Origin: a virus | Lineage: Duplodnaviria > Caudoviricetes | IMG/VR virus record: IMGVR_UViG_3300036846_000450 | Span: 1-51,032 of that record | Length of the DNA stretch: 51,032 bases | Strand: one strand, 5' to 3' | Part shown: piece after piece, positions 1-51,032 of the stretch | Layout of the letters: the number at the start of each line of letters is the position of its first letter | Position numbering within the stretch: position 1 is the first letter of the stretch | Made by a program: the position numbers and the translations under genes | Notes under the pieces: model-generated | The model's input: the letters and a program-made list of their open reading frames with translations, nothing else | Told to the model about the DNA's origin: nothing | The model's database searches: none

Positions 1-353
1 CCAGGGCGCAGCACGCCCCAGAGCTCGAGGATCTGAATCGCTTCCGGGAGAGTTTTGACGCAGGCGTAGGGATGGCCGAGGCGCTCGCAGCGGGCGGCGA
101 AGCCATGCTGCTCGTTCGACAGCCGGCCGCCTTTGGCCTTGAGCTCGAGCCAGCCGCACTGCCCCTCCTCGAGCATGATGCAGATGTCGGCCGTGCCGCG
201 CCGGACGCCCTCTGCCTTCAGCCGCAGTCCGACATTGGCGTGGCGGAGCTCACCATTGGCAATCGCGAACCAGTGCAATTCGGGGCGGCCATTGACGTCC
301 AGGTAGCCGATCAGCCGGACCTGGAACGAATGCTCTGGGCTCGCCCGCCTCAT
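1..353 (-). CDS. VRR-NUC domain nuclease, runs off the left edge
   Basis: Manual translation from ATG at 353: MRRASPEHSFQVRLIGYL...HWFAIANGE...LKAEGVRRGTADI...WLELKAKGGRLSNEQHGF, the typical VRR-NUC E..Q / G..D / ELK motifs; ATGA overlap with the upstream MTase; absent from the ORF track. Confidence 0.85.
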   Translation of the reverse strand, partial: MRRASPEHSFQVRLIGYLDVNGRPELHWFAIANGELRHANVGLRLKAEGVRRGTADICIMLEEGQCGWLELKAKGGRLSNEQHGFAARCERLGHPYACVKTLPEAIQILELWGVLRP

Positions 354-952
354 GGCTGCGCTCCCGGCTGCGGGGCAGGTTCCCGGTGCAGCCAGTCCAT
401 GACGGGCGCCGTGGCGGCGCCTGCATCGGTCTTGTCGAACACGGCCCAGCAGAATTCTTGCCGTCCCTTGCCGACCCTGCCGCCGGCCTGGATGTAGGCG
501 CCTGGCGGCATCGAGGGGCGCGGCGTCAGCAGCCAGATCCGCACCAGGGGCAGCTGCTTCAGCCAGTGCGAGGCCACGATCCTGGCCAGCGGCAGCAGCG
601 CCACCGTCTTAAGGCGCGAGCACGCCACCATGTGGGTGACGAACCGCTCGAGCTCGTCATACGGGGGGTTGGAGATGATGTTGTCGTGGACCCGGTTCCA
701 TTTGAGGAAATCGCTCGGCGTCAGCGTCGAATCCCAGCCGCGGTTGATGATGTCGCTGCCGGCGGCGTGCAGGCCGCGCTCGAGGGCGGAAATTACGATC
801 GTGCCGAAGCCACAGGCCGGATCGTAGATGTGGCCGTCGAATCGCTCGACGTCGAACAGGCGCCGCGAGCACCAGGCCGGCTCGACGTAGTGCGAATGCT
901 GTTCTTTCGGGAAAATGTGGGAGGCGCGCGGGCGTCCTTCGAGGAGGGTCAT
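350..952 (-). CDS. Phage DNA N6-adenine/N4-cytosine methyltransferase
   Basis: SAM-binding motif I DPACGFG and catalytic motif IV NPPY. Confidence 0.8.
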   Translation of the reverse strand: MTLLEGRPRASHIFPKEQHSHYVEPAWCSRRLFDVERFDGHIYDPACGFGTIVISALERGLHAAGSDIINRGWDSTLTPSDFLKWNRVHDNIISNPPYDELERFVTHMVACSRLKTVALLPLARIVASHWLKQLPLVRIWLLTPRPSMPPGAYIQAGGRVGKGRQEFCWAVFDKTDAGAATAPVMDWLHREPAPQPGAQP

Positions 953-1176
953 GCAGAAACCCTCGTCTTCGTTTTCGAAAGCTTCCGGTCATAGGCGGCA
1001 ATGAACTTCAAGCATTCGCTGTGAAGCTCTTCGCGAAGCTCACGGCCGGCACGAAGCTCCGGGACCAGACAAGGATCGTTCGCAACAGAAAGGCCGAAGC
1101 GTGTCGGCGACATGCCGGTACGCCTTAGAAATTGCTCGACTTCCCGTAGGAAAAGACCTGTTCGCGACTGGGGCAT
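949..1176 (-). CDS. Cro-like HTH regulator
   Basis: 75 aa, FLRRTGMSPTRFGLSVANDP..V..LRAGR pattern; divergent from the cI-like gene. Confidence 0.75.
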   Translation of the reverse strand: MPQSRTGLFLREVEQFLRRTGMSPTRFGLSVANDPCLVPELRAGRELREELHSECLKFIAAYDRKLSKTKTRVSA

Positions 1177-1361
1177 GGCCCAATGTTGCGAGCGTCACGA
1201 TACTGAAAACAAGTTTTTAAACTCTTGGCATTTCCCTTTGCGGGGCGCCTTCCGTGGCCTCTTCGCAAAGTAAGTTATGCGGATTTTTTATGGGCAACTG
1301 CAAAAAACGTTTGAGTGAAACTTTTAAAAGGCTTGCTTCGTAGTATGGTTGAACAAGGAGA

Positions 1362-2093
1362 ATGCCAATGCTTGCGCATTTCCATCATCACTTTAAAGGT
1401 TCATCGATGGATAGCTCAACCGACCACATTCGTCTTCGTACCTTCGTGCGCGAGCGCATCGAAGCGCAAGGTTTGACGATGGCTGAAGTTTCAAAATCAA
1501 TTGGTAGAAATCCTACTTACATTCAGCAATTCGTCAGCAAGGGCGTTCCTAAAGAATTCGACGAGGCGGATCGAAAGCTACTTGCGATCATCTTGCAGGT
1601 CGCTCCGTCGAAGCTCATGGGGCCGGGCCGTCCGCGAACATCCCGTACTTTTGATGAATCGATCAACAAACGAATTAACGAACTATGGCCACGACACGAA
1701 GGAGAGTTTACAGAGCTCCCCGTCTACCACGCGGTCAAAGAAGACAGTGGCGTTGTTGTAATGTCGAAGCGACCGAAGAGCAAAGCAGTCCCGCCCATGG
1801 GTGCGAACGCCTATTGTCTTTACGTCGCCGACGATTCGATGGCGCCAGAGCATTGCATCGGTTCGCTTGCCATTGTCGATCCAGATCTCGAACCAAGGAT
1901 AGGAGCGACTTGCGTCTTCGTCGCGATCGGCGGACACAGCGAGATCAAGATCCGTCGCATTAAGGGTGAGACCGCCGACAGTTGGAAAGTTTTCGCTCAC
2001 AACATCGCCGGCCGACACAAGGATGAGACCTTGCCCAAGGCACGCTACAATCGGCCGCACGTCACTTGCGGCAACTATTTCCGAACCGCGTAG
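1362..2093 (+). CDS. CI-like repressor (XRE HTH + S24 peptidase-like domain)
   Basis: N-terminal GLTMAEVSKSIGRNPTYIQQFVSKG HTH; C-terminal AYCLYVADDSMAP..G....VDP S24 pattern; divergent to cro; start may be ATG 1368. Confidence 0.85.
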   Translation: MPMLAHFHHHFKGSSMDSSTDHIRLRTFVRERIEAQGLTMAEVSKSIGRNPTYIQQFVSKGVPKEFDEADRKLLAIILQVAPSKLMGPGRPRTSRTFDESINKRINELWPRHEGEFTELPVYHAVKEDSGVVVMSKRPKSKAVPPMGANAYCLYVADDSMAPEHCIGSLAIVDPDLEPRIGATCVFVAIGGHSEIKIRRIKGETADSWKVFAHNIAGRHKDETLPKARYNRPHVTCGNYFRTA

Positions 2094-2261
2094 CTCTCCA
2101 CCAGGCTTCACTCAGGATTTGAATCGCCCCTGGAATGCAGAATTCCAGGTCTAGGCGATCGATGGACTATGCCTATTGACTGCCTACGGGGCGGTGTTAG
2201 CGTTGCTCTGGCTGCGAGGGGGCTTGAGCGCTGCAATCATCATCGGACAGGAGGCGGGTCC

Positions 2262-2462
2262 ATGTCCAACGTCACCAACACTGCCCTACCCAACCCCTTT
2301 ATTGACGCACCCATCAACACACTTTCGGAGCCGGTCGCGCGGGACATCTGCGAGGCGATCGAGGCGGAGCTCCAGGCCTGGTCTGAGAGCCGGCCACTGT
2401 TCCTTCGTCCAGGCTTTGCCAAACGCATTGACGATCTCCCCTACCAGCCGCGGCGAGGGTAA
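2262..2462 (+). CDS. Hypothetical protein, paralog of 50599..50880
   Basis: GGAGG RBS; shares ALPNPF.D.P and AIEAEL.AW...RPLFL with the 50599 ORF. Confidence 0.6.
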   Translation: MSNVTNTALPNPFIDAPINTLSEPVARDICEAIEAELQAWSESRPLFLRPGFAKRIDDLPYQPRRG

Positions 2463-2467
2463 CGAGC

Positions 2468-2737
2468 ATGCTGGCCAATAACATGAACAACGAAACATAT
2501 AAGATCGAACACAACGTCCCCTTTCCAGAAGACCGCGCTCGGAAAAACACGCGCTCGGCCGACTATCCGTTCGCCAAGTTGGCGATCGGCGATTCTTTTT
2601 TCGTGCCGTCGCGGCGGGCGTTCATCTCGCAGGATCGGCCGCTGTATGAAGCACTGCAATATGCGCGGCGGGTGACTAGCTTCCACCTCGAGTGGCGCCG
2701 CGAAAAGGGTGGCTATAGGATTTACCGACGACCGTAA
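2468..2737 (+). CDS. Small phage DNA-binding-like hypothetical protein
   Basis: KIEHNVPFP...YPFAKLAIGDSFFVP...GYRIYR pattern common in phage early genes. Confidence 0.65.
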   Translation: MLANNMNNETYKIEHNVPFPEDRARKNTRSADYPFAKLAIGDSFFVPSRRAFISQDRPLYEALQYARRVTSFHLEWRREKGGYRIYRRP

Positions 2738-2994
2738 TGCCATCTCCCTACACCAGGCAACAGGTCAAGGCCCTCGAATTTTTCGAGCTCGAGGGCCGCG
2801 ACCCTGCCCGCCTGATGTTGACCAGGGCGCCCGCCGCCAAGACCAGGAATTGGCTGATCAGCCGCCAATTGTTGGAGCATCAGCCGGTCGGCCAGTTCAA
2901 TTTTCGGCGCTACCAGCTGACCCAACAAGGTCGTGAGGCCTTGATCTCTGTCAAACATCGGCCCCGCCGATCAACCAAAAAAAGCGCAGGCTAG
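2737..2994 (+). CDS. Hypothetical protein (winged-helix-like, ..YQLTQQGREAL)
   Basis: TAATG coupling to upstream gene; wHTH wing motif. Confidence 0.55.
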   Translation: MPSPYTRQQVKALEFFELEGRDPARLMLTRAPAAKTRNWLISRQLLEHQPVGQFNFRRYQLTQQGREALISVKHRPRRSTKKSAG

Positions 2995-3012
2995 CGCCAA
3001 GGGATTAGGCAA

Positions 3013-3345
3013 ATGCCCATCACCATATCGTCAATCGCGATCGCCTTCGATGAGGAGACGAAACAACACCTCGAGCGCATCAGGAAGAACGCCCCCTCCT
3101 ATCTGAACGAAGATGCGAAACAACTCTTTGCTCTGATCTCGGCGCTCTGTTCAGGTCGGAACATGGAGGAGCTCCTCAGCCTCCTGATGCCGATTGTTGC
3201 CGACATTGTGATGCAGGGCGTCGAGCGGATGGGCGGCGACAAGGACGCCAACTTCCTGCACCAGCTGAATCGGATCATTGCCTACATGACGCAGGTTCAC
3301 GCGAACGACGACAGCGACGGCGGCGACAAAGGCACGCTTCAATGA
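3013..3345 (+). CDS. Hypothetical protein
   Basis: Co-oriented ORF in a tightly packed operon. Confidence 0.6.
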   Translation: MPITISSIAIAFDEETKQHLERIRKNAPSYLNEDAKQLFALISALCSGRNMEELLSLLMPIVADIVMQGVERMGGDKDANFLHQLNRIIAYMTQVHANDDSDGGDKGTLQ

Positions 3346-3554
3346 TGAACGGTCGCCCTGGCCCTGAGGTCGAGAGGGCATATGCAGTTTGTGCCAATTT
3401 CTGTGACGATCCACATTGCGGCCTGCATTTAATCGCTGAGCGCCACAATGGCGACGTGATTTGTGAGGTCGTGATGTCGCCAGAACAGACCCTCGCGCTC
3501 GTGAACCTGTGCAAAGAGCATCTTTACGAGAAGGCAACCAAAAGAGAGGCTTGA
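3342..3554 (+). CDS. Small Cys/His hypothetical protein
   Basis: ATGA overlap; FCDDPHCGLHL motif. Confidence 0.6.
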   Translation: MMNGRPGPEVERAYAVCANFCDDPHCGLHLIAERHNGDVICEVVMSPEQTLALVNLCKEHLYEKATKREA

Positions 3555-3614
3555 ACTGGATCGGCAACAGAATAGGGTTTGTCCTATTTCCTACAACCAC
3601 AAGGATAGGATGAG

Positions 3615-4316
3615 ATGCCTAAGGAGATACCGACAGTCGAACGCTTCCGGGTCTTTCTCGAGGTGCCAGTCGAACACCTCGGGCCCGCGATGTCACAGTT
3701 GGCAAAAATGGAGCACGTCGTCGTCACCGGCCAGGAACTGGTCACGGAGATGCTGCGCTACAAAGGAAGAGTGCAACACGAGACGAGCACAGAGCAATGG
3801 TTTGTCGAGTGGATCAAGGACCACCCCACCTTCAAGATCAAAGAGGTGGTCAAGGCTGGCAAGGAGCTCGGCCGCACGCCTGCTTCGGTTTACACGGCGG
3901 CGCGGACGCTGGTCGAGAAGGATGTGCTTAAAAAGCTTGGTGACGGCGCCTACTCGCGCGCAGACGTCAAGGCGATCGAGGGCCCGACCAAAAAGAAGCG
4001 GAAGCCCGTAAAGGCGAAAACCTACGACAAGACAGGCGACGCCATCATCCTGGCGTACGCGAGCAAAAACCACGGAAAATTCAACGTCACCAAGTTGAAG
4101 GAGCTCTTCGATAAGGAGGGCCGTCCGACTGGGTCGGTCTATCCGTCCGTCGATAAGATCATCAAGCGTGGCCTCGCCAAGCGTGTTGGAGAGAGCGGCA
4201 GCGGGCAGTACGAACTGGTCAGAAAATCAAAGCCGAACAAGAAGACACCTCAAAAAACCTCGCCACTCAACGGTGCTGAGGCAACAACAATCACTGAAAC
4301 TTCCAAGGAGGTCTGA
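3615..4316 (+). CDS. Lys-rich double winged-HTH protein, paralog of 41170..41880
   Basis: Two wHTH-like repeats (SVYTAARTLVEKDVLKKLGDGAY; SVYPSVDKIIKRGLAKRV..GQYEL); N-terminus resembles the 41170 ORF. Confidence 0.7.
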   Translation: MPKEIPTVERFRVFLEVPVEHLGPAMSQLAKMEHVVVTGQELVTEMLRYKGRVQHETSTEQWFVEWIKDHPTFKIKEVVKAGKELGRTPASVYTAARTLVEKDVLKKLGDGAYSRADVKAIEGPTKKKRKPVKAKTYDKTGDAIILAYASKNHGKFNVTKLKELFDKEGRPTGSVYPSVDKIIKRGLAKRVGESGSGQYELVRKSKPNKKTPQKTSPLNGAEATTITETSKEV

Positions 4317-4318
4317 CT

Positions 4319-4669
4319 ATGGCGCGCACGGGTGGGTGGCTAACGCGGTCTTACAATTTTATCGATAAGGATCCTGAGGTTGATGTGTTTAGAACACTCT
4401 ACCAAAAAGAAAAACTGAAAGAGAGCGATTTGGCGGTCCTCGCCGGCCTGTCGGTGTCGACAGTCAAGCACATGATGGGTGGCGTCACGCGGCGGCCCCA
4501 GCATGCGACGTTCGCCAAGCTTGCCGGCGCGATGGGCTATAAATATGGCCTGCAGCGTGACGACACGCCCGACTACGGCAAGGAGATCCCGCGCGCTCGC
4601 GAAGAATTTGCGGAGCACAAGGAGCGCCTGCGCAAGAAGCGTGAGCGCGAGGCGAGGCGCACATCATGA
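4319..4669 (+). CDS. XRE-family HTH protein, paralog of 40783..41166
   Basis: DLAVLAGLSVSTVKHMMGGVTRRPQHAT HTH; AGGAGG RBS. Confidence 0.75.
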   Translation: MARTGGWLTRSYNFIDKDPEVDVFRTLYQKEKLKESDLAVLAGLSVSTVKHMMGGVTRRPQHATFAKLAGAMGYKYGLQRDDTPDYGKEIPRAREEFAEHKERLRKKREREARRTS

Positions 4670-4848
4670 TGATTTTGATTGGCATTCTTTTGGGCGCGCT
4701 CTGCCTGGTGGCCTGGTTGATCGATGTTTTCTTTCCGTACACTGCCAAGCAGTGGGACCGGATGGAGCGCGATCGGATCCATCATGAGTGGCTGGTGAAG
4801 ACTCGCCAGATCCCTCCCCCGCTGCCGCGAAAGCGAGGCCACGCATGA
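4666..4848 (+). CDS. Small single-TM membrane protein
   Basis: Hydrophobic N-terminus; ATGA overlaps at both ends. Confidence 0.6.
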   Translation: MMILIGILLGALCLVAWLIDVFFPYTAKQWDRMERDRIHHEWLVKTRQIPPPLPRKRGHA

Positions 4849-5111
4849 GCGCAACGCCAGGCTCGATCCTTCCTGGCGGCATCGTCTTGATGGACGAGCC
4901 GGCCAGCATCGGCCTCACCACCTTCAGCAACAATGGCGAGGTGCTGCTGACGTTCAACGCGCGGCCTGGCGGCAACTGCGGCCAGATCATTCTCGGGCTG
5001 ACGCCCAACATGGCGCTGCAGCTGCGCCAGGCACTCGACAAATACGGGGACGTTTGCGCGCGCTGGATCGCCGAAGGCAAGGGCGGAGCGAGCTTTACGG
5101 AGAAGCCATGA
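4845..5111 (+). CDS. Hypothetical protein, paralog of 38958..39221
   Basis: TPGSILPGGIVL.DEPA.IG.TTF..NGEVLL shared near-verbatim. Confidence 0.8.
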   Translation: MSATPGSILPGGIVLMDEPASIGLTTFSNNGEVLLTFNARPGGNCGQIILGLTPNMALQLRQALDKYGDVCARWIAEGKGGASFTEKP

Positions 5112-5350
5112 GCGCGCGCGCCAAGCGCCATTTGATCCACGAGATGGAGCCGCTGCTGCTGGAGGCGGAGCGTGCCATCCTGATTGGTGATGCGATCGGG
5201 ATGCTCAATACAACGCGTGCGCTGCTGCTGCTGGTGCGCGACTATCTAGACAAGGTGACGCCGGTAGAGATGCGCGACGCCCTCAACAATCCGACGGCCC
5301 TCCGCATCGCTCAAAGGCTGGGCGTTAACCCATGGCAGTACCGGCAATGA
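5108..5350 (+). CDS. Hypothetical protein
   Basis: ATGA-coupled ORF (MSARAKRH...). Confidence 0.55.
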   Translation: MSARAKRHLIHEMEPLLLEAERAILIGDAIGMLNTTRALLLLVRDYLDKVTPVEMRDALNNPTALRIAQRLGVNPWQYRQ

Positions 5351-5356
5351 GCGGAG

Positions 5357-5575
5357 GTGATCATGGCCCTGGAAATTGTAAAGGTTCAGCTGCCCCTCAG
5401 TGATCCGACCCACCCTGCCCTGGTCTATGCCAGGGGCCGGCGTCACCTGACGCAGCAGCGCCTCGAGCCGTCGGCGCGCGCCGCGATGGGGCTGCACTTC
5501 AAGGCCTTTTTCGAGGCTGAGTATCACGACGGCGCCTGGATCCTGGGCGAGCGCGTCACCGATCGGGACTGGTGA
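5357..5575 (+). CDS. Hypothetical phage protein
   Basis: GGAGGTG RBS; IVKVQLPL...ALVY...KAFF.A...DRDW pattern. Confidence 0.65.
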   Translation: MIMALEIVKVQLPLSDPTHPALVYARGRRHLTQQRLEPSARAAMGLHFKAFFEAEYHDGAWILGERVTDRDW

Positions 5576-5844
5576 GGCGCGATATGGCAACCAAAATCTA
5601 TGTCGATATCGATGATCGCCGATTCATCGTGGTGCTCGACGAGGCCGGAGCCCCGGTGCGCGTCAAGGAGCGCAAGAAATACGGCAAGTATCCGATCGAT
5701 GGCTGGTTCGATCAGACCTCCTGGACCGCCAGGCACCATCGTATGCCCAAGAAAGGCGTGATTTTGCGGGCGATCGAAGCGGCGCGGGAAGCCTTCAACA
5801 AGTCTCAGACACCCCGCAACAGCGCTGCCGCGGCCTCGCAGTAA
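5572..5844 (+). CDS. Hypothetical protein
   Basis: GTGA-coupled ORF. Confidence 0.55.
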   Translation: MRRDMATKIYVDIDDRRFIVVLDEAGAPVRVKERKKYGKYPIDGWFDQTSWTARHHRMPKKGVILRAIEAAREAFNKSQTPRNSAAAASQ

Positions 5845-5941
5845 ACGTAAATGGTTGTGACCAATCATAGGCACATCGTGCCTATGTTGACCGTCCCGTT
5901 GAGATCGCATTCAATTCGGTCCATGAAATCGGGAGGGTACA

Positions 5942-6307
5942 ATGGCAGCTGCGCGCTGGGACAACTTTAGACGGCCCGAATATATCGAGCGTTTGCGACT
6001 CACGCGTGAGGCGCTCGGCTACGAGCAGCAGAGGACGTTTGCCGAAGCGCTCGGCATCCCGTTCAAGCGCTGGAACAGCTACGAACGTGGCTACCCGATC
6101 CCGCGCGAGACGGCGTGGCTGCTCGAAAAAACGTTCGGCGTCTCGGTCGAATGGCTGTGGTGGGGCAAGGAAGGCAATATGCCGAAATCGCTGCTCAAGA
6201 AGATCCACAGCGCCAGGGTCAATTCTGCTGAACTACTAGAGGCCCTCGAGGAGGAGCGCAAGGCACGGTTGAGGGTCGATAAACTCAAGGCCAAGAAGCC
6301 AAGCTAA
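5942..6307 (+). CDS. XRE-family HTH regulator, paralog of 40242..40523
   Basis: RLRLTREALG..Q.TFAEALGI.FKRWNSYERG...FGVSVEWLWWG; GGGAGG RBS. Confidence 0.85.
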   Translation: MAAARWDNFRRPEYIERLRLTREALGYEQQRTFAEALGIPFKRWNSYERGYPIPRETAWLLEKTFGVSVEWLWWGKEGNMPKSLLKKIHSARVNSAELLEALEEERKARLRVDKLKAKKPS

Positions 6308-6335
6308 AGCGGCAGCGTCAAAAGAACCCGCCGCT

Positions 6336-6548
6336 TTAGGTCACATTCCGTGACAGCAGCGCCGCCGCGGCCTCACAATAGGCTGGCCAGTTGGTCTCGG
6401 TGAACTCGACGGTCGCGAATTCCAGATCCGGCTCGTAGCCCCGCCAGAGATGGAAGATCATGGCCTCGTGCTCGCGCTCGATGGCGCGGATCGCCCAGCC
6501 CTCGCCGCGCACACTGAGCCAGATGTGGTCGTCGTGTTGCTCACTCAC
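6336..6548 (-). CDS. Hypothetical protein
   Basis: GTG start overlapping the stop of the upstream gene; convergent hairpin at about 6306-6336. Confidence 0.45.
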   Translation of the reverse strand: MSEQHDDHIWLSVRGEGWAIRAIEREHEAMIFHLWRGYEPDLEFATVEFTETNWPAYCEAAAALLSRNVT

Positions 6549-6756
6549 TGCCGCCGTCGCCGTCGATGACCCGCAGTTGATCCGGCCGGTAGATGTGCAA
6601 TGCGCCCTTGACCTGGTCGGCCGTGCATTCAACCACGACGCGGTCCTCGCCGGCAATATTGCGGAAATGCGCCACCACGATGCCGGGCCAGCGATAGCCT
6701 TCCTTTTTCTCGACGTGGTCGCCGAGATCCAATCGCGTCGCCACTGGCGCCTCCAT
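6541..6756 (-). CDS. DfrB/R67 dihydrofolate reductase-like SH3-fold protein
   Basis: LGDHVEKKEGYRWPGIVV...VVE...GALHIY...L aligns by eye with R67 MGDRVRKKSGAAWQGQIV...AVE...GSVQIY...L. Confidence 0.6.
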   Translation of the reverse strand: MEAPVATRLDLGDHVEKKEGYRWPGIVVAHFRNIAGEDRVVVECTADQVKGALHIYRPDQLRVIDGDGGSE

Positions 6757-6865
6757 TTAAGGTTGCAGTGAGGCAGGAAAATCCAGCCGCACCCTCCCTT
6801 CGCCAAGCCTCTTTGCGGCGCTGCCGCGCCGCTCTTCTTCGAAAAAGAGCCTGACGCGACTAGCG

Positions 6866-7435
6866 TCAGTCCGATATTGCTCTCTTCAGCCGGCCCAGAG
6901 CGGCCTCGAGCTCGGGGTCGATCGCGATCGGGACCGGTTTTTGCGCTGGCACCAAGGGAAAAGATTCTTGGCCTGCGGTTCCAGGCTTAATTTCGGACTT
7001 AGACCTTTGCACGTCGGGGACCGCCGCGAACTGGTAGGCATTGGAAGTCCGCAGCACCCGCGAGCGCTGGCCGTGCTGGCCCTGGCCGAACAGGTTTAGG
7101 ACCGTCTCATAGACGCGCTTGATGCGATGGACCCAGGTCAGCAGGCCAGAGGCCTCGAGCGCTTTGATGGCCTCGTAGACCGTCGAGCGGGCGCAGCGGG
7201 CCTTATCCGCAATCGCCTCGTAGGATGGGAAGCACCAGCCGCTGTGGGCGTTGTGGAAGCCGTACAGGAGCGCCTCCAGGACCGCTACGTGCTTCGCCGT
7301 GAGCGCGCCATAGTGCTTGCGCTCCTCGGTTCGACGCATCAGCGCCCTCGCCTGGCGCATCAGGTTGGCTTTCTGGTGCCCGGTCATCGGGCGCGGTCGG
7401 CCGTAGCCGAATAGCTTCTCGCGTTTTGTCGTCAT
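6866..7435 (-). CDS. HTH-type plasmid replication initiator (HTH_36-like RepA)
   Basis: VLEALLYGFHN..SGWCFPSYEAIADKARCARSTVYEAIKALEASGLLTWVHR...RTSNAY pattern of alphaproteobacterial small-plasmid Reps; GGGGA RBS before ATG 7435; adjacent to parA. Confidence 0.75.
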   Translation of the reverse strand: MTTKREKLFGYGRPRPMTGHQKANLMRQARALMRRTEERKHYGALTAKHVAVLEALLYGFHNAHSGWCFPSYEAIADKARCARSTVYEAIKALEASGLLTWVHRIKRVYETVLNLFGQGQHGQRSRVLRTSNAYQFAAVPDVQRSKSEIKPGTAGQESFPLVPAQKPVPIAIDPELEAALGRLKRAISD

Positions 7436-7505
7436 TGGTCCCCCGTGGGGGCCGCGCCACTCACCAGGCAAAGCTCCGCCGATCGGGAGAACGTCGTGTT
7501 TCCCG

Positions 7506-7609
7506 TTGACGTGTTCTGCGAGGTGTGGGAGAACCGGGGCTGTCAGGGGCTCCGGTTTTTTGGTTCTCCCCCACCATTTCAAAAGACCGCCCGGCAAGGC
7601 GGTCTTTTT
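7506..7609 (+). ncRNA. Putative antisense copy-control RNA (ctRNA) in the rep leader
   Basis: TTGACG (7506)-N17-GAGAAC promoter pointing away from rep, followed by hairpins and the terminator at 7581-7609. Confidence 0.45.
7581..7609. terminator. Intrinsic terminator hairpin
   Basis: AAAAGACCGCC-cggcaa-GGCGGTCTTTTT perfect stem with A/T tails. Confidence 0.75.
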
Positions 7610-7750
7610 CGTTTCAGGCGTGCCGTTGCGGCCCTGCTCTCCTTGCGAATCGAATGTACCGATTTATCAGATTCGCCGCAGTCCGGCGAAAGGCGATTGC
7701 CTATGCCTTTGTAAGACCTCACCCGTAAATCTGGCGTTAACGACTATGCT

Positions 7751-7952
7751 ATAGCAGTGTCGCTGCTGACAGCGGTGTCACCGCTGTGCAGCTGCGTCAC
7801 CGCTGTGTGGTGGTGTCATCGCTGAATGGCAGCGTCACTGCTCCATGGCAGCGTCACTGCTGACACTGCTGAAAGGCAGTGTCGACACTGTCAGCAGTGT
7901 CGGCAGCGTCACCACTACACGGCAGTGTCAGCATGGTCAGCATCGTCAACAC
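7751..7952. repeat. Centromere-like (parS/parC) array of about 19-bp quasi-palindromic units upstream of parA
   Basis: Units at 7769 ACAGCGGTGTCACCGCTGT, 7788, 7807, 7826 ATGGCAGCGTCACTGCTCC and 7845 ATGGCAGCGTCACTGCTGA, then degenerate GCAGTGTC half-sites. Confidence 0.75.
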
Positions 7953-7974
7953 TAAACAGCAATTGGGGAACCTT

Positions 7975-8622
7975 ATGAAAACGATAGCCTTCGTGACGCA
8001 AAAGGGAGGGTCGGGCAAGACGACCTTGTCGGCGTCGATCGCCGTGGCCGCGACAGAAGCAGGTGAAAATGTCGTGGCGCTGGACCTGGATCCGCAGGGA
8101 TCCCTGGCCCGCTGGGGCAGTCGGCGCGAGCTCGAGGCGCCCCTCATCGATCGCCTGGGCGACGATCGCTTGGCGCAGCTGCCGCAGATCCTGCAGGCGT
8201 TGAAGGCAAAAGGGTACACCCTGGTGATTCTCGATTTCCCTGGTCATCTGTCGACCGCCGGCAATCTGGCCCTCGAAAGCATCGACCTCGCGATGGTGCC
8301 GACCCGGCCGACGACGCTCGACCTCCAGGCCGCGATGCCGACCACCCAGACGCTAGCCCAATTCCAGAAGCCGTTTCTGTTCGTGCTGAGCCAGTGCCTG
8401 CCGGGCACCAAGGCCCGCGCCAACGAGGCCGCCGCCGGCCTGGCGAGCCTGGGTGTGCTTGCCGATTCGATGATCGTGCAGCGTATCGACCACCAGGACG
8501 CCCTGGCGGCCGGCAAGGGCGTGACCGAATTTGCCCCGTACGGAAAGGCCGCCGAAGAGATTCGCGCCCTGTGGGCCTCCATTAGCAAGGCCCTGGCGCC
8601 TCAGAAGGAGCTCGTCGCATGA
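7975..8622 (+). CDS. parA: ParA/Soj Walker-type partition ATPase (type Ib, no N-terminal HTH)
   Basis: MKTIAFVTQKGGSGKTT, ALDLDPQGSL, VILDFPG; ATG at 7975 with GGGGAA RBS. Confidence 0.93.
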   Translation: MKTIAFVTQKGGSGKTTLSASIAVAATEAGENVVALDLDPQGSLARWGSRRELEAPLIDRLGDDRLAQLPQILQALKAKGYTLVILDFPGHLSTAGNLALESIDLAMVPTRPTTLDLQAAMPTTQTLAQFQKPFLFVLSQCLPGTKARANEAAAGLASLGVLADSMIVQRIDHQDALAAGKGVTEFAPYGKAAEEIRALWASISKALAPQKELVA

Positions 8623-8969
8623 AGCGTCCATCCCTGGCTGACGTCCTGAACGAACCCAGCATCCTGCCGGACCCGCAGCCGCCGCAGCAGCCAGTGCAAC
8701 AGCAAGCGCAGCCGGCCAAGCCGGCCAAGCGACCGCAGATCGTCCGCAATCAGCCGCCGCAGCCATCGTCCGACATCGTGCGGACCTCGATCTACATCTC
8801 GCGCGAGTCGCACGAGCGGCTGCGCGAGATCGCGTTCGCAACACGGAGGAGGGTCCACAGCCTGATCGTCGAAGGCATCGACAAGGTCGTCGCCGATTAC
8901 GGCCACTCCGAATCGGCGCGCGTCAAACTTGGCCCCAAGAGTTGGAAGCGACTGCGGGACGAGGGGTAG
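8619..8969 (+). CDS. Ribbon-helix-helix centromere-binding partition protein (ParG-like)
   Basis: MKRPSL N-terminal tail, disordered linker, RTSIYISRESHERLREIAF...VHSLIVEGID RHH; ATGA-coupled to parA. Confidence 0.75.
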   Translation: MKRPSLADVLNEPSILPDPQPPQQPVQQQAQPAKPAKRPQIVRNQPPQPSSDIVRTSIYISRESHERLREIAFATRRRVHSLIVEGIDKVVADYGHSESARVKLGPKSWKRLRDEG

Positions 8970-9047
8970 GCGTCAAACAGAACGGACCTCCCCAAAGGCT
9001 TATGCCCGCGGGGAGGGCCTTCTCGGACATGGAACCGAAAATAATTT

Positions 9048-9257
9048 TCATCTCAGCCGCGGCATGCCGCCATCGACGCCGATCAGACTGAGCAGCATAA
9101 AAATGACGATCAGCACGCCAACCGCAATGATCGCCACGCGGGCGATGCGGTGGAACGGCTCGGGGATCGGTACCTGATCGATCAGCCAGAGCAGCAGGCC
9201 GACGACCAGGCCAAGCACCACGATATAGATCACGAGATAGACGAGGCTCTGGATCAT
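9048..9257 (-). CDS. Two-TM membrane protein (Thivi_2564-like; possible holin), paralog of 32917..33198
   Basis: LLWLIDQVPIPEPFHRIARV motif between two TM helices. Confidence 0.65.
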   Translation of the reverse strand: MIQSLVYLVIYIVVLGLVVGLLLWLIDQVPIPEPFHRIARVAIIAVGVLIVIFMLLSLIGVDGGMPRLR

Positions 9258-9454
9258 GGCGTCTCCTTTCTCGGTGCAAGACACCGCTCTGTGATTTGCG
9301 TCAGCAGCGCATCCTTGCGCTCGACCGCCTGCACGATCTCGCGCAAGCCGTAGAGACCGGCGAGCAAAAACAGCGCGTTGATGGTCACCAGTGACAGCGC
9401 CAGGGGCTCACTGCGCAGCGCCTCGATCAGCGTGCGCGAAAGTTGCCTGATCAC
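9254..9454 (-). CDS. Small TM protein at the end of the late operon (lysis-accessory candidate)
   Basis: LRSEPLALSLVTINALFL..., one TM helix, C-terminal ERCL. Confidence 0.55.
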   Translation of the reverse strand: MIRQLSRTLIEALRSEPLALSLVTINALFLLAGLYGLREIVQAVERKDALLTQITERCLAPRKETP

Positions 9455-9732
9455 TGCAGCCTCTCAAGCTTCTTACGGAAATCGCCGATCTCGATCGGCG
9501 GCACGCCTTCGAGCGAGCGGATGCGGTTCTCGTGCTCGAACAGCACCACGTCCTGCACCGGATCATCGACCGGCGGCGGTGCGGGCGGCACGTGAGGATC
9601 GGGCACGCCGCCATCGGCGAGCCAGGCGTCGTATGCGATCCGGTCGCGGTTGCCGGGATCGTTCGGGATGCTCGCCTGATCGGCGGTGCGGATCACGATA
9701 TCGGTCGCGGTTAATCGATAGTCAGCCATCAC
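9451..9732 (-). CDS. Tail fibre assembly/accessory protein
   Basis: VIRTADQASIPNDPGNRD..AYDAWLADGGVP motif typical of genes following tail fibres. Confidence 0.75.
   Translation of the reverse strand: MMADYRLTATDIVIRTADQASIPNDPGNRDRIAYDAWLADGGVPDPHVPPAPPPVDDPVQDVVLFEHENRIRSLEGVPPIEIGDFRKKLERLQ
9482..9608 (+). repeat. 127-bp exact direct repeat, copy 1 (copy 2 at 50906-51032)
   Basis: Base-by-base identity from TCGCCGATCTCG to GGGCACGC. Confidence 0.95.
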
Positions 9733-11441
9733 ATCCTCGCATCCGCGATCAGGGTCTCGCCGAAGGAATAGGCGTCACCTGCGGCAGCAGCGGTGAGCGA
9801 CAGGCCGATCATATTGGCGTCAATCGGCCCGTAGGTGAGGCTCAGAACGTTGCTGCGGCCGCTGGTCGAGCCCGTCACTGTCGGCGCGGCGCGCATCGGC
9901 ACCGGGAGATTGTAGGAAATGCCAAAAATCTGGTTGGCCGCCGCCGCAGCGAAACGCGCGAGCTGGAGCGCCTTGAAATAATAGCGCTGGCACAGCGCCA
10001 GCTCCTGATCGTAGGGACGCATGATGTGCGCCAAGCGATCATAGGTCGGACCTTCGCTACCGGCGACGACATGGAGCCCGGTGATGTGGATGGTGGCGCC
10101 GACAGCACCAGCAAAAAAATTCTGCGAGGTCGCGGGCGTACCCATAAAGCCGCCCGCCTGCCACACGCCGTTCACACCCTGCCACGATGACCCGGCGCCA
10201 AAGCTGAAGTTGATCAGCATGCCCGCGAGGTTGCCGATCTCCCACACGCCGGTCGTGTCGGGCGGCACGGTGACCTGACAAAAATTCCAGGCGGCAGCGC
10301 AGACAAAATCCTTGAGGAAGGTTCGGTTCGACGCATTGTTGCGGATGCCCATCGTGACCGTGCCAGCGACGCCGCAGTACAGCCAGAAGCTGATCGTCAC
10401 CGGGACCGCATAGGTCGTACCCCAGCCGAGCTTCTTGCAGCGATAGCCCTCGATGCGCGTCTGCGCGAGGACGTAGTCGCCCGCCGCGAAGCCTGCCGGG
10501 ATTACGGCCGTTGACTGCAGAGCCATCGTGGTGCCGGTCGGGCCAATGGCATATTGCGCGCCTTGCAAGCCGCCACCGGCACGCACGAAGCCGCCATACC
10601 ATTGATCCGTGACGTAGGTGGCACCCGTCAGTGGCACCCAGGTTTGCGCATTCTGCTGGCTGACCTCGTTGTTGCCGTTGATCTGCAGGCCGTTGTACGC
10701 CATGGCGTCGAACGGCGCCGCGTAGATGTTCTGGCGCGCCTGGACCAGCTGCGGCCCCGTCAGCGCCTGGACCAAATCATAGTGCACGGTGCCGGCGGCC
10801 GCGCCCGATGCGGCGCTGTCGACATACTGCTTCGGCGCAGCCTCCAACGGGTTGGCCGGATTGCCCGGTAGCACCAGCACGCCGGTCATGGTGTCGCCGG
10901 CCTTGGCGACCTTGGTGTCGGCATATTGCTTGGTCGCCGCCTGCAGCGCGGTCGTGGGATCGCCGCTCAACGTCAGCAGGCCGGTCATGGTGTCGCCGGC
11001 CTTCTGCACGTAATCGCCGATCGCGAATGCGCTCCAGACGCCGCCGCTCATGATGCGGACATACTTCGCGTGCGCGGGATCGGTGAGGTCGCGCGCCTCG
11101 ATCACCATGTTGCTGGCGTCGGCGGCGTAGCAGATGCCGGCGAAGGCATGGCCCGCGACCGGCGCGGCGGTGGCCGTCGTCGCGGCGTAGAACGAGCCCG
11201 GCACGAATGTGTCGCTGGAGAAATTGGTGATGACCTGCTTGGACTTTTCCGCCAGGAGATTTTGCAGCGCCTGGTCGGCCGACGACGCGCCGGTGCCGCC
11301 GGCAACGATTGGGCGCGGCAGGTTGAGATCCTGTTCGACGTCGGCGACATTGGCATTGTATTTCGCGCTGTCGATCGTGGTGTCGCTGACCGCGTCGGTG
11401 CCGACAGGACGATGATAGATGTTTGATCCGTCGCGCGGCAT
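9729..11441 (-). CDS. Tail fibre / receptor-binding protein
   Basis: N-terminal MPRDGS..Y..P.GT.A...TTIDS..YN attachment domain, two KAGDTMTG.L.L.G.P...L.AA.KQY.D repeats, C-terminal ELALCQRYY. Confidence 0.85.
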   Translation of the reverse strand: MPRDGSNIYHRPVGTDAVSDTTIDSAKYNANVADVEQDLNLPRPIVAGGTGASSADQALQNLLAEKSKQVITNFSSDTFVPGSFYAATTATAAPVAGHAFAGICYAADASNMVIEARDLTDPAHAKYVRIMSGGVWSAFAIGDYVQKAGDTMTGLLTLSGDPTTALQAATKQYADTKVAKAGDTMTGVLVLPGNPANPLEAAPKQYVDSAASGAAAGTVHYDLVQALTGPQLVQARQNIYAAPFDAMAYNGLQINGNNEVSQQNAQTWVPLTGATYVTDQWYGGFVRAGGGLQGAQYAIGPTGTTMALQSTAVIPAGFAAGDYVLAQTRIEGYRCKKLGWGTTYAVPVTISFWLYCGVAGTVTMGIRNNASNRTFLKDFVCAAAWNFCQVTVPPDTTGVWEIGNLAGMLINFSFGAGSSWQGVNGVWQAGGFMGTPATSQNFFAGAVGATIHITGLHVVAGSEGPTYDRLAHIMRPYDQELALCQRYYFKALQLARFAAAAANQIFGISYNLPVPMRAAPTVTGSTSGRSNVLSLTYGPIDANMIGLSLTAAAAGDAYSFGETLIADARM

Positions 11442-13321
11442 TATTGCTGCTCCTGGTAGAGGCGATTGCCGGTGGTGTTGTAGAGGAGCGCGTTCGCGAC
11501 CGCGTCGCGCATGGCGCCGCCGGCCCCGAGATTGAGCGCATTGCGCGCGACGTCACCGCCGAGCCCAGCGCCAGGTCCGGGCACCATCGGGGCCATTGCA
11601 GCGCGCGAGGCGTATTCCGGCGACCGCGTGCGCAGCTGCTCGGCAAATCTCTCGGCCCCGGCCTGCGCCGCCCTGTTGCCGGCAGTGCGCAAAGCCCGAC
11701 CGGTCAGCCCGAGCGCCAGGCCTCCGGCGGCGCCGGCCCAGGGATCACCGCCATAGAGGTAGGTGCCGAGCGCACCACCGGCGACACCGCCGCCACCCAT
11801 GACAACGGCGCGGCCGAGGCCGCCGCCGCCGCCCAGCATGTTGCCGAGTTCGCGCAGATTGTTGGCGCGGGCCGAGCCGCGGATCAGTCCCTCGACGCCG
11901 GCCTGCTCGGGAGGGGTGAAGCCGCCGAATTCGTCTCGACGGGAGGCAGCCTGTAGATTTTGTCGGAGGCGATTTTCAAAGTTGAGCCCGCTATGGGTCG
12001 CGGCGGCATCGTTGAGAGTTTTGTCGACCTGGTTGGTGATGGTGTCGGAGCGGTAGGCGGCGCCGAAGTTTCCCTTGCCGCGCTGGTGGAGGAGGGCCGC
12101 AGCCGCCGCATCGCGCGCAGTCGTGCCTGAAGCCAGCGAAGCAGGGTCGGGCCGAGTGAGAATTCGTTCGACCTGCTTGCCCGCGATCGTGCCAGCTCGC
12201 TCATCAGTGGGTTTGCCGGCGGCGCCGGCCTCGTATAGCTCGCCGCGGAGGCTGGCGATTTCCCTGGGGCGCATGACGGCTTGCCAGGAGTTGGGGGCGC
12301 CTGAGACCTGGCCGGGGGCGGTGACGCTCCCAGGCGTAGGGCCGGCGGCGTTGAGGGCGTTGACATTGGCAATGTCGGTGCGGCCTTCGTCGGCCAGGCT
12401 GCCAAGTTTGTCGATCGTTCTGGGGGCATCTCGGCCATACTTGCTCCAGTTGGCGTTCGCCATGTTGTCCAGGTGATCGACAACGTAGCCAGTGTCATAT
12501 GAGACTGGCAAGCGGTCGCGGGCCCGGTAATCGCGAGCGCCGAGTGTGCGCAGTTCATCCGACGTCGGCACGACCGCGGACGAGCGCGGCGTCACATTGG
12601 CCACCGCACCAAACGGCGCGCCGAACGCACCGCCGAGCACACCGCCGACCAGGGCGCGCTCGCCCATCTGGCTTGCCGTTGGCGCATTGCCGGCGCCCTG
12701 GATGGCGCCCAGCGTCGCGCCCTCAGCCCCGTAGCCGGCGATGCGCGCCAGGGCCGGCGTAACGCCTGTGCCAGCCCCGCCGAGACGGGCTGCCAGGCTG
12801 CCGCCAAAGCCACCGCGGACGCCGGCGAGCGCCCCGACAGTCTCCGCGACGTCGCCCAGCGTGCCTGTGTTTTCAACCGCGCCCGCGCTCGCCAGCTGCT
12901 CGCGCGCCCTGTTGTAGCGGTAGCCCTCGGCCGGATTGAGCGTCCCCTGACGGAGCATCTCGAATGGCGTCAGCGCGGCCGCCGCGGCGGTATCGCCCCA
13001 GCCCAGCGTGGCGCCGCGCACCAGGCGCCGGGTGTAGCCCTCCGTCAGCGGGGCATCACCGGTCTTGAGCAGCCGGTCGCGCTCGTCAATCGCGGCTTGC
13101 TGATACTTGTCCGGGACGGCCGGGCCGCCGGTGACGAGGCTCGACGGCGCCGGGGGTGCCGTGCGTTCGAACAGCGCGCGTGAGGGCGAGATGGTTTGCG
13201 GATTGAATTCGGCAAACGGGTCCGCGGCGGCGCCGCTCGTGAACACACCAGGCTGGGCGCTCGCCGGCGGTGCCGCTTGGACAGGTTGCGGATCGAATTC
13301 CGCCCAGGGATCGTCACTCAT
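11441..13321 (-). CDS. Internal virion / ejection protein
   Basis: DPWAEF N-terminal repeats, GATLGWGD motif, Gly/Ala-rich amphipathic segments; position before the tail fibre. Confidence 0.7.
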   Translation of the reverse strand: MSDDPWAEFDPQPVQAAPPASAQPGVFTSGAAADPFAEFNPQTISPSRALFERTAPPAPSSLVTGGPAVPDKYQQAAIDERDRLLKTGDAPLTEGYTRRLVRGATLGWGDTAAAAALTPFEMLRQGTLNPAEGYRYNRAREQLASAGAVENTGTLGDVAETVGALAGVRGGFGGSLAARLGGAGTGVTPALARIAGYGAEGATLGAIQGAGNAPTASQMGERALVGGVLGGAFGAPFGAVANVTPRSSAVVPTSDELRTLGARDYRARDRLPVSYDTGYVVDHLDNMANANWSKYGRDAPRTIDKLGSLADEGRTDIANVNALNAAGPTPGSVTAPGQVSGAPNSWQAVMRPREIASLRGELYEAGAAGKPTDERAGTIAGKQVERILTRPDPASLASGTTARDAAAAALLHQRGKGNFGAAYRSDTITNQVDKTLNDAAATHSGLNFENRLRQNLQAASRRDEFGGFTPPEQAGVEGLIRGSARANNLRELGNMLGGGGGLGRAVVMGGGGVAGGALGTYLYGGDPWAGAAGGLALGLTGRALRTAGNRAAQAGAERFAEQLRTRSPEYASRAAMAPMVPGPGAGLGGDVARNALNLGAGGAMRDAVANALLYNTTGNRLYQEQQ

Positions 13322-15600
13322 GGTCGCGTCCTTCCGATGCGGTCAGGCTGACCAGGGATACGGATCAGAAACGAAGTATTGGGCGGTAGCTGGCGCGCTT
13401 GCGCCGGATCGGTGACGACAATGCGGCCGCCCTCGGTCTGAGGCGGCAATGGCGGCGGCAGATCCACGCTGAACATTTTCTTGGCGGCGGTGTCGCCCGT
13501 GCCAAACATCGCCTCCAGGTTCTTGGTGTGCTCGTCGACCATGGCGCGCGAGGATTTGTTGATGATCGTCATCAATGCCCGAATGCTCTGCGGGTCGAGC
13601 GTGATGTCGCCGGCGGAGGCGCGCTGCGCAAATCGCAGTTCGCCCTCCGACAGCTGCGAGGTGCCCGATGTCGAGTGCAGGATATTGGCGACAACCGGCT
13701 GCATGGCGCTGCGGAATGTCTCGGTGTTGGCGATGAGGGAATGCTTGTCGACGATGCCCAGCGACGTGAACAGCTTGGCGACATCCAGCTTCTGATTGGC
13801 GCCGGTGCCGGTGATGATGCCCTTGTCGAAGGCGTCCATGGCGGCCTGCGCACCGGCGAGAGATTTCGCGGCCGACATCGCGTTTGCCTTGCTGGCGTTG
13901 AGTTGCTTGAACACCTCGTCCGGCGGCAGATTGCTGAACTGCGCACGCAGCGCGTTTGTCGCCGCGAGTTGCTTGACGTCCTCGACGCCCTTGCTGGCTT
14001 CGAGGCTGCGCGAGCCCTGGGTGGCGATCTGCTCCTGGCGCTTCGCAACCATGTCACGGTAGCCAGCGACGTCGGCGTCGTACTGGGCCGCATTTTGCTT
14101 GTCGATGTACTGCCGTTTGGCGGTCTCCTCTTGCAGGATCGGGGTGACCGCCTGCGCCACATACGGATTGCCGGGATGATCGATCAAGGCCTGCTGCGCT
14201 GCCTGCTCGCGCGCGGATTGCGGCGTCTGGGCCGGCGGCTTCGGCGGCGCCAGAGGCGGCATGACATAGGCATAGTCAGGCGCCGGCACCGGCGCGCGTC
14301 CGATCTGGGCCGGCGTCTGCGGCCCAGCCTGCGCGACCTGGACCGCCGGCGGCGCGCGCCGGATGCCGTTGCCGCCGTTCGCCGGGAAGCGGATGTCGGA
14401 GCCAGGCGGCACGTCACCAGGGCCGGCCAGCATGACCAGGTTACGGTTGAGGCCACCAGCTGCCGTTGTCGGCTGAGCTGACGGGGGCAGCGTTGCGCCC
14501 CCAGGCTGCGTAGGGTTTGCTTGCGGCCCTCCCTGGGCCGTGAGCGTCGCCGCGATGCGGTTGCGCGTGGCGTTCTGCGCGATGGGGTTCGGCATGCCGT
14601 AGTAGGCCATGATGCGCTGCGCGGCGTCCTGCGGCGCTGCGTTTGCCGGCACGTTGTTGACGCTCAGATTGCCCGCCGGTGCATTGCCGGTGCCAGTCAA
14701 CATCCTGGCGGCGGTGACGGCGCCCTGCTGATGCGCCAGCGCCAGCTCTGAAGGCGTGGGGTCGCGCCCGAGCCGCGCCGACAGCACTTTCGCATTGTCA
14801 TCGGTGAGTTTGTTGGCGGCGAGGATCGAGGCGTCGATGTCGGTGCGGCGGTCCTGGCCGTCGCCGACCAGGCCGTACTGCTGGCCGGTCGAGCGGGTGA
14901 ACTGGAATGGACCGCTCGCGCCGGTCGGCGACACCTCGTTCGGCGACTGCGCCTCGTGCGAGGCGAGATGGCCGAGATAGGCGCGGCGCATGGGATCTGG
15001 CACCAGGCGGGTCAACGCGGCCTGCAGATAGGCCGGCGGCGGTTTGAAGCCGGAGACATCAGCTGTGGGCGCCGCCTGCGCAGGCGCTGGCGTGGCGTCT
15101 GCAGTGGGCGGCGGCGCCACCGGCGCGCCAGGGTTGGCATCGTCGGGGCCCTGGAACGAGAGCGACTGCCCGCGTGGGAAGGCGGCATTGAACCGCTGAT
15201 CGAAGGTCGCCGGCGCGTCCGGGTTCACCGGTGCGGCGGTTTGCGCCGGGACGGCCGGCGGCGTGATTGCCTGCTCGATTGCCTTCACCGCAGGCGCCTC
15301 TTCCGTCTTGTCCTCGGGAGGCGCGTAGGACGTGGGCGCGACCGCTGGCGCGCTGGAGACATTGGTGGCGACGCCCTTGGCGGCCTGCTGGGCGGCGACG
15401 TCCCCGCGTTCGAGCATGCGCGCCATGCCGATGTCGCCGAGACTGTCGCCGATCGCGCTGAGGCCTTCGCCGAGCGTCTTCGGGAAGGGGCGTTTCGACT
15501 GCATCATCTGCAACGCGATGCGCTGGCGCAGCTGCTGGTTGACGTTGGGATCGTTGCCCCAGAAAAAACTGGGCAACGCGTCGAGCGGATTTGTTGCCAT
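13318..15600 (-). CDS. Ejection protein with lytic transglycosylase domain
   Basis: HE...SPTGASGPFQFTRSTGQQYGL...D...SI.AA...LAHQQG SLT motifs. Confidence 0.8.
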   Translation of the reverse strand: MATNPLDALPSFFWGNDPNVNQQLRQRIALQMMQSKRPFPKTLGEGLSAIGDSLGDIGMARMLERGDVAAQQAAKGVATNVSSAPAVAPTSYAPPEDKTEEAPAVKAIEQAITPPAVPAQTAAPVNPDAPATFDQRFNAAFPRGQSLSFQGPDDANPGAPVAPPPTADATPAPAQAAPTADVSGFKPPPAYLQAALTRLVPDPMRRAYLGHLASHEAQSPNEVSPTGASGPFQFTRSTGQQYGLVGDGQDRRTDIDASILAANKLTDDNAKVLSARLGRDPTPSELALAHQQGAVTAARMLTGTGNAPAGNLSVNNVPANAAPQDAAQRIMAYYGMPNPIAQNATRNRIAATLTAQGGPQANPTQPGGATLPPSAQPTTAAGGLNRNLVMLAGPGDVPPGSDIRFPANGGNGIRRAPPAVQVAQAGPQTPAQIGRAPVPAPDYAYVMPPLAPPKPPAQTPQSAREQAAQQALIDHPGNPYVAQAVTPILQEETAKRQYIDKQNAAQYDADVAGYRDMVAKRQEQIATQGSRSLEASKGVEDVKQLAATNALRAQFSNLPPDEVFKQLNASKANAMSAAKSLAGAQAAMDAFDKGIITGTGANQKLDVAKLFTSLGIVDKHSLIANTETFRSAMQPVVANILHSTSGTSQLSEGELRFAQRASAGDITLDPQSIRALMTIINKSSRAMVDEHTKNLEAMFGTGDTAAKKMFSVDLPPPLPPQTEGGRIVVTDPAQARQLPPNTSFLIRIPGQPDRIGRTRP

Positions 15601-17019
15601 TTACGCGGCCCTCAAAATGTTGCCCATCACGCGCGCCTGGTCGATGTATTTGGTGCCGTCGATGTTGCGCACCGCGCGCGGGTCGATGCGCTCGACGTCC
15701 TGCGCCATCGGGCCGATGTGCTGAACGCTCGCCGGATCTTGCTTGTAGCTGTAGCTGTAGATCGGCAGCTCGGACCTCTCGTCGCGGTCGACGTCGTCGA
15801 CGCCGCCGGTCGAGAACACGGTGCCGATGCGCGCGATGTTGTCCTTTTCGCGCTCGTCGGACAGTTTCAGCGCGCCGGCGCCGAGCCCCAGGATGCCGCC
15901 CATCAGCGAATTGTAGTTGGCGCTCTGCTGCTGGTAGGCCTGCATCTGCTGCGCGTAGCTGTTGTTGATCAGGCCGGCGACATCGGTGGTCGGGATCTGC
16001 GCGCCGGGCGTGTTGACGAAATTTGGCTGCTGGACCTGCGAGCCCGACATCAGCGAGGTGATCTCGTTGATCGGCTGATTGCGCTGCGCGTACTGCTCCT
16101 GCATGTACTGATTGCGCGCGGCCTGGGCCGCATTGAAGGCGGCCTGCTGCTGCTGCTGCTGCTGCGCCAGGCCAGCATTGCCAAAGGTCGCGAGCGCCGA
16201 GTTCTGTTGATATTGCTGCGCCTGGGCCGTGTTGGCGAAGCCGGCCTCGCCGAGCTGCTGCTGGTAGCCCTGCTGCTGCGCGGCGTTCTGGAAGGCGGCC
16301 TGCTGGGCGGCCTCCTGGTCCATGCGCTGCTGTTCCTGGCCGGCCTGCTGGATCGCGCCCCAGCGCGCATCGTTGGCCGACTGATTGTAGGTCAGCATCG
16401 CGTTGTTGTAGGCGTCGGAGCCGTAGCGGATGCCCTGGTCGGCGAGCTGCTGCTGCAAGGCCTGCTGCTGGATCTGCAGCTGCGGGTTCATCCGCGCCAT
16501 CAGCGCGTCCTGCACGTTCTGCCGATCGGCGGAGTAGTCGTTGGCGCCGCCATAGCTCTGGGTGATGGCGCCGACCGGGCCGATCGAGGACTGGATCGGG
16601 CCGCCGGTGTCGTAGCTGGTCGCAGCCGCCGGGATGCTCGCAATCTGCGACGCCGAGCCGGCCGCCGGCGCGCCGCTCAGATCCATGGTGTTGGAGAGCA
16701 GCCCCGCGATCTTGCTGGATTGCGCGTTGGCCATGCCGGCCAGATTGTATTGCGCGGCCAGGTCTTGGCCCTGGATCGCCTGGCCCTGCGGCGTCAGCGT
16801 CTGCGTCGCGGTAAACCGCGGGACCGTGTAGCTCGACCCGGTGGTCGGATCGGTCCAGGAGTAACTGCCGGTCTGATTGTAGTCGAGCGAGCCGGTCGGC
16901 GTGACCTGGTTGGTGTTGTTCAGGAATGCATTGGCGATCCCCGTCGACACGTTGGTGCCCGTGGCGTAGTTCGCGGTCGCGATCGGGTTCGGAGGCGTCG
17001 GTGCGTCGGGCTTGCCCAT
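15601..17019 (-). CDS. Gln-rich pilot/ejection protein with C-terminal peptidase S74 (intramolecular chaperone) domain
   Basis: MGKPDAP.PP N-terminus; SDEREKDNI..IG...IYSYSYK...IGPMAQDVE...P.AV. Confidence 0.75.
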   Translation of the reverse strand: MGKPDAPTPPNPIATANYATGTNVSTGIANAFLNNTNQVTPTGSLDYNQTGSYSWTDPTTGSSYTVPRFTATQTLTPQGQAIQGQDLAAQYNLAGMANAQSSKIAGLLSNTMDLSGAPAAGSASQIASIPAAATSYDTGGPIQSSIGPVGAITQSYGGANDYSADRQNVQDALMARMNPQLQIQQQALQQQLADQGIRYGSDAYNNAMLTYNQSANDARWGAIQQAGQEQQRMDQEAAQQAAFQNAAQQQGYQQQLGEAGFANTAQAQQYQQNSALATFGNAGLAQQQQQQQAAFNAAQAARNQYMQEQYAQRNQPINEITSLMSGSQVQQPNFVNTPGAQIPTTDVAGLINNSYAQQMQAYQQQSANYNSLMGGILGLGAGALKLSDEREKDNIARIGTVFSTGGVDDVDRDERSELPIYSYSYKQDPASVQHIGPMAQDVERIDPRAVRNIDGTKYIDQARVMGNILRAA

Positions 17020-17031
17020 CTCGCTCGCTCC

Positions 17032-17391
17032 TCAATAGCCCTGCTGTGGCGGCGGCATCGCGCCTGGCGGCATGCCCGGCGGCATCGGGGGCATGCCCTG
17101 CGGCATTCCAGGCGCGCCACCAGGTGCACCAGGCATCGTCTGCTGCGGCGGCACGCCAGGCGACAGCGGCATCGATGGCGGCGGCATCGCCGGCGACGGT
17201 GCGCCCAGCGGCGGTGAGCCCGGCGGCGGCATCTGCGGCATTTGCATTTGCACGTTCGGCGGCGGCATTTGCGTCATCTGCTGCGGCGACATCATCGGCG
17301 GCATCATCGGCCGCGGCTGCGGGTTCGCGATGTTCATCATCGCCTGGGTGATGTTGTTGCGCTGGGTGTTGATGGCGGGGGACAGCATCAC
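17032..17391 (-). CDS. Pro/Met/Gln-rich low-complexity protein
   Basis: Fills the operon gap exactly; RNNITQAMM motif. Confidence 0.55.
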   Translation of the reverse strand: MMLSPAINTQRNNITQAMMNIANPQPRPMMPPMMSPQQMTQMPPPNVQMQMPQMPPPGSPPLGAPSPAMPPPSMPLSPGVPPQQTMPGAPGGAPGMPQGMPPMPPGMPPGAMPPPQQGY

Positions 17392-17879
17392 GCGGCCTCT
17401 TCGATTTGCGCGGGCTCAAGGTGGTGCTTGAGCCGCTTGTTGAACTTGTTGTTTTCCCAGGCCTCGCGCGTCAGCAGGCAGACGACGCCATCGCGATCGC
17501 GCCCGAACAGGCGCGGGATCGTGATCAGGCCGTAGCCGTAGCGCGACAGGACGTAGAGCAGGCGCTCGTCGTCGGCCGGCGTGCGCTGCACCACCATCTG
17601 GCAGCCGCACTGATGGAATGGATACTGAAACATGCGCGCGAGCGTGCCGCGCGTCAGCCATTGCCGGCCCGGCAGCGCGGCGCCGGAGATCTCGATCAGC
17701 TCGGCCTCGGGGTCATAATTGTGGTAGACGATGCCGGCGATCAGCAGGCCATCCTGGTCGAGCACGCCGATGGCTTTCGCGGTCGGCGCAAATCCTCTCC
17801 GGCAATGCGGGATCAGCGTCGCGACGAAATGCGCGACGGTTTCGTCATGGCCATAGAGATAGTCGAGCATCATCACCAC
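17388..17879 (-). CDS. GNAT-fold virion-associated protein
   Basis: AIGV....LIAGIVYHNY.P....IEIS.AA....WLTR..L..MF.YPF.Q.GC pattern of podophage GNAT proteins. Confidence 0.75.
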   Translation of the reverse strand: MVMMLDYLYGHDETVAHFVATLIPHCRRGFAPTAKAIGVLDQDGLLIAGIVYHNYDPEAELIEISGAALPGRQWLTRGTLARMFQYPFHQCGCQMVVQRTPADDERLLYVLSRYGYGLITIPRLFGRDRDGVVCLLTREAWENNKFNKRLKHHLEPAQIEEAA

Positions 17880-19309
17880 CCGCCATCGCCGCCGTCACCA
17901 CCATCGCCACTGCCATCGCCACCGCCGCCGGTGTCACCGGTGTCGCTGCTGCTCGCGGCCGCGGCGTCCGCCGCTGCTGCGTCGGCCGCGGCCGCGGCTG
18001 CTGCTGCGTCGCTGGCGCTACCAATGCCGGTGCCTCCAATACCGCTGGCGTCGCCGCTGACGCCGGCAATGCCGGTGGCATCCGCGCCGAAGCCGTCATT
18101 CGTGCCGGCGCCAGGTGCGCCGACCGTGCCGGTGCCAGCGCTCGCGGGGCCAGCACCAGGGCCGGGGCCAGGTGCGCCGAAGCCGCCGATCGCGCCGACG
18201 CCCATGCCGAGCCCACCGACGTCGCTGTCCGCGGTCGCGCCGAAGCCAGGGTCGCCGAACGTCGCAGCCACGGCGGCCGCGGTGTCCTCGGCCTGCTGCG
18301 CCGGCGCCGGCGTCGCCATGTTGTTGGCGAGGTTGGTCGTATTCGGCGCGTTGTTGGCGATCGCCGCGATCGCCGCCGCCATCTCGGCCGGGCTCGGTGC
18401 GGGCGTCGCCACGTTGGGGGCCGATGGCGGTGCCGGTGCGGCCGGTGCGGCCGGCGAACTTGGCGAGAACCCGAAGCCCATCTGGCCCAGGCCGTTGGGC
18501 GCCGCGCCGGAGACCGCTGCCGCATTTCCGAAACCTGGAGGACCAGGCGCAGCCGCGCCGGGCGCGCCGAGCGTTCCGACCGCTGTCGTCGCCGCCCCGT
18601 AGCCCATGTCCTGGCCTGGGTTGCTGTTGTCGAAGCCGCCAAAGTTGGCCGCCATGCCTGGCGAAATGCCGTTGACGCCTGACGCCATCCCGGATGCGGC
18701 CGCCGCGGCTGCCGCGGCATCGGCAGCTGGCGAGGCTGATGGGGCACCTACGTCCGCTACCGCGGCGGCTGGCGCAACGGACGGAGAGGTCGGTGCAGCT
18801 GGTGCCGCCGCCGGATCTGCCAAACTCGTGGTGGTGGTGGTGACGCCATGCGCGGGCGTACCGTCAGGGTTCATGAACCCTTCGTCAATCGCCTGCTGAT
18901 TGGCCGCCGCGAGCGCAGCAGCGTCCTCTGCCGCAGTCGGCTCGCCTTTCGAGGTGGACGGCGCGGCAGGCGCGCTGGTGCTGCTTCCAGGCGAACTGGT
19001 TGCGCCTGGTGCACCGCTGTCGGCGGGACTGTCGGTGCTGCCGACGTCGCCGATGCCGCCGATGCCGCTGTCACCGCCGGGGCCGCCGACGCCGGCACCG
19101 TTGACCATCATTTGCGCCGTGATGGCGTCGCGCAGCTGGTCCATCGGCGACTTCGGCGTCGGGGCAGGCTGCTGCCAGGTGTCCACCGGCCTGGTCTTGA
19201 GATGCGCGGCGTTCCAGCGCGCCACAGCAGCCTCGGAGACCGGGTCGCCATGAATGTAGGCCGGTGCGAACATGCCGCCCATGGCGCCGACATCGTCATA
19301 GCTTGCCAT
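17873..19309 (-). CDS. Ala/Gly/Pro/Asp-rich low-complexity virion protein
   Basis: Long in-operon ORF; QLRDAITAQM motif. Confidence 0.6.
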   Translation of the reverse strand: MASYDDVGAMGGMFAPAYIHGDPVSEAAVARWNAAHLKTRPVDTWQQPAPTPKSPMDQLRDAITAQMMVNGAGVGGPGGDSGIGGIGDVGSTDSPADSGAPGATSSPGSSTSAPAAPSTSKGEPTAAEDAAALAAANQQAIDEGFMNPDGTPAHGVTTTTTSLADPAAAPAAPTSPSVAPAAAVADVGAPSASPAADAAAAAAAASGMASGVNGISPGMAANFGGFDNSNPGQDMGYGAATTAVGTLGAPGAAAPGPPGFGNAAAVSGAAPNGLGQMGFGFSPSSPAAPAAPAPPSAPNVATPAPSPAEMAAAIAAIANNAPNTTNLANNMATPAPAQQAEDTAAAVAATFGDPGFGATADSDVGGLGMGVGAIGGFGAPGPGPGAGPASAGTGTVGAPGAGTNDGFGADATGIAGVSGDASGIGGTGIGSASDAAAAAAAADAAAADAAAASSSDTGDTGGGGDGSGDGGDGGDGGW

Positions 19310-19320
19310 CGCTCGCGTCC

Positions 19321-20982
19321 TCACACGTTGATGCCGCACCGCTCAAAGGTTGCCGCGATCGAGATCAGGTCGACGACCGGTTTGGCCTGCTGAGCCACCG
19401 TCACCTGGACCACGGGGGCGAGCGAATAGCCGGTCACGCCGATCGAGACCCAGCCGGTGTTGCGCACCACCGGCGTCGAGATCGAAGCCTGGTCCCACTG
19501 CGCATATTGGGCGCGGTCTGCCGGCGACGGGACCGGCGGCGGCGGCGGTCCCTGGTCCGGGCCCCACAGCCCCTCATCCCAAACGTCGGGCGTGCCGGGG
19601 TCGGGGCCGGCCGGCGGCGGTGCCGGGATGGTGACGACATAGTCGGCCGTTGCCGACAATTGCGGAGCGAACGGCTGGCCCTGCGAGGCGGAGAAAGAGG
19701 CGCGCGCCTGGTGCCAGGTGATGGTCTGCGACGGCGCCTGAAACATCTCCCAGCCGCCGACCAGGGTGGCGACATAGGGCTGGCCGTCGTCATAGCCGGT
19801 GCGGTCGGCCTGCATGACGATGCCGCCCTGGGTGCCGAAGAACATGTCGTCGCGCAGCCGCATCCAGCAGGTCGCGTCGTAGCCGACGAAGCGGCACCAG
19901 GCGCCGGTCGCGGCGTTGACGACGGCGCAATAGCCGGGCGTGCTGCCGGGCCAGGTCACGAAGATGCCGCCGTAGGACTCCCAATTGTGCAGGGTCCAGG
20001 GCCACTGGGTTTTGGCGTTGACCTCGTCGCGCCACATCGGCTTGATCGTGCGCGTGATGGCAGCGAGTTCGAGTTCTTCCGACGATTTGGTGATCGAGGC
20101 GCTGGTCGGGATGATGCCCTGCGTCGTCGCGATCAGGAGATCGCCGCCGAGCGGCAGCCAGGCGTTCATGCCCATTGGCGGCGCGATCGAGTAGCGGCCC
20201 TCCTGGCTCCAGTTCGCTGCGTTCGACGGATCGCCGCCGGTGAAAATCAGCAGCTCGCCGAGATCGGTGCAGAACACCAGCTTGTCGTCGATGCCGTCGC
20301 CGGCGTCGATCGACCAGGACGCGCAGAACAGCAGCTTGCCGCCCTTGGTCGCCGCGCCCGACAGCGGGATCATCGCCAGCGTGCCCTGGATCGCGTTGAG
20401 CGGCAGGTACCAGGCATTCATCGAGGAGGCCTCGATGAAGAACCAGCGATTGCGATATTTGGTGACGTAGGTGAGGTTTTTGCCGTTGACGACATTGCTG
20501 CCGGCGGGCCCGTTGATCTGGCCGGCGTTCAGCTGGGTCCAGGTGGTGCCGTCAAAGCGCAGCGGGTAATCGCCGGCGTCGTTGAGCGCGAGCAGAAAAT
20601 CGCCGCCCTGGTTGGCGAGCTGCGAGGCGCAATAATTGCCGGAGGCCTGGCCGCCTTGCACCAGCACCGGCGCCGACGTGGTGACGTTGTAGAGTTTGGT
20701 GGCGTTGGCGGCGAACATGCTCTGATTGTTGCCGCTGGCATAGCGGAAGCCGGAGAGCACCGGCGTGGTCTCGGGCAGCACGCACCAGCGGTCGCAGCCG
20801 CCGCGCAACGACACCCCGCTCAGCGTCGGCTTCCAATTGTCGCAGACCACCGCAGCGCCGGGCTGCATGAAGGTCAGGTTTTCGTCCTGGATGATGCCGC
20901 GGGTCGGCGCCGGAATGGTGGTGGTTTCGAGCTGCTGCGCCGCCTGGGCCGGGACTGCAGTGCGCCTGAAGCCTTGGTACAT
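19321..20982 (-). CDS. Tail hub / packaged-DNA stabilisation protein (P22 gp10-like)
   Basis: Beta-rich 553 aa, IPAPTRG...DNW.P....V.LRGG; synteny after the adaptor. Confidence 0.7.
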   Translation of the reverse strand: MYQGFRRTAVPAQAAQQLETTTIPAPTRGIIQDENLTFMQPGAAVVCDNWKPTLSGVSLRGGCDRWCVLPETTPVLSGFRYASGNNQSMFAANATKLYNVTTSAPVLVQGGQASGNYCASQLANQGGDFLLALNDAGDYPLRFDGTTWTQLNAGQINGPAGSNVVNGKNLTYVTKYRNRWFFIEASSMNAWYLPLNAIQGTLAMIPLSGAATKGGKLLFCASWSIDAGDGIDDKLVFCTDLGELLIFTGGDPSNAANWSQEGRYSIAPPMGMNAWLPLGGDLLIATTQGIIPTSASITKSSEELELAAITRTIKPMWRDEVNAKTQWPWTLHNWESYGGIFVTWPGSTPGYCAVVNAATGAWCRFVGYDATCWMRLRDDMFFGTQGGIVMQADRTGYDDGQPYVATLVGGWEMFQAPSQTITWHQARASFSASQGQPFAPQLSATADYVVTIPAPPPAGPDPGTPDVWDEGLWGPDQGPPPPPVPSPADRAQYAQWDQASISTPVVRNTGWVSIGVTGYSLAPVVQVTVAQQAKPVVDLISIAATFERCGINV

Positions 20983-20991
20983 GGCGCGCCC

Positions 20992-21699
20992 TCAAGGTGT
21001 CGGCAGCGGGAACGGGTACGCGACGCGCGCGGCCAGCGCGGCCGTCTTGCGCCCGATCAGGATCGGGGCCGGGCTGTCGTGCCCCATCGCAACCGACAGC
21101 GCGTCGCCGTAGGTCGAGAGGTCTTCGTTGTAGGGCGAGCCCTTCTGCGCCTTCCACTGCCAGATCATGCCGAGTTTCAGCAGCCGCTCGTCGAGCGCGA
21201 AGCTATCGCCATCGGCCTGGAATGCGGCGCCCATGCCGCCGCTCGCCAGCTTGATGCAATTGCTGGTCAAATAGGCGTAGGTCACCGTCAGGCCGGTCGC
21301 CAGCGTCGGCGCGATGTTGAGCTGGCCGCCGAGCATGGTCCATTCGCCCCAGGCGTCGTAGATGTTGAGCGCGCGGCGGTTGATCCATTCGTCGGTGTCG
21401 GGGATGAACCGCATCGGCGTCAGCGCCGACGTCGAGCGCCAGATGTTGCTGGTCAGCAGCAGCCGCTTGTAATCGGCCGGCAGCGGAAACGCGGTCGTGG
21501 TGCCGTCGCCATTGTTGACCTTGACCGAACGCAGCAGCTGCCAGTCACGGGTGTCGTAGGCGATGCGCTGCGCCATCTCGGTGGCGAGCGCCAGCAGCTC
21601 CTGCATGGTGCGGTTGTTGCTGAGGTTGGAGAACACGCTGGTCGGCACCATGACGCCGATCACCGGGCAGACGTTCTGGATCACCGACAACAGCGTCAT
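20992..21699 (-). CDS. Head-tail adaptor / tail tubular protein
   Basis: MTLLSVIQ..C..IG...W..L......GDGT...F.LPADY...LLKLG.IWQWK.KG..Y. Confidence 0.7.
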   Translation of the reverse strand: MTLLSVIQNVCPVIGVMVPTSVFSNLSNNRTMQELLALATEMAQRIAYDTRDWQLLRSVKVNNGDGTTTAFPLPADYKRLLLTSNIWRSTSALTPMRFIPDTDEWINRRALNIYDAWGEWTMLGGQLNIAPTLATGLTVTYAYLTSNCIKLASGGMGAAFQADGDSFALDERLLKLGMIWQWKAQKGSPYNEDLSTYGDALSVAMGHDSPAPILIGRKTAALAARVAYPFPLPTP

Positions 21700-21710
21700 G
21701 CCGCATCCTT

Positions 21711-22427
21711 TCAGGCCGCCTTGTCCGGGCGCGCCTCCATGGCCATGCGCAGCAGCGACTTGCGCGGCAGCGTGCCGTGCGGCTTGCCGCCGGTGTTGGC
21801 GGTGACGTAGTCGCGCAGCTGCTCGTCGCTCATGTCCTCGAATTCTTTCTCGGCGCGCGCCTTGGCGCTGCGCAGCGAGACCACGTCTTCCTCAAGCACC
21901 GCATTACGCGCGCGCAGCACCTCCAGCTCGGCCGCGAGCTGCAGGTTGGGCGCGGTGGTCTTGCTCTCCTCGATGAATTCGATCGCCTTGTTCTTGAATT
22001 CGCGGCCGCCAGGGCCAAGGTTCTTCAGCTCAGCGCCGTCGATCGCGGCGAGCTGCTCGACCGTGTAGACGTTCTGCGCGCGCAGCTCGGCGCGGCGGCC
22101 CTCGGTCAGGAACGGCGCATGTTCGAGCGGCGTGCCGGTCTTGGTCTGGGCCGCGGCTGCCTTGAATTGCCGGTACTGATGCGAGAAGCGCTCGGCGTAG
22201 CTGACCTTGCGCTGGTCGCCGGTCATCGGGTCGGTCTCCCAGCGCGTGAACGCGGTGGCCGGAAACACCTTGACGTCCTTGGAGCCAGGCGCGCGGACTT
22301 CGCAGACCTCGACGTCGTCGAAGATCGGGCGGCCCTCGGCCAGGGTCTTGGCCTGGTTCTGCATCGGCAGATATTTGAAGATCACCACCAGCACATCGTC
22401 GGGATCGCGCATTGCCATCATCGTCAC
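21711..22427 (-). CDS. Conserved phage protein downstream of the capsid gene
   Basis: EGRPIF...RF...Y..FK......GTPL...TVEQLA pattern. Confidence 0.7.
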   Translation of the reverse strand: MTMMAMRDPDDVLVVIFKYLPMQNQAKTLAEGRPIFDDVEVCEVRAPGSKDVKVFPATAFTRWETDPMTGDQRKVSYAERFSHQYRQFKAAAAQTKTGTPLEHAPFLTEGRRAELRAQNVYTVEQLAAIDGAELKNLGPGGREFKNKAIEFIEESKTTAPNLQLAAELEVLRARNAVLEEDVVSLRSAKARAEKEFEDMSDEQLRDYVTANTGGKPHGTLPRKSLLRMAMEARPDKAA

Positions 22428-22515
22428 TCCGAAATTGAAAAGGCCGGGGCGCTTGCAGTCGCCCCTACAGTTTGAAGCACGTCAGTTCGTGCTCGGCCCT
22501 CAAGCCGTGGTCGTC

Positions 22516-23553
22516 TCAGGCCGCCGGGTTGCTGTCGTACATCCGCCAGTTGAACAGCGGATTGGTCATGGTCAGCTCGCCCATCCAGCCGATGAATTGC
22601 GCGATCGCGTCCTTGTCGATCGGCATCTGGCCGTCGCCCTCGAACAGCTTGTCGAAATTGCGGTTCGCGTGGTAGCGCAGCCGCATCGTGTCGGTGTTGA
22701 TGCCGAAGGTGGTGTTGGCCGGCATGTTGCTACCGATGCCGCCGTCGAGCACGATCTCGGCGCGCTTGCCGCCGCCGATATATTCCAGCGCGGAGAAGCC
22801 GAGCTGGCCGAGCGAGGTCTCGTTCTGCTGGCGCTGGATCGCCACCGTGGCGGCGTCGTAGGCCGCATAATGCTCCGGGCTCATCATCAGCAGATCGGCG
22901 TAGTCGCGGCCGCGCGATTGCCGTGTCATCACGTAGTTGAGCATCGGCCGGATCGTGGTCGACGTCACCTGGGTGCCGAACGGGGTCAGCGAGATGGCGC
23001 CGGCGGCGCCGCTCGGGTCGAAGCAGGCCGGCCGCCAGATCGTTGCGGTGGCGCGATCGATGCCGCCATAGACGCCGGTGTTGGGCAGGATCGGCAGCGC
23101 GGTGGCGAGCCCGGTGATCTGCTTGTTGGCATTGGCGGTGCCGTCCGAGTACAGGCCGGCGTCCATGGTGTCGGACAGCGCCTTCTCGGCGGCGGAGATG
23201 TAGGTGTCGTAAACGTCGAGCAGCTGCGCCTGGCCCTCGTTGTTGAGGATTTCCTGCATCGACAGGATCACCGGCACGACCACCATCTTCGGATCGAAGA
23301 AGGCGTCGTTGAACAGATCGATCGCCGGGTTGAGCAGCTGGTCGTAGCCGGAATACCACTGCGCGCTCGACTTGCCGATCTGCAGGGTCTGGCGGATCTT
23401 GGGACCGGAGTAGGTCTGCCACAGACCCTTGCGCTTCATCACGGCCAACAGGGCGTTGGCATTGGAGACCAGATCCTGGTAGCCGGTTGAACGATCCTCG
23501 ATCGCCATCGACAGGATCTGCTGATAGGCAGCATTACTGGTGACGTTGGGCAT
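22516..23553 (-). CDS. Major capsid protein
   Basis: 345 aa; D.V...NALL...K..G...YSG..I...WYSGYD...YSDGT....KQITGL...GGIDR; GGAGAGG RBS. Confidence 0.85.
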   Translation of the reverse strand: MPNVTSNAAYQQILSMAIEDRSTGYQDLVSNANALLAVMKRKGLWQTYSGPKIRQTLQIGKSSAQWYSGYDQLLNPAIDLFNDAFFDPKMVVVPVILSMQEILNNEGQAQLLDVYDTYISAAEKALSDTMDAGLYSDGTANANKQITGLATALPILPNTGVYGGIDRATATIWRPACFDPSGAAGAISLTPFGTQVTSTTIRPMLNYVMTRQSRGRDYADLLMMSPEHYAAYDAATVAIQRQQNETSLGQLGFSALEYIGGGKRAEIVLDGGIGSNMPANTTFGINTDTMRLRYHANRNFDKLFEGDGQMPIDKDAIAQFIGWMGELTMTNPLFNWRMYDSNPAA

Positions 23554-23587
23554 GATTGCCTCTCCACATCGGTGTTGGGTTCAGACG

Positions 23588-24871
23588 TCAGTAGCTGCCG
23601 TTGACGCGACGGATGGCGTTCGCGACAGCCTCACGCGGAGACCTGGAGGCCTCCTTCGGTGGGCGATGCGCGGCTCCATTGGAGGCAGCGCCAGGCGCAC
23701 CTGAGATTGACTTGTCGGATGGTCGGGTCTGAGCCGATGCGGTGCGGGTCTGAGCCGCGTGCGTGGTCGGGCGGAGCAGCTCCGCGCGCCGGTAGGCGGT
23801 TTCGAGATCGAAGCCGAACTTGAGTTCGTTCTCGATCAGGTCGCCGAGTTCATCAAACCGCGGGTGGCTGTCGGCGAACTGGTCGACGGCCGATCGCGTG
23901 TAGGTGAATTGCTGCGCAGTATGCATCTGGTTGAGGGCCTGTTTCAAGCCCGCGACCTCCTGATGCAGCGCGCCGATCTGGTGCTGGGCCGCCTGCTGGT
24001 TATTGCCCTGCTGGATCGCGCGCAGCTGGTCCGGCGACTGCGACAGCACATGGTAGGCGATGTCGCGCAGGCCGAGCCGCTGGCCGTCCGCCGTCTTCAA
24101 ATTGAGATTGTGCACGATCAGGTCGAGGCCGCCGACCGGGTCGGCGCGCAGCTTCTGCTCCATGCTGACATAGTTGGTGAGCGCGCGCTCCAGCGTGGTG
24201 CCGTGGCTCTGCGCCATCTCGTGGAAGCGCTTGATCGGCTGCATCGCCTCGGCGTCGGCCTTGTAATACTGGTAGGCGCGGCCGAATTCCTGCTGGATGC
24301 GGTGGATGTTGCCGCGCACGCTCTCCGGTGTCGCGGGCCAGTCCGCTTTCGCGTTTTCGTCCATCCGCACCGGTGGATCGCGGAACGGCGCATTGGCCGG
24401 CAACGGTGGCGGCGCCGGGCGGCGCTGCTGCTGCCCAGGTTGGGGAGCAGGGCGGGCCTGCCCCGACACCTGGTCGCCCTGGGGATTGCGCGGCGCAAAC
24501 CGGCCCTGGTCGCGCGGCTGCGCCTGGTTGTCGCCGGCCGGCGCCGTGGTCGGGCGCCGTCGCAAATCGATCTTGTCCTCGGGGGGTGGGTTGTTGTGCC
24601 CTGGCTTGGCCTCTGCCGGCTTGGGCGCGGGCTTGGCAGCGCGCCGGTCGGCCTGGGGCGGTGGTTGCGAGGCGCGCTCGAACGCCCGCTGGATGGACTC
24701 CCTGCGGCTTTCTGGGCGGTGTCTGCTGCCCTCGACATCGCCGACCGGGGCCTCCGGCGCCTGGGAGCCGACCGGGGTCGGCGCGGCGACCGGGTTCTGG
24801 GTGATCGGGACTTCGCTGGCGGGCGCAGCGGCGGGCGCGCCGCCCTGGGGGGCGACGGTGGTGTCGGTCAT
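23588..24871 (-). CDS. Capsid scaffolding protein
   Basis: Disordered N-terminus, helical Gln-rich core, F...HP.F..L...LE.AY..A C-terminus directly upstream of the capsid gene. Confidence 0.7.
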   Translation of the reverse strand: MTDTTVAPQGGAPAAAPASEVPITQNPVAAPTPVGSQAPEAPVGDVEGSRHRPESRRESIQRAFERASQPPPQADRRAAKPAPKPAEAKPGHNNPPPEDKIDLRRRPTTAPAGDNQAQPRDQGRFAPRNPQGDQVSGQARPAPQPGQQQRRPAPPPLPANAPFRDPPVRMDENAKADWPATPESVRGNIHRIQQEFGRAYQYYKADAEAMQPIKRFHEMAQSHGTTLERALTNYVSMEQKLRADPVGGLDLIVHNLNLKTADGQRLGLRDIAYHVLSQSPDQLRAIQQGNNQQAAQHQIGALHQEVAGLKQALNQMHTAQQFTYTRSAVDQFADSHPRFDELGDLIENELKFGFDLETAYRRAELLRPTTHAAQTRTASAQTRPSDKSISGAPGAASNGAAHRPPKEASRSPREAVANAIRRVNGSY

Positions 24872-24885
24872 GATTGTCTCCGGGG

Positions 24886-25197
24886 TTATCGGGGCCTGTG
24901 GCCCGCCTTGAACTTCTCGATCGCGCCCTTGATGCTGGCGCGGCGCGCGTCTTTTTCGGCGCGGGTCTCGACGCCGCGCGGCTTCGGCGTCAGCTTCTCG
25001 GTGCCGATCTCGACCAGGCCGAGCGCGCGGCCGACGCTGCGAAACTGCCGCTTGCTGGTGTAGAATTTGCCGTCGACCTGTTCAGTCGGCGGCATGCTGT
25101 CGGAGATGATGTTGGGCAGCGCCAGCTCCGATCGCACCGGCCGCGGCCGTGGCCGATCGATGCGCCAGCGCCCTGGCTCGAATTCAACCAGCTTCAT
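24886..25197 (-). CDS. Conserved phage head-region protein
   Basis: P.IISD.M...DGKFYTSK..FR......GLVEIG.E motif. Confidence 0.7.
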   Translation of the reverse strand: MKLVEFEPGRWRIDRPRPRPVRSELALPNIISDSMPPTEQVDGKFYTSKRQFRSVGRALGLVEIGTEKLTPKPRGVETRAEKDARRASIKGAIEKFKAGHRPR

Positions 25198-25405
25198 CGC
25201 TCTGCTTCACCGGCTTCACTGAACGAGCGCGCAGCGGCGGCGTGACGTAGAGCACCGGCGTGCCGCCGCTCGCGACCTTGGTGACAGCGACGCCGGTGGC
25301 CGCCTCGCTCACCGGGATGCCGGCCTTGAACGTGGCGCCCACGTCGGCCGCGACGTCGACCACCGGCAGGCCGCCGCTGGCCACCGTGACAACGGACATG
25401 CCCAT
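25184..25405 (-). CDS. Small virion protein
   Basis: VVTVASGGLPVV / VTKVASGGTPV internal repeat; TGATG coupling. Confidence 0.6.
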   Translation of the reverse strand: MGMSVVTVASGGLPVVDVAADVGATFKAGIPVSEAATGVAVTKVASGGTPVLYVTPPLRARSVKPVKQSDEAG

Positions 25406-25929
25406 CAGCGTTTCGCCTTGCTGCGCTTGTGCGACAGCGTCTTGGTCGGGGTGCCGCGGTGGTGGGTCTCGTGGGTCGGGGTGTAGGCGTCGCCGTCCTC
25501 GATCGCCTCGTCGATCTCGTCTTCGAGGTCGTCGGGGTCGGCATCGTGATGGGCAGCCGCGGTTGCGCCCGCGTCGGTGAAGGTGAAGTCGACCGCGTTC
25601 GACATCATCTCGGCATTGTGCACCTGGCACTGCACCGTGGCCGGCGCCTGCCACAGCGACGGCTTGACGAGCGTCGAGACCGTGCGATCGGCCTCGTCGA
25701 AACTGGTCGGCTCATCATGGCCGGCAAAGAAGATCACGGTGCCGGCGAAGAAATTGTCGCCCGCGACGACCAGGGTGAAATCGGCATCGCCGATCGCGGC
25801 GGTGTCGGGCGTGATCGTGGAGATCACCGGCGCCGGCAGCGGCGGCACTTCCGGCGGCTCGTTGATCGACGGCGGGGTGTGCGAGACCAGGCGCGAGTGG
25901 CCTGGCTCGTTGATGCTCTCGATGCTCAT
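25405..25929 (-). CDS. IPT/TIG Ig-like domain protein
   Basis: PVISTITP.TA..G...TL.V.G.NF..G.VI.F.G. Confidence 0.7.
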   Translation of the reverse strand: MSIESINEPGHSRLVSHTPPSINEPPEVPPLPAPVISTITPDTAAIGDADFTLVVAGDNFFAGTVIFFAGHDEPTSFDEADRTVSTLVKPSLWQAPATVQCQVHNAEMMSNAVDFTFTDAGATAAAHHDADPDDLEDEIDEAIEDGDAYTPTHETHHRGTPTKTLSHKRSKAKR

Positions 25930-25940
25930 CGCAATCTCCG

Positions 25941-26534
25941 TCAGGTGATCGTCCAGGTCTGCGGCGCGGTGATGACGGCGCCGCCGGTGATGACGGCCAC
26001 CGCGGGCGTACCGGCGGCGGCGGGCGGCGTCGCCAGGCAGGTCAGTGAGGTCGACGACACGAACGTGGTCGCCTGCTTGACGCCGCCGATGGTGATCGCC
26101 GACTGCTTGGTGAAGCCGGTGCCGGTCGCGGTCATGGTGATGGCGGCGGTGCCGTGCACGCTGGTGGTCGGCGCGATCGAGGTCAGCGTCGGATTGGTCG
26201 CCGGCGACAGCGAGGAGGCGTGGTTCTGGTTCGGGTTGGGCGAATAGGCCGGCCCGCAGCTGTCGGTGAGCAGCGGGCCGTTCGGCAGGTAGATCGACGA
26301 GGAGTAGGTCTGCGTCACCAGCACCTCGTTGCCTTTGCCCTCGGCATCGACACTGGTGCCGGCGCCGGCGGCCGCGGTCTTGGCCGCGAACACGTTGTAG
26401 TTCGAGCCGGGCGAGACCCAGCCGTCATCGACCGCGGCCTGGGCCGGATCGAGCGGCGGCGTGGCGCCGACGCAGGACAAATTGGTGGGCGGGGTCGGGT
26501 TCTCGGGGGTCACGGTCGTCGCGCTCTGGGCCAT
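25941..26534 (-). CDS. IPT/TIG Ig-like domain protein (capsid decoration candidate)
   Basis: PTLTSIAPT...G....T.TGTGFT..S.I.IGG...TTFVSSTSLT. Confidence 0.75.
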   Translation of the reverse strand: MAQSATTVTPENPTPPTNLSCVGATPPLDPAQAAVDDGWVSPGSNYNVFAAKTAAAGAGTSVDAEGKGNEVLVTQTYSSSIYLPNGPLLTDSCGPAYSPNPNQNHASSLSPATNPTLTSIAPTTSVHGTAAITMTATGTGFTKQSAITIGGVKQATTFVSSTSLTCLATPPAAAGTPAVAVITGGAVITAPQTWTIT

Positions 26535-26603
26535 TGCAGTCTCCTCGGTTGATCGGATAAAGTCTCAATTCGGACTGGTCAGGAAAATCACGGAAAGCGG
26601 CAG

Positions 26604-26852
26604 ATGAGCCTCCCCCACGCGAACTACGTCGAAATCGATGACACCGACCCGGAGCACACCCATCTGTGGGTCACCGTCAACGCCGCCGATGGCAGCGTGA
26701 TCGAGATCATCGAGCAGTATCCCCTCGACAATCGCGTCGGAGCCGCTGCGATGGCGCGTCGCCTGGCCGGTCTGCTCAGCCTGCCGCTCAAGCAGCGCAA
26801 CAGCGCCGATCGCGACGCCGAACTCATTTCTGCTGCTCCAGATAACGCATGA
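26604..26852 (+). CDS. Small acidic protein antisense to the late operon
   Basis: Only plus-strand gene in the virion module; 3' end overlaps the 26824 gene by 29 bp. Confidence 0.55.
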   Translation: MSLPHANYVEIDDTDPEHTHLWVTVNAADGSVIEIIEQYPLDNRVGAAAMARRLAGLLSLPLKQRNSADRDAELISAAPDNA

Positions 26853-28227
26853 TGCCGTCCAGCCATTGCTGGTTGGTCTCCTGATGCTTGACGTCGCCGG
26901 CGAGCGAGGTCGCCAGCTTGTCGAACCGCGTTGTCGGATAGCGCTGGGCGTAATGCGCCGCCAGGTCGGGGAACATGACGTCGAACGGCACCGACGTTCC
27001 CAGGCCGCCGGTATAAGTACCTCCCAGGCCCGTTGAGTAGGTCGGATGCAGGCTTGGCCCGGTTATGCCGGTGGGGTGCGCCCGCGCGATCGACAGCCCG
27101 GCATCGCCGAGACCGACGTCCATCAGGCGCGGGTCGATGATGGCGTGGCGCGTCTCGCCGACGTTCGGGAAGCCCAGCTTGCTGAATTCCGCATTGTCCA
27201 TCAGCTTGGCAAAACGGTCGCGCACCACGCCGGGCTGATCGCGCAGCCATTGCTGCAGATCAGGCGAGCGCACGTCGGGGAAGTTCGGCACCGGGCCAAA
27301 CGACTTGTTGCCCTCGATCATGCGCTTGTTGAATTCGGCCGCCGCCTTTTCTGAGATCGGCGAGGTCTTCAGCTGCTGCGCCAGCGCGTCGGAGGCAAAG
27401 GTCGAGAAATCCACCGCGCGCGGCCCCATCGCCGAATAGACCAGCTCGACCGGCTTGCCGGTTTTCTCGGCGATGTTGCGGACGTTGCCGGCAAGGCCTG
27501 TAATGTTGCCTTGCTTCGAGGCCCAGATGTGTTCGGGGTCTTGCGACATAAAGCCGTGGCCGCCATAGAGGTCGACCCATTGCGGCAGCGCGACGTCACC
27601 GATCTTGGTGACCGCATAGCCGGCGCCGGTGCGGTCGCCGAGCACCGGGACCAGCGCGGAGCCCTGCAGATCTTCCGGCGAGATCAACCGCTCCGGAGAC
27701 GCGCGCGGATTGAGTACCGCCTGCTCGCGTGGCACCTCCGACAGTGGCCGCGCCAGCTTGATGTCGGACACGCCATGCCACAAGCGGGGATCACGCACGA
27801 TGCGTCCCATGCCGGCCTCGACATTGTCCGACGACAGCGGGATGCTGGCGGCGAGCGAGCCCATCTTCCAGGGCAGCGAGGCGCCCATCGTGGCCCCTGT
27901 CAGCGCCAAGTCGACTGGATCTGATGGCGCCACCTTGTCGATCAGCGACGTCATTTCGGCCGCGCGCTTCGGCGCAACAAAGGCTTCCTCCTGCGGGGTG
28001 CCGACGCCGAACGGCACGCGATCGGGCGCGATCATCTGTTCGAGCGGATCGGCCTGTTTCGGCCGCGCGTTCGGGTTCGGCCACATCGTGCCCTGCGGCT
28101 CGTAGTACATCTGCTGCGCCAGGCTCGACATCGCCCAGGGCGGCAGGCCTTGCGTCGGGTCGGCGGGCGGACCTGGGCCTGGGCCGGTCGGCAGGCCCTG
28201 GTCGTCATAGCCGTAGGCGTCGCTCAT
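26824..28227 (-). CDS. Uncharacterised protein with disordered N-terminus and globular C-terminal domain (polyvalent/effector-like)
   Basis: ATGA-coupled start at 28227; globular region GDRT.AG...V.L.GG..FM...WAS...HPTY...L.G.Y.G. Confidence 0.7.
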   Translation of the reverse strand: MSDAYGYDDQGLPTGPGPGPPADPTQGLPPWAMSSLAQQMYYEPQGTMWPNPNARPKQADPLEQMIAPDRVPFGVGTPQEEAFVAPKRAAEMTSLIDKVAPSDPVDLALTGATMGASLPWKMGSLAASIPLSSDNVEAGMGRIVRDPRLWHGVSDIKLARPLSEVPREQAVLNPRASPERLISPEDLQGSALVPVLGDRTGAGYAVTKIGDVALPQWVDLYGGHGFMSQDPEHIWASKQGNITGLAGNVRNIAEKTGKPVELVYSAMGPRAVDFSTFASDALAQQLKTSPISEKAAAEFNKRMIEGNKSFGPVPNFPDVRSPDLQQWLRDQPGVVRDRFAKLMDNAEFSKLGFPNVGETRHAIIDPRLMDVGLGDAGLSIARAHPTGITGPSLHPTYSTGLGGTYTGGLGTSVPFDVMFPDLAAHYAQRYPTTRFDKLATSLAGDVKHQETNQQWLDGIMRYLEQQK

Positions 28228-28478
28228 GCGGCCACCGCCTCTCCGCTGCGGTCGGCGGCATCGGCCGCCATATTCTTGATGGCGGCGATCTCCGCCGGCG
28301 CCAGCGTCTTGCCAAACGGGTTGGTGTCGGGCGCGTAGAAATCGGAGAGGCCGTAGGGCGAGATGTCGCCGAGCACTTTCGAGCAGCGGTGGTGACCCTG
28401 GTAGAATTTGCAGATGCCGCAATGGTTGACCGGGTCACCGCGGCGGTAGTTGGCCTCTTTCTGGGTGTCTTTCATCAT
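28224..28478 (-). CDS. HiPIP-like small Fe-S protein (fourth Cys replaced by Ser)
   Basis: ANY...HCGICKFY....CSKVLGDISPYGLSDFY matches HiPIP Y..CxxC..F...C.VV.G.I.P.GWC. Confidence 0.55.
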   Translation of the reverse strand: MMKDTQKEANYRRGDPVNHCGICKFYQGHHRCSKVLGDISPYGLSDFYAPDTNPFGKTLAPAEIAAIKNMAADAADRSGEAVAA

Positions 28479-30841
28479 CGCAGACCTCCGCCGCCAGGCG
28501 GCGTGTTGTTGATCTTGAACTGCTCGGCCGCGGCGCGCTCGGCGTTCTGCTGGGCGCGCTGCTGGTGCGCCTCGATCTGCAAATCGGCCTTCTCGCGCTG
28601 GATCGCCATGTCCTGCTGCTTGCCGACCATGTCGGCCTGGTGCGCCTGCGCGCTCTCCTGCATCTTCTGGCCCTGCACCTGGACCTTGGCGGCGTCGGAG
28701 GCCTGGTCGGTCTGCTGCTCGCCGCTCGCGATCATGCGCTGGTTGGCGAGTTCTTGCTGCTTGTGGGCGTCGGCCTGGGCCATCTTGTCGCGCTGCAATT
28801 GCAGGTTGGCGGCGTCGCTCTCGCGCTGCTGCTGCAATTTCATCTGCTCGATCTGGATCGCGGTCTTGTTCTGGGCGGTGGTGGGGTCGTCGCCCTGCGG
28901 CTGGTCGGCCTTCTGCTTCATCTGCTCGACCAGGTCGTCGATCGCGCCTTCCAGCGAGCGGCCGGCGCGGTACGGCGCGGTGGCGAACTTCAGGATCTCG
29001 CCGCAGAACGTCGCGGTCTTCGGCTCGGCCTGCATCATCTGCGCGAGCTGAGGCAGCAGCTGCGCCAGCACGCCGACGAATTCGGCGCGGCCCTGCTTCT
29101 CGGCCTGCTCGTCCGGCACGATGGTCGAGTCGGTCTCGATGTCGAGCACGAAGGCCTTGGCGCGGCGGTCTTTCAGGAAACGCAGCACCTGCTCGATGGT
29201 CGGCTGCGCCTGCAATTGCGCGATGGCGGCGGCGCCCTGCTGCAGCTGACCCTGGATCTGCTGCATCATCTGTTGCATCGGGTCCGGCGGTGGTGGTGAG
29301 CCTGGCGGCGACGGAGGCGCACCGCCAGGCGGCTGTCCCGGTGCCTGTCCTTGACCGGGTGGGAGGGCGCCTGGCGGCGGCGGCTGCTGCTGCATCTGCT
29401 GCAGCCGCATCTGCATCTGCTGCATTTGCTGGCCGATCGCGCTGATCTGCTGCTGCACCTGGGCGGTGGTCGGCAAATTGGTCTGCGACATCTCGATCAT
29501 GGTCACGGCATCGAATTTTTCGGTGATGATCTCGGTGATGATCTCGACCAAATCGCGCGCGATCCGCACCAGCTCCTGCTGCTTGTCGCGGACCCGCACC
29601 GAGCCGTACTGCGTCTTCAGCTGCTGGGCGCCGAGCGTTTCCTCCGGCGAGGTCGCGCCGCGCATGATGTCGCTCAATCCCATGATCTGGTAGATGTCGT
29701 CGATGACTTGTTTTCGGAGAGCAACAAGCCCCGTGATGGTCTGCGCGATCACGTCGATCGGCAGCCAGATGATGACGTCCTTGCTGCCGCCGAACGCGGC
29801 CCAGTTCGAGATCGGCACCAGCACGCGGCCGGGCGTCTTCAAATTGATCGCGGCCTGGATCGCCTCGGCCATCTCGGAGCCGCCGGCCGGGTAGAAGCCC
29901 TTAGCCTCGATCGCGTCCGACAGCGCGTGGATCTTGCCGGTCAGAAGGTTGATTTCCTCGAGCTGGTCCTTGTATTGCAGCACATCCGGCACGGGCACCA
30001 GCGATCCGCGCTGGACGGTGCCGTAAGCAGGCTTGGGACATGGGAAAAATCCTCGCAGATCAAGGTGAGGATCGTCCTCATCGAGAATGTTGGTGCAGCC
30101 CTCGGCGACCCACACGACGCGGCGGTCGGACTTTGACCAGATCTCCCAGAATTTGGCGCGCTCGCGGTTGTCGGCGCCGCCGACCTCCTTGGTGTCCTTG
30201 TCGACCCGGTATTCGGCTCTCTGATATTCATCGCCACTGGCCTTCCTGAAGCGCTTGCGGGCCTCGCCGCGGGTCAGATAGGAGGCGCCGGCGACCCAAT
30301 TCACCTCGCGCCAGTTGCGCGAGATCGAGTGCAGAAAATCCCGGCGGTTCTTGAAGTCGATGCACACCATCTCCGGCTTGTTGCCCTGCGGCGCCTGGTA
30401 ACGGCACCAGGCGACGCCGCGGTCGGCCAGCGCGAGGTCGTCGCGCACCAGCTTCATCAGCTCGTTGATCTCGGCGAGGTCGAAGGCGACCACGGCGCAG
30501 CGCTCCATGGTCTCGGCGGCGGCCTGGTAGACCGGCCTGCGGTCCATGAATTTCGGCACCACCACCGGCACCGGCGCCTGCGCGTAGATCGACGGCTTGA
30601 TCACCTCCGCGTTGGCCCAGAACATCTGGAATTCCTTGTCGCGGATCTGGTTCGAGAGCCGTTCGAGGTTGGCATATTGCTTGTCGATGTTGTCGCAATG
30701 CTCGTTGTAGCGCTCGAACGCATCCTCGCTCTCGGTCAAGAGATTGAGCCACGCCTTGGCCTTCTTCGGCTCCAGCGCCGGGTTGAATTCCTGATCGTCG
30801 GTGCGGAGGTCTTCCTCGACCGGGGTGAGATCGTCAGCCAT
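28475..30841 (-). CDS. Portal protein
   Basis: 788 aa after terL; FWAN.E...P.IY...P.PVV, FFPCPKP.Y, MRGAT...ETLGAQQLK.QYGS.R, Gln-rich barrel. Confidence 0.85.
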   Translation of the reverse strand: MADDLTPVEEDLRTDDQEFNPALEPKKAKAWLNLLTESEDAFERYNEHCDNIDKQYANLERLSNQIRDKEFQMFWANAEVIKPSIYAQAPVPVVVPKFMDRRPVYQAAAETMERCAVVAFDLAEINELMKLVRDDLALADRGVAWCRYQAPQGNKPEMVCIDFKNRRDFLHSISRNWREVNWVAGASYLTRGEARKRFRKASGDEYQRAEYRVDKDTKEVGGADNRERAKFWEIWSKSDRRVVWVAEGCTNILDEDDPHLDLRGFFPCPKPAYGTVQRGSLVPVPDVLQYKDQLEEINLLTGKIHALSDAIEAKGFYPAGGSEMAEAIQAAINLKTPGRVLVPISNWAAFGGSKDVIIWLPIDVIAQTITGLVALRKQVIDDIYQIMGLSDIMRGATSPEETLGAQQLKTQYGSVRVRDKQQELVRIARDLVEIITEIITEKFDAVTMIEMSQTNLPTTAQVQQQISAIGQQMQQMQMRLQQMQQQPPPPGALPPGQGQAPGQPPGGAPPSPPGSPPPPDPMQQMMQQIQGQLQQGAAAIAQLQAQPTIEQVLRFLKDRRAKAFVLDIETDSTIVPDEQAEKQGRAEFVGVLAQLLPQLAQMMQAEPKTATFCGEILKFATAPYRAGRSLEGAIDDLVEQMKQKADQPQGDDPTTAQNKTAIQIEQMKLQQQRESDAANLQLQRDKMAQADAHKQQELANQRMIASGEQQTDQASDAAKVQVQGQKMQESAQAHQADMVGKQQDMAIQREKADLQIEAHQQRAQQNAERAAAEQFKINNTPPGGGGLR

Positions 30842-31412
30842 GGCTCGCCACCATCATCCAGTCGCGCGGTGTTGCCTTGCCTGTGAACGGGACCAGCATC
30901 CCCGAGAGGTCGCCCTCGCGCTCTGCGATGGTCGGCTGCATGGCCATCCAGGCCTCGATCGGCGAGCGCCGGCAGCGCACACCGCTATCCACGAGACTGG
31001 CGGCGCGGGCCTTGGTGACGCCGAGCCGGCGGCCGATCTCGGCGAACGTCATGCCGGCCTCGCGCATCGCGGTCGCCGTCTTGCATCGCTCAAAGCGCTG
31101 CTGGCGCGCGGCGAGCCTGGGATCTCCGGTCAGCGCGGCCCAGTCGATATTCGAGCGGCGCTGCTTTGCGTTCGGCTCGGCATTGGCCCTGCGCTCGGCG
31201 GCGCGTTCGGCCATGGCGGCGAGCCTGCGGTCGTACTCGGCCGCGGCTTCCGCCCGGCGCGCCTCGCGCGCGGCGGTGAGCGCCGTCTGCTGTGCGCGCC
31301 AAACCTCGGCGTCCCGCCATTCGCGAACGCGCCGCCGTTCGGCAATCCCCCCCATCTCGTCAAGGCTGGTGGTGTTGAACCACTGCCACCACAGTGCGTC
31401 GTAATCTTTCAC
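30834..31412 (-). CDS. HTH-containing protein inserted between terL and portal
   Basis: GTGA-coupled; MREAGMTFAEIGRRLGVTKARA sigma4-like HTH. Confidence 0.6.
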   Translation of the reverse strand: MKDYDALWWQWFNTTSLDEMGGIAERRRVREWRDAEVWRAQQTALTAAREARRAEAAAEYDRRLAAMAERAAERRANAEPNAKQRRSNIDWAALTGDPRLAARQQRFERCKTATAMREAGMTFAEIGRRLGVTKARAASLVDSGVRCRRSPIEAWMAMQPTIAEREGDLSGMLVPFTGKATPRDWMMVASHG

Positions 31413-32767
31413 AGGATGATGCCTCCTCGGCGCGGTTCGGGCGGCGGCGGAATGATCAGGCCCTCGCGCCGCGGCTCTCTCGCCACCAGGCGCGGCCCGC
31501 GCTGTCGTGCCAGCGCGAGGTAGCGGAAGGCGTCGGCCGGGTGCGAGGTCCAGTTGTGAATGGCGGTGGCGCGGAAGGCTTTTTTCTCGTCGTCCCACTC
31601 GCGCGCATATTGTTCGAGCGCGGCGAGCCCGCCCTCGCACCTCGTGTGAAACACGCAGAGCGGCAGAATTCGCCGCACCGCGTTGATGCCGTCAGCGATG
31701 GTCGCGAGCGGCACCAGCTCGGGATGCAGCCCCTCGGCTTGCATGGTCTCGATGCGGGTCTTGCCCGAGCCCCATTCCTTGATCTTGGCGTCGTGCGGCA
31801 CGTAATCGGTGCCGTCAGCCCAGCCGTGCTCGGCGGCGCGTCCGCGGATCACGCCGGCGTAGTGCTCGACGCCGACGCCTGAGGCGGCGTAGTGGTCGAG
31901 GATGAACACCTGGCCGCCGACGTTCTGCCACCACCAGATCGCGGTGTCGTCGCGCACGCCGATGTCCCAGGCGCGGTGCACGCGCTGGCCGGCGACCGGC
32001 TCGATCTCGGCGACGCGCTCCTCGTTGCGCACATTGGCCATTTCCAGGGCGTAGTAGGCGCCCAGGATCGCGGCGTTCCAGGAGCAGAGATATTCCTGCT
32101 CGTACTGGGCGCGGCCGACGTCCTCACCGTACAGCGCGGCATATTCGAGCCGCGCCTGCTCCTGCTCGACCAGCGACAGCGCGCCGGTGTCGCGCACGGT
32201 CTGCAGCTGACAGAACCAGTCGTCCGACGTCCTGGCGTGATCGAACATCGCCTTGGCGTGGTTGTGGCCGCGCGGCGTGGTGATGAAGGCGGCCCAGCCC
32301 GCATTCTCCTGCAGCATCGGCCGGTGGTAGGCCCAGGCTGTCGGGTTCGCGAGCGCCCACTCCGAATAGGTGATGCCGACCGGGCCGCCGCCGACCGTGG
32401 CGTCGTAGCGATCGGAGCCGATCACCTGCCAGGTCGATCCGTTGACGAACCGGATGAACATCTCGTTGTCGTTGGTCGAGGCGCGAATGTACGGCGGGAA
32501 CGCCTCGTCGATGCGGCGCCGCCCGGTGTGGGCGTTGATCGCGGTCCAGATCGCCTTGCGGCCCTGCAAGAATTCGGGAAGGCAGTGCCAGTAATTGCCT
32601 GGCCTGGTCAGCGCGGCGCAGGCCGCATGGTGCAGGCAGATCTCGTCCTTGCCGGCGCGGCGGTGCCAGACCGCCATCGCGCGCTTGCCGCCGGCCTGGA
32701 GGTGCTGCCACAGCGCCATCTGGTGCGGCCGCGGCAGCCAGCCATTGTGCGGCAGCTTGACTTCCAT
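31409..32767 (-). CDS. terL: Terminase large subunit
   Basis: PRPHQ...WHRRAGKD Walker A, SEWA Walker B, TTPRG coupling motif, AWDIGVRDDTAIW RNase H, SH.ADAFRY; true start ATG 32767. Confidence 0.93.
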   Translation of the reverse strand: MEVKLPHNGWLPRPHQMALWQHLQAGGKRAMAVWHRRAGKDEICLHHAACAALTRPGNYWHCLPEFLQGRKAIWTAINAHTGRRRIDEAFPPYIRASTNDNEMFIRFVNGSTWQVIGSDRYDATVGGGPVGITYSEWALANPTAWAYHRPMLQENAGWAAFITTPRGHNHAKAMFDHARTSDDWFCQLQTVRDTGALSLVEQEQARLEYAALYGEDVGRAQYEQEYLCSWNAAILGAYYALEMANVRNEERVAEIEPVAGQRVHRAWDIGVRDDTAIWWWQNVGGQVFILDHYAASGVGVEHYAGVIRGRAAEHGWADGTDYVPHDAKIKEWGSGKTRIETMQAEGLHPELVPLATIADGINAVRRILPLCVFHTRCEGGLAALEQYAREWDDEKKAFRATAIHNWTSHPADAFRYLALARQRGPRLVAREPRREGLIIPPPPEPRRGGIIL

Positions 32768-32907
32768 CACGCCTTGCGCGGTCGGCGCTTCGGCAGGCCG
32801 GGAAATTTGACGCCGCGGGTCTTGCGCAGCAGCACCGCGCCGCGGCCCTTGAACTTGCGGATCAGCTGCTGGACCTGCGCCGGCGTCTTGACGTTGCGCG
32901 TCGGCAT
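32767..32907 (-). CDS. Small basic protein (46 aa)
   Basis: MPTRNVKTPAQVQQLIRKFKGRG...; TGATG coupling to terL. Confidence 0.45.
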   Translation of the reverse strand: MPTRNVKTPAQVQQLIRKFKGRGAVLLRKTRGVKFPGLPKRRPRKA

Positions 32908-32916
32908 CAGCACCCC

Positions 32917-33198
32917 CTACAGATCGACGGCGGCGCCGCCGGATAAGGCGGCAATGGTTCGACCGGCGAGGCTTGATCGAAAAGGCCCGGCGACGTGAAT
33001 ACCCGCCGCGCCGAGCAGCACCACGATCACCCAGAGCACGATCAGCACCAGGATCACCACCAGCAGAACGTGGATGATGCGCGCGAACGGCTCGGGCAAC
33101 GGGATCAGCGGCAGCAGCTGGGTGATCGCCCACCACACCACGCCGAGCAGGATCAGCACGAAGATGATGCCGACCAGGGCGCCGATTGCAGCACTCAT
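32917..33198 (-). CDS. Two-TM membrane protein (Thivi_2564-like; possible holin)
   Basis: WWAITQLLPLIPLPEPFARII motif; paralog of 9048..9257. Confidence 0.65.
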   Translation of the reverse strand: MSAAIGALVGIIFVLILLGVVWWAITQLLPLIPLPEPFARIIHVLLVVILVLIVLWVIVVLLGAAGIHVAGPFRSSLAGRTIAALSGGAAVDL

Positions 33199-33211
33199 GT
33201 TTCGCTCCTCC

Positions 33212-33430
33212 TCAGTCATGAGCGCGCGGCGCCAGCAATTTGCGGACGTCGGCGCAGGGCTCGCGCACGGTGATGAACTTGCTGTCGGTGGTGAGCAGCA
33301 GGCAGCCCGCCTGGTCAGCGAGCAGCTGCTTGCCGGTTTCGCCGCGCAGCGCGACCACCGTGTCGGGGTTGACGTAGATCTCGTGGCCCTCGGGCCCGTG
33401 CAGCAGGATCAGCACGAGCAGGAAGGTCAT
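33212..33430 (-). CDS. Small FlbD-like hypothetical protein
   Basis: LH...G.EIYVNPD.V...DSKFITVRE..ADV pattern. Confidence 0.55.
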   Translation of the reverse strand: MTFLLVLILLHGPEGHEIYVNPDTVVALRGETGKQLLADQAGCLLLTTDSKFITVREPCADVRKLLAPRAHD

Positions 33431-33431
33431 G

Positions 33432-33650
33432 TCAGAACAGGCTGCCCAGGCCGCAGCCCAGGCCGCCCAGCACCTGTTCCTGGTTGGGCGGATTGTGGAA
33501 GCGATCGAAGGCCAGCGCCTCGCGCTGCGCCTCCGCCAACTCGACGCGGGCCTGCGCCAGGCGGCTCTCCAGCTGCGCCACGTTCTCCTCGCGAACTCGC
33601 AGCCGGTCGTGCGGCGTCCGGTTGCCGCGGTACCAGTCATTTGTCAGCAT
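33432..33650 (-). CDS. Small coiled-coil hypothetical protein
   Basis: In-operon ORF from ATG 33650. Confidence 0.45.
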   Translation of the reverse strand: MLTNDWYRGNRTPHDRLRVREENVAQLESRLAQARVELAEAQREALAFDRFHNPPNQEQVLGGLGCGLGSLF

Positions 33651-34017
33651 CGCGTACCTTGTTGCGCCGTTTTTGCCCCATGCATTTGCATGGAAATGAT
33701 TGCCAACCATCGGAATTCCCCAACCGCCCCCTGGCCTTACAAGGGGGCTTGACAGGACCAAATTCCGATCGCTCTCCTGCGCGCGGCATCTCCCCCGCAG
33801 AACCATCCGCACGAGGTCTGGGAGATGTGGGACAATCACTGGTACCGGTACCAGACCGATGTCGAACCCCGACAGACCACCCCGGATCTCCCCCACCCCC
33901 GTGGAACTACGGTCCTGCCACCCCTCCTGGGGAGGCGAGAGGAGAAGCCAAGCAATATCAATGGGTTACGAGGTGAGACGAGGCGGGGCGAGACAGGCAG
34001 ACGAGCGTATAGGTGTC

Positions 34018-34302
34018 TCAGCCCTGGCTCTGGCCCTGGTCACCGTCGTCGGCAGGCGGAGCAGATTGTCCAACAGTTTCAATGATTTGGCGGATGGTGA
34101 CCTTGATGTCACCGCCATCCGGCCCGGTATGCGCCTGGTCGGCCTTGCCCCAGCCTCTGTCCAACAGCGTCTGCGCGGCTGCCACGCGAGCGCCTGGTGG
34201 CGCTTTCGGCTGACGTGCGATCCCGGCGAGGGTGGCGAGCGCCATCTCGGTGTGTGACCGTGCGGCGGAGCGCAGGTCGGTTATCGGTGTGGCTCTGGGC
34301 AT
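34018..34302 (-). CDS. Terminase small subunit candidate
   Basis: AR.HT..AL.TL..I......ARV.AA..LLDRGWGK...TG.DGG motif typical of alphaproteobacterial phage TerS; GAGGA RBS. Confidence 0.7.
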   Translation of the reverse strand: MPRATPITDLRSAARSHTEMALATLAGIARQPKAPPGARVAAAQTLLDRGWGKADQAHTGPDGGDIKVTIRQIIETVGQSAPPADDGDQGQSQG

Positions 34303-34494
34303 TTACCGATCCTCAGTTCCCCGTTGTTTGTTGCGGTGCGGGATGCACCTGGTGAACAGCTCGGAGCGCGATCTCCAATCGCTGGCAATGACCTCTGCCC
34401 AGGTCGCAGCCCGGGAGGCAGTCGAGGTTCCAGCATCCGCTGAAGGCGACGTCGGACGGGATCTCGCGGAACAGGTTGCCGGTGGGGCGACGGA

Positions 34495-34695
34495 TCATGG
34501 GCGATGCTCCTGGCGCACGACGCGGATCTTCCAGCCGGCCTGGCGACAGTGCGTGCGGACGCCGGCGCGGTCCCAGCCGACCATGTAGGCGACGATCGGG
34601 GCGGCCTCGATCACCTGGTCGTCGCGCAGGACGATGGCTGCGGTGAAAGCACCGCTGTGGTGCTTTCCATGGATCTGGGCCAGCAGCTCGATCAT
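34495..34695 (-). CDS. Hypothetical phage protein
   Basis: FTA.IV.....V.EAAPIV.YM.GW....V...C...GW motif. Confidence 0.65.
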   Translation of the reverse strand: MIELLAQIHGKHHSGAFTAAIVLRDDQVIEAAPIVAYMVGWDRAGVRTHCRQAGWKIRVVRQEHRP

Positions 34696-34976
34696 CGCGG
34701 CTTCAGCTGCTCGATCTCGCGGGCGAGGGTGCCGATGCGGACGCCGATCGCGTCGGCCTGCTGGTCGTGGATTGAGGCCAGGTCGCCCTGGCGCCTGCTC
34801 AGCTGGTCGAGATCCAGGCGCAGCTCGCGGACCTGGGAGCGGAGCGGGTCGATGGTCTCAGAGATCAGGGTGCTGATGATTTCGTTGAGGGCGGCGTCGA
34901 GCAGGGCCTGAACGTGGGCGATGGTGGCTTCGTCGTGGGCCTTGAGTTCTGCGTCAATGCGGCTGACGGTTTTCAT
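34692..34976 (-). CDS. Coiled-coil hypothetical protein
   Basis: ATGA-coupled to the downstream gene; start uncertain. Confidence 0.5.
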   Translation of the reverse strand: MKTVSRIDAELKAHDEATIAHVQALLDAALNEIISTLISETIDPLRSQVRELRLDLDQLSRRQGDLASIHDQQADAIGVRIGTLAREIEQLKPR

Positions 34977-35223
34977 ATTGGCCAATGCGGCTGTCCCTTT
35001 GTTTCCCGTGAAATCCCGTGGTTGCGGTTTGGGGCGTGGTGTCCCAATATTTGTCGGTCGTCTGGCGATCGTGCCGGCGCTGAGGAGGCCGAGATGGCGA
35101 CCCTTGTTCTGTTCGTGCTGGGATCGTTCGCGGGCGCATACATAGCCGACATACTGTTCCCGGACCGGCCCCGTGAGCGCTACACCGACCTGAGGCCCCG
35201 CCATGGCGAACTCAATCAGCATT

Positions 35224-35460
35224 ATGACCCCCGCCGTTAAGATCCTGGGCGCGCTGGCGCTGCTGCTGGTGATGTCTGGCGCGCCTGGCGAGCTGGCGCC
35301 TGGGCGCAGCGAATTCGTGCGCTACGTCGACAGCCTGCACGTCAAGCGGGGCAGCGCGTATGTCCTGCCGTTCGACCGGCGCTACCCGACCACCTCGCGG
35401 CGTCCTGGTGGCGTTGTGAAGGCGCCGACGCGGCCGCGGTTCTGGGACTGGCCGATCTGA
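35224..35460 (+). CDS. Small exported protein
   Basis: Signal-peptide-like N-terminus MTPAVKILGALALLLVMSGA. Confidence 0.4.
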   Translation: MTPAVKILGALALLLVMSGAPGELAPGRSEFVRYVDSLHVKRGSAYVLPFDRRYPTTSRRPGGVVKAPTRPRFWDWPI

Positions 35461-35480
35461 GCTGTCAACGCGGACGCATC

Positions 35481-35720
35481 ATGAGCCACGGGATCACCGA
35501 ATGGGAGGCCGCCGAAATCGGCTTGGAGATCTTGCGCGCTTCCGGTGCCGATCTCCCCAGGCGATGCGAGACCGGCAAAAGCCACCCGTATTTGCTGGAA
35601 TGCTATCGGTGCGGGGCGCGTCACGGCGCGCCCTGTGCCTTGTCGTCGGCCGCCGGCTCGGCATTGAGCGCGGCCAGCACCGCGTCGAGCGTTTCCAGCT
35701 CCCGGCCATCCACGAAATAG
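35481..35720 (+). CDS. Small Zn-finger protein
   Basis: ECYRCGARHGAPC motif; overlaps the convergent gene. Confidence 0.45.
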   Translation: MSHGITEWEAAEIGLEILRASGADLPRRCETGKSHPYLLECYRCGARHGAPCALSSAAGSALSAASTASSVSSSRPSTK

Positions 35721-35893
35721 GACGTCGTGTGCAGCTGCTTCACCTTGGGCGAGCGCGGCGCTCCGGCCTTGATCACCGTCAGCCGCGGATAGGTGTCGCT
35801 GCAGTAATGGTTCTGGTAGGCGCCGTGCGCCATGTCGAGGAACAGGGTGCCGCGGAACTTGGCGTTGGCCTTGAGGTCGGCGAGGGTGATCAT
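35621..35893 (-). CDS. Hypothetical protein
   Basis: ATGA-coupled to the upstream HTH gene. Confidence 0.55.
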   Translation of the reverse strand: MITLADLKANAKFRGTLFLDMAHGAYQNHYCSDTYPRLTVIKAGAPRSPKVKQLHTTSYFVDGRELETLDAVLAALNAEPAADDKAQGAP

Positions 35894-36144
35894 GGGTCGG
35901 CTCCCGGCTCGGCCATGTTCATTTTTGCGCCCGGCTTGGAGGCGCGCCGATCGGGCGGCATGTGGTCGTCGGGGATGCCGTAGCGCTCGTACATCTCGAT
36001 CAGCCGCTCCACGGTGAGCGGCACTTTGGTGGCGCCGGACGCAATCCGGAACACCGTCGACCGGGCAACGCCGAGCAGCTCGTGGGCGCCGTGCGGCTTG
36101 AAGCCGAGCCGCTCGACCCGCGCCAGGAATTCGGACACTTTCAT
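35890..36144 (-). CDS. Small XRE-like HTH protein
   Basis: LGFKPHGAHELLGVARSTVFRIASG...VP..V; GGAGA RBS. Confidence 0.7.
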   Translation of the reverse strand: MKVSEFLARVERLGFKPHGAHELLGVARSTVFRIASGATKVPLTVERLIEMYERYGIPDDHMPPDRRASKPGAKMNMAEPGADP

Positions 36145-36174
36145 GGCTGTCTCCAGGAAAATCGACCAGATTGA

Positions 36175-36291
36175 GTCCGACGTCGGACCAGCGTCAATCC
36201 GGTTTATTTCCCCATCCCCACAATAAAACACTTGACGCAATAGGAGGCCCGCTGAGTGGCCATCCAATTCTGAGTAGTCCGATATCGGACT
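36175..36291. promoter_or_regulatory. Pair of palindromic operators GTCCGAnnTCGGAC
   Basis: GTCCGACGTCGGAC at 36175-36188 and AGTCCGATATCGGACT at 36276-36291, flanking a TTGACG in a divergent intergenic region. Confidence 0.6.
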
Positions 36292-36491
36292 TTTGTTTTT
36301 AACGCATGGGTGAGTCTCCCTGGCGTTTTTGGCCATTTTAAGGTTGCATATTTCGTGACACAACCGCGTTTCGGTTGTGGCCGCCCCCGTAGTTTTCCCA
36401 GGGTGTTTTCCTGTCTCATTGTCCTGGACATCTGGGGCATGATGTCCTACATATGTGTCCAGGCAATCACGCCGCTTCGGAGTTCCTGGCC

Positions 36492-36728
36492 ATGGCCGCC
36501 ACCAAATATGTCGCCCGTTTCGAAAACCAGATCGTCGGCAAGCGCTCCAGCGAGCGCACCTACACCCACGCCATTGTCTGCCAGGGTCACGGCAAGGGCC
36601 CGCACGTCGTGACCTGGTGCGGCCGTCCTGACCTGGCCCATGGCGAGCAGACCAAGTGGAGCCGCTACGGCTACACCGCGACCATCGTGCCGGCGGAGGT
36701 CGTCGTGAAGCCCGCCAAGGCCGCCTGA
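36492..36728 (+). CDS. Hypothetical protein
   Basis: GGAG RBS; GKRSSERTYTHAIV motif. Confidence 0.6.
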   Translation: MAATKYVARFENQIVGKRSSERTYTHAIVCQGHGKGPHVVTWCGRPDLAHGEQTKWSRYGYTATIVPAEVVVKPAKAA

Positions 36729-36804
36729 CCGTCCCGACATTCACCTCGCGCCCGGCTCCGAAAGGATACCGGGCTCGGGGCCGTAGAAGCCCCAGGAGCA
36801 CGTC

Positions 36805-37461
36805 ATGACCAAGTCGGCGATCGTCTACATCCGCGTTTCCACCCAGAAGCAGGGCCGCTCGGGCCTCGGCCTGGAGGCGCAGCAGGACGCCGTGGCGCGG
36901 TTTTGCGCCGCGGAAGGTTTCGCGATCGCGCAGACCTTCGTCGAGGTCGAGACCGCCAAGGGCGCCGATGCGCTGGAGCGCCGGCCGCAGCTGCGCGCCG
37001 CCCTGGCGCTGGCCAAAGCCAACAACTGCCCGGTGATCGTCGCCAAGCTCGACCGGCTGTCCCGCGACGTCGCCTTCATCGCCGGCCTGATGGCAAGCCG
37101 CGTGCCCTTCATCGTCTGCGACCTCGGCGCCAATGCCGACCCGTTCATGCTGCACATCTACGCTGCGCTCGCCGAGCAGGAGCGCCGCATGATCTCGACC
37201 CGCACCAAGGTGGCGCTTGCCGCGGCCCGTGGGCGCGGCGTCAAGCTGGGCTCACCGACCACCCCGGCGATGCTGCAGAACCGCGCGCTGGCCTTCGCTG
37301 AGACGCTGCGCCCGGTCGTGGAGCCGCTGCTCGGCCTGTCGTTCCGCCAGATTGCGGCCGCGCTGAACGAGGCCGGCCACACCACCGCGGAGGGCCATGC
37401 CTGGCAGTACAAGACCGCGCAGCGCCTGGTGCAGCGTCTCCAGGGCAAGCCAATCGCATGA
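36805..37461 (+). CDS. Serine recombinase (resolvase/invertase family)
   Basis: [50 protein letters not shown], short C-terminal HTH. Confidence 0.92.
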
Positions 37462-37673
37462 CCCGCAACGAATTCAACGATGCGCTGCGCGTGCTCGGGT
37501 TCGCCGAGCGCGCCAACTCGCGCGGCCAGTCCGAGTTCGCACGCCAGCTCGGGCTCGATTTGCGCACCGTCAAGCGCTGGGCCGCCGGCGCGTGGCCGGT
37601 GCCGATCCCGGTGGCGATGCTGCTCAATCTGATGCTGTCGACCGGCGCCAGCCGCGCCGACCTGAAGGCCTGA
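37458..37673 (+). CDS. Small XRE-like HTH protein
   Basis: [24 protein letters not shown]. Confidence 0.75.
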
Positions 37674-37837
37674 CACAAACCGGCAGTGTGCGTCGACAGC
37701 GGCCGATCGACGGATCGTCGAGGGTGAGAGCCAGCGATGATCGGGGAGCCGGGCAGGCAAGGGGGGCGAGCCATGCTTCGCCACACTACCGGTTTGCACG
37801 CGCAAAATGGTCTCACCGGTTTCTCTTGTCCAGAGCG

Positions 37838-37870
37838 AAAAAAGGCGGGAGGCATTTGCGCCCTCCCGCC
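37838..37870 (-). terminator. Intrinsic terminator of the minus-strand early operon
   Basis: GGCGGGAGG/CCTCCCGCC stem followed by a U-tract on the minus strand. Confidence 0.7.
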
Positions 37871-37902
37871 GATGAACCGGTGATTGACGGCCCGGCCACA
37901 GT

Positions 37903-38379
37903 TTACGACAGGCGTTGACCTGGCGGCGGCGGCAGCAGCCCGATCATGCGGCCCTGCGCATTGTTCATGTCGAACCATTGCAGCGGGCCGAGTTCGGTGG
38001 ATTTGTCGTGCCGGATAATTCTGCGGTGCCCGAACAATGCCGGTTCGCGCACATCCTCGGCCGTGATCACCAGCACCTCCATGCGATCGGGATGGTCGGC
38101 GACCTTGCCGACGATCGCGTCAGCCTCCGGCTTGGTCATGCCGCGCACGGTCCAGGCCTCGTTCAGGAAGGCGACGCGGGTGGCGCCGATATGCGCCAGC
38201 AGCTCCCGTACCAGGTCGACCGCGACGTCGCGGTCCTCGGCCGGCGGCTCGCCGATCAGGAGGTCGCGGCCATGGCGATCGACCGCGTGGTACATCGCCG
38301 GCATCTCGCCCAGGGCGTCGAAGATCCGGGCGGCGCCTTCGGCGGCGCGCTCCGCGAATTGCTTCAGGGTCTCGGACAT
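37903..38379 (-). CDS. Hypothetical phage protein
   Basis: AAGGAGG RBS; EAW...HPDRMEV motif. Confidence 0.7.
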   Translation of the reverse strand: MSETLKQFAERAAEGAARIFDALGEMPAMYHAVDRHGRDLLIGEPPAEDRDVAVDLVRELLAHIGATRVAFLNEAWTVRGMTKPEADAIVGKVADHPDRMEVLVITAEDVREPALFGHRRIIRHDKSTELGPLQWFDMNNAQGRMIGLLPPPPGQRLS

Positions 38380-38393
38380 CGCCACCTCCTTGC

Positions 38394-38486
38394 TCAGTCC
38401 AGGTTGGTCTTGACCATGGCGATCACCACCACAGCGACCGTGCTGCCGATCATCATCCCCAGGAATAGACCGAGCAGGAACGACAT
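38394..38486 (-). CDS. 30-aa single-TM peptide
   Basis: MSFLLGLFLGMMIGSTVAVVVIAMVKTNLD fills the operon gap; absent from the ORF track. Confidence 0.45.
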   Translation of the reverse strand: MSFLLGLFLGMMIGSTVAVVVIAMVKTNLD

Positions 38487-38489
38487 GCA

Positions 38490-38726
38490 TCATTGCTTTC
38501 GCATGCTCTCGAACGGCTCCAGCAGCGCGCCTGGCGCGAGCAATCTGACGTCGTGGGGTTTCGCGCACACCTGGCAGACGATCCTGACGTTCTTCACCTC
38601 CATCAGGACGCGCTGGCCTGACGGATAGATCCCGACGTCGTGACCACATTCGGCGCATTTGCCGGTGATCTGCTTCGGGTGCATCTTGATCATGTCGGCG
38701 AGGCGCATCACCAGCAATTCGTTCAT
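38490..38726 (-). CDS. Zn-binding hypothetical protein
   Basis: CAECGH.V...P....CQVC. Confidence 0.65.
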   Translation of the reverse strand: MNELLVMRLADMIKMHPKQITGKCAECGHDVGIYPSGQRVLMEVKNVRIVCQVCAKPHDVRLLAPGALLEPFESMRKQ

Positions 38727-38956
38727 GGCACCAGATCCTTCATGCTGCATTCGAGCGCTGCCGCGATCCGACTCAGCGTCTTGAGCGGGATGTCGGTGCG
38801 CCCGGCTTCCATATTGGCGATCTGCGCTCGCGAGATCCCGGCCTTCTCGCCGAGATCCTGCTGCGTCATGTTCTTTGCCCGTCGCATCGCATGCACGAGG
38901 TCGCCATAGTGCGGCGCGTTCAGCTCGCCTGTGCCGTTGCAGTGCGGGCATCTCAT
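38723..38956 (-). CDS. XRE HTH protein with N-terminal CxxCxGxG
   Basis: CPHCNGTG followed by MTQQDLGEKAGISRAQIANMEAGR. Confidence 0.8.
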   Translation of the reverse strand: MRCPHCNGTGELNAPHYGDLVHAMRRAKNMTQQDLGEKAGISRAQIANMEAGRTDIPLKTLSRIAAALECSMKDLVP

Positions 38957-38957
38957 A

Positions 38958-39221
38958 TCACTGCTTCTCCGCAAACCTTGCGCCGCCTTTACCCTCCGCA
39001 ATGGCGCGGGTGCAGACGTCATTGTGCGCTTGCAGCCGCTCGATGAGCTGCATGGCCTGATTGGGCGTCAGGCCGACGATGACCTGTCCGCAGTCGCCGC
39101 CGTCTCGCGTGTTGATCGACAGCAGCACCTCGCCATTGCTGGCGAAAGTGGTCACGCCAATGTTGGCGGGCTCGTCGATCAGGACGATGCCGCCGGGCAG
39201 GATCGAGCCGGGTGTGCTCAT
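38958..39221 (-). CDS. Hypothetical protein, paralog of 4845..5111
   Basis: High by-eye identity to the left-arm copy. Confidence 0.8.
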   Translation of the reverse strand: MSTPGSILPGGIVLIDEPANIGVTTFASNGEVLLSINTRDGGDCGQVIVGLTPNQAMQLIERLQAHNDVCTRAIAEGKGGARFAEKQ

Positions 39222-39706
39222 CGCCATAGCCCCATGCTCTCGTTGACCTCGCCCGCGGCGAATTGCCATTTGCCGTCGCTCGACAGCGGCGGCGCCAGGA
39301 TGCCGACCGAGCGGCGTTTGTCGTAGCGGATCAGGGTCGGGATGCCCTCGTGGGCCTTTTTCAGGATGTAGCGGGTCAGCGCCTCGTCATCCTTCCAGCC
39401 GTCGCCATCGACCCAGATCTGCAGCGCCAGATAGACCTTGCGCTCGCCGCCATCGGGCGTCACCGCGATCTCGTCGGGCAGCATGTCGATGACATAGCCG
39501 GCGCGATCGGGCCGCGCGAGCGCGGTGGTGTCGCTGTCGGTCAGCCAGCGGCAGCTCCATTCGGCGCAGGCCTGCGGCCGGTGCGGATAGATCGCGCAGC
39601 CCTTGTGATGCTTCTGGTGCCGGCAGCGCTGGCCGGCGGCCTTCTGCAGCTCCTTGACCGGCAGCAGCTTGCAGCACAGCTGGCAGTCACCGCATTGTCG
39701 GTTCAT
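39218..39706 (-). CDS. YkgJ-like CxxCxxCC cysteine-cluster protein
   Basis: CGDCQLCCK...C.H....GC.IY..RP.AC..W.C.W. Confidence 0.75.
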   Translation of the reverse strand: MNRQCGDCQLCCKLLPVKELQKAAGQRCRHQKHHKGCAIYPHRPQACAEWSCRWLTDSDTTALARPDRAGYVIDMLPDEIAVTPDGGERKVYLALQIWVDGDGWKDDEALTRYILKKAHEGIPTLIRYDKRRSVGILAPPLSSDGKWQFAAGEVNESMGLWR

Positions 39707-40002
39707 TTCCGCATCAGGAGGCGGAAGGCCGCCTGTCCCTCCTCGGAGGCGGCCCAGGCGTCGCTCTCTTCAGTGGTGGCATCGAAATCGCCATGCATCG
39801 CCCTGCTGCGCAATGCCAAGATCGCGTCGCTGCGCTCCGGGTGCTTGCGGGACTCGACCGCCAGGTCGTCCACCAGGGTCATGATCGGAGTGTCGAGCGG
39901 CGACAGATAATCGTCGTACCAGGCGTGCTCGGCCTTGTCGGCCATGTTGGTGAGGCCGAGTTCACGCAGCGCGGTCGCCAGCTTGTCCTTGGTGTGCATC
40001 AC
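39703..40002 (-). CDS. Hypothetical phage protein
   Basis: HTKDKLA.AL...YDDYLSPL...GDFDAT.EESDAWA.S.EGQ. Confidence 0.7.
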   Translation of the reverse strand: MMHTKDKLATALRELGLTNMADKAEHAWYDDYLSPLDTPIMTLVDDLAVESRKHPERSDAILALRSRAMHGDFDATTEESDAWAASEEGQAAFRLLMRK

Positions 40003-40238
40003 AGCTCTCCGTCATCGAGGGAATGATAGCCCCGCTCCGTCAGCCATTGCTTGGACGCCCTGCGCACATCATCGGGCAGCGACACCGCGCTGGTGATGGT
40101 CTTGTGCAGGGTCAATTCCGCCGCGGCGCGCGAACGCGGCCGCGGCAGCTTGTGCCGCTTCATGAAGGCGATCAGCGCATCGGGATCACGCTGCAGCAGC
40201 ATTTCGTTGCGATCTTCAATGTAGCGCTTGACGTGCAT
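39999..40238 (-). CDS. Hypothetical protein
   Basis: Coupled in operon; SKQWLTERG. Confidence 0.6.
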   Translation of the reverse strand: MHVKRYIEDRNEMLLQRDPDALIAFMKRHKLPRPRSRAAAELTLHKTITSAVSLPDDVRRASKQWLTERGYHSLDDGEL

Positions 40239-40241
40239 CGA

Positions 40242-40523
40242 TCACGGTTTCCGTTTGCGCTCGTGGATTTGTTTGAGCAGCTGCGCCGGCATGTTGCCTT
40301 CCTTTCCCCACCACAGCCAGTCGGCCGAGATCCCGAACCGCTCTTGCAGCAGCCATGCCGTCTCGCGCGGGATCGGATAACCGCGCTCGTAGCTGTTCCA
40401 GCGTTTGAACGAGATGCCGAGCGCTTCGGCAAACGTCACCTGGCTGTCGTAGCCGAGCGCAACACGCAGGCTCGCCAGGCGATCGATGTAGGCCTCGGCG
40501 CCGTCCCACTGCGCGACGCTCAT
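40242..40523 (-). CDS. XRE-family HTH regulator, paralog of 5942..6307
   Basis: TFAEALGISFKRWNSYERGYPIPRETAWLL. Confidence 0.85.
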   Translation of the reverse strand: MSVAQWDGAEAYIDRLASLRVALGYDSQVTFAEALGISFKRWNSYERGYPIPRETAWLLQERFGISADWLWWGKEGNMPAQLLKQIHERKRKP

Positions 40524-40786
40524 TGCGCCATCTCCACCGCCAGGCCGCGCTTGCGCAGCTCGTCGAGCACACGGTGGACGGCCGTGATCGTCTCACTCGC
40601 ACCAGGCTGCGCCAGGAATTCGGCGTTCGATATCTTTCTATTCCTGTGCTGCGGGCCGTGCCGCACCATGGTCGTCAGCAACTCAGCAATGATCGTCCAA
40701 CTGGTGTCAGTGTCGAGGTCGGTGAGCGCGGCGCGCGCCAGCCCGCAGAGCGTGTTGAGACGTTCGAGGTATTCCGCTTCAGTCAC
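40520..40786 (-). CDS. Hypothetical protein
   Basis: GTGA-coupled. Confidence 0.55.
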   Translation of the reverse strand: MTEAEYLERLNTLCGLARAALTDLDTDTSWTIIAELLTTMVRHGPQHRNRKISNAEFLAQPGASETITAVHRVLDELRKRGLAVEMAQ

Positions 40787-41166
40787 GGCTTCGCTCCCTT
40801 CTTTTTCGGGCGCGTCTTGCCGTTCGGCTTCGCCTCGAATTTTTCGCGTTCGGCCTGTTGCTTCTCCCGCCACTTCGCGGCCGCCTTCAGCTCGGTGTCG
40901 ACGTCGATGGTGTTGGTTTTGACGAACTGCTCCTCGTAACCGAGCGCGCTCAGCGTCGCCATGATGGTGGTGTGCTTGGGATCTTTGGTCTCGCCCTCGA
41001 ACCAGCCGTCATAGGTCGCGACGGCCACGCCCGTCAGCGCGTGCAGCGTCGCGCGTTTCTTTTTCGTGTACAGGCCTTCGTCCTGCAGGATGGTGCGGAC
41101 CCGGTCGATCACCGGGTTCTTCTGACGCCAATTGTAGGTGCGGTAGGTCATGATGAAGCGGGCCAT
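40783..41166 (-). CDS. XRE-family HTH protein, paralog of 4319..4669
   Basis: YN...K.P..D..RT...LHALTGVAVATYDGWFEGETKDPKHTT. Confidence 0.75.
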   Translation of the reverse strand: MARFIMTYRTYNWRQKNPVIDRVRTILQDEGLYTKKKRATLHALTGVAVATYDGWFEGETKDPKHTTIMATLSALGYEEQFVKTNTIDVDTELKAAAKWREKQQAEREKFEAKPNGKTRPKKKGAKP

Positions 41167-41169
41167 GGC

Positions 41170-41880
41170 TTATGCCTCCGCCTGTGCGGCAGCGGGCACG
41201 GTGCCGTTCGCGGCCTTGGGGCCGCGGCCCTTCGCGGTGAGTTCGTAGTGTGTGCCGTTGAGCTTCACCAGCCCGTCGCGGCGGGCGCGCTCCAGCACAC
41301 CGCCCGTTGAGCCCGTCGCGACGCCGGCTTTGCCCAGCACCTCATCGATCTCGCCGCGGCTCGACGGTTGCTGCGTCAGCAGCAGCAGCAATTCGGCGCG
41401 TGCGATGCCGCGCGTGACGCGGCCGGCCTTGTACGGTTTCGCCTTCGTCTTGGCTTTCGCCTTCGTGGTCGCGGGCTTCGCTGTCTTGGCCTTCTTGGCC
41501 GGCGCCGGCAGCGCCAGCGTCAGACCTGCGGCCGCCATCGCCTTGGCGGTGAATTGATAGACGCCCTTGTCGACGTTGCGCAGCACATGCAACTTCTTCA
41601 GGTAATGCACGGCGCCGTAGGACCGCGACTTGCCGCCGCCAATCACCGCGCTGATTTCCTCCAGGCTGAGCGGGCCGCCTTTGCGCTCCTTGAACAGCTC
41701 CAGGATCGCCTCCCTGGCGCCGTTGCCGGTGCCACCGGCGGCGCGCGGAGCAGCGGCCGGGCCTGGGCCTTCGCCGATCTCCAGTTTCATCTTGATGATG
41801 CCCGGCATCTTGCTGAGCGCGATCATCACCGGGCCAACGGCCTCGGCTTCGACTTCCAATCGAATTGGTAAGGTTGCCAT
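41170..41880 (-). CDS. Lys/Ala-rich double winged-HTH protein, paralog of 3615..4316
   Basis: LEVEAEAVGPVMIALSKM N-terminus; two wHTH-like units; histone-H1-like AKKAKTAK linker. Confidence 0.7.
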   Translation of the reverse strand: MATLPIRLEVEAEAVGPVMIALSKMPGIIKMKLEIGEGPGPAAAPRAAGGTGNGAREAILELFKERKGGPLSLEEISAVIGGGKSRSYGAVHYLKKLHVLRNVDKGVYQFTAKAMAAAGLTLALPAPAKKAKTAKPATTKAKAKTKAKPYKAGRVTRGIARAELLLLLTQQPSSRGEIDEVLGKAGVATGSTGGVLERARRDGLVKLNGTHYELTAKGRGPKAANGTVPAAAQAEA

Positions 41881-41945
41881 GTCTTCCCCTCTTTTGAATG
41901 CGCCCCGTCTCACGCGGGGCGGCGCTGCAGAACACCTTCCGTGAT

Positions 41946-42458
41946 TTACATTGGCCGGCGCCGGCGCCCGGCGGCCGCGTCGGAGTTTGCCTTCAGCCGA
42001 TCAGCGAGCTGCGCGCGCAGCCGTTGCACCTGGTTCAGGCAGCGCTCCAGCATCGCGATGTAATCGTCGACCAGCTCGGTCGTGAAGAAGCTGTCAATAT
42101 GATCGAGATCGACCTTGAATTCCCTGCCGACGCGCTTGAAGCGGCCGGTCCTCTCCAGCGCCGTGAGATGCCTTCTGACGGTGGTCGGCGGGATGCCGCT
42201 GCGTCGCGCGATGTCGGCGACGCGCGCCGATTTGCCTCGCGCCGTTGCCAGCGTGGTGTAGAACGACACGAACATGGGTTCGAGCGCGGCGCCAAACAGC
42301 ACCTCTTCCTCGACACCGTCCTCGTTGATCGCGCTGGTGTAGGCGAGCCGATAGATCGTCGCGACCATGTCGGTGATCAGCGTGTTGATCTGGATGGCCA
42401 CATCGGCCGGTCGCGGCTGTGTTGATTTCTTGAGCAGCCCAGGTTTTGTTTGCAGCAC
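41946..42458 (-). CDS. Winged-HTH regulator
   Basis: VADIARRSGIPPTTVRRHLTALERTG; start uncertain. Confidence 0.65.
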   Translation of the reverse strand: MLQTKPGLLKKSTQPRPADVAIQINTLITDMVATIYRLAYTSAINEDGVEEEVLFGAALEPMFVSFYTTLATARGKSARVADIARRSGIPPTTVRRHLTALERTGRFKRVGREFKVDLDHIDSFFTTELVDDYIAMLERCLNQVQRLRAQLADRLKANSDAAAGRRRRPM

Positions 42459-42828
42459 TTGTTTCGCTTCTTCGCGTTGTCGTGATTTTTCTTATTTTTC
42501 TCCGGTTGTTTACAAATGTGGAAAATGTCCGAAAATTGACAGTGCAACCAAGTTGGCGATTATCGGAAACCTGACTTCACCAAGTTGGAGATTGTGGACA
42601 TTTCTCCATGCGGAGTTGCACGGACGCGCGCCATGCAATGTCGGTGCAGCGCTTCAACGATGTTCGCGGTTGAACCTTCGCCTTTTGGCACAAACTGCAT
42701 ATGCCATGCGGATGTCCCCTCTGCTGGCGGTCGCGTGACGGCGCCGCTCTCACCGCGCCGTAACCCGTCAGCAGATGCCTTTCTTTCCCGGTTGTAAATC
42801 TGTCCCATAGGACGGCTTGCGTGTTCGC

Positions 42829-43305
42829 TCATCTCAGTGCAGCACCTCGATCGTTGAGCCACGCAGCGAGTCGTTTTGCGCCTTCGTCCCGGCGCCGGTA
42901 GAACGTCGCGCGCGAGCAGCCCAGCCGCGCCAGCACCTTGCGCAGCGAGGCGCCGGTGGCCATGGCGCGGGCCCAGCCCTCCACGGCGCGGCGCTCACCG
43001 ATCGCGTCATCGAGCACGCGCAGCCAGGACATCGCCTCTTCCATCCGGGTGACCTCGTAGGGATGCGCGCCGCGCGCCCTGGCCCAGTCGGCCCACACCG
43101 CCTCGCGGGCCTCATCGCCCCAGCCGGCGAGGTCGGCGAATTCGTGGGTGATCGCCGGCCAGGACGAGCCCCGTGGCGCGCTCTGGCGCCTGGGGGCGGG
43201 CAGTCGGCCCTCGATCTCGTAGGCCTCCAGGAGGCGCCCCAGAACGTCTGCAGGGGCCCACACCGCGGGCGGCGGTGTCCTGGCGTCGCGATCGAGCGCC
43301 GGCAT
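42829..43305 (-). CDS. DUF6362-like protein with C-terminal HTH (late regulator candidate)
   Basis: W....V..RL.EA......LP......WP...TRMEEA..WL...SRAT.YRR. Confidence 0.7.
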   Translation of the reverse strand: MPALDRDARTPPPAVWAPADVLGRLLEAYEIEGRLPAPRRQSAPRGSSWPAITHEFADLAGWGDEAREAVWADWARARGAHPYEVTRMEEAMSWLRVLDDAIGERRAVEGWARAMATGASLRKVLARLGCSRATFYRRRDEGAKRLAAWLNDRGAALR

Positions 43306-43517
43306 CACAGCAGCCGCTCTTTCGCGGCCAGGCCGCGCATCAGCTCGCCGATGGTCCGCATCATGTCGAGTTCGGCGTTGGCCTGCTGCTGCGACATTTT
43401 GCCCGCCGCAATCTGCTTCGGGTAGACGTAGCGGCGCTTGTTCAGTTCGCGCTCGGCGCATTGCGCCAAATCGGTGTAGGAAAATTTCGACATCTCGTCA
43501 GGAAGCCGCGACATCAC
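43305..43517 (-). CDS. Hypothetical phage protein
   Basis: CAEREL..RR.VYP.....GKMS...A..E...M..I. Confidence 0.7.
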   Translation of the reverse strand: MMSRLPDEMSKFSYTDLAQCAERELNKRRYVYPKQIAAGKMSQQQANAELDMMRTIGELMRGLAAKERLL

Positions 43518-43744
43518 AGCACCATGCGCAGGTCGAGCGCCTGGGCGCCTTCACTGCGCGGCCCCTTGGTGGCTTTCAGCTCGCGCTCGAATTCCGCGAT
43601 CCGGCCCGGCTCGGTGGTCTGCGGCTGCATCAGGCAGATCACCGCCATCACCGGCGTGCCGGAGATGGTCTCGCCCTCCCACACCCGCGCCGGCACGTTG
43701 TTGATGTGAACGATCTTGCTGGTCGCCTCGATCGTGATTTTCAT
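43514..43744 (-). CDS. Hypothetical phage protein
   Basis: MKITIE.T..IV.....PARVWEG.T..G.PV. Confidence 0.7.
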   Translation of the reverse strand: MKITIEATSKIVHINNVPARVWEGETISGTPVMAVICLMQPQTTEPGRIAEFERELKATKGPRSEGAQALDLRMVL

Positions 43745-43917
43745 GGGGTCGGCTCCCGTTTGAATGCCTCGTCGAGATCATCAGCCGCGTTGTTGCAGGC
43801 TTCGCACCACAGCCGCAGGCCATCCGGCTCGGTGTCGATCCGGGTGTGCTGGTAGCTGTTGCAGCGCTTGCACAGCAGCCGGAATTTATACGGCGGTGTG
43901 GGTTGACCCTTCGGCAT
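43741..43917 (-). CDS. Small Zn-ribbon protein
   Basis: CKRC...CEAC. Confidence 0.55.
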   Translation of the reverse strand: MPKGQPTPPYKFRLLCKRCNSYQHTRIDTEPDGLRLWCEACNNAADDLDEAFKREPTP

Positions 43918-44129
43918 CAGCGGCGCTCCCATTTTGTCGGCGGCAACGCCTCCCGGCATTCGACGCAGGCGTGGCGAAATTTTCCGTCCTTCCATTGACT
44001 GCGCCAGCGACGATCGTGGTGCAGCTCCTCCATCCAATCGTCCCAGCAGTTCGCCGGCGCCAGGGTCACGGTGCCGTCGCAGAAATCGCAGTGCACGATG
44101 AGGCCCTGGACGGTCATATCAGGCCTCAT
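43917..44129 (-). CDS. Small Zn-ribbon protein
   Basis: CDFC...W......HACVEC. Confidence 0.6.
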   Translation of the reverse strand: MRPDMTVQGLIVHCDFCDGTVTLAPANCWDDWMEELHHDRRWRSQWKDGKFRHACVECREALPPTKWERR

Positions 44130-44631
44130 CTTGAGGCAGGGACGACATCGGCAGCAGCATCGCGTGCGGGACGAGGAAGCAGGGCTCGCGCCCTTTTTTC
44201 ACCTCACCCCACAGCTCGGACTTCTTGCCGTCGCGGGCGTAGATCCAGCCGACCAGCGCCACATGCGGCAGGCGCACGAAGGCTTTGACGAACGGCTGAT
44301 CGTCGGCGTCGGGCTTGTGCAGGATCAGACCAGCATTCGGGCCGTCGTAGCCGCTGGCGCGGACCTGGTGAAACGTCCCGACGTCGGCCGCAGCGCGGTT
44401 GCCATATGCGCCATTCCAGTAGCACTTCAGAAACCGCGCCAGCGAGATCTCGCCGCAGGCGCCGTTGATGTTCTCGTCGAAGCCGGGGCCTTCCGGGCGT
44501 CCATATCGGCCCGGTGTCTGATCGCGGATCGCAGCGAGCGACCGCTGCAAGCCGACGAGCGAGGCGATGTGGATTTCTGATGGTGTGAGCCGGCACCACA
44601 CCCAATTGGCCTTCGGATCATCCGCGGTCAT
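44119..44631 (-). CDS. Putative PD-(D/E)xK-like nuclease-fold protein
   Basis: GACGE..LAR.L...DVG...QVR...VGW pattern. Confidence 0.5.
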   Translation of the reverse strand: MTADDPKANWVWCRLTPSEIHIASLVGLQRSLAAIRDQTPGRYGRPEGPGFDENINGACGEISLARFLKCYWNGAYGNRAAADVGTFHQVRASGYDGPNAGLILHKPDADDQPFVKAFVRLPHVALVGWIYARDGKKSELWGEVKKGREPCFLVPHAMLLPMSSLPQDEA

Positions 44632-44831
44632 GATGGCGCCTCTTGCCAGGTGACGCGCGTGCACCGCGCGCCGGAATGTGTCGGATACGCGATGTCGAAC
44701 ACCGCGATCAGCTCGCCGCGCTCGGCCTCCAAGCGCTGCCGCTCGGCCTCGATGTCCGCCGGCGTCGCGACGAACAGAAACAGCGACGCATAGTCGAGCA
44801 CGTTGGCGTTGACCGGGTGCGTCGCTGTCAT
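44628..44831 (-). CDS. Hypothetical protein
   Basis: ATGA-coupled. Confidence 0.5.
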   Translation of the reverse strand: MTATHPVNANVLDYASLFLFVATPADIEAERQRLEAERGELIAVFDIAYPTHSGARCTRVTWQEAPS

Positions 44832-44833
44832 GA

Positions 44834-45280
44834 TCAGGCCGCCTTGCCGATCGGCAGATCCGGCTGGTCCTTGTCGGCCTTCGCCGGCGCCTGCTCGCCG
44901 ACAAATTGCGAGGCGTCCGCCAGCACCAGGACGGCGCCGCGGCTGCCGTGTTCGGCCAGCGCGATCATGTTCTCGACCAGGGGCGTGATCGCGAGTTCGA
45001 GCTTCAGGTCGCCGCCCTTCACGGTCCATTTCGCGATCTTGGCGTGGACGTGCGGCGCGCCGGCCTGCGCGATCAGCGCCACCACCTGGCGCACGCAGTG
45101 CTCGGCGCAGCTCTGGATGGCGTCGATCGTCATCTGCTGCTCGTCCTCGGCCAGCATCGCCCATGGCACGCGGATGCCGCGCACATGGGTCAGCAGGGCG
45201 TCCCTGATGTCGCCGGACAGCGTGTCGGTCTGGGCGGCGTCGATGATGGTCGCGGCGTCGATCTTGAGCGCGTCGGTCAT
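44834..45280 (-). CDS. Conserved phage protein
   Basis: TL.GD.RD.LL......PW..L.E..Q...DKDQPDL; GAGGAG RBS. Confidence 0.65.
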   Translation of the reverse strand: MTDALKIDAATIIDAAQTDTLSGDIRDALLTHVRGIRVPWAMLAEDEQQMTIDAIQSCAEHCVRQVVALIAQAGAPHVHAKIAKWTVKGGDLKLELAITPLVENMIALAEHGSRGAVLVLADASQFVGEQAPAKADKDQPDLPIGKAA

Positions 45281-45302
45281 GCTGGCTTCTCCTCGGGGGT
45301 GA

Positions 45303-45947
45303 TCATCGGAGCCAGCCCTTCTGCCGCATCGTGTCGTGCAGCGCGTCGCTGGCGATGTCGGTGGATTTTTGCACGGCTTCCCTTGCCTTGTCGGCGAGAC
45401 CCTTTGCCGGCCCAGGCGGCGGTGGCTGCGGAGCCGGCGGAGCCGGCGGCATCGAGCCATCTGAAATCTCAGGGGTTTCGGGTCGCGCGCGCGCAGCCTC
45501 AGAAACAGGTCTATCTATATCTTCTTCTGGTAGCTTGACGGTTGCTGCCGTTTTGCTGCCGTTTTGCTGACCGTTTTGCTGCACGATTGCTGCACGTTTG
45601 CTTGACGGTTGCTTACCGCCCCACCGAGCAATTGCTGATGCGGTCCCCCCGATCGAACCAGCCAGGCGCCGGCGCTCGCTGACCTGGTCGGCGGCCACCA
45701 GGTCGCGCTCGATCCGATCGTGCCGCCAGCCGGGCCCGAAAAATGGCGCGATCACTGACCGGATCTTGCGCCAGGTGGCGAGCGGCATCCGGGTGATGGT
45801 GGCGAGTTCGCGGTCGTCGTCCGGCAAGCCGCCGTGGGTCCAATAGTGCAGGATCAGCAGGAAGTAGGCGCCGTGCTGCGCGGTGGTGAGGTGCTGGGTG
45901 TCGCCCAGGTAATCGCGCGGCCAGAACGGCATCCAGGGGCGCTTCAT
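45303..45947 (-). CDS. DUF1376/YdaU-family phage replication initiator
   Basis: PWMPF...DYL.DT.HLT..QHGAY.LL...YW..GGLPDDD..LA.I.R. Confidence 0.85.
   Translation of the reverse strand: MKRPWMPFWPRDYLGDTQHLTTAQHGAYFLLILHYWTHGGLPDDDRELATITRMPLATWRKIRSVIAPFFGPGWRHDRIERDLVAADQVSERRRLAGSIGGTASAIARWGGKQPSSKRAAIVQQNGQQNGSKTAATVKLPEEDIDRPVSEAARARPETPEISDGSMPPAPPAPQPPPPGPAKGLADKAREAVQKSTDIASDALHDTMRQKGWLR
45534..45617. repeat. Iterons (about seven 11-12 bp units) inside the replication gene; putative lytic origin
   Basis: CTTGACGGTTG, CTGCCGTTTTG x2, CTGACCGTTTTG, CTGCACGATTG, CTGCACGTTTG, CTTGACGGTTG. Confidence 0.7.
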
Positions 45948-46014
45948 TGCGCGCTCACACGGTTTGGTAATAGGTTTGCCAGCAGCATGACTTCCTTCCG
46001 GGCGTTTGTTATTG

Positions 46015-46291
46015 GACCTGCAAAACCGACCTGCAAAAATCTGCGAACTGCACGCAAGCAGTTGAAATTGTTGAGATGTTGAGCTGAAATGAAGATCCGA
46101 CGGTCAAGACGTCGGCGCATTTTCAGCCCTCATCACGCCTCCTCACCAATCCTCCCAAATCGTCAAAATCTGTTGCATCTCAGGGGCTTATTGTCCGCTG
46201 GGCTCATCACCGGTTGACACCGCTCATCAGCACGCAGCACCTCATTTCGGATTTTCGGGGCTATTCGCCCTGCAAAATCAGGTCTACAGGA
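46015..46291. other. Putative attP
   Basis: Arm-like repeats GACCTGCAAAA (46015, 46028) and GCCCTGCAAAA (46267), IHF-like CAAGCAGTTGAAA (46055), core-like CCGACG-7bp-CGTCGG (46097-46115), directly upstream of the integrase. Confidence 0.55.
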
Positions 46292-46360
46292 TCAGTTGTA
46301 AGATCCTCATTTGCTCACTGCCTCCATTCCTGATTTTGCCAAAAAGGGACGACCCGCCCC

Positions 46361-47638
46361 ATGACCAAACGCCGCCTCACCGACGCCGATATTTTTGCCC
46401 TTCCCGATGGCGCCCACGGCTTCAACGGCCCGCAGCTCGACGTCCGCGGCGACGACCGCCGCTGGAGCTGCAAGGTGTATCTGCACAAGGTTCGGTTTAC
46501 AGTGCAGCTCGGCACCGCGGCCGAGCTGCCGACCGCGGCGCTCGCCACCAAGGCGATGATCAGGGCCCGCAAGATGGCCAAGGACGGCATCGATCCCCGC
46601 GAGACCGTGCGCCTGGAGCGCGGAACCGTGCCGACCTTCGGCGTCCAGGCCGAAGCCTTCATGGCCGACTACGTGCCGACCCTGAAGAACGTCAAGCAGC
46701 GCGCCAAATGGTTCTCCTCGGTGCGCAACCACTGCAAGCCGATCTGGAGCATCAAGGTCGACGCGCTCACCACCTCGCACATGCTGCTGGTGCTGAAGCC
46801 GATCTGGACCAAGATCCCGACCATGGCCGCGGAGGTCCGCTCCCGCATGGAGATGATCATCGACGACGCCACCTTCCGCGAGCACCGCAAGGGCGAGAAC
46901 CCGGCGCGCTGGACCCTGCAGATGCAGCGCTCGCTCGGCGGCAGGCCGCCCAGGTCCGGCAAGACCCGCGGCTCGCAGCGCGCCGTCCATGTCGACCAGG
47001 TTGGAAGCCTGATGGCCGATCTCGCCGCCCGCAACACCCAGACCGCGCGCGCCATCTACGTGCTCACCCTGACGTGCCTGCGCGGCGTCGAAGAATTCTT
47101 GCCGATGCACACCAGGGAGCTGCAGCTCGACGGCGCGCAGGCCTACTGGACGGTCCCCTATGGGCGCCTCAAGGTTGACCCGCATGGCCACGATTTCCGC
47201 GTGCCGCTGCCGGCCCAGGCGGTGCGGATGCTGCGGGTGCAGCTCGACTACCTCGAAAGCATCACCGGCCAGGTGCCCTACCAGGGCTACCTCTGGCCCG
47301 CCATCAACAGCGGCGAGCGCGAGCTGATGGGCTCCGGCACCATGCTGGCCTACTTGCAAAACACCCTGAACCTGCCGGCGACCGTTCACGGCCAGCGCGC
47401 GGTCTTCAAGACCTGGGCACGCGGGCAATTTCTTGAGGGCACGGAGGCGACCCCGAAATATCACCACGACGCGATCGAGTACTGCCTGGCGCACACCACG
47501 CCGGGCGGCCGTGCGTCGAGCGAAGACCCGTATTCCCGCGACGAGATGATGCTGAAGGCGCGCGCCGTCATCCTGCGCGACTGGGCCGATTTTTGCGCGC
47601 CGGTCGCAGTCCGCGGCGGCTTGCGCGCCGTGGCGTAA
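46361..47638 (+). CDS. int: Tyrosine integrase (P4/arm-binding type)
   Basis: N-terminal arm domain (LG......AR.....GIDP); catalytic LT.LR, K, HGQR..F.TW, LAH...Y.R. Confidence 0.9.
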   Translation: MTKRRLTDADIFALPDGAHGFNGPQLDVRGDDRRWSCKVYLHKVRFTVQLGTAAELPTAALATKAMIRARKMAKDGIDPRETVRLERGTVPTFGVQAEAFMADYVPTLKNVKQRAKWFSSVRNHCKPIWSIKVDALTTSHMLLVLKPIWTKIPTMAAEVRSRMEMIIDDATFREHRKGENPARWTLQMQRSLGGRPPRSGKTRGSQRAVHVDQVGSLMADLAARNTQTARAIYVLTLTCLRGVEEFLPMHTRELQLDGAQAYWTVPYGRLKVDPHGHDFRVPLPAQAVRMLRVQLDYLESITGQVPYQGYLWPAINSGERELMGSGTMLAYLQNTLNLPATVHGQRAVFKTWARGQFLEGTEATPKYHHDAIEYCLAHTTPGGRASSEDPYSRDEMMLKARAVILRDWADFCAPVAVRGGLRAVA

Positions 47639-47658
47639 CGCCATCGCGGCCGCGCGCC

Positions 47659-47886
47659 TCACTGCGTGCGGCCGTCCTCGGCGGCCAGCAGGCTCGCAAA
47701 CCGCTCGATCTCGCTCTGCGGCACCAGCACCCGGGTGCCGTATTTTTTTGCCTTGAGGTCACCGCGCTTGATGGCGCGATCGATCGTCGCGATCGAGAGG
47801 CCGAGCGCATGCGCGGCGTCCCGGCGATTGGCCAGCTGCGGCTGGGTCATGATGGTCGATCCCTTGTTCATCTCGCTCTCACTCAA
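47659..47886 (-). CDS. xis: Excisionase-like HTH_17 protein
   Basis: DAAHALGLSIATIDRAIKRGDLKAKKYGTRVLVP; convergent with int. Confidence 0.8.
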   Translation of the reverse strand: MSESEMNKGSTIMTQPQLANRRDAAHALGLSIATIDRAIKRGDLKAKKYGTRVLVPQSEIERFASLLAAEDGRTQ

Positions 47887-47901
47887 GATTTCACGATCGT
47901 T

Positions 47902-48144
47902 TCAGGCGTCTCCCACCGCGGCCTCCGCCGCCGGCGCCTTGGCACCGCCGAGCTTGAGCACCACCGTCATGGCGCCGCCCTGGTCGACCTGGAGATCGCC
48001 GAGCTTGAAGCCGACGCGCTCGGCGACGCGCATCACCGCGGCCAGGCCTTCGTAGCGGCCGCCCTTGTGGCGCGTGACCTTGTCGCGCGAGCCGGTGGGA
48101 CGGCCGCGGCTGCGTGCGGTCGCGATCTGGGTTGCCTCGTTCAT
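47902..48144 (-). CDS. Small AT-hook-like protein
   Basis: RSRGRPTGSRDK motif. Confidence 0.5.
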   Translation of the reverse strand: MNEATQIATARSRGRPTGSRDKVTRHKGGRYEGLAAVMRVAERVGFKLGDLQVDQGGAMTVVLKLGGAKAPAAEAAVGDA

Positions 48145-49004
48145 TGGCGTTGCTCCTCGTCACTCTCGGAATATTCGCCGTCGTTCTCGATCACCTCGCC
48201 ATCGCCACCGCCGTCGTCGTCGAGTTCTTCCTCGGCCGGCTTGCGGGTCGAGAGCCGATCGAGCGCCTCGGTCATGGTGGCGATGCGGGCGGCGTCGTCG
48301 TCGACCGGCCTGGCCTGGACGGCCGGCGCCGGCTCGTTCTCGGTCTCGCGCGCGAACATGCTCTCGATGTCAGTCGACATCGGCAGCACCTTGGAATGGC
48401 GGCGCGCCACCGTCTTTTTGTACATCTCATCGGTCCAGTTTGACCAAGGCCCCCAGTCGGCCTGCGACATCTCGCGGACCTTGTTCAGCTCCTCGATCCA
48501 CATCCACTCGCGGCTGATGTCGCCGTCGCGCAGCTTCGCGATCGAGTAGGCGGCGATCACCGGGCCGCGGTCGCCGCGCACCGGCTTGTGCAGGATGTGG
48601 GCGTCGTCGCCTTCCTGGTAGTCCCACTTGTCGTTCTCGTGGACGACATGCGCGGTCCAGTCGGAGATCTCGCCGGAGTTACGAACCTTCTGCCTGATGC
48701 CGGCGATCATCGGCATCCAGCGCGCGTTCTTGGTGCCGCGCTTGCGGTCCTTGTAGACCACGATGGCGCCGAGCCGTCCGTCCGGGATCAGGCCATCAGT
48801 CGCCGCCTGCATGCAGGCGTTGAACAGCGAGCGGCGGTCGACGTCGAGCAGCTCGGGGTTGTTCTGGATTGCGGTGATGACGACGCGCACAAACTTGGTC
48901 GGCGGGATGTGCGCCGGCAGCACCGCGGCGAATTGCGCCGCCATGTCGTGCAGCTGCTTCCGCACCTCGGGCAGCGCGCTCTGGGCTCGGGCCAAATTGT
49001 TCAT
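48141..49004 (-). CDS. recT: RecT single-strand annealing recombinase
   Basis: LP.HI....F.RV...A...NP.L...SL..A....A.DGL.PDG...W..W..EM.KKTV.RR..K.LP. Confidence 0.9.
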   Translation of the reverse strand: MNNLARAQSALPEVRKQLHDMAAQFAAVLPAHIPPTKFVRVVITAIQNNPELLDVDRRSLFNACMQAATDGLIPDGRLGAIVVYKDRKRGTKNARWMPMIAGIRQKVRNSGEISDWTAHVVHENDKWDYQEGDDAHILHKPVRGDRGPVIAAYSIAKLRDGDISREWMWIEELNKVREMSQADWGPWSNWTDEMYKKTVARRHSKVLPMSTDIESMFARETENEPAPAVQARPVDDDAARIATMTEALDRLSTRKPAEEELDDDGGGDGEVIENDGEYSESDEEQRQ

Positions 49005-49930
49005 CGGCTGTCCTTTCGCACGACGCGCAGCTGCCGATAGCTGGTCGGCTTGACCTCGTAGCCCGGCCTGTTCACCGTCTTGAGGCTGATGTAGCCGTCC
49101 GCGATGCGGCCGATGGTGGCGTGGCCGAGTTCGTGCATCAGCTGCGCGTTGAATTTTTTCACATCCTCCTCGGCGCGCTTCATGATCTCCTGGGCGCGCT
49201 CGCGCTGCTCAAGCAGGGCAGGCAACTCGTTGTCGCCGGTGAGGTCGATCTCGGAGCCGTCGTCTTTCTTGTAGAGCTGGCGGATCACTTCGCCGTCGCG
49301 CGCGAAGTCAGGATCGGGCGCGCGACCGGAGATCACCTTCTTCCAGAATTCGATCGCCTCGTGCTTGATGGTCTCGACGATCTCGTGGTGCATCGGCACC
49401 GGGATCATGTGCAGATCGATCTCGTGGTCGATCACCAGGGCGGCGATCGCGGCCCAGCTCGCGCCGGTCAGCTCGGCCTCGATCAAGGCCTGGATCACGA
49501 TCCACACCGGCGGCGTCGCGAGGTCGGCCTCGCCGCGCCAGGCCTGGCGAAACACGCTCGGCGCCACGCTCTTGATCTGAACCACGCCGCGGCCGCGCTC
49601 GGGATCGGAGGCGAACAGATCCGGCGTCGCGCCGATGCACACTTCGTGATCAGCGTAGTGCGCGCGCGGAACCATGACAGACAAGTCAGGAAACCGCTCG
49701 CGGATCACGTCGACCGCAATTGGTTCCAGGCGGCGGCCGCGCTCCATCGCCGCATTGTCCTCTGGCGCCGGCAGTTTGCCGCTCTTGCGCGCCCACAACC
49801 CATAATAGGTCAGATACTCGTGCACACCGACCAGCGCAGCCGCCTCGCTCGCGCCGATCACGCGCTGCCGCAGCGCATGCCACTGCTCGTCGTTTTCAAT
49901 TGGCGTAATTGTCACGCTCATCGCGAACAC
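49001..49930 (-). CDS. YqaJ-like recombinase-associated exonuclease
   Basis: W..LR...IGASE.AA..G....T...LW..K.G...G..LE...GATPD...QIK...Q. Confidence 0.9.
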   Translation of the reverse strand: MFAMSVTITPIENDEQWHALRQRVIGASEAAALVGVHEYLTYYGLWARKSGKLPAPEDNAAMERGRRLEPIAVDVIRERFPDLSVMVPRAHYADHEVCIGATPDLFASDPERGRGVVQIKSVAPSVFRQAWRGEADLATPPVWIVIQALIEAELTGASWAAIAALVIDHEIDLHMIPVPMHHEIVETIKHEAIEFWKKVISGRAPDPDFARDGEVIRQLYKKDDGSEIDLTGDNELPALLEQRERAQEIMKRAEEDVKKFNAQLMHELGHATIGRIADGYISLKTVNRPGYEVKPTSYRQLRVVRKDSR

Positions 49931-50129
49931 CCCTGTGTGTGTTGCGGATTACTGTTGACGGACTTCTGAGTCGGAGAGCAGCGTTCGAATTATCCGGCGG
50001 ATGTCTTGAACGCGGAAAAAGAAATTACCTGAGTTGGCGAAAGTCGCGCAAGCCAAAAAAATCAGGAACACGTCGGAGTGCATGCGCGAATGACGTCAGG
50101 GGCGGGGCGCGACTGACGGGAATGACACA

Positions 50130-50795
50130 ATGAAGTGGATGGCAGAAGAAACCAGCACGATGCAAGACCTGTGGCGGCAAAACCAATCAGCAACTCAAAT
50201 CGGGAAAGTGCTCGGCCGCACCAGGGATGCGGTCCTCGGCAAACTTGACCGCCTGAAAAAAGCGGGCAAGAGATTTGTCCGCATCAACAACACCAAGCAG
50301 CAGGAGGCGCGCGTGGCGAAGCCGCCGCCCAAGCGCATCAGACAGAGACCGCCGACGCCGCCGCCGACGCCGCGGCCGCGCTATCCGCGGCATCCGACCA
50401 TGCAGTGCCCGTGTCAGCTCGTCGAGCTTGAGGCGCACAATTGCCACTGGCCGATTGGCGACCCGCTCGACAAGCAGCCGAGCGGCGAGCACGCCGACTT
50501 CCTCGACCCGACGCGGTTTTATTTCTGCGGCGCAGTGACGCTGCCTGGCGAGAAATATTGCCCGGTGCACACGCGCATGGCCTTCCGGGAGAGCAAAGAT
50601 GAACAAGCCCGACGAAACGCCCAACGAAACACCAGCCTTGCCCAACCCCTTCTGCGATTTGCCATCAACGAGGCCTTCGCCACCGCCATCGTCCTCGGCG
50701 TCGCTTCCCCCGCGCAGTTTGTCCGACGTTACGTCTGCGATCGAAGCGGAGTTGCACGCCTGGACCAGCCGCCGCCCGCTGTTCCTGGAGGATGA
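50130..50795 (+). CDS. gcrA: GcrA-like transcription regulator
   Basis: W.......LW....SA.QI...LG.TR.AV.GK..RL N-terminal HTH; L.EL....C.WPIGDP...FCG......YC..H C-terminus. Confidence 0.85.
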   Translation: MKWMAEETSTMQDLWRQNQSATQIGKVLGRTRDAVLGKLDRLKKAGKRFVRINNTKQQEARVAKPPPKRIRQRPPTPPPTPRPRYPRHPTMQCPCQLVELEAHNCHWPIGDPLDKQPSGEHADFLDPTRFYFCGAVTLPGEKYCPVHTRMAFRESKDEQARRNAQRNTSLAQPLLRFAINEAFATAIVLGVASPAQFVRRYVCDRSGVARLDQPPPAVPGG

Positions 50796-50880
50796 ATTCA
50801 TGCGCCGCATCAACAGCGAGGTGCCGCACCGCGGCGGCCAGCTCGGCGAGCTGCTGCGGCGTCGCGTCACCGGCAGCTGA
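50599..50880 (+). CDS. Hypothetical protein, paralog of 2262..2462
   Basis: ALPNPF and AIEAELHAW...RPLFL shared; overlaps the gcrA tail by 197 bp. Confidence 0.6.
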   Translation: MNKPDETPNETPALPNPFCDLPSTRPSPPPSSSASLPPRSLSDVTSAIEAELHAWTSRRPLFLEDEFMRRINSEVPHRGGQLGELLRRRVTGS

Positions 50881-51032
50881 TCAGCCTTGCAGCCTGCGCC
50901 TGAAGTCGCCGATCTCGATCGGCGGCACGCCTTCGAGCGAGCGGATGCGGTTCTCGTGCTCGAACAGCACCACGTCCTGCACCGGATCATCGACCGGCGG
51001 CGGTGCGGGCGGCACGTGAGGATCGGGCACGC
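50881..51032 (-). CDS. 3' end of a second allele of the tail-fibre accessory gene (ends IEIGDFRRRLQG*)
   Basis: Same frame and sequence as 9451..9732 until the last few codons. Confidence 0.8.
   Translation of the reverse strand, partial: VPDPHVPPAPPPVDDPVQDVVLFEHENRIRSLEGVPPIEIGDFRRRLQG
50906..51032 (+). repeat. 127-bp exact direct repeat, copy 2 (window end)
   Basis: Identical to 9482-9608. Confidence 0.95.

Follow-up and report, generated by a model that had tools for sequence, protein, structure and literature searches.

A 51-kb soil virus record is probably an assembly lasso that joins an abundant temperate podovirus-like phage to part of a rarer relative

Results

Organization of the record

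The window, i.e. the whole stretch of 51,032 bp that was analyzed, is an IMG/VR record of class "linear" with a CheckV completeness of 100%. Its last 127 bp are an exact copy of an internal segment, and this end repeat implies that the intervening DNA closes as a circle of 41,424 bp, as a sequence-only reading of the record had stated. The maximal exact match is indeed 127 bp, and the bases preceding the two copies differ. The main parts are as follows.

1–9481, no strand: left arm with a GC of 60.0%, probably part of a related phage of low abundance that is a candidate phage-plasmid
9482–50905, no strand: circle, complete temperate podovirus-like genome; 41,424 bp, GC 66.3%
9482–9608, no strand: copy 1 of the exact 127-bp stretch, codons 41–83 of g23
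50906–51032, no strand: copy 2 of the exact 127-bp stretch, a contig-end overlap equal to the assembler's k

The left arm combines phage-type genes with a replication and partition cassette

The following features were assigned to the left arm and to the tail genes at its junction with the circle.

1–353, minus: g1, VRR-NUC-like nuclease, cut by the contig end (phrog_824, E 4.5e-24; PF08774, E 1e-4, below its cut-off)
350–952, minus: g2, DNA methyltransferase (phrog_799, E 4e-28)
1362–2093, plus: cI/LexA-like protein, 243 aa (S24 peptidase PF00717, E 1e-7; weak HTH_3, E 0.19)
3615–6307, plus: early-gene block; its g9, g11 and g15 have the circle homologs g68, g62 and g66
6866–7435, minus: g18, replication-initiator-like wHTH protein (PF13730 (HTH_36), E 1.7e-8)
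7742–7947, no strand: array of repeats that may serve as centromere or iterons, located between rep and parA
7933–8622, plus: g19, ParA partition ATPase, 229 aa (PF13614, 1e-15; phrog_164, 7.5e-36)
8619–8969, plus: g20, small ParA partner, 116 aa, possible RHH centromere-binding protein
9048–9454, minus: g21 and g22, which come after g23 in its operon and encode small membrane proteins (hydropathy peaks of 3.24, with two segments, and 1.92)
9451–9729, minus: g23, tail-fibre accessory gene across the junction, left-arm version of 92 aa (phrog_20370, phrog_34019)
9729–11441, minus: g24, tail fibre (phrog_24210, phrog_16641)

The plasmid replicon and partition cassette proposed earlier is present in this arm. 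Gene g18 matches nine PHROG families of replication initiators or helicase loaders (best E 8e-12, phrog_270), and the repeat array comprises five copies of a 38-nt repeat (family D1), four copies of an 18-nt repeat (family D2) and the inverted repeats I1, I2 and I5. A Walker-type ParA of 229 aa, a 116-aa partner and repeats directly upstream are the components of a small-ParA cassette, which we take to be a "type Ib"-like partition system. The Pfam match of g19 lies above the Pfam cut-offs; against NF041546, g19 scored 2e-40 and 138 bits, i.e. under the 180-bit cut-off. It shares 53–62% identity with ParAs of Hyphomicrobiales plasmids and less than 36% with the 12 phage records listed; all 256 matching records stayed below 60%. 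Two plasmids have a counterpart of its partner g20 (~50% identity) in the position after parA. An RHH protein had been proposed at this place; g20 matches RHH families weakly (E 0.04–0.05, below cut-offs). Judged by sequence, g20 may be the DNA-binding partner and the repeat array the centromere.

Phage-type genes are found throughout the arm, namely the S24 repressor-like, methylase and VRR-NUC-like genes as well as homologs of early genes of the circle and of genes of the prophage L009, which carries the closest homologs found of g8 and g9. From the cI/cro switch described previously, the S24/weak-HTH ORF at 1362–2093 stands, while no cro was identified. No integrase was found in the 9.5 kb seen, Pfam and PHROG searches returned no family for g21 and g22, and a blastn comparison of the arm's DNA with 50,697 phage and 72,556 plasmid records found nothing.

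When the 22 left-arm genes were compared with the circle by blastp, three clear pairs emerged: g9 and g68 (31%), g11 and g62 (69%), and g15 and g66 (70%). Two further pairs were weak (g8 and g69, pairwise E 0.004; g18 and g78, E 0.017). The claim of at least six genes paralogous between the arms is thus reached with the junction gene and the two weak pairs included, but not with six clear pairs.

The circle is a full temperate phage genome

The circle carries the following genes.

22516–23553, minus: major capsid protein (phrog_9953, 5e-74)
28475–30841, minus: portal (phrog_12082, 1e-176; 134 relatives in viral contigs)
31409–32767, minus: large terminase (phrog_2, 9e-24)
36805–37461, plus: serine recombinase/invertase (PF00239, 2e-25; homologs in 16/80 portal-relative loci)
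45303–45947, minus: DUF1376/primosomal-type replication protein (PF07120, 3e-17; phrog_6451, 1e-16)
46361–47638, plus: g80, diverged tyrosine-integrase-like protein (PF22022 (Phage_int_M), 4e-13; PDB 2khv, 2e-14, central domain only)
47659–47871, minus: excisionase-like HTH_17 protein (PF12728, 7e-8; phrog_66, 4e-8)
48141–49930, minus: RecT annealing protein and YqaJ/RecE-like exonuclease (PF03837, 1e-36; PF09588, 2e-13)
50130–50795, plus: GcrA-like regulator (PF07750, 5e-24)
50881–50905, minus: circle-form 3' end of g23, last 8 codons, a diverged homolog of 9451–9481

With this full gene set, the circle is self-sufficient as the genome of a temperate podovirus-like phage. The DUF1376, xis-like HTH_17, RecT and GcrA genes that had been read from the sequence were all confirmed. 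For the integrase, the central domain of g80 was recognized, but the integrase family PF00589 had no match on the window, while control genomes do match, and the C-terminal 235 aa of g80 had no Pfam family at E<=1. Residues of the R / HxxR / H / Y type, the catalytic pattern of tyrosine recombinases, were spotted in g80 by eye. No tRNA gene was found in the window, and attP was not located.

The terminal overlap matches the last k of the presumed assembler

The JGI workflow is described as using 2x150-bp reads and metaSPAdes with k of 33, 55, 77, 99 and 127, so that 127 is the final k, and the SPAdes k-mer size is a published explanation for contigs whose start and end overlap by 127 bp. Judging by its IMG/VR membership, the record was presumably assembled by metaSPAdes at k=127. 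The overlap of exactly 127 bp resembles such k-length end overlaps, but differs in that the contig end matches an internal site and not the start. An end-to-internal overlap gives a lasso with a 9.5-kb tail.

The two arms differ in depth

Run X1, a soil metagenome with 0.97 of the sampled words, is probably the sample from which the record came and therefore offers no independent support for the sequence. Depth is here the k-mer depth of exact-matching Logan contigs, with one figure per contig, and not read mapping. The five contigs listed on 1–9511 had depths of 6.28, 5.59, 6.95, 8.16 and 5.5, as compared to 38.2, 39.2 and 45 for the three listed on the tail genes (9641–19465). Depth thus steps from 5.5–8.2 left of 9511 to 38–45 right of 9641 among the listed contigs; the left-arm contigs run out at 9511, having covered 30 nt (k-1) of the shared stretch, and the next listed contig starts at 9641. 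Comparison of read depth between the arms had been suggested previously as a check, and the contig depths differ 6–7-fold. The ~6-fold gap argues for two populations that are about 6-fold apart in abundance.

For this reason, the earlier option of one element carrying both arms is rejected. A single 51-kb molecule, e.g. a linear or concatemeric genome, would agree with the single record and its CheckV completeness. However, apart from the depth difference, the terminal overlap coincides with the assembler's k, the element would contain a complete g23 as well as a separate 3' piece of it, and at 51 kb it would be longer than each of the seven closed relatives (38.5–46.1 kb), whose range accommodates the circle. 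We regard such an element as highly improbable.

We also considered that the left arm might be a plasmid fragment or a composite of non-phage origin, which had captured the g23 end together with g21 and g22 or which results from a second mis-join near 9045. The nearest matches of the ParA/partner pair are on ordinary plasmids of Hyphomicrobiales that lack phage genes, and the Logan contig on 9045–9511 has 24 further letters past 9045 that disagree with the window. Yet the phage-type genes lie all along the arm, and its depth is uniform at 5.5–8.2, the bin 8672–9338 being covered at 7.4. A non-phage origin is accordingly improbable.

Taken together, we consider the record to be a lasso path through a k=127 assembly graph and not one DNA molecule, with a probability of roughly 0.85; the k=127 de Bruijn explanation offered by the sequence-only reading is supported by JGI's final k and the ~6-fold depth difference. 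The loop (9482–50905) would represent, in full, the genome of an abundant podovirus-like phage that is temperate and infects an alphaproteobacterium, and the lasso tail (1–9481) part of a related phage that is ~6-fold rarer in the same soil sample. In the 3' half of g23, a small gene that comes after the tail fibre, the two genomes have an exactly identical stretch of at least 127 bp in common. The assembler would have entered the loop via this stretch and halted on meeting the same 127-mer again, and the minor phage probably departs from the path of the loop shortly after 9625–9670. The earlier proposal of two sister phages stands insofar as the left arm appears as a fragment of a related, rarer phage with rep and parA and with no integrase in the part seen. 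This phage is presumably kept as a plasmid.

Extent of the sequence shared by the two phages

As claimed before, the left arm joins the same tail gene with a different C-terminus: g23 ends with ...DFRKKLERLQ* in the left-arm form and with ...DFRRRLQG* in the circle form. Beyond the identical stretch homology persists between the two versions, although they have diverged through codon changes that are synonymous or conservative, a pattern that argues for orthologs and against a random join. Homologs of g23 come after tail-fibre genes in 11 viral contigs, and g23 together with the C-terminal part of the fibre forms a cassette common to otherwise unrelated phages, including L009, a baseplate-type prophage. 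At the depth of the left arm, only the 3' end of g23 and the two small membrane proteins are connected with the arm, and its putative connection to virion genes runs solely through the shared stretch. Identity stops at the extreme end of the late operon, a position at which a true module boundary between sister phages is expected.

Exact identity between the two genomes is proven only for 127 bp. The X1 contigs show variants at 9625 and a contig break at 9641–9670, from which we infer that the identical stretch extends to about 143–189 bp. Within the lasso reading, a short patch of under 200 bp as the only sequence common to both phages has a somewhat better than even chance, while a tentative possibility is that they have much of the virion module in common.

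The latter would fit a rare phage-plasmid with a near-identical podovirus virion module, in which an arm with rep, parA and the S24 gene replaces int, xis, RecT and GcrA. This reading is doubtful. The same low likelihood applies to its corollary that the contig, although still a collapsed path, records a real and recent exchange of lifestyle arms with one boundary at 9481/9482. In its favor, the 100% identity gives way abruptly to diverged homologous sequence when 10 codons of the last late gene remain, a pattern typical of recombination boundaries at the edge of a module. A lasso also forms without any fault of the assembler when the segment in common greatly exceeds the insert size. Moreover, in 10006–10672 the summed depth was 39.2 and that of the main contig 38.2. 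With an excess of only about 1, there is no second, >=85%-identical sequence of ~6x in this interval, and hence the minor phage must be identical or very different there.

On the other hand, the variants and the contig break indicate branching just past the shared stretch. The additional ~6x that a common virion module would contribute to the tail genes (38–45) is not discernible either, since the single circle-only depth, 35.8, is too close; this figure comes from a paralogous contig that was placed on 6025–6151 by cross-matching, with 20001–50905 outside the depth data. Composition likewise speaks against a virion module held in common. Median GC3 is 0.78 in the left arm (n=22), well below the 0.86 of the circle virion genes, whereas the circle is homogeneous: its early genes (0.85, n=36) differ from the left arm (Mann-Whitney p 9e-5) but not from the virion genes (p 0.18). 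In line with the relatedness of the two phages, the tetranucleotide signature of the left arm correlates with that of the circle early region at r 0.88 (within-circle mean 0.874).

Relatives of the circle and of the left arm

Among the 134 portal relatives in IMG/VR, 80 with 55–77% identity were kept; portal identity to the cultured Rhizobium phage RHph_I3_18 and the Brucella phage Tb group is 47% and 42%, respectively. The circle has head, portal and terminase genes in common with these phages and with uncultured soil relatives, which by sequence places it with the RHph_I3_18/Tb-like podovirus group and predicts its morphotype. The group lacks the fibre region g23–g28 and most early genes of the circle.

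Homologs of the left-arm genes g1, g17 and g22 occur in contigs of this podovirus family (in 4, 1 and 1 of the 80 loci), those of g1 ~3 kb upstream of TerL, and thus the minor phage may have a virion module of that family. In addition, g1 and g23, which form the ends of the left arm and lie on the same strand, flank the virion block in relatives of the family, as expected for a module-swapped sister. The ParA family PF13614, which matches the window, was in contrast absent from all 22 records of relatives; none of the 19 long portal relatives carries a ParA, and L009, the nearest relative found for the left-arm early genes, has a virion module of the baseplate type. PF00589 integrases were detected in only 4 of the 19 long portal relatives. 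None of the collections searched yielded the sequence into which the minor phage continues.

Discussion

The data suggest that one soil harbors two temperate phages which are related to each other and infect Hyphomicrobiales-like hosts, one integrative and the other probably plasmid-borne, and that they recently exchanged at least part of the tail-fibre accessory gene. Swaps of integration and partition cassettes among close phage relatives are already known. Cluster A mycobacteriophages are described as carrying either an integration or a partition cassette, sometimes with RepA, at a colinear position in close relatives; parABS is present in ~20% of 621 cluster A phages, and exchange among relatives is likely recent (PMC7157519). 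The present case is similar in that integration-type and partition-type genes, the latter with rep, occur among related phages. In cluster A, however, common virion modules are documented in complete isolate genomes (PMC7157519), whereas the link between the par/rep arm and a virion module is putative here, and host phylum, morphotype and ParA type (here a small ParA with a ~116-aa partner) all differ from those reported there. Another known system is that of phage-plasmids and their conversion into integrative prophages (PMC10879196; see also PMC7969092). Phage-plasmids combine replication and partition genes with phage genes as the left arm does (PMC10879196), but by blastn and ParA comparison the arm matches no known group.

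If the rarer phage has the same virion module, the integration/partition swap of cluster A would extend to soil alphaproteobacterial podoviruses. A true module swap would moreover provide a natural pair in one soil sample, and the first partition-bearing member of this podovirus family, whose 19 long relatives all lack a ParA.

On the preferred reading as a lasso, a database record marked as linear and 100% complete is probably a chimera. Since it mixes an integrase with ParA and Rep, it would mislead efforts to predict lifestyles, to detect phage-plasmids or to compile genome sizes. Chimeras of this kind can be flagged simply, by a contig end that overlaps an internal site by exactly k.

The terminal repeat has the length of the last k of the JGI workflow

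The IMG/VR record, which the window covers entirely and without flanking host genome, comprises 51,032 bp and is classed as 'linear' with a CheckV completeness of 100%. Its last 127 bp (50906-51032) repeat 9482-9608 without a mismatch; not even a single further base can be added to the match, and the two copies are preceded by different bases. Closed through this repeat, 9482-50905 forms a circle of 41,424 bp, which largely confirms the core observation of the sequence-only reading. The GC content is 60.0% in the remaining left arm (1-9481) versus 66.3% in the circle, and its profile runs at 55-61% across the first 7 kb, climbing to ~64% towards the junction. In the JGI Metagenome Workflow, metaSPAdes 3.13 is run on 2x150-bp reads with k set to 33, 55, 77, 99 and 127. 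An assembly path that enters a loop via a shared 127-mer and returns to the same 127-mer would end in exactly 127 bp that also occur inside the contig. The mundane explanation put forward earlier, a lasso made at k=127, is supported by the overlap being equal to the last k of this workflow, and it is preferable to regard the deposited record as a chimeric path.

The left arm is rarer than the tail genes

Of the words sampled from 4600-14500, a fraction of 0.97 occurs in one public soil sequencing run from 2020 (X1), probably the sample from which the record came. From this run, Logan contigs (k=31) alone were used, and exact-matching pieces were placed on 1-20000.

Depth of X1 contigs placed on the window
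1-3740: 6.28
3743-4588: 5.59
4567-5435: 6.95
6471-8327: 8.16
9045-9511: 5.5
9641-10839: 38.2
11350-15543: 39.2
16897-19465: 45

The proposed depth comparison, made here on contigs rather than reads, gives 5.5-8.16 on 1-9511 versus 38.2-45 on 9641-19465, so that the left arm is ~6-7x rarer than the tail genes. This difference excludes that both arms sit on one element at equal copy number, and the suggestion that one element carries both was rejected. The last arm contig ends 30 nt (k-1) into the exact 127 bp shared by both arms, as at a branch node, and the next main contig starts from 9641. At its other end, the low-depth contig on 9045-9511 (g22-g21) continues past 9045 with another 24 letters that disagree with the window, a hint that the path branches in the gap on which the par genes and g21 converge. 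That g21 is joined to the par genes is therefore known from the original assembly alone. The contig on 1-3740 extends just 3 letters beyond the first base of the window. That an independent assembler also ends at this base suggests a branch or coverage gap within the VRR-NUC-like gene g1.

The circle resembles a complete podovirus-family genome

86 genes were called with a codon model trained on long ORFs and scanned against Pfam and PHROGs; no tRNA gene was found in the window.

Features of the circle
9729-11441, tail fibre (g24)
internal-virion/transglycosylase-type protein (g26)
15601-17019, S74-chaperone fibre or spike (g27), C-terminal Peptidase_S74 intramolecular chaperone domain (E 4e-10)
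22516-23553, major capsid protein
28475-30841, portal
31409-32767, large terminase
36805-37461, serine recombinase/invertase (g57)
several HTH regulators
45303-45947, DUF1376 replication protein
46361-47638, integrase-like gene (g80)
excisionase-like HTH_17 gene
RecT and YqaJ exonuclease
50130-50795, GcrA-like regulator

The S74 domain of g27 would mark a self-cleaving fibre or spike besides the g24 fibre. Portal homologs were found in 134 IMG/VR viral contigs, and the 80 kept for comparison are 55-77% identical; the nearest cultured relatives are Rhizobium phage RHph_I3_18, with 47% portal identity, and the Brucella Tb group, with 42%. Seven of the 19 long portal relatives are closed assemblies of 38,510-46,069 bp, a range that includes the 41,424 bp of the circle and lies entirely below 51,032 bp.

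In g80, the central domain alone was detected (PF22022; PDB 2khv). The window gave no match to PF00589, while the same search was positive in 14/14 control genomes and found integrases in 4/19 portal relatives. The C-terminal 235 aa of g80 hit no Pfam family at E<=1, and neither Pfam nor PHROGs detected a catalytic domain. By eye, an arginine, an HxxR motif, a histidine and a tyrosine succeed one another in the C-terminal half in their customary order. The protein may be a very diverged tyrosine recombinase. No g80 homolog was found in 22 related phage records, in a search that was run without positive control and is not counted as evidence. Of the 80 portal-relative loci, 16 contain the serine recombinase gene g57 and 11 its small neighbour g58 (together 36805-37673), with up to 72% identity; the two may represent a recombinase characteristic of the family and distinct from the tyrosine integrase-like g80.

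The left arm is a candidate phage-plasmid segment

Features of the left arm
VRR-NUC-like gene (g1), cut by the contig end
350-952, DNA methylase
243-aa protein with S24 peptidase domain and weak HTH
block of small early genes
6866-7435, replication-initiator-like wHTH protein
7742-7947, dense array of direct and inverted repeats
7933-8622, ParA
ParA partner (g20), 116 aa, weak RHH similarity
two small membrane proteins (g21, g22)

The DNA methylase of the left arm and the GcrA-like regulator of the circle are both typical of Alphaproteobacteria phages.

Three of the 22 left-arm proteins are clearly homologous to circle proteins (g9~g68, 31%, E 1e-12; g11~g62, 69%; g15~g66, 70%), and g8~g69 and g18~g78 are weak further pairs, which is below the earlier count of at least six paralogous genes. 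The tetranucleotide correlation of the left arm with the circle's early region is 0.88 (within-circle pairs: mean 0.874, n=15) and with the virion half 0.76. Homologs and correlation together argue that the left arm is a piece of a related phage.

The left-arm ParA is 53-62% identical to ParAs of Hyphomicrobiales plasmids (Methylobacterium, Rhodopseudomonas palustris, Microvirga, Xanthobacter, Shinella, Rhizobium, Agrobacterium), and g20 is ~50% identical to a small gene 3' of ParA on two of these. Microvirga pR24_3 and Methylobacterium pVL1_5, two plasmids of phage size whose ParAs are the closest, were considered as relatives and rejected: they have in common with the window just the ParA pair, plus a recombinase on one, and are ordinary plasmids that carry no annotated phage structural genes. 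Against phage records, ParA identity was 31-36% among the 12 matches listed and below 60% in all 256 matching records. In the search for phage-database relatives of the left arm, suggested by the sequence-only reading, blastn (distant mode) of 1-8000 gave no match in the phage or plasmid collections. A ParA query found no relative in viral_contigs or metagenome_contigs, and its sole match in genome_contigs, in an Oscillospiraceae MAG, was at Walker-A level. A protein search of ParA against the records of 22 relatives, run without positive control, gave nothing, is not counted as evidence and was replaced by Pfam family searches with controls, in which PF13614 (ParA) was present in 0/22 other records, the window serving as positive control. 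Because of the left-arm ParA relatives and GcrA in the circle, both arms point to alphaproteobacterial, probably Hyphomicrobiales, hosts.

Among the 80 portal-relative loci, 4 contain a homolog of g1, 1 of g17 and 1 of g22; the g1-like genes are located a few kb upstream of the terminase. With g1 exiting left and g23 entering right on the same strand, the left arm has the flanks expected of a virion block in this podovirus family. From these ends, the preferred reading is that the arm makes up the portion outside the virion genes of a temperate phage with rep and par genes, and this phage is a candidate phage-plasmid.

The junction lies between two versions of g23

The junction falls inside g23 (9451-9729, minus strand), which encodes 92 aa and comes immediately after the tail-fibre gene. 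Both versions stay in frame and homologous past the identical stretch, keeping an aspartate and an arginine by synonymous codons, and end in ...FRKKLERLQ* in the left arm versus ...FRRRLQG* in the circle. As judged from sequence, they are orthologs, unlike a join of unrelated DNA. An alignment of 17 sequences shows conservation across the N-terminal ~55 residues and hypervariability at the very C-terminus. Since relatives are just ~50-65% identical in protein across codons 41-83, which the identical stretch covers, its identity reflects recent common ancestry or exchange rather than conservation.

Homologs of g23 follow tail-fibre genes in 11 IMG/VR and 12 metagenome contigs, and these phages have only the C-terminal part of the fibre and g23 in common with the window. 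One of them, the baseplate-type prophage fragment L009, which carries an integrase, presents (1-18604) fibres followed by the g23 homolog; next come relatives of left-arm g9 (65% identical) and g8 (37%) and one of circle g63 (47%). The fibre/g23 cassette and early genes of the g8/g9/g63 type move across morphotypes. An exact 51-mer of the shared stretch was found in 0 other records of viral_contigs. None of the 12 loci in metagenome_contigs was near-identical, and the continuation of the rarer phage was therefore not recovered. A terminator search at the two module ends gave nothing above shuffles (2 sites versus a mean of 0.6, both within g21; 0 in the second region).

We favour, at a probability of roughly 55%, that the rarer phage shares only a short patch with the circle. 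The X1 contig break at 9641-9670 argues for this, as does the lower GC3 of the arm (0.78 versus 0.85 in the circle's early genes, p 9e-5, and 0.86 in its virion part), the circle being homogeneous. Moreover, ParA is present in no family relative, and L009, with the closest g8/g9 homologs, has a baseplate-type virion. The module swap of the earlier reading, in which both phages share the virion module, is possible but less likely. It draws on the identity boundary at the end of the late operon, the family-typical flanks of the left arm, and 10006-10672, where the depths sum to 39.2 versus 38.2 for the main contig, leaving almost no room for another sequence at >=85% identity. The one depth for a circle-only region is 35.8, taken from a paralogous contig that aligned to 6025-6151; its difference from the 38-45 of the tail genes is within the scatter and does not tell the two cases apart.

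If true, a module swap would be a known kind of exchange in a phage family and a host group that are new for it. In cluster A mycobacteriophages, integration and partition cassettes alternate among close relatives, ~20% of 621 phages being without integration cassette and parABS occupying the colinear position, and the exchange is judged recent (PMC7157519). For P1-like elements, another study describes conversion between phage-plasmid and integrative prophage (PMC10879196).

A variant contig at 9625 (G>C) with depth 15.1 of 58.4 in X1 shows at least a third related phage, in this gene (g23), in the same sample. In a second public run (X2; 0.06 of words), just short, low-depth, diverged pieces occur on both arms, without bearing on the junction. 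There, variants at 9625 and 9640, third codon positions counted from the g23 start at 9729, reach 38 of 38 and 38 of 42.5, and the run also has a joint from 9670 to 10705.
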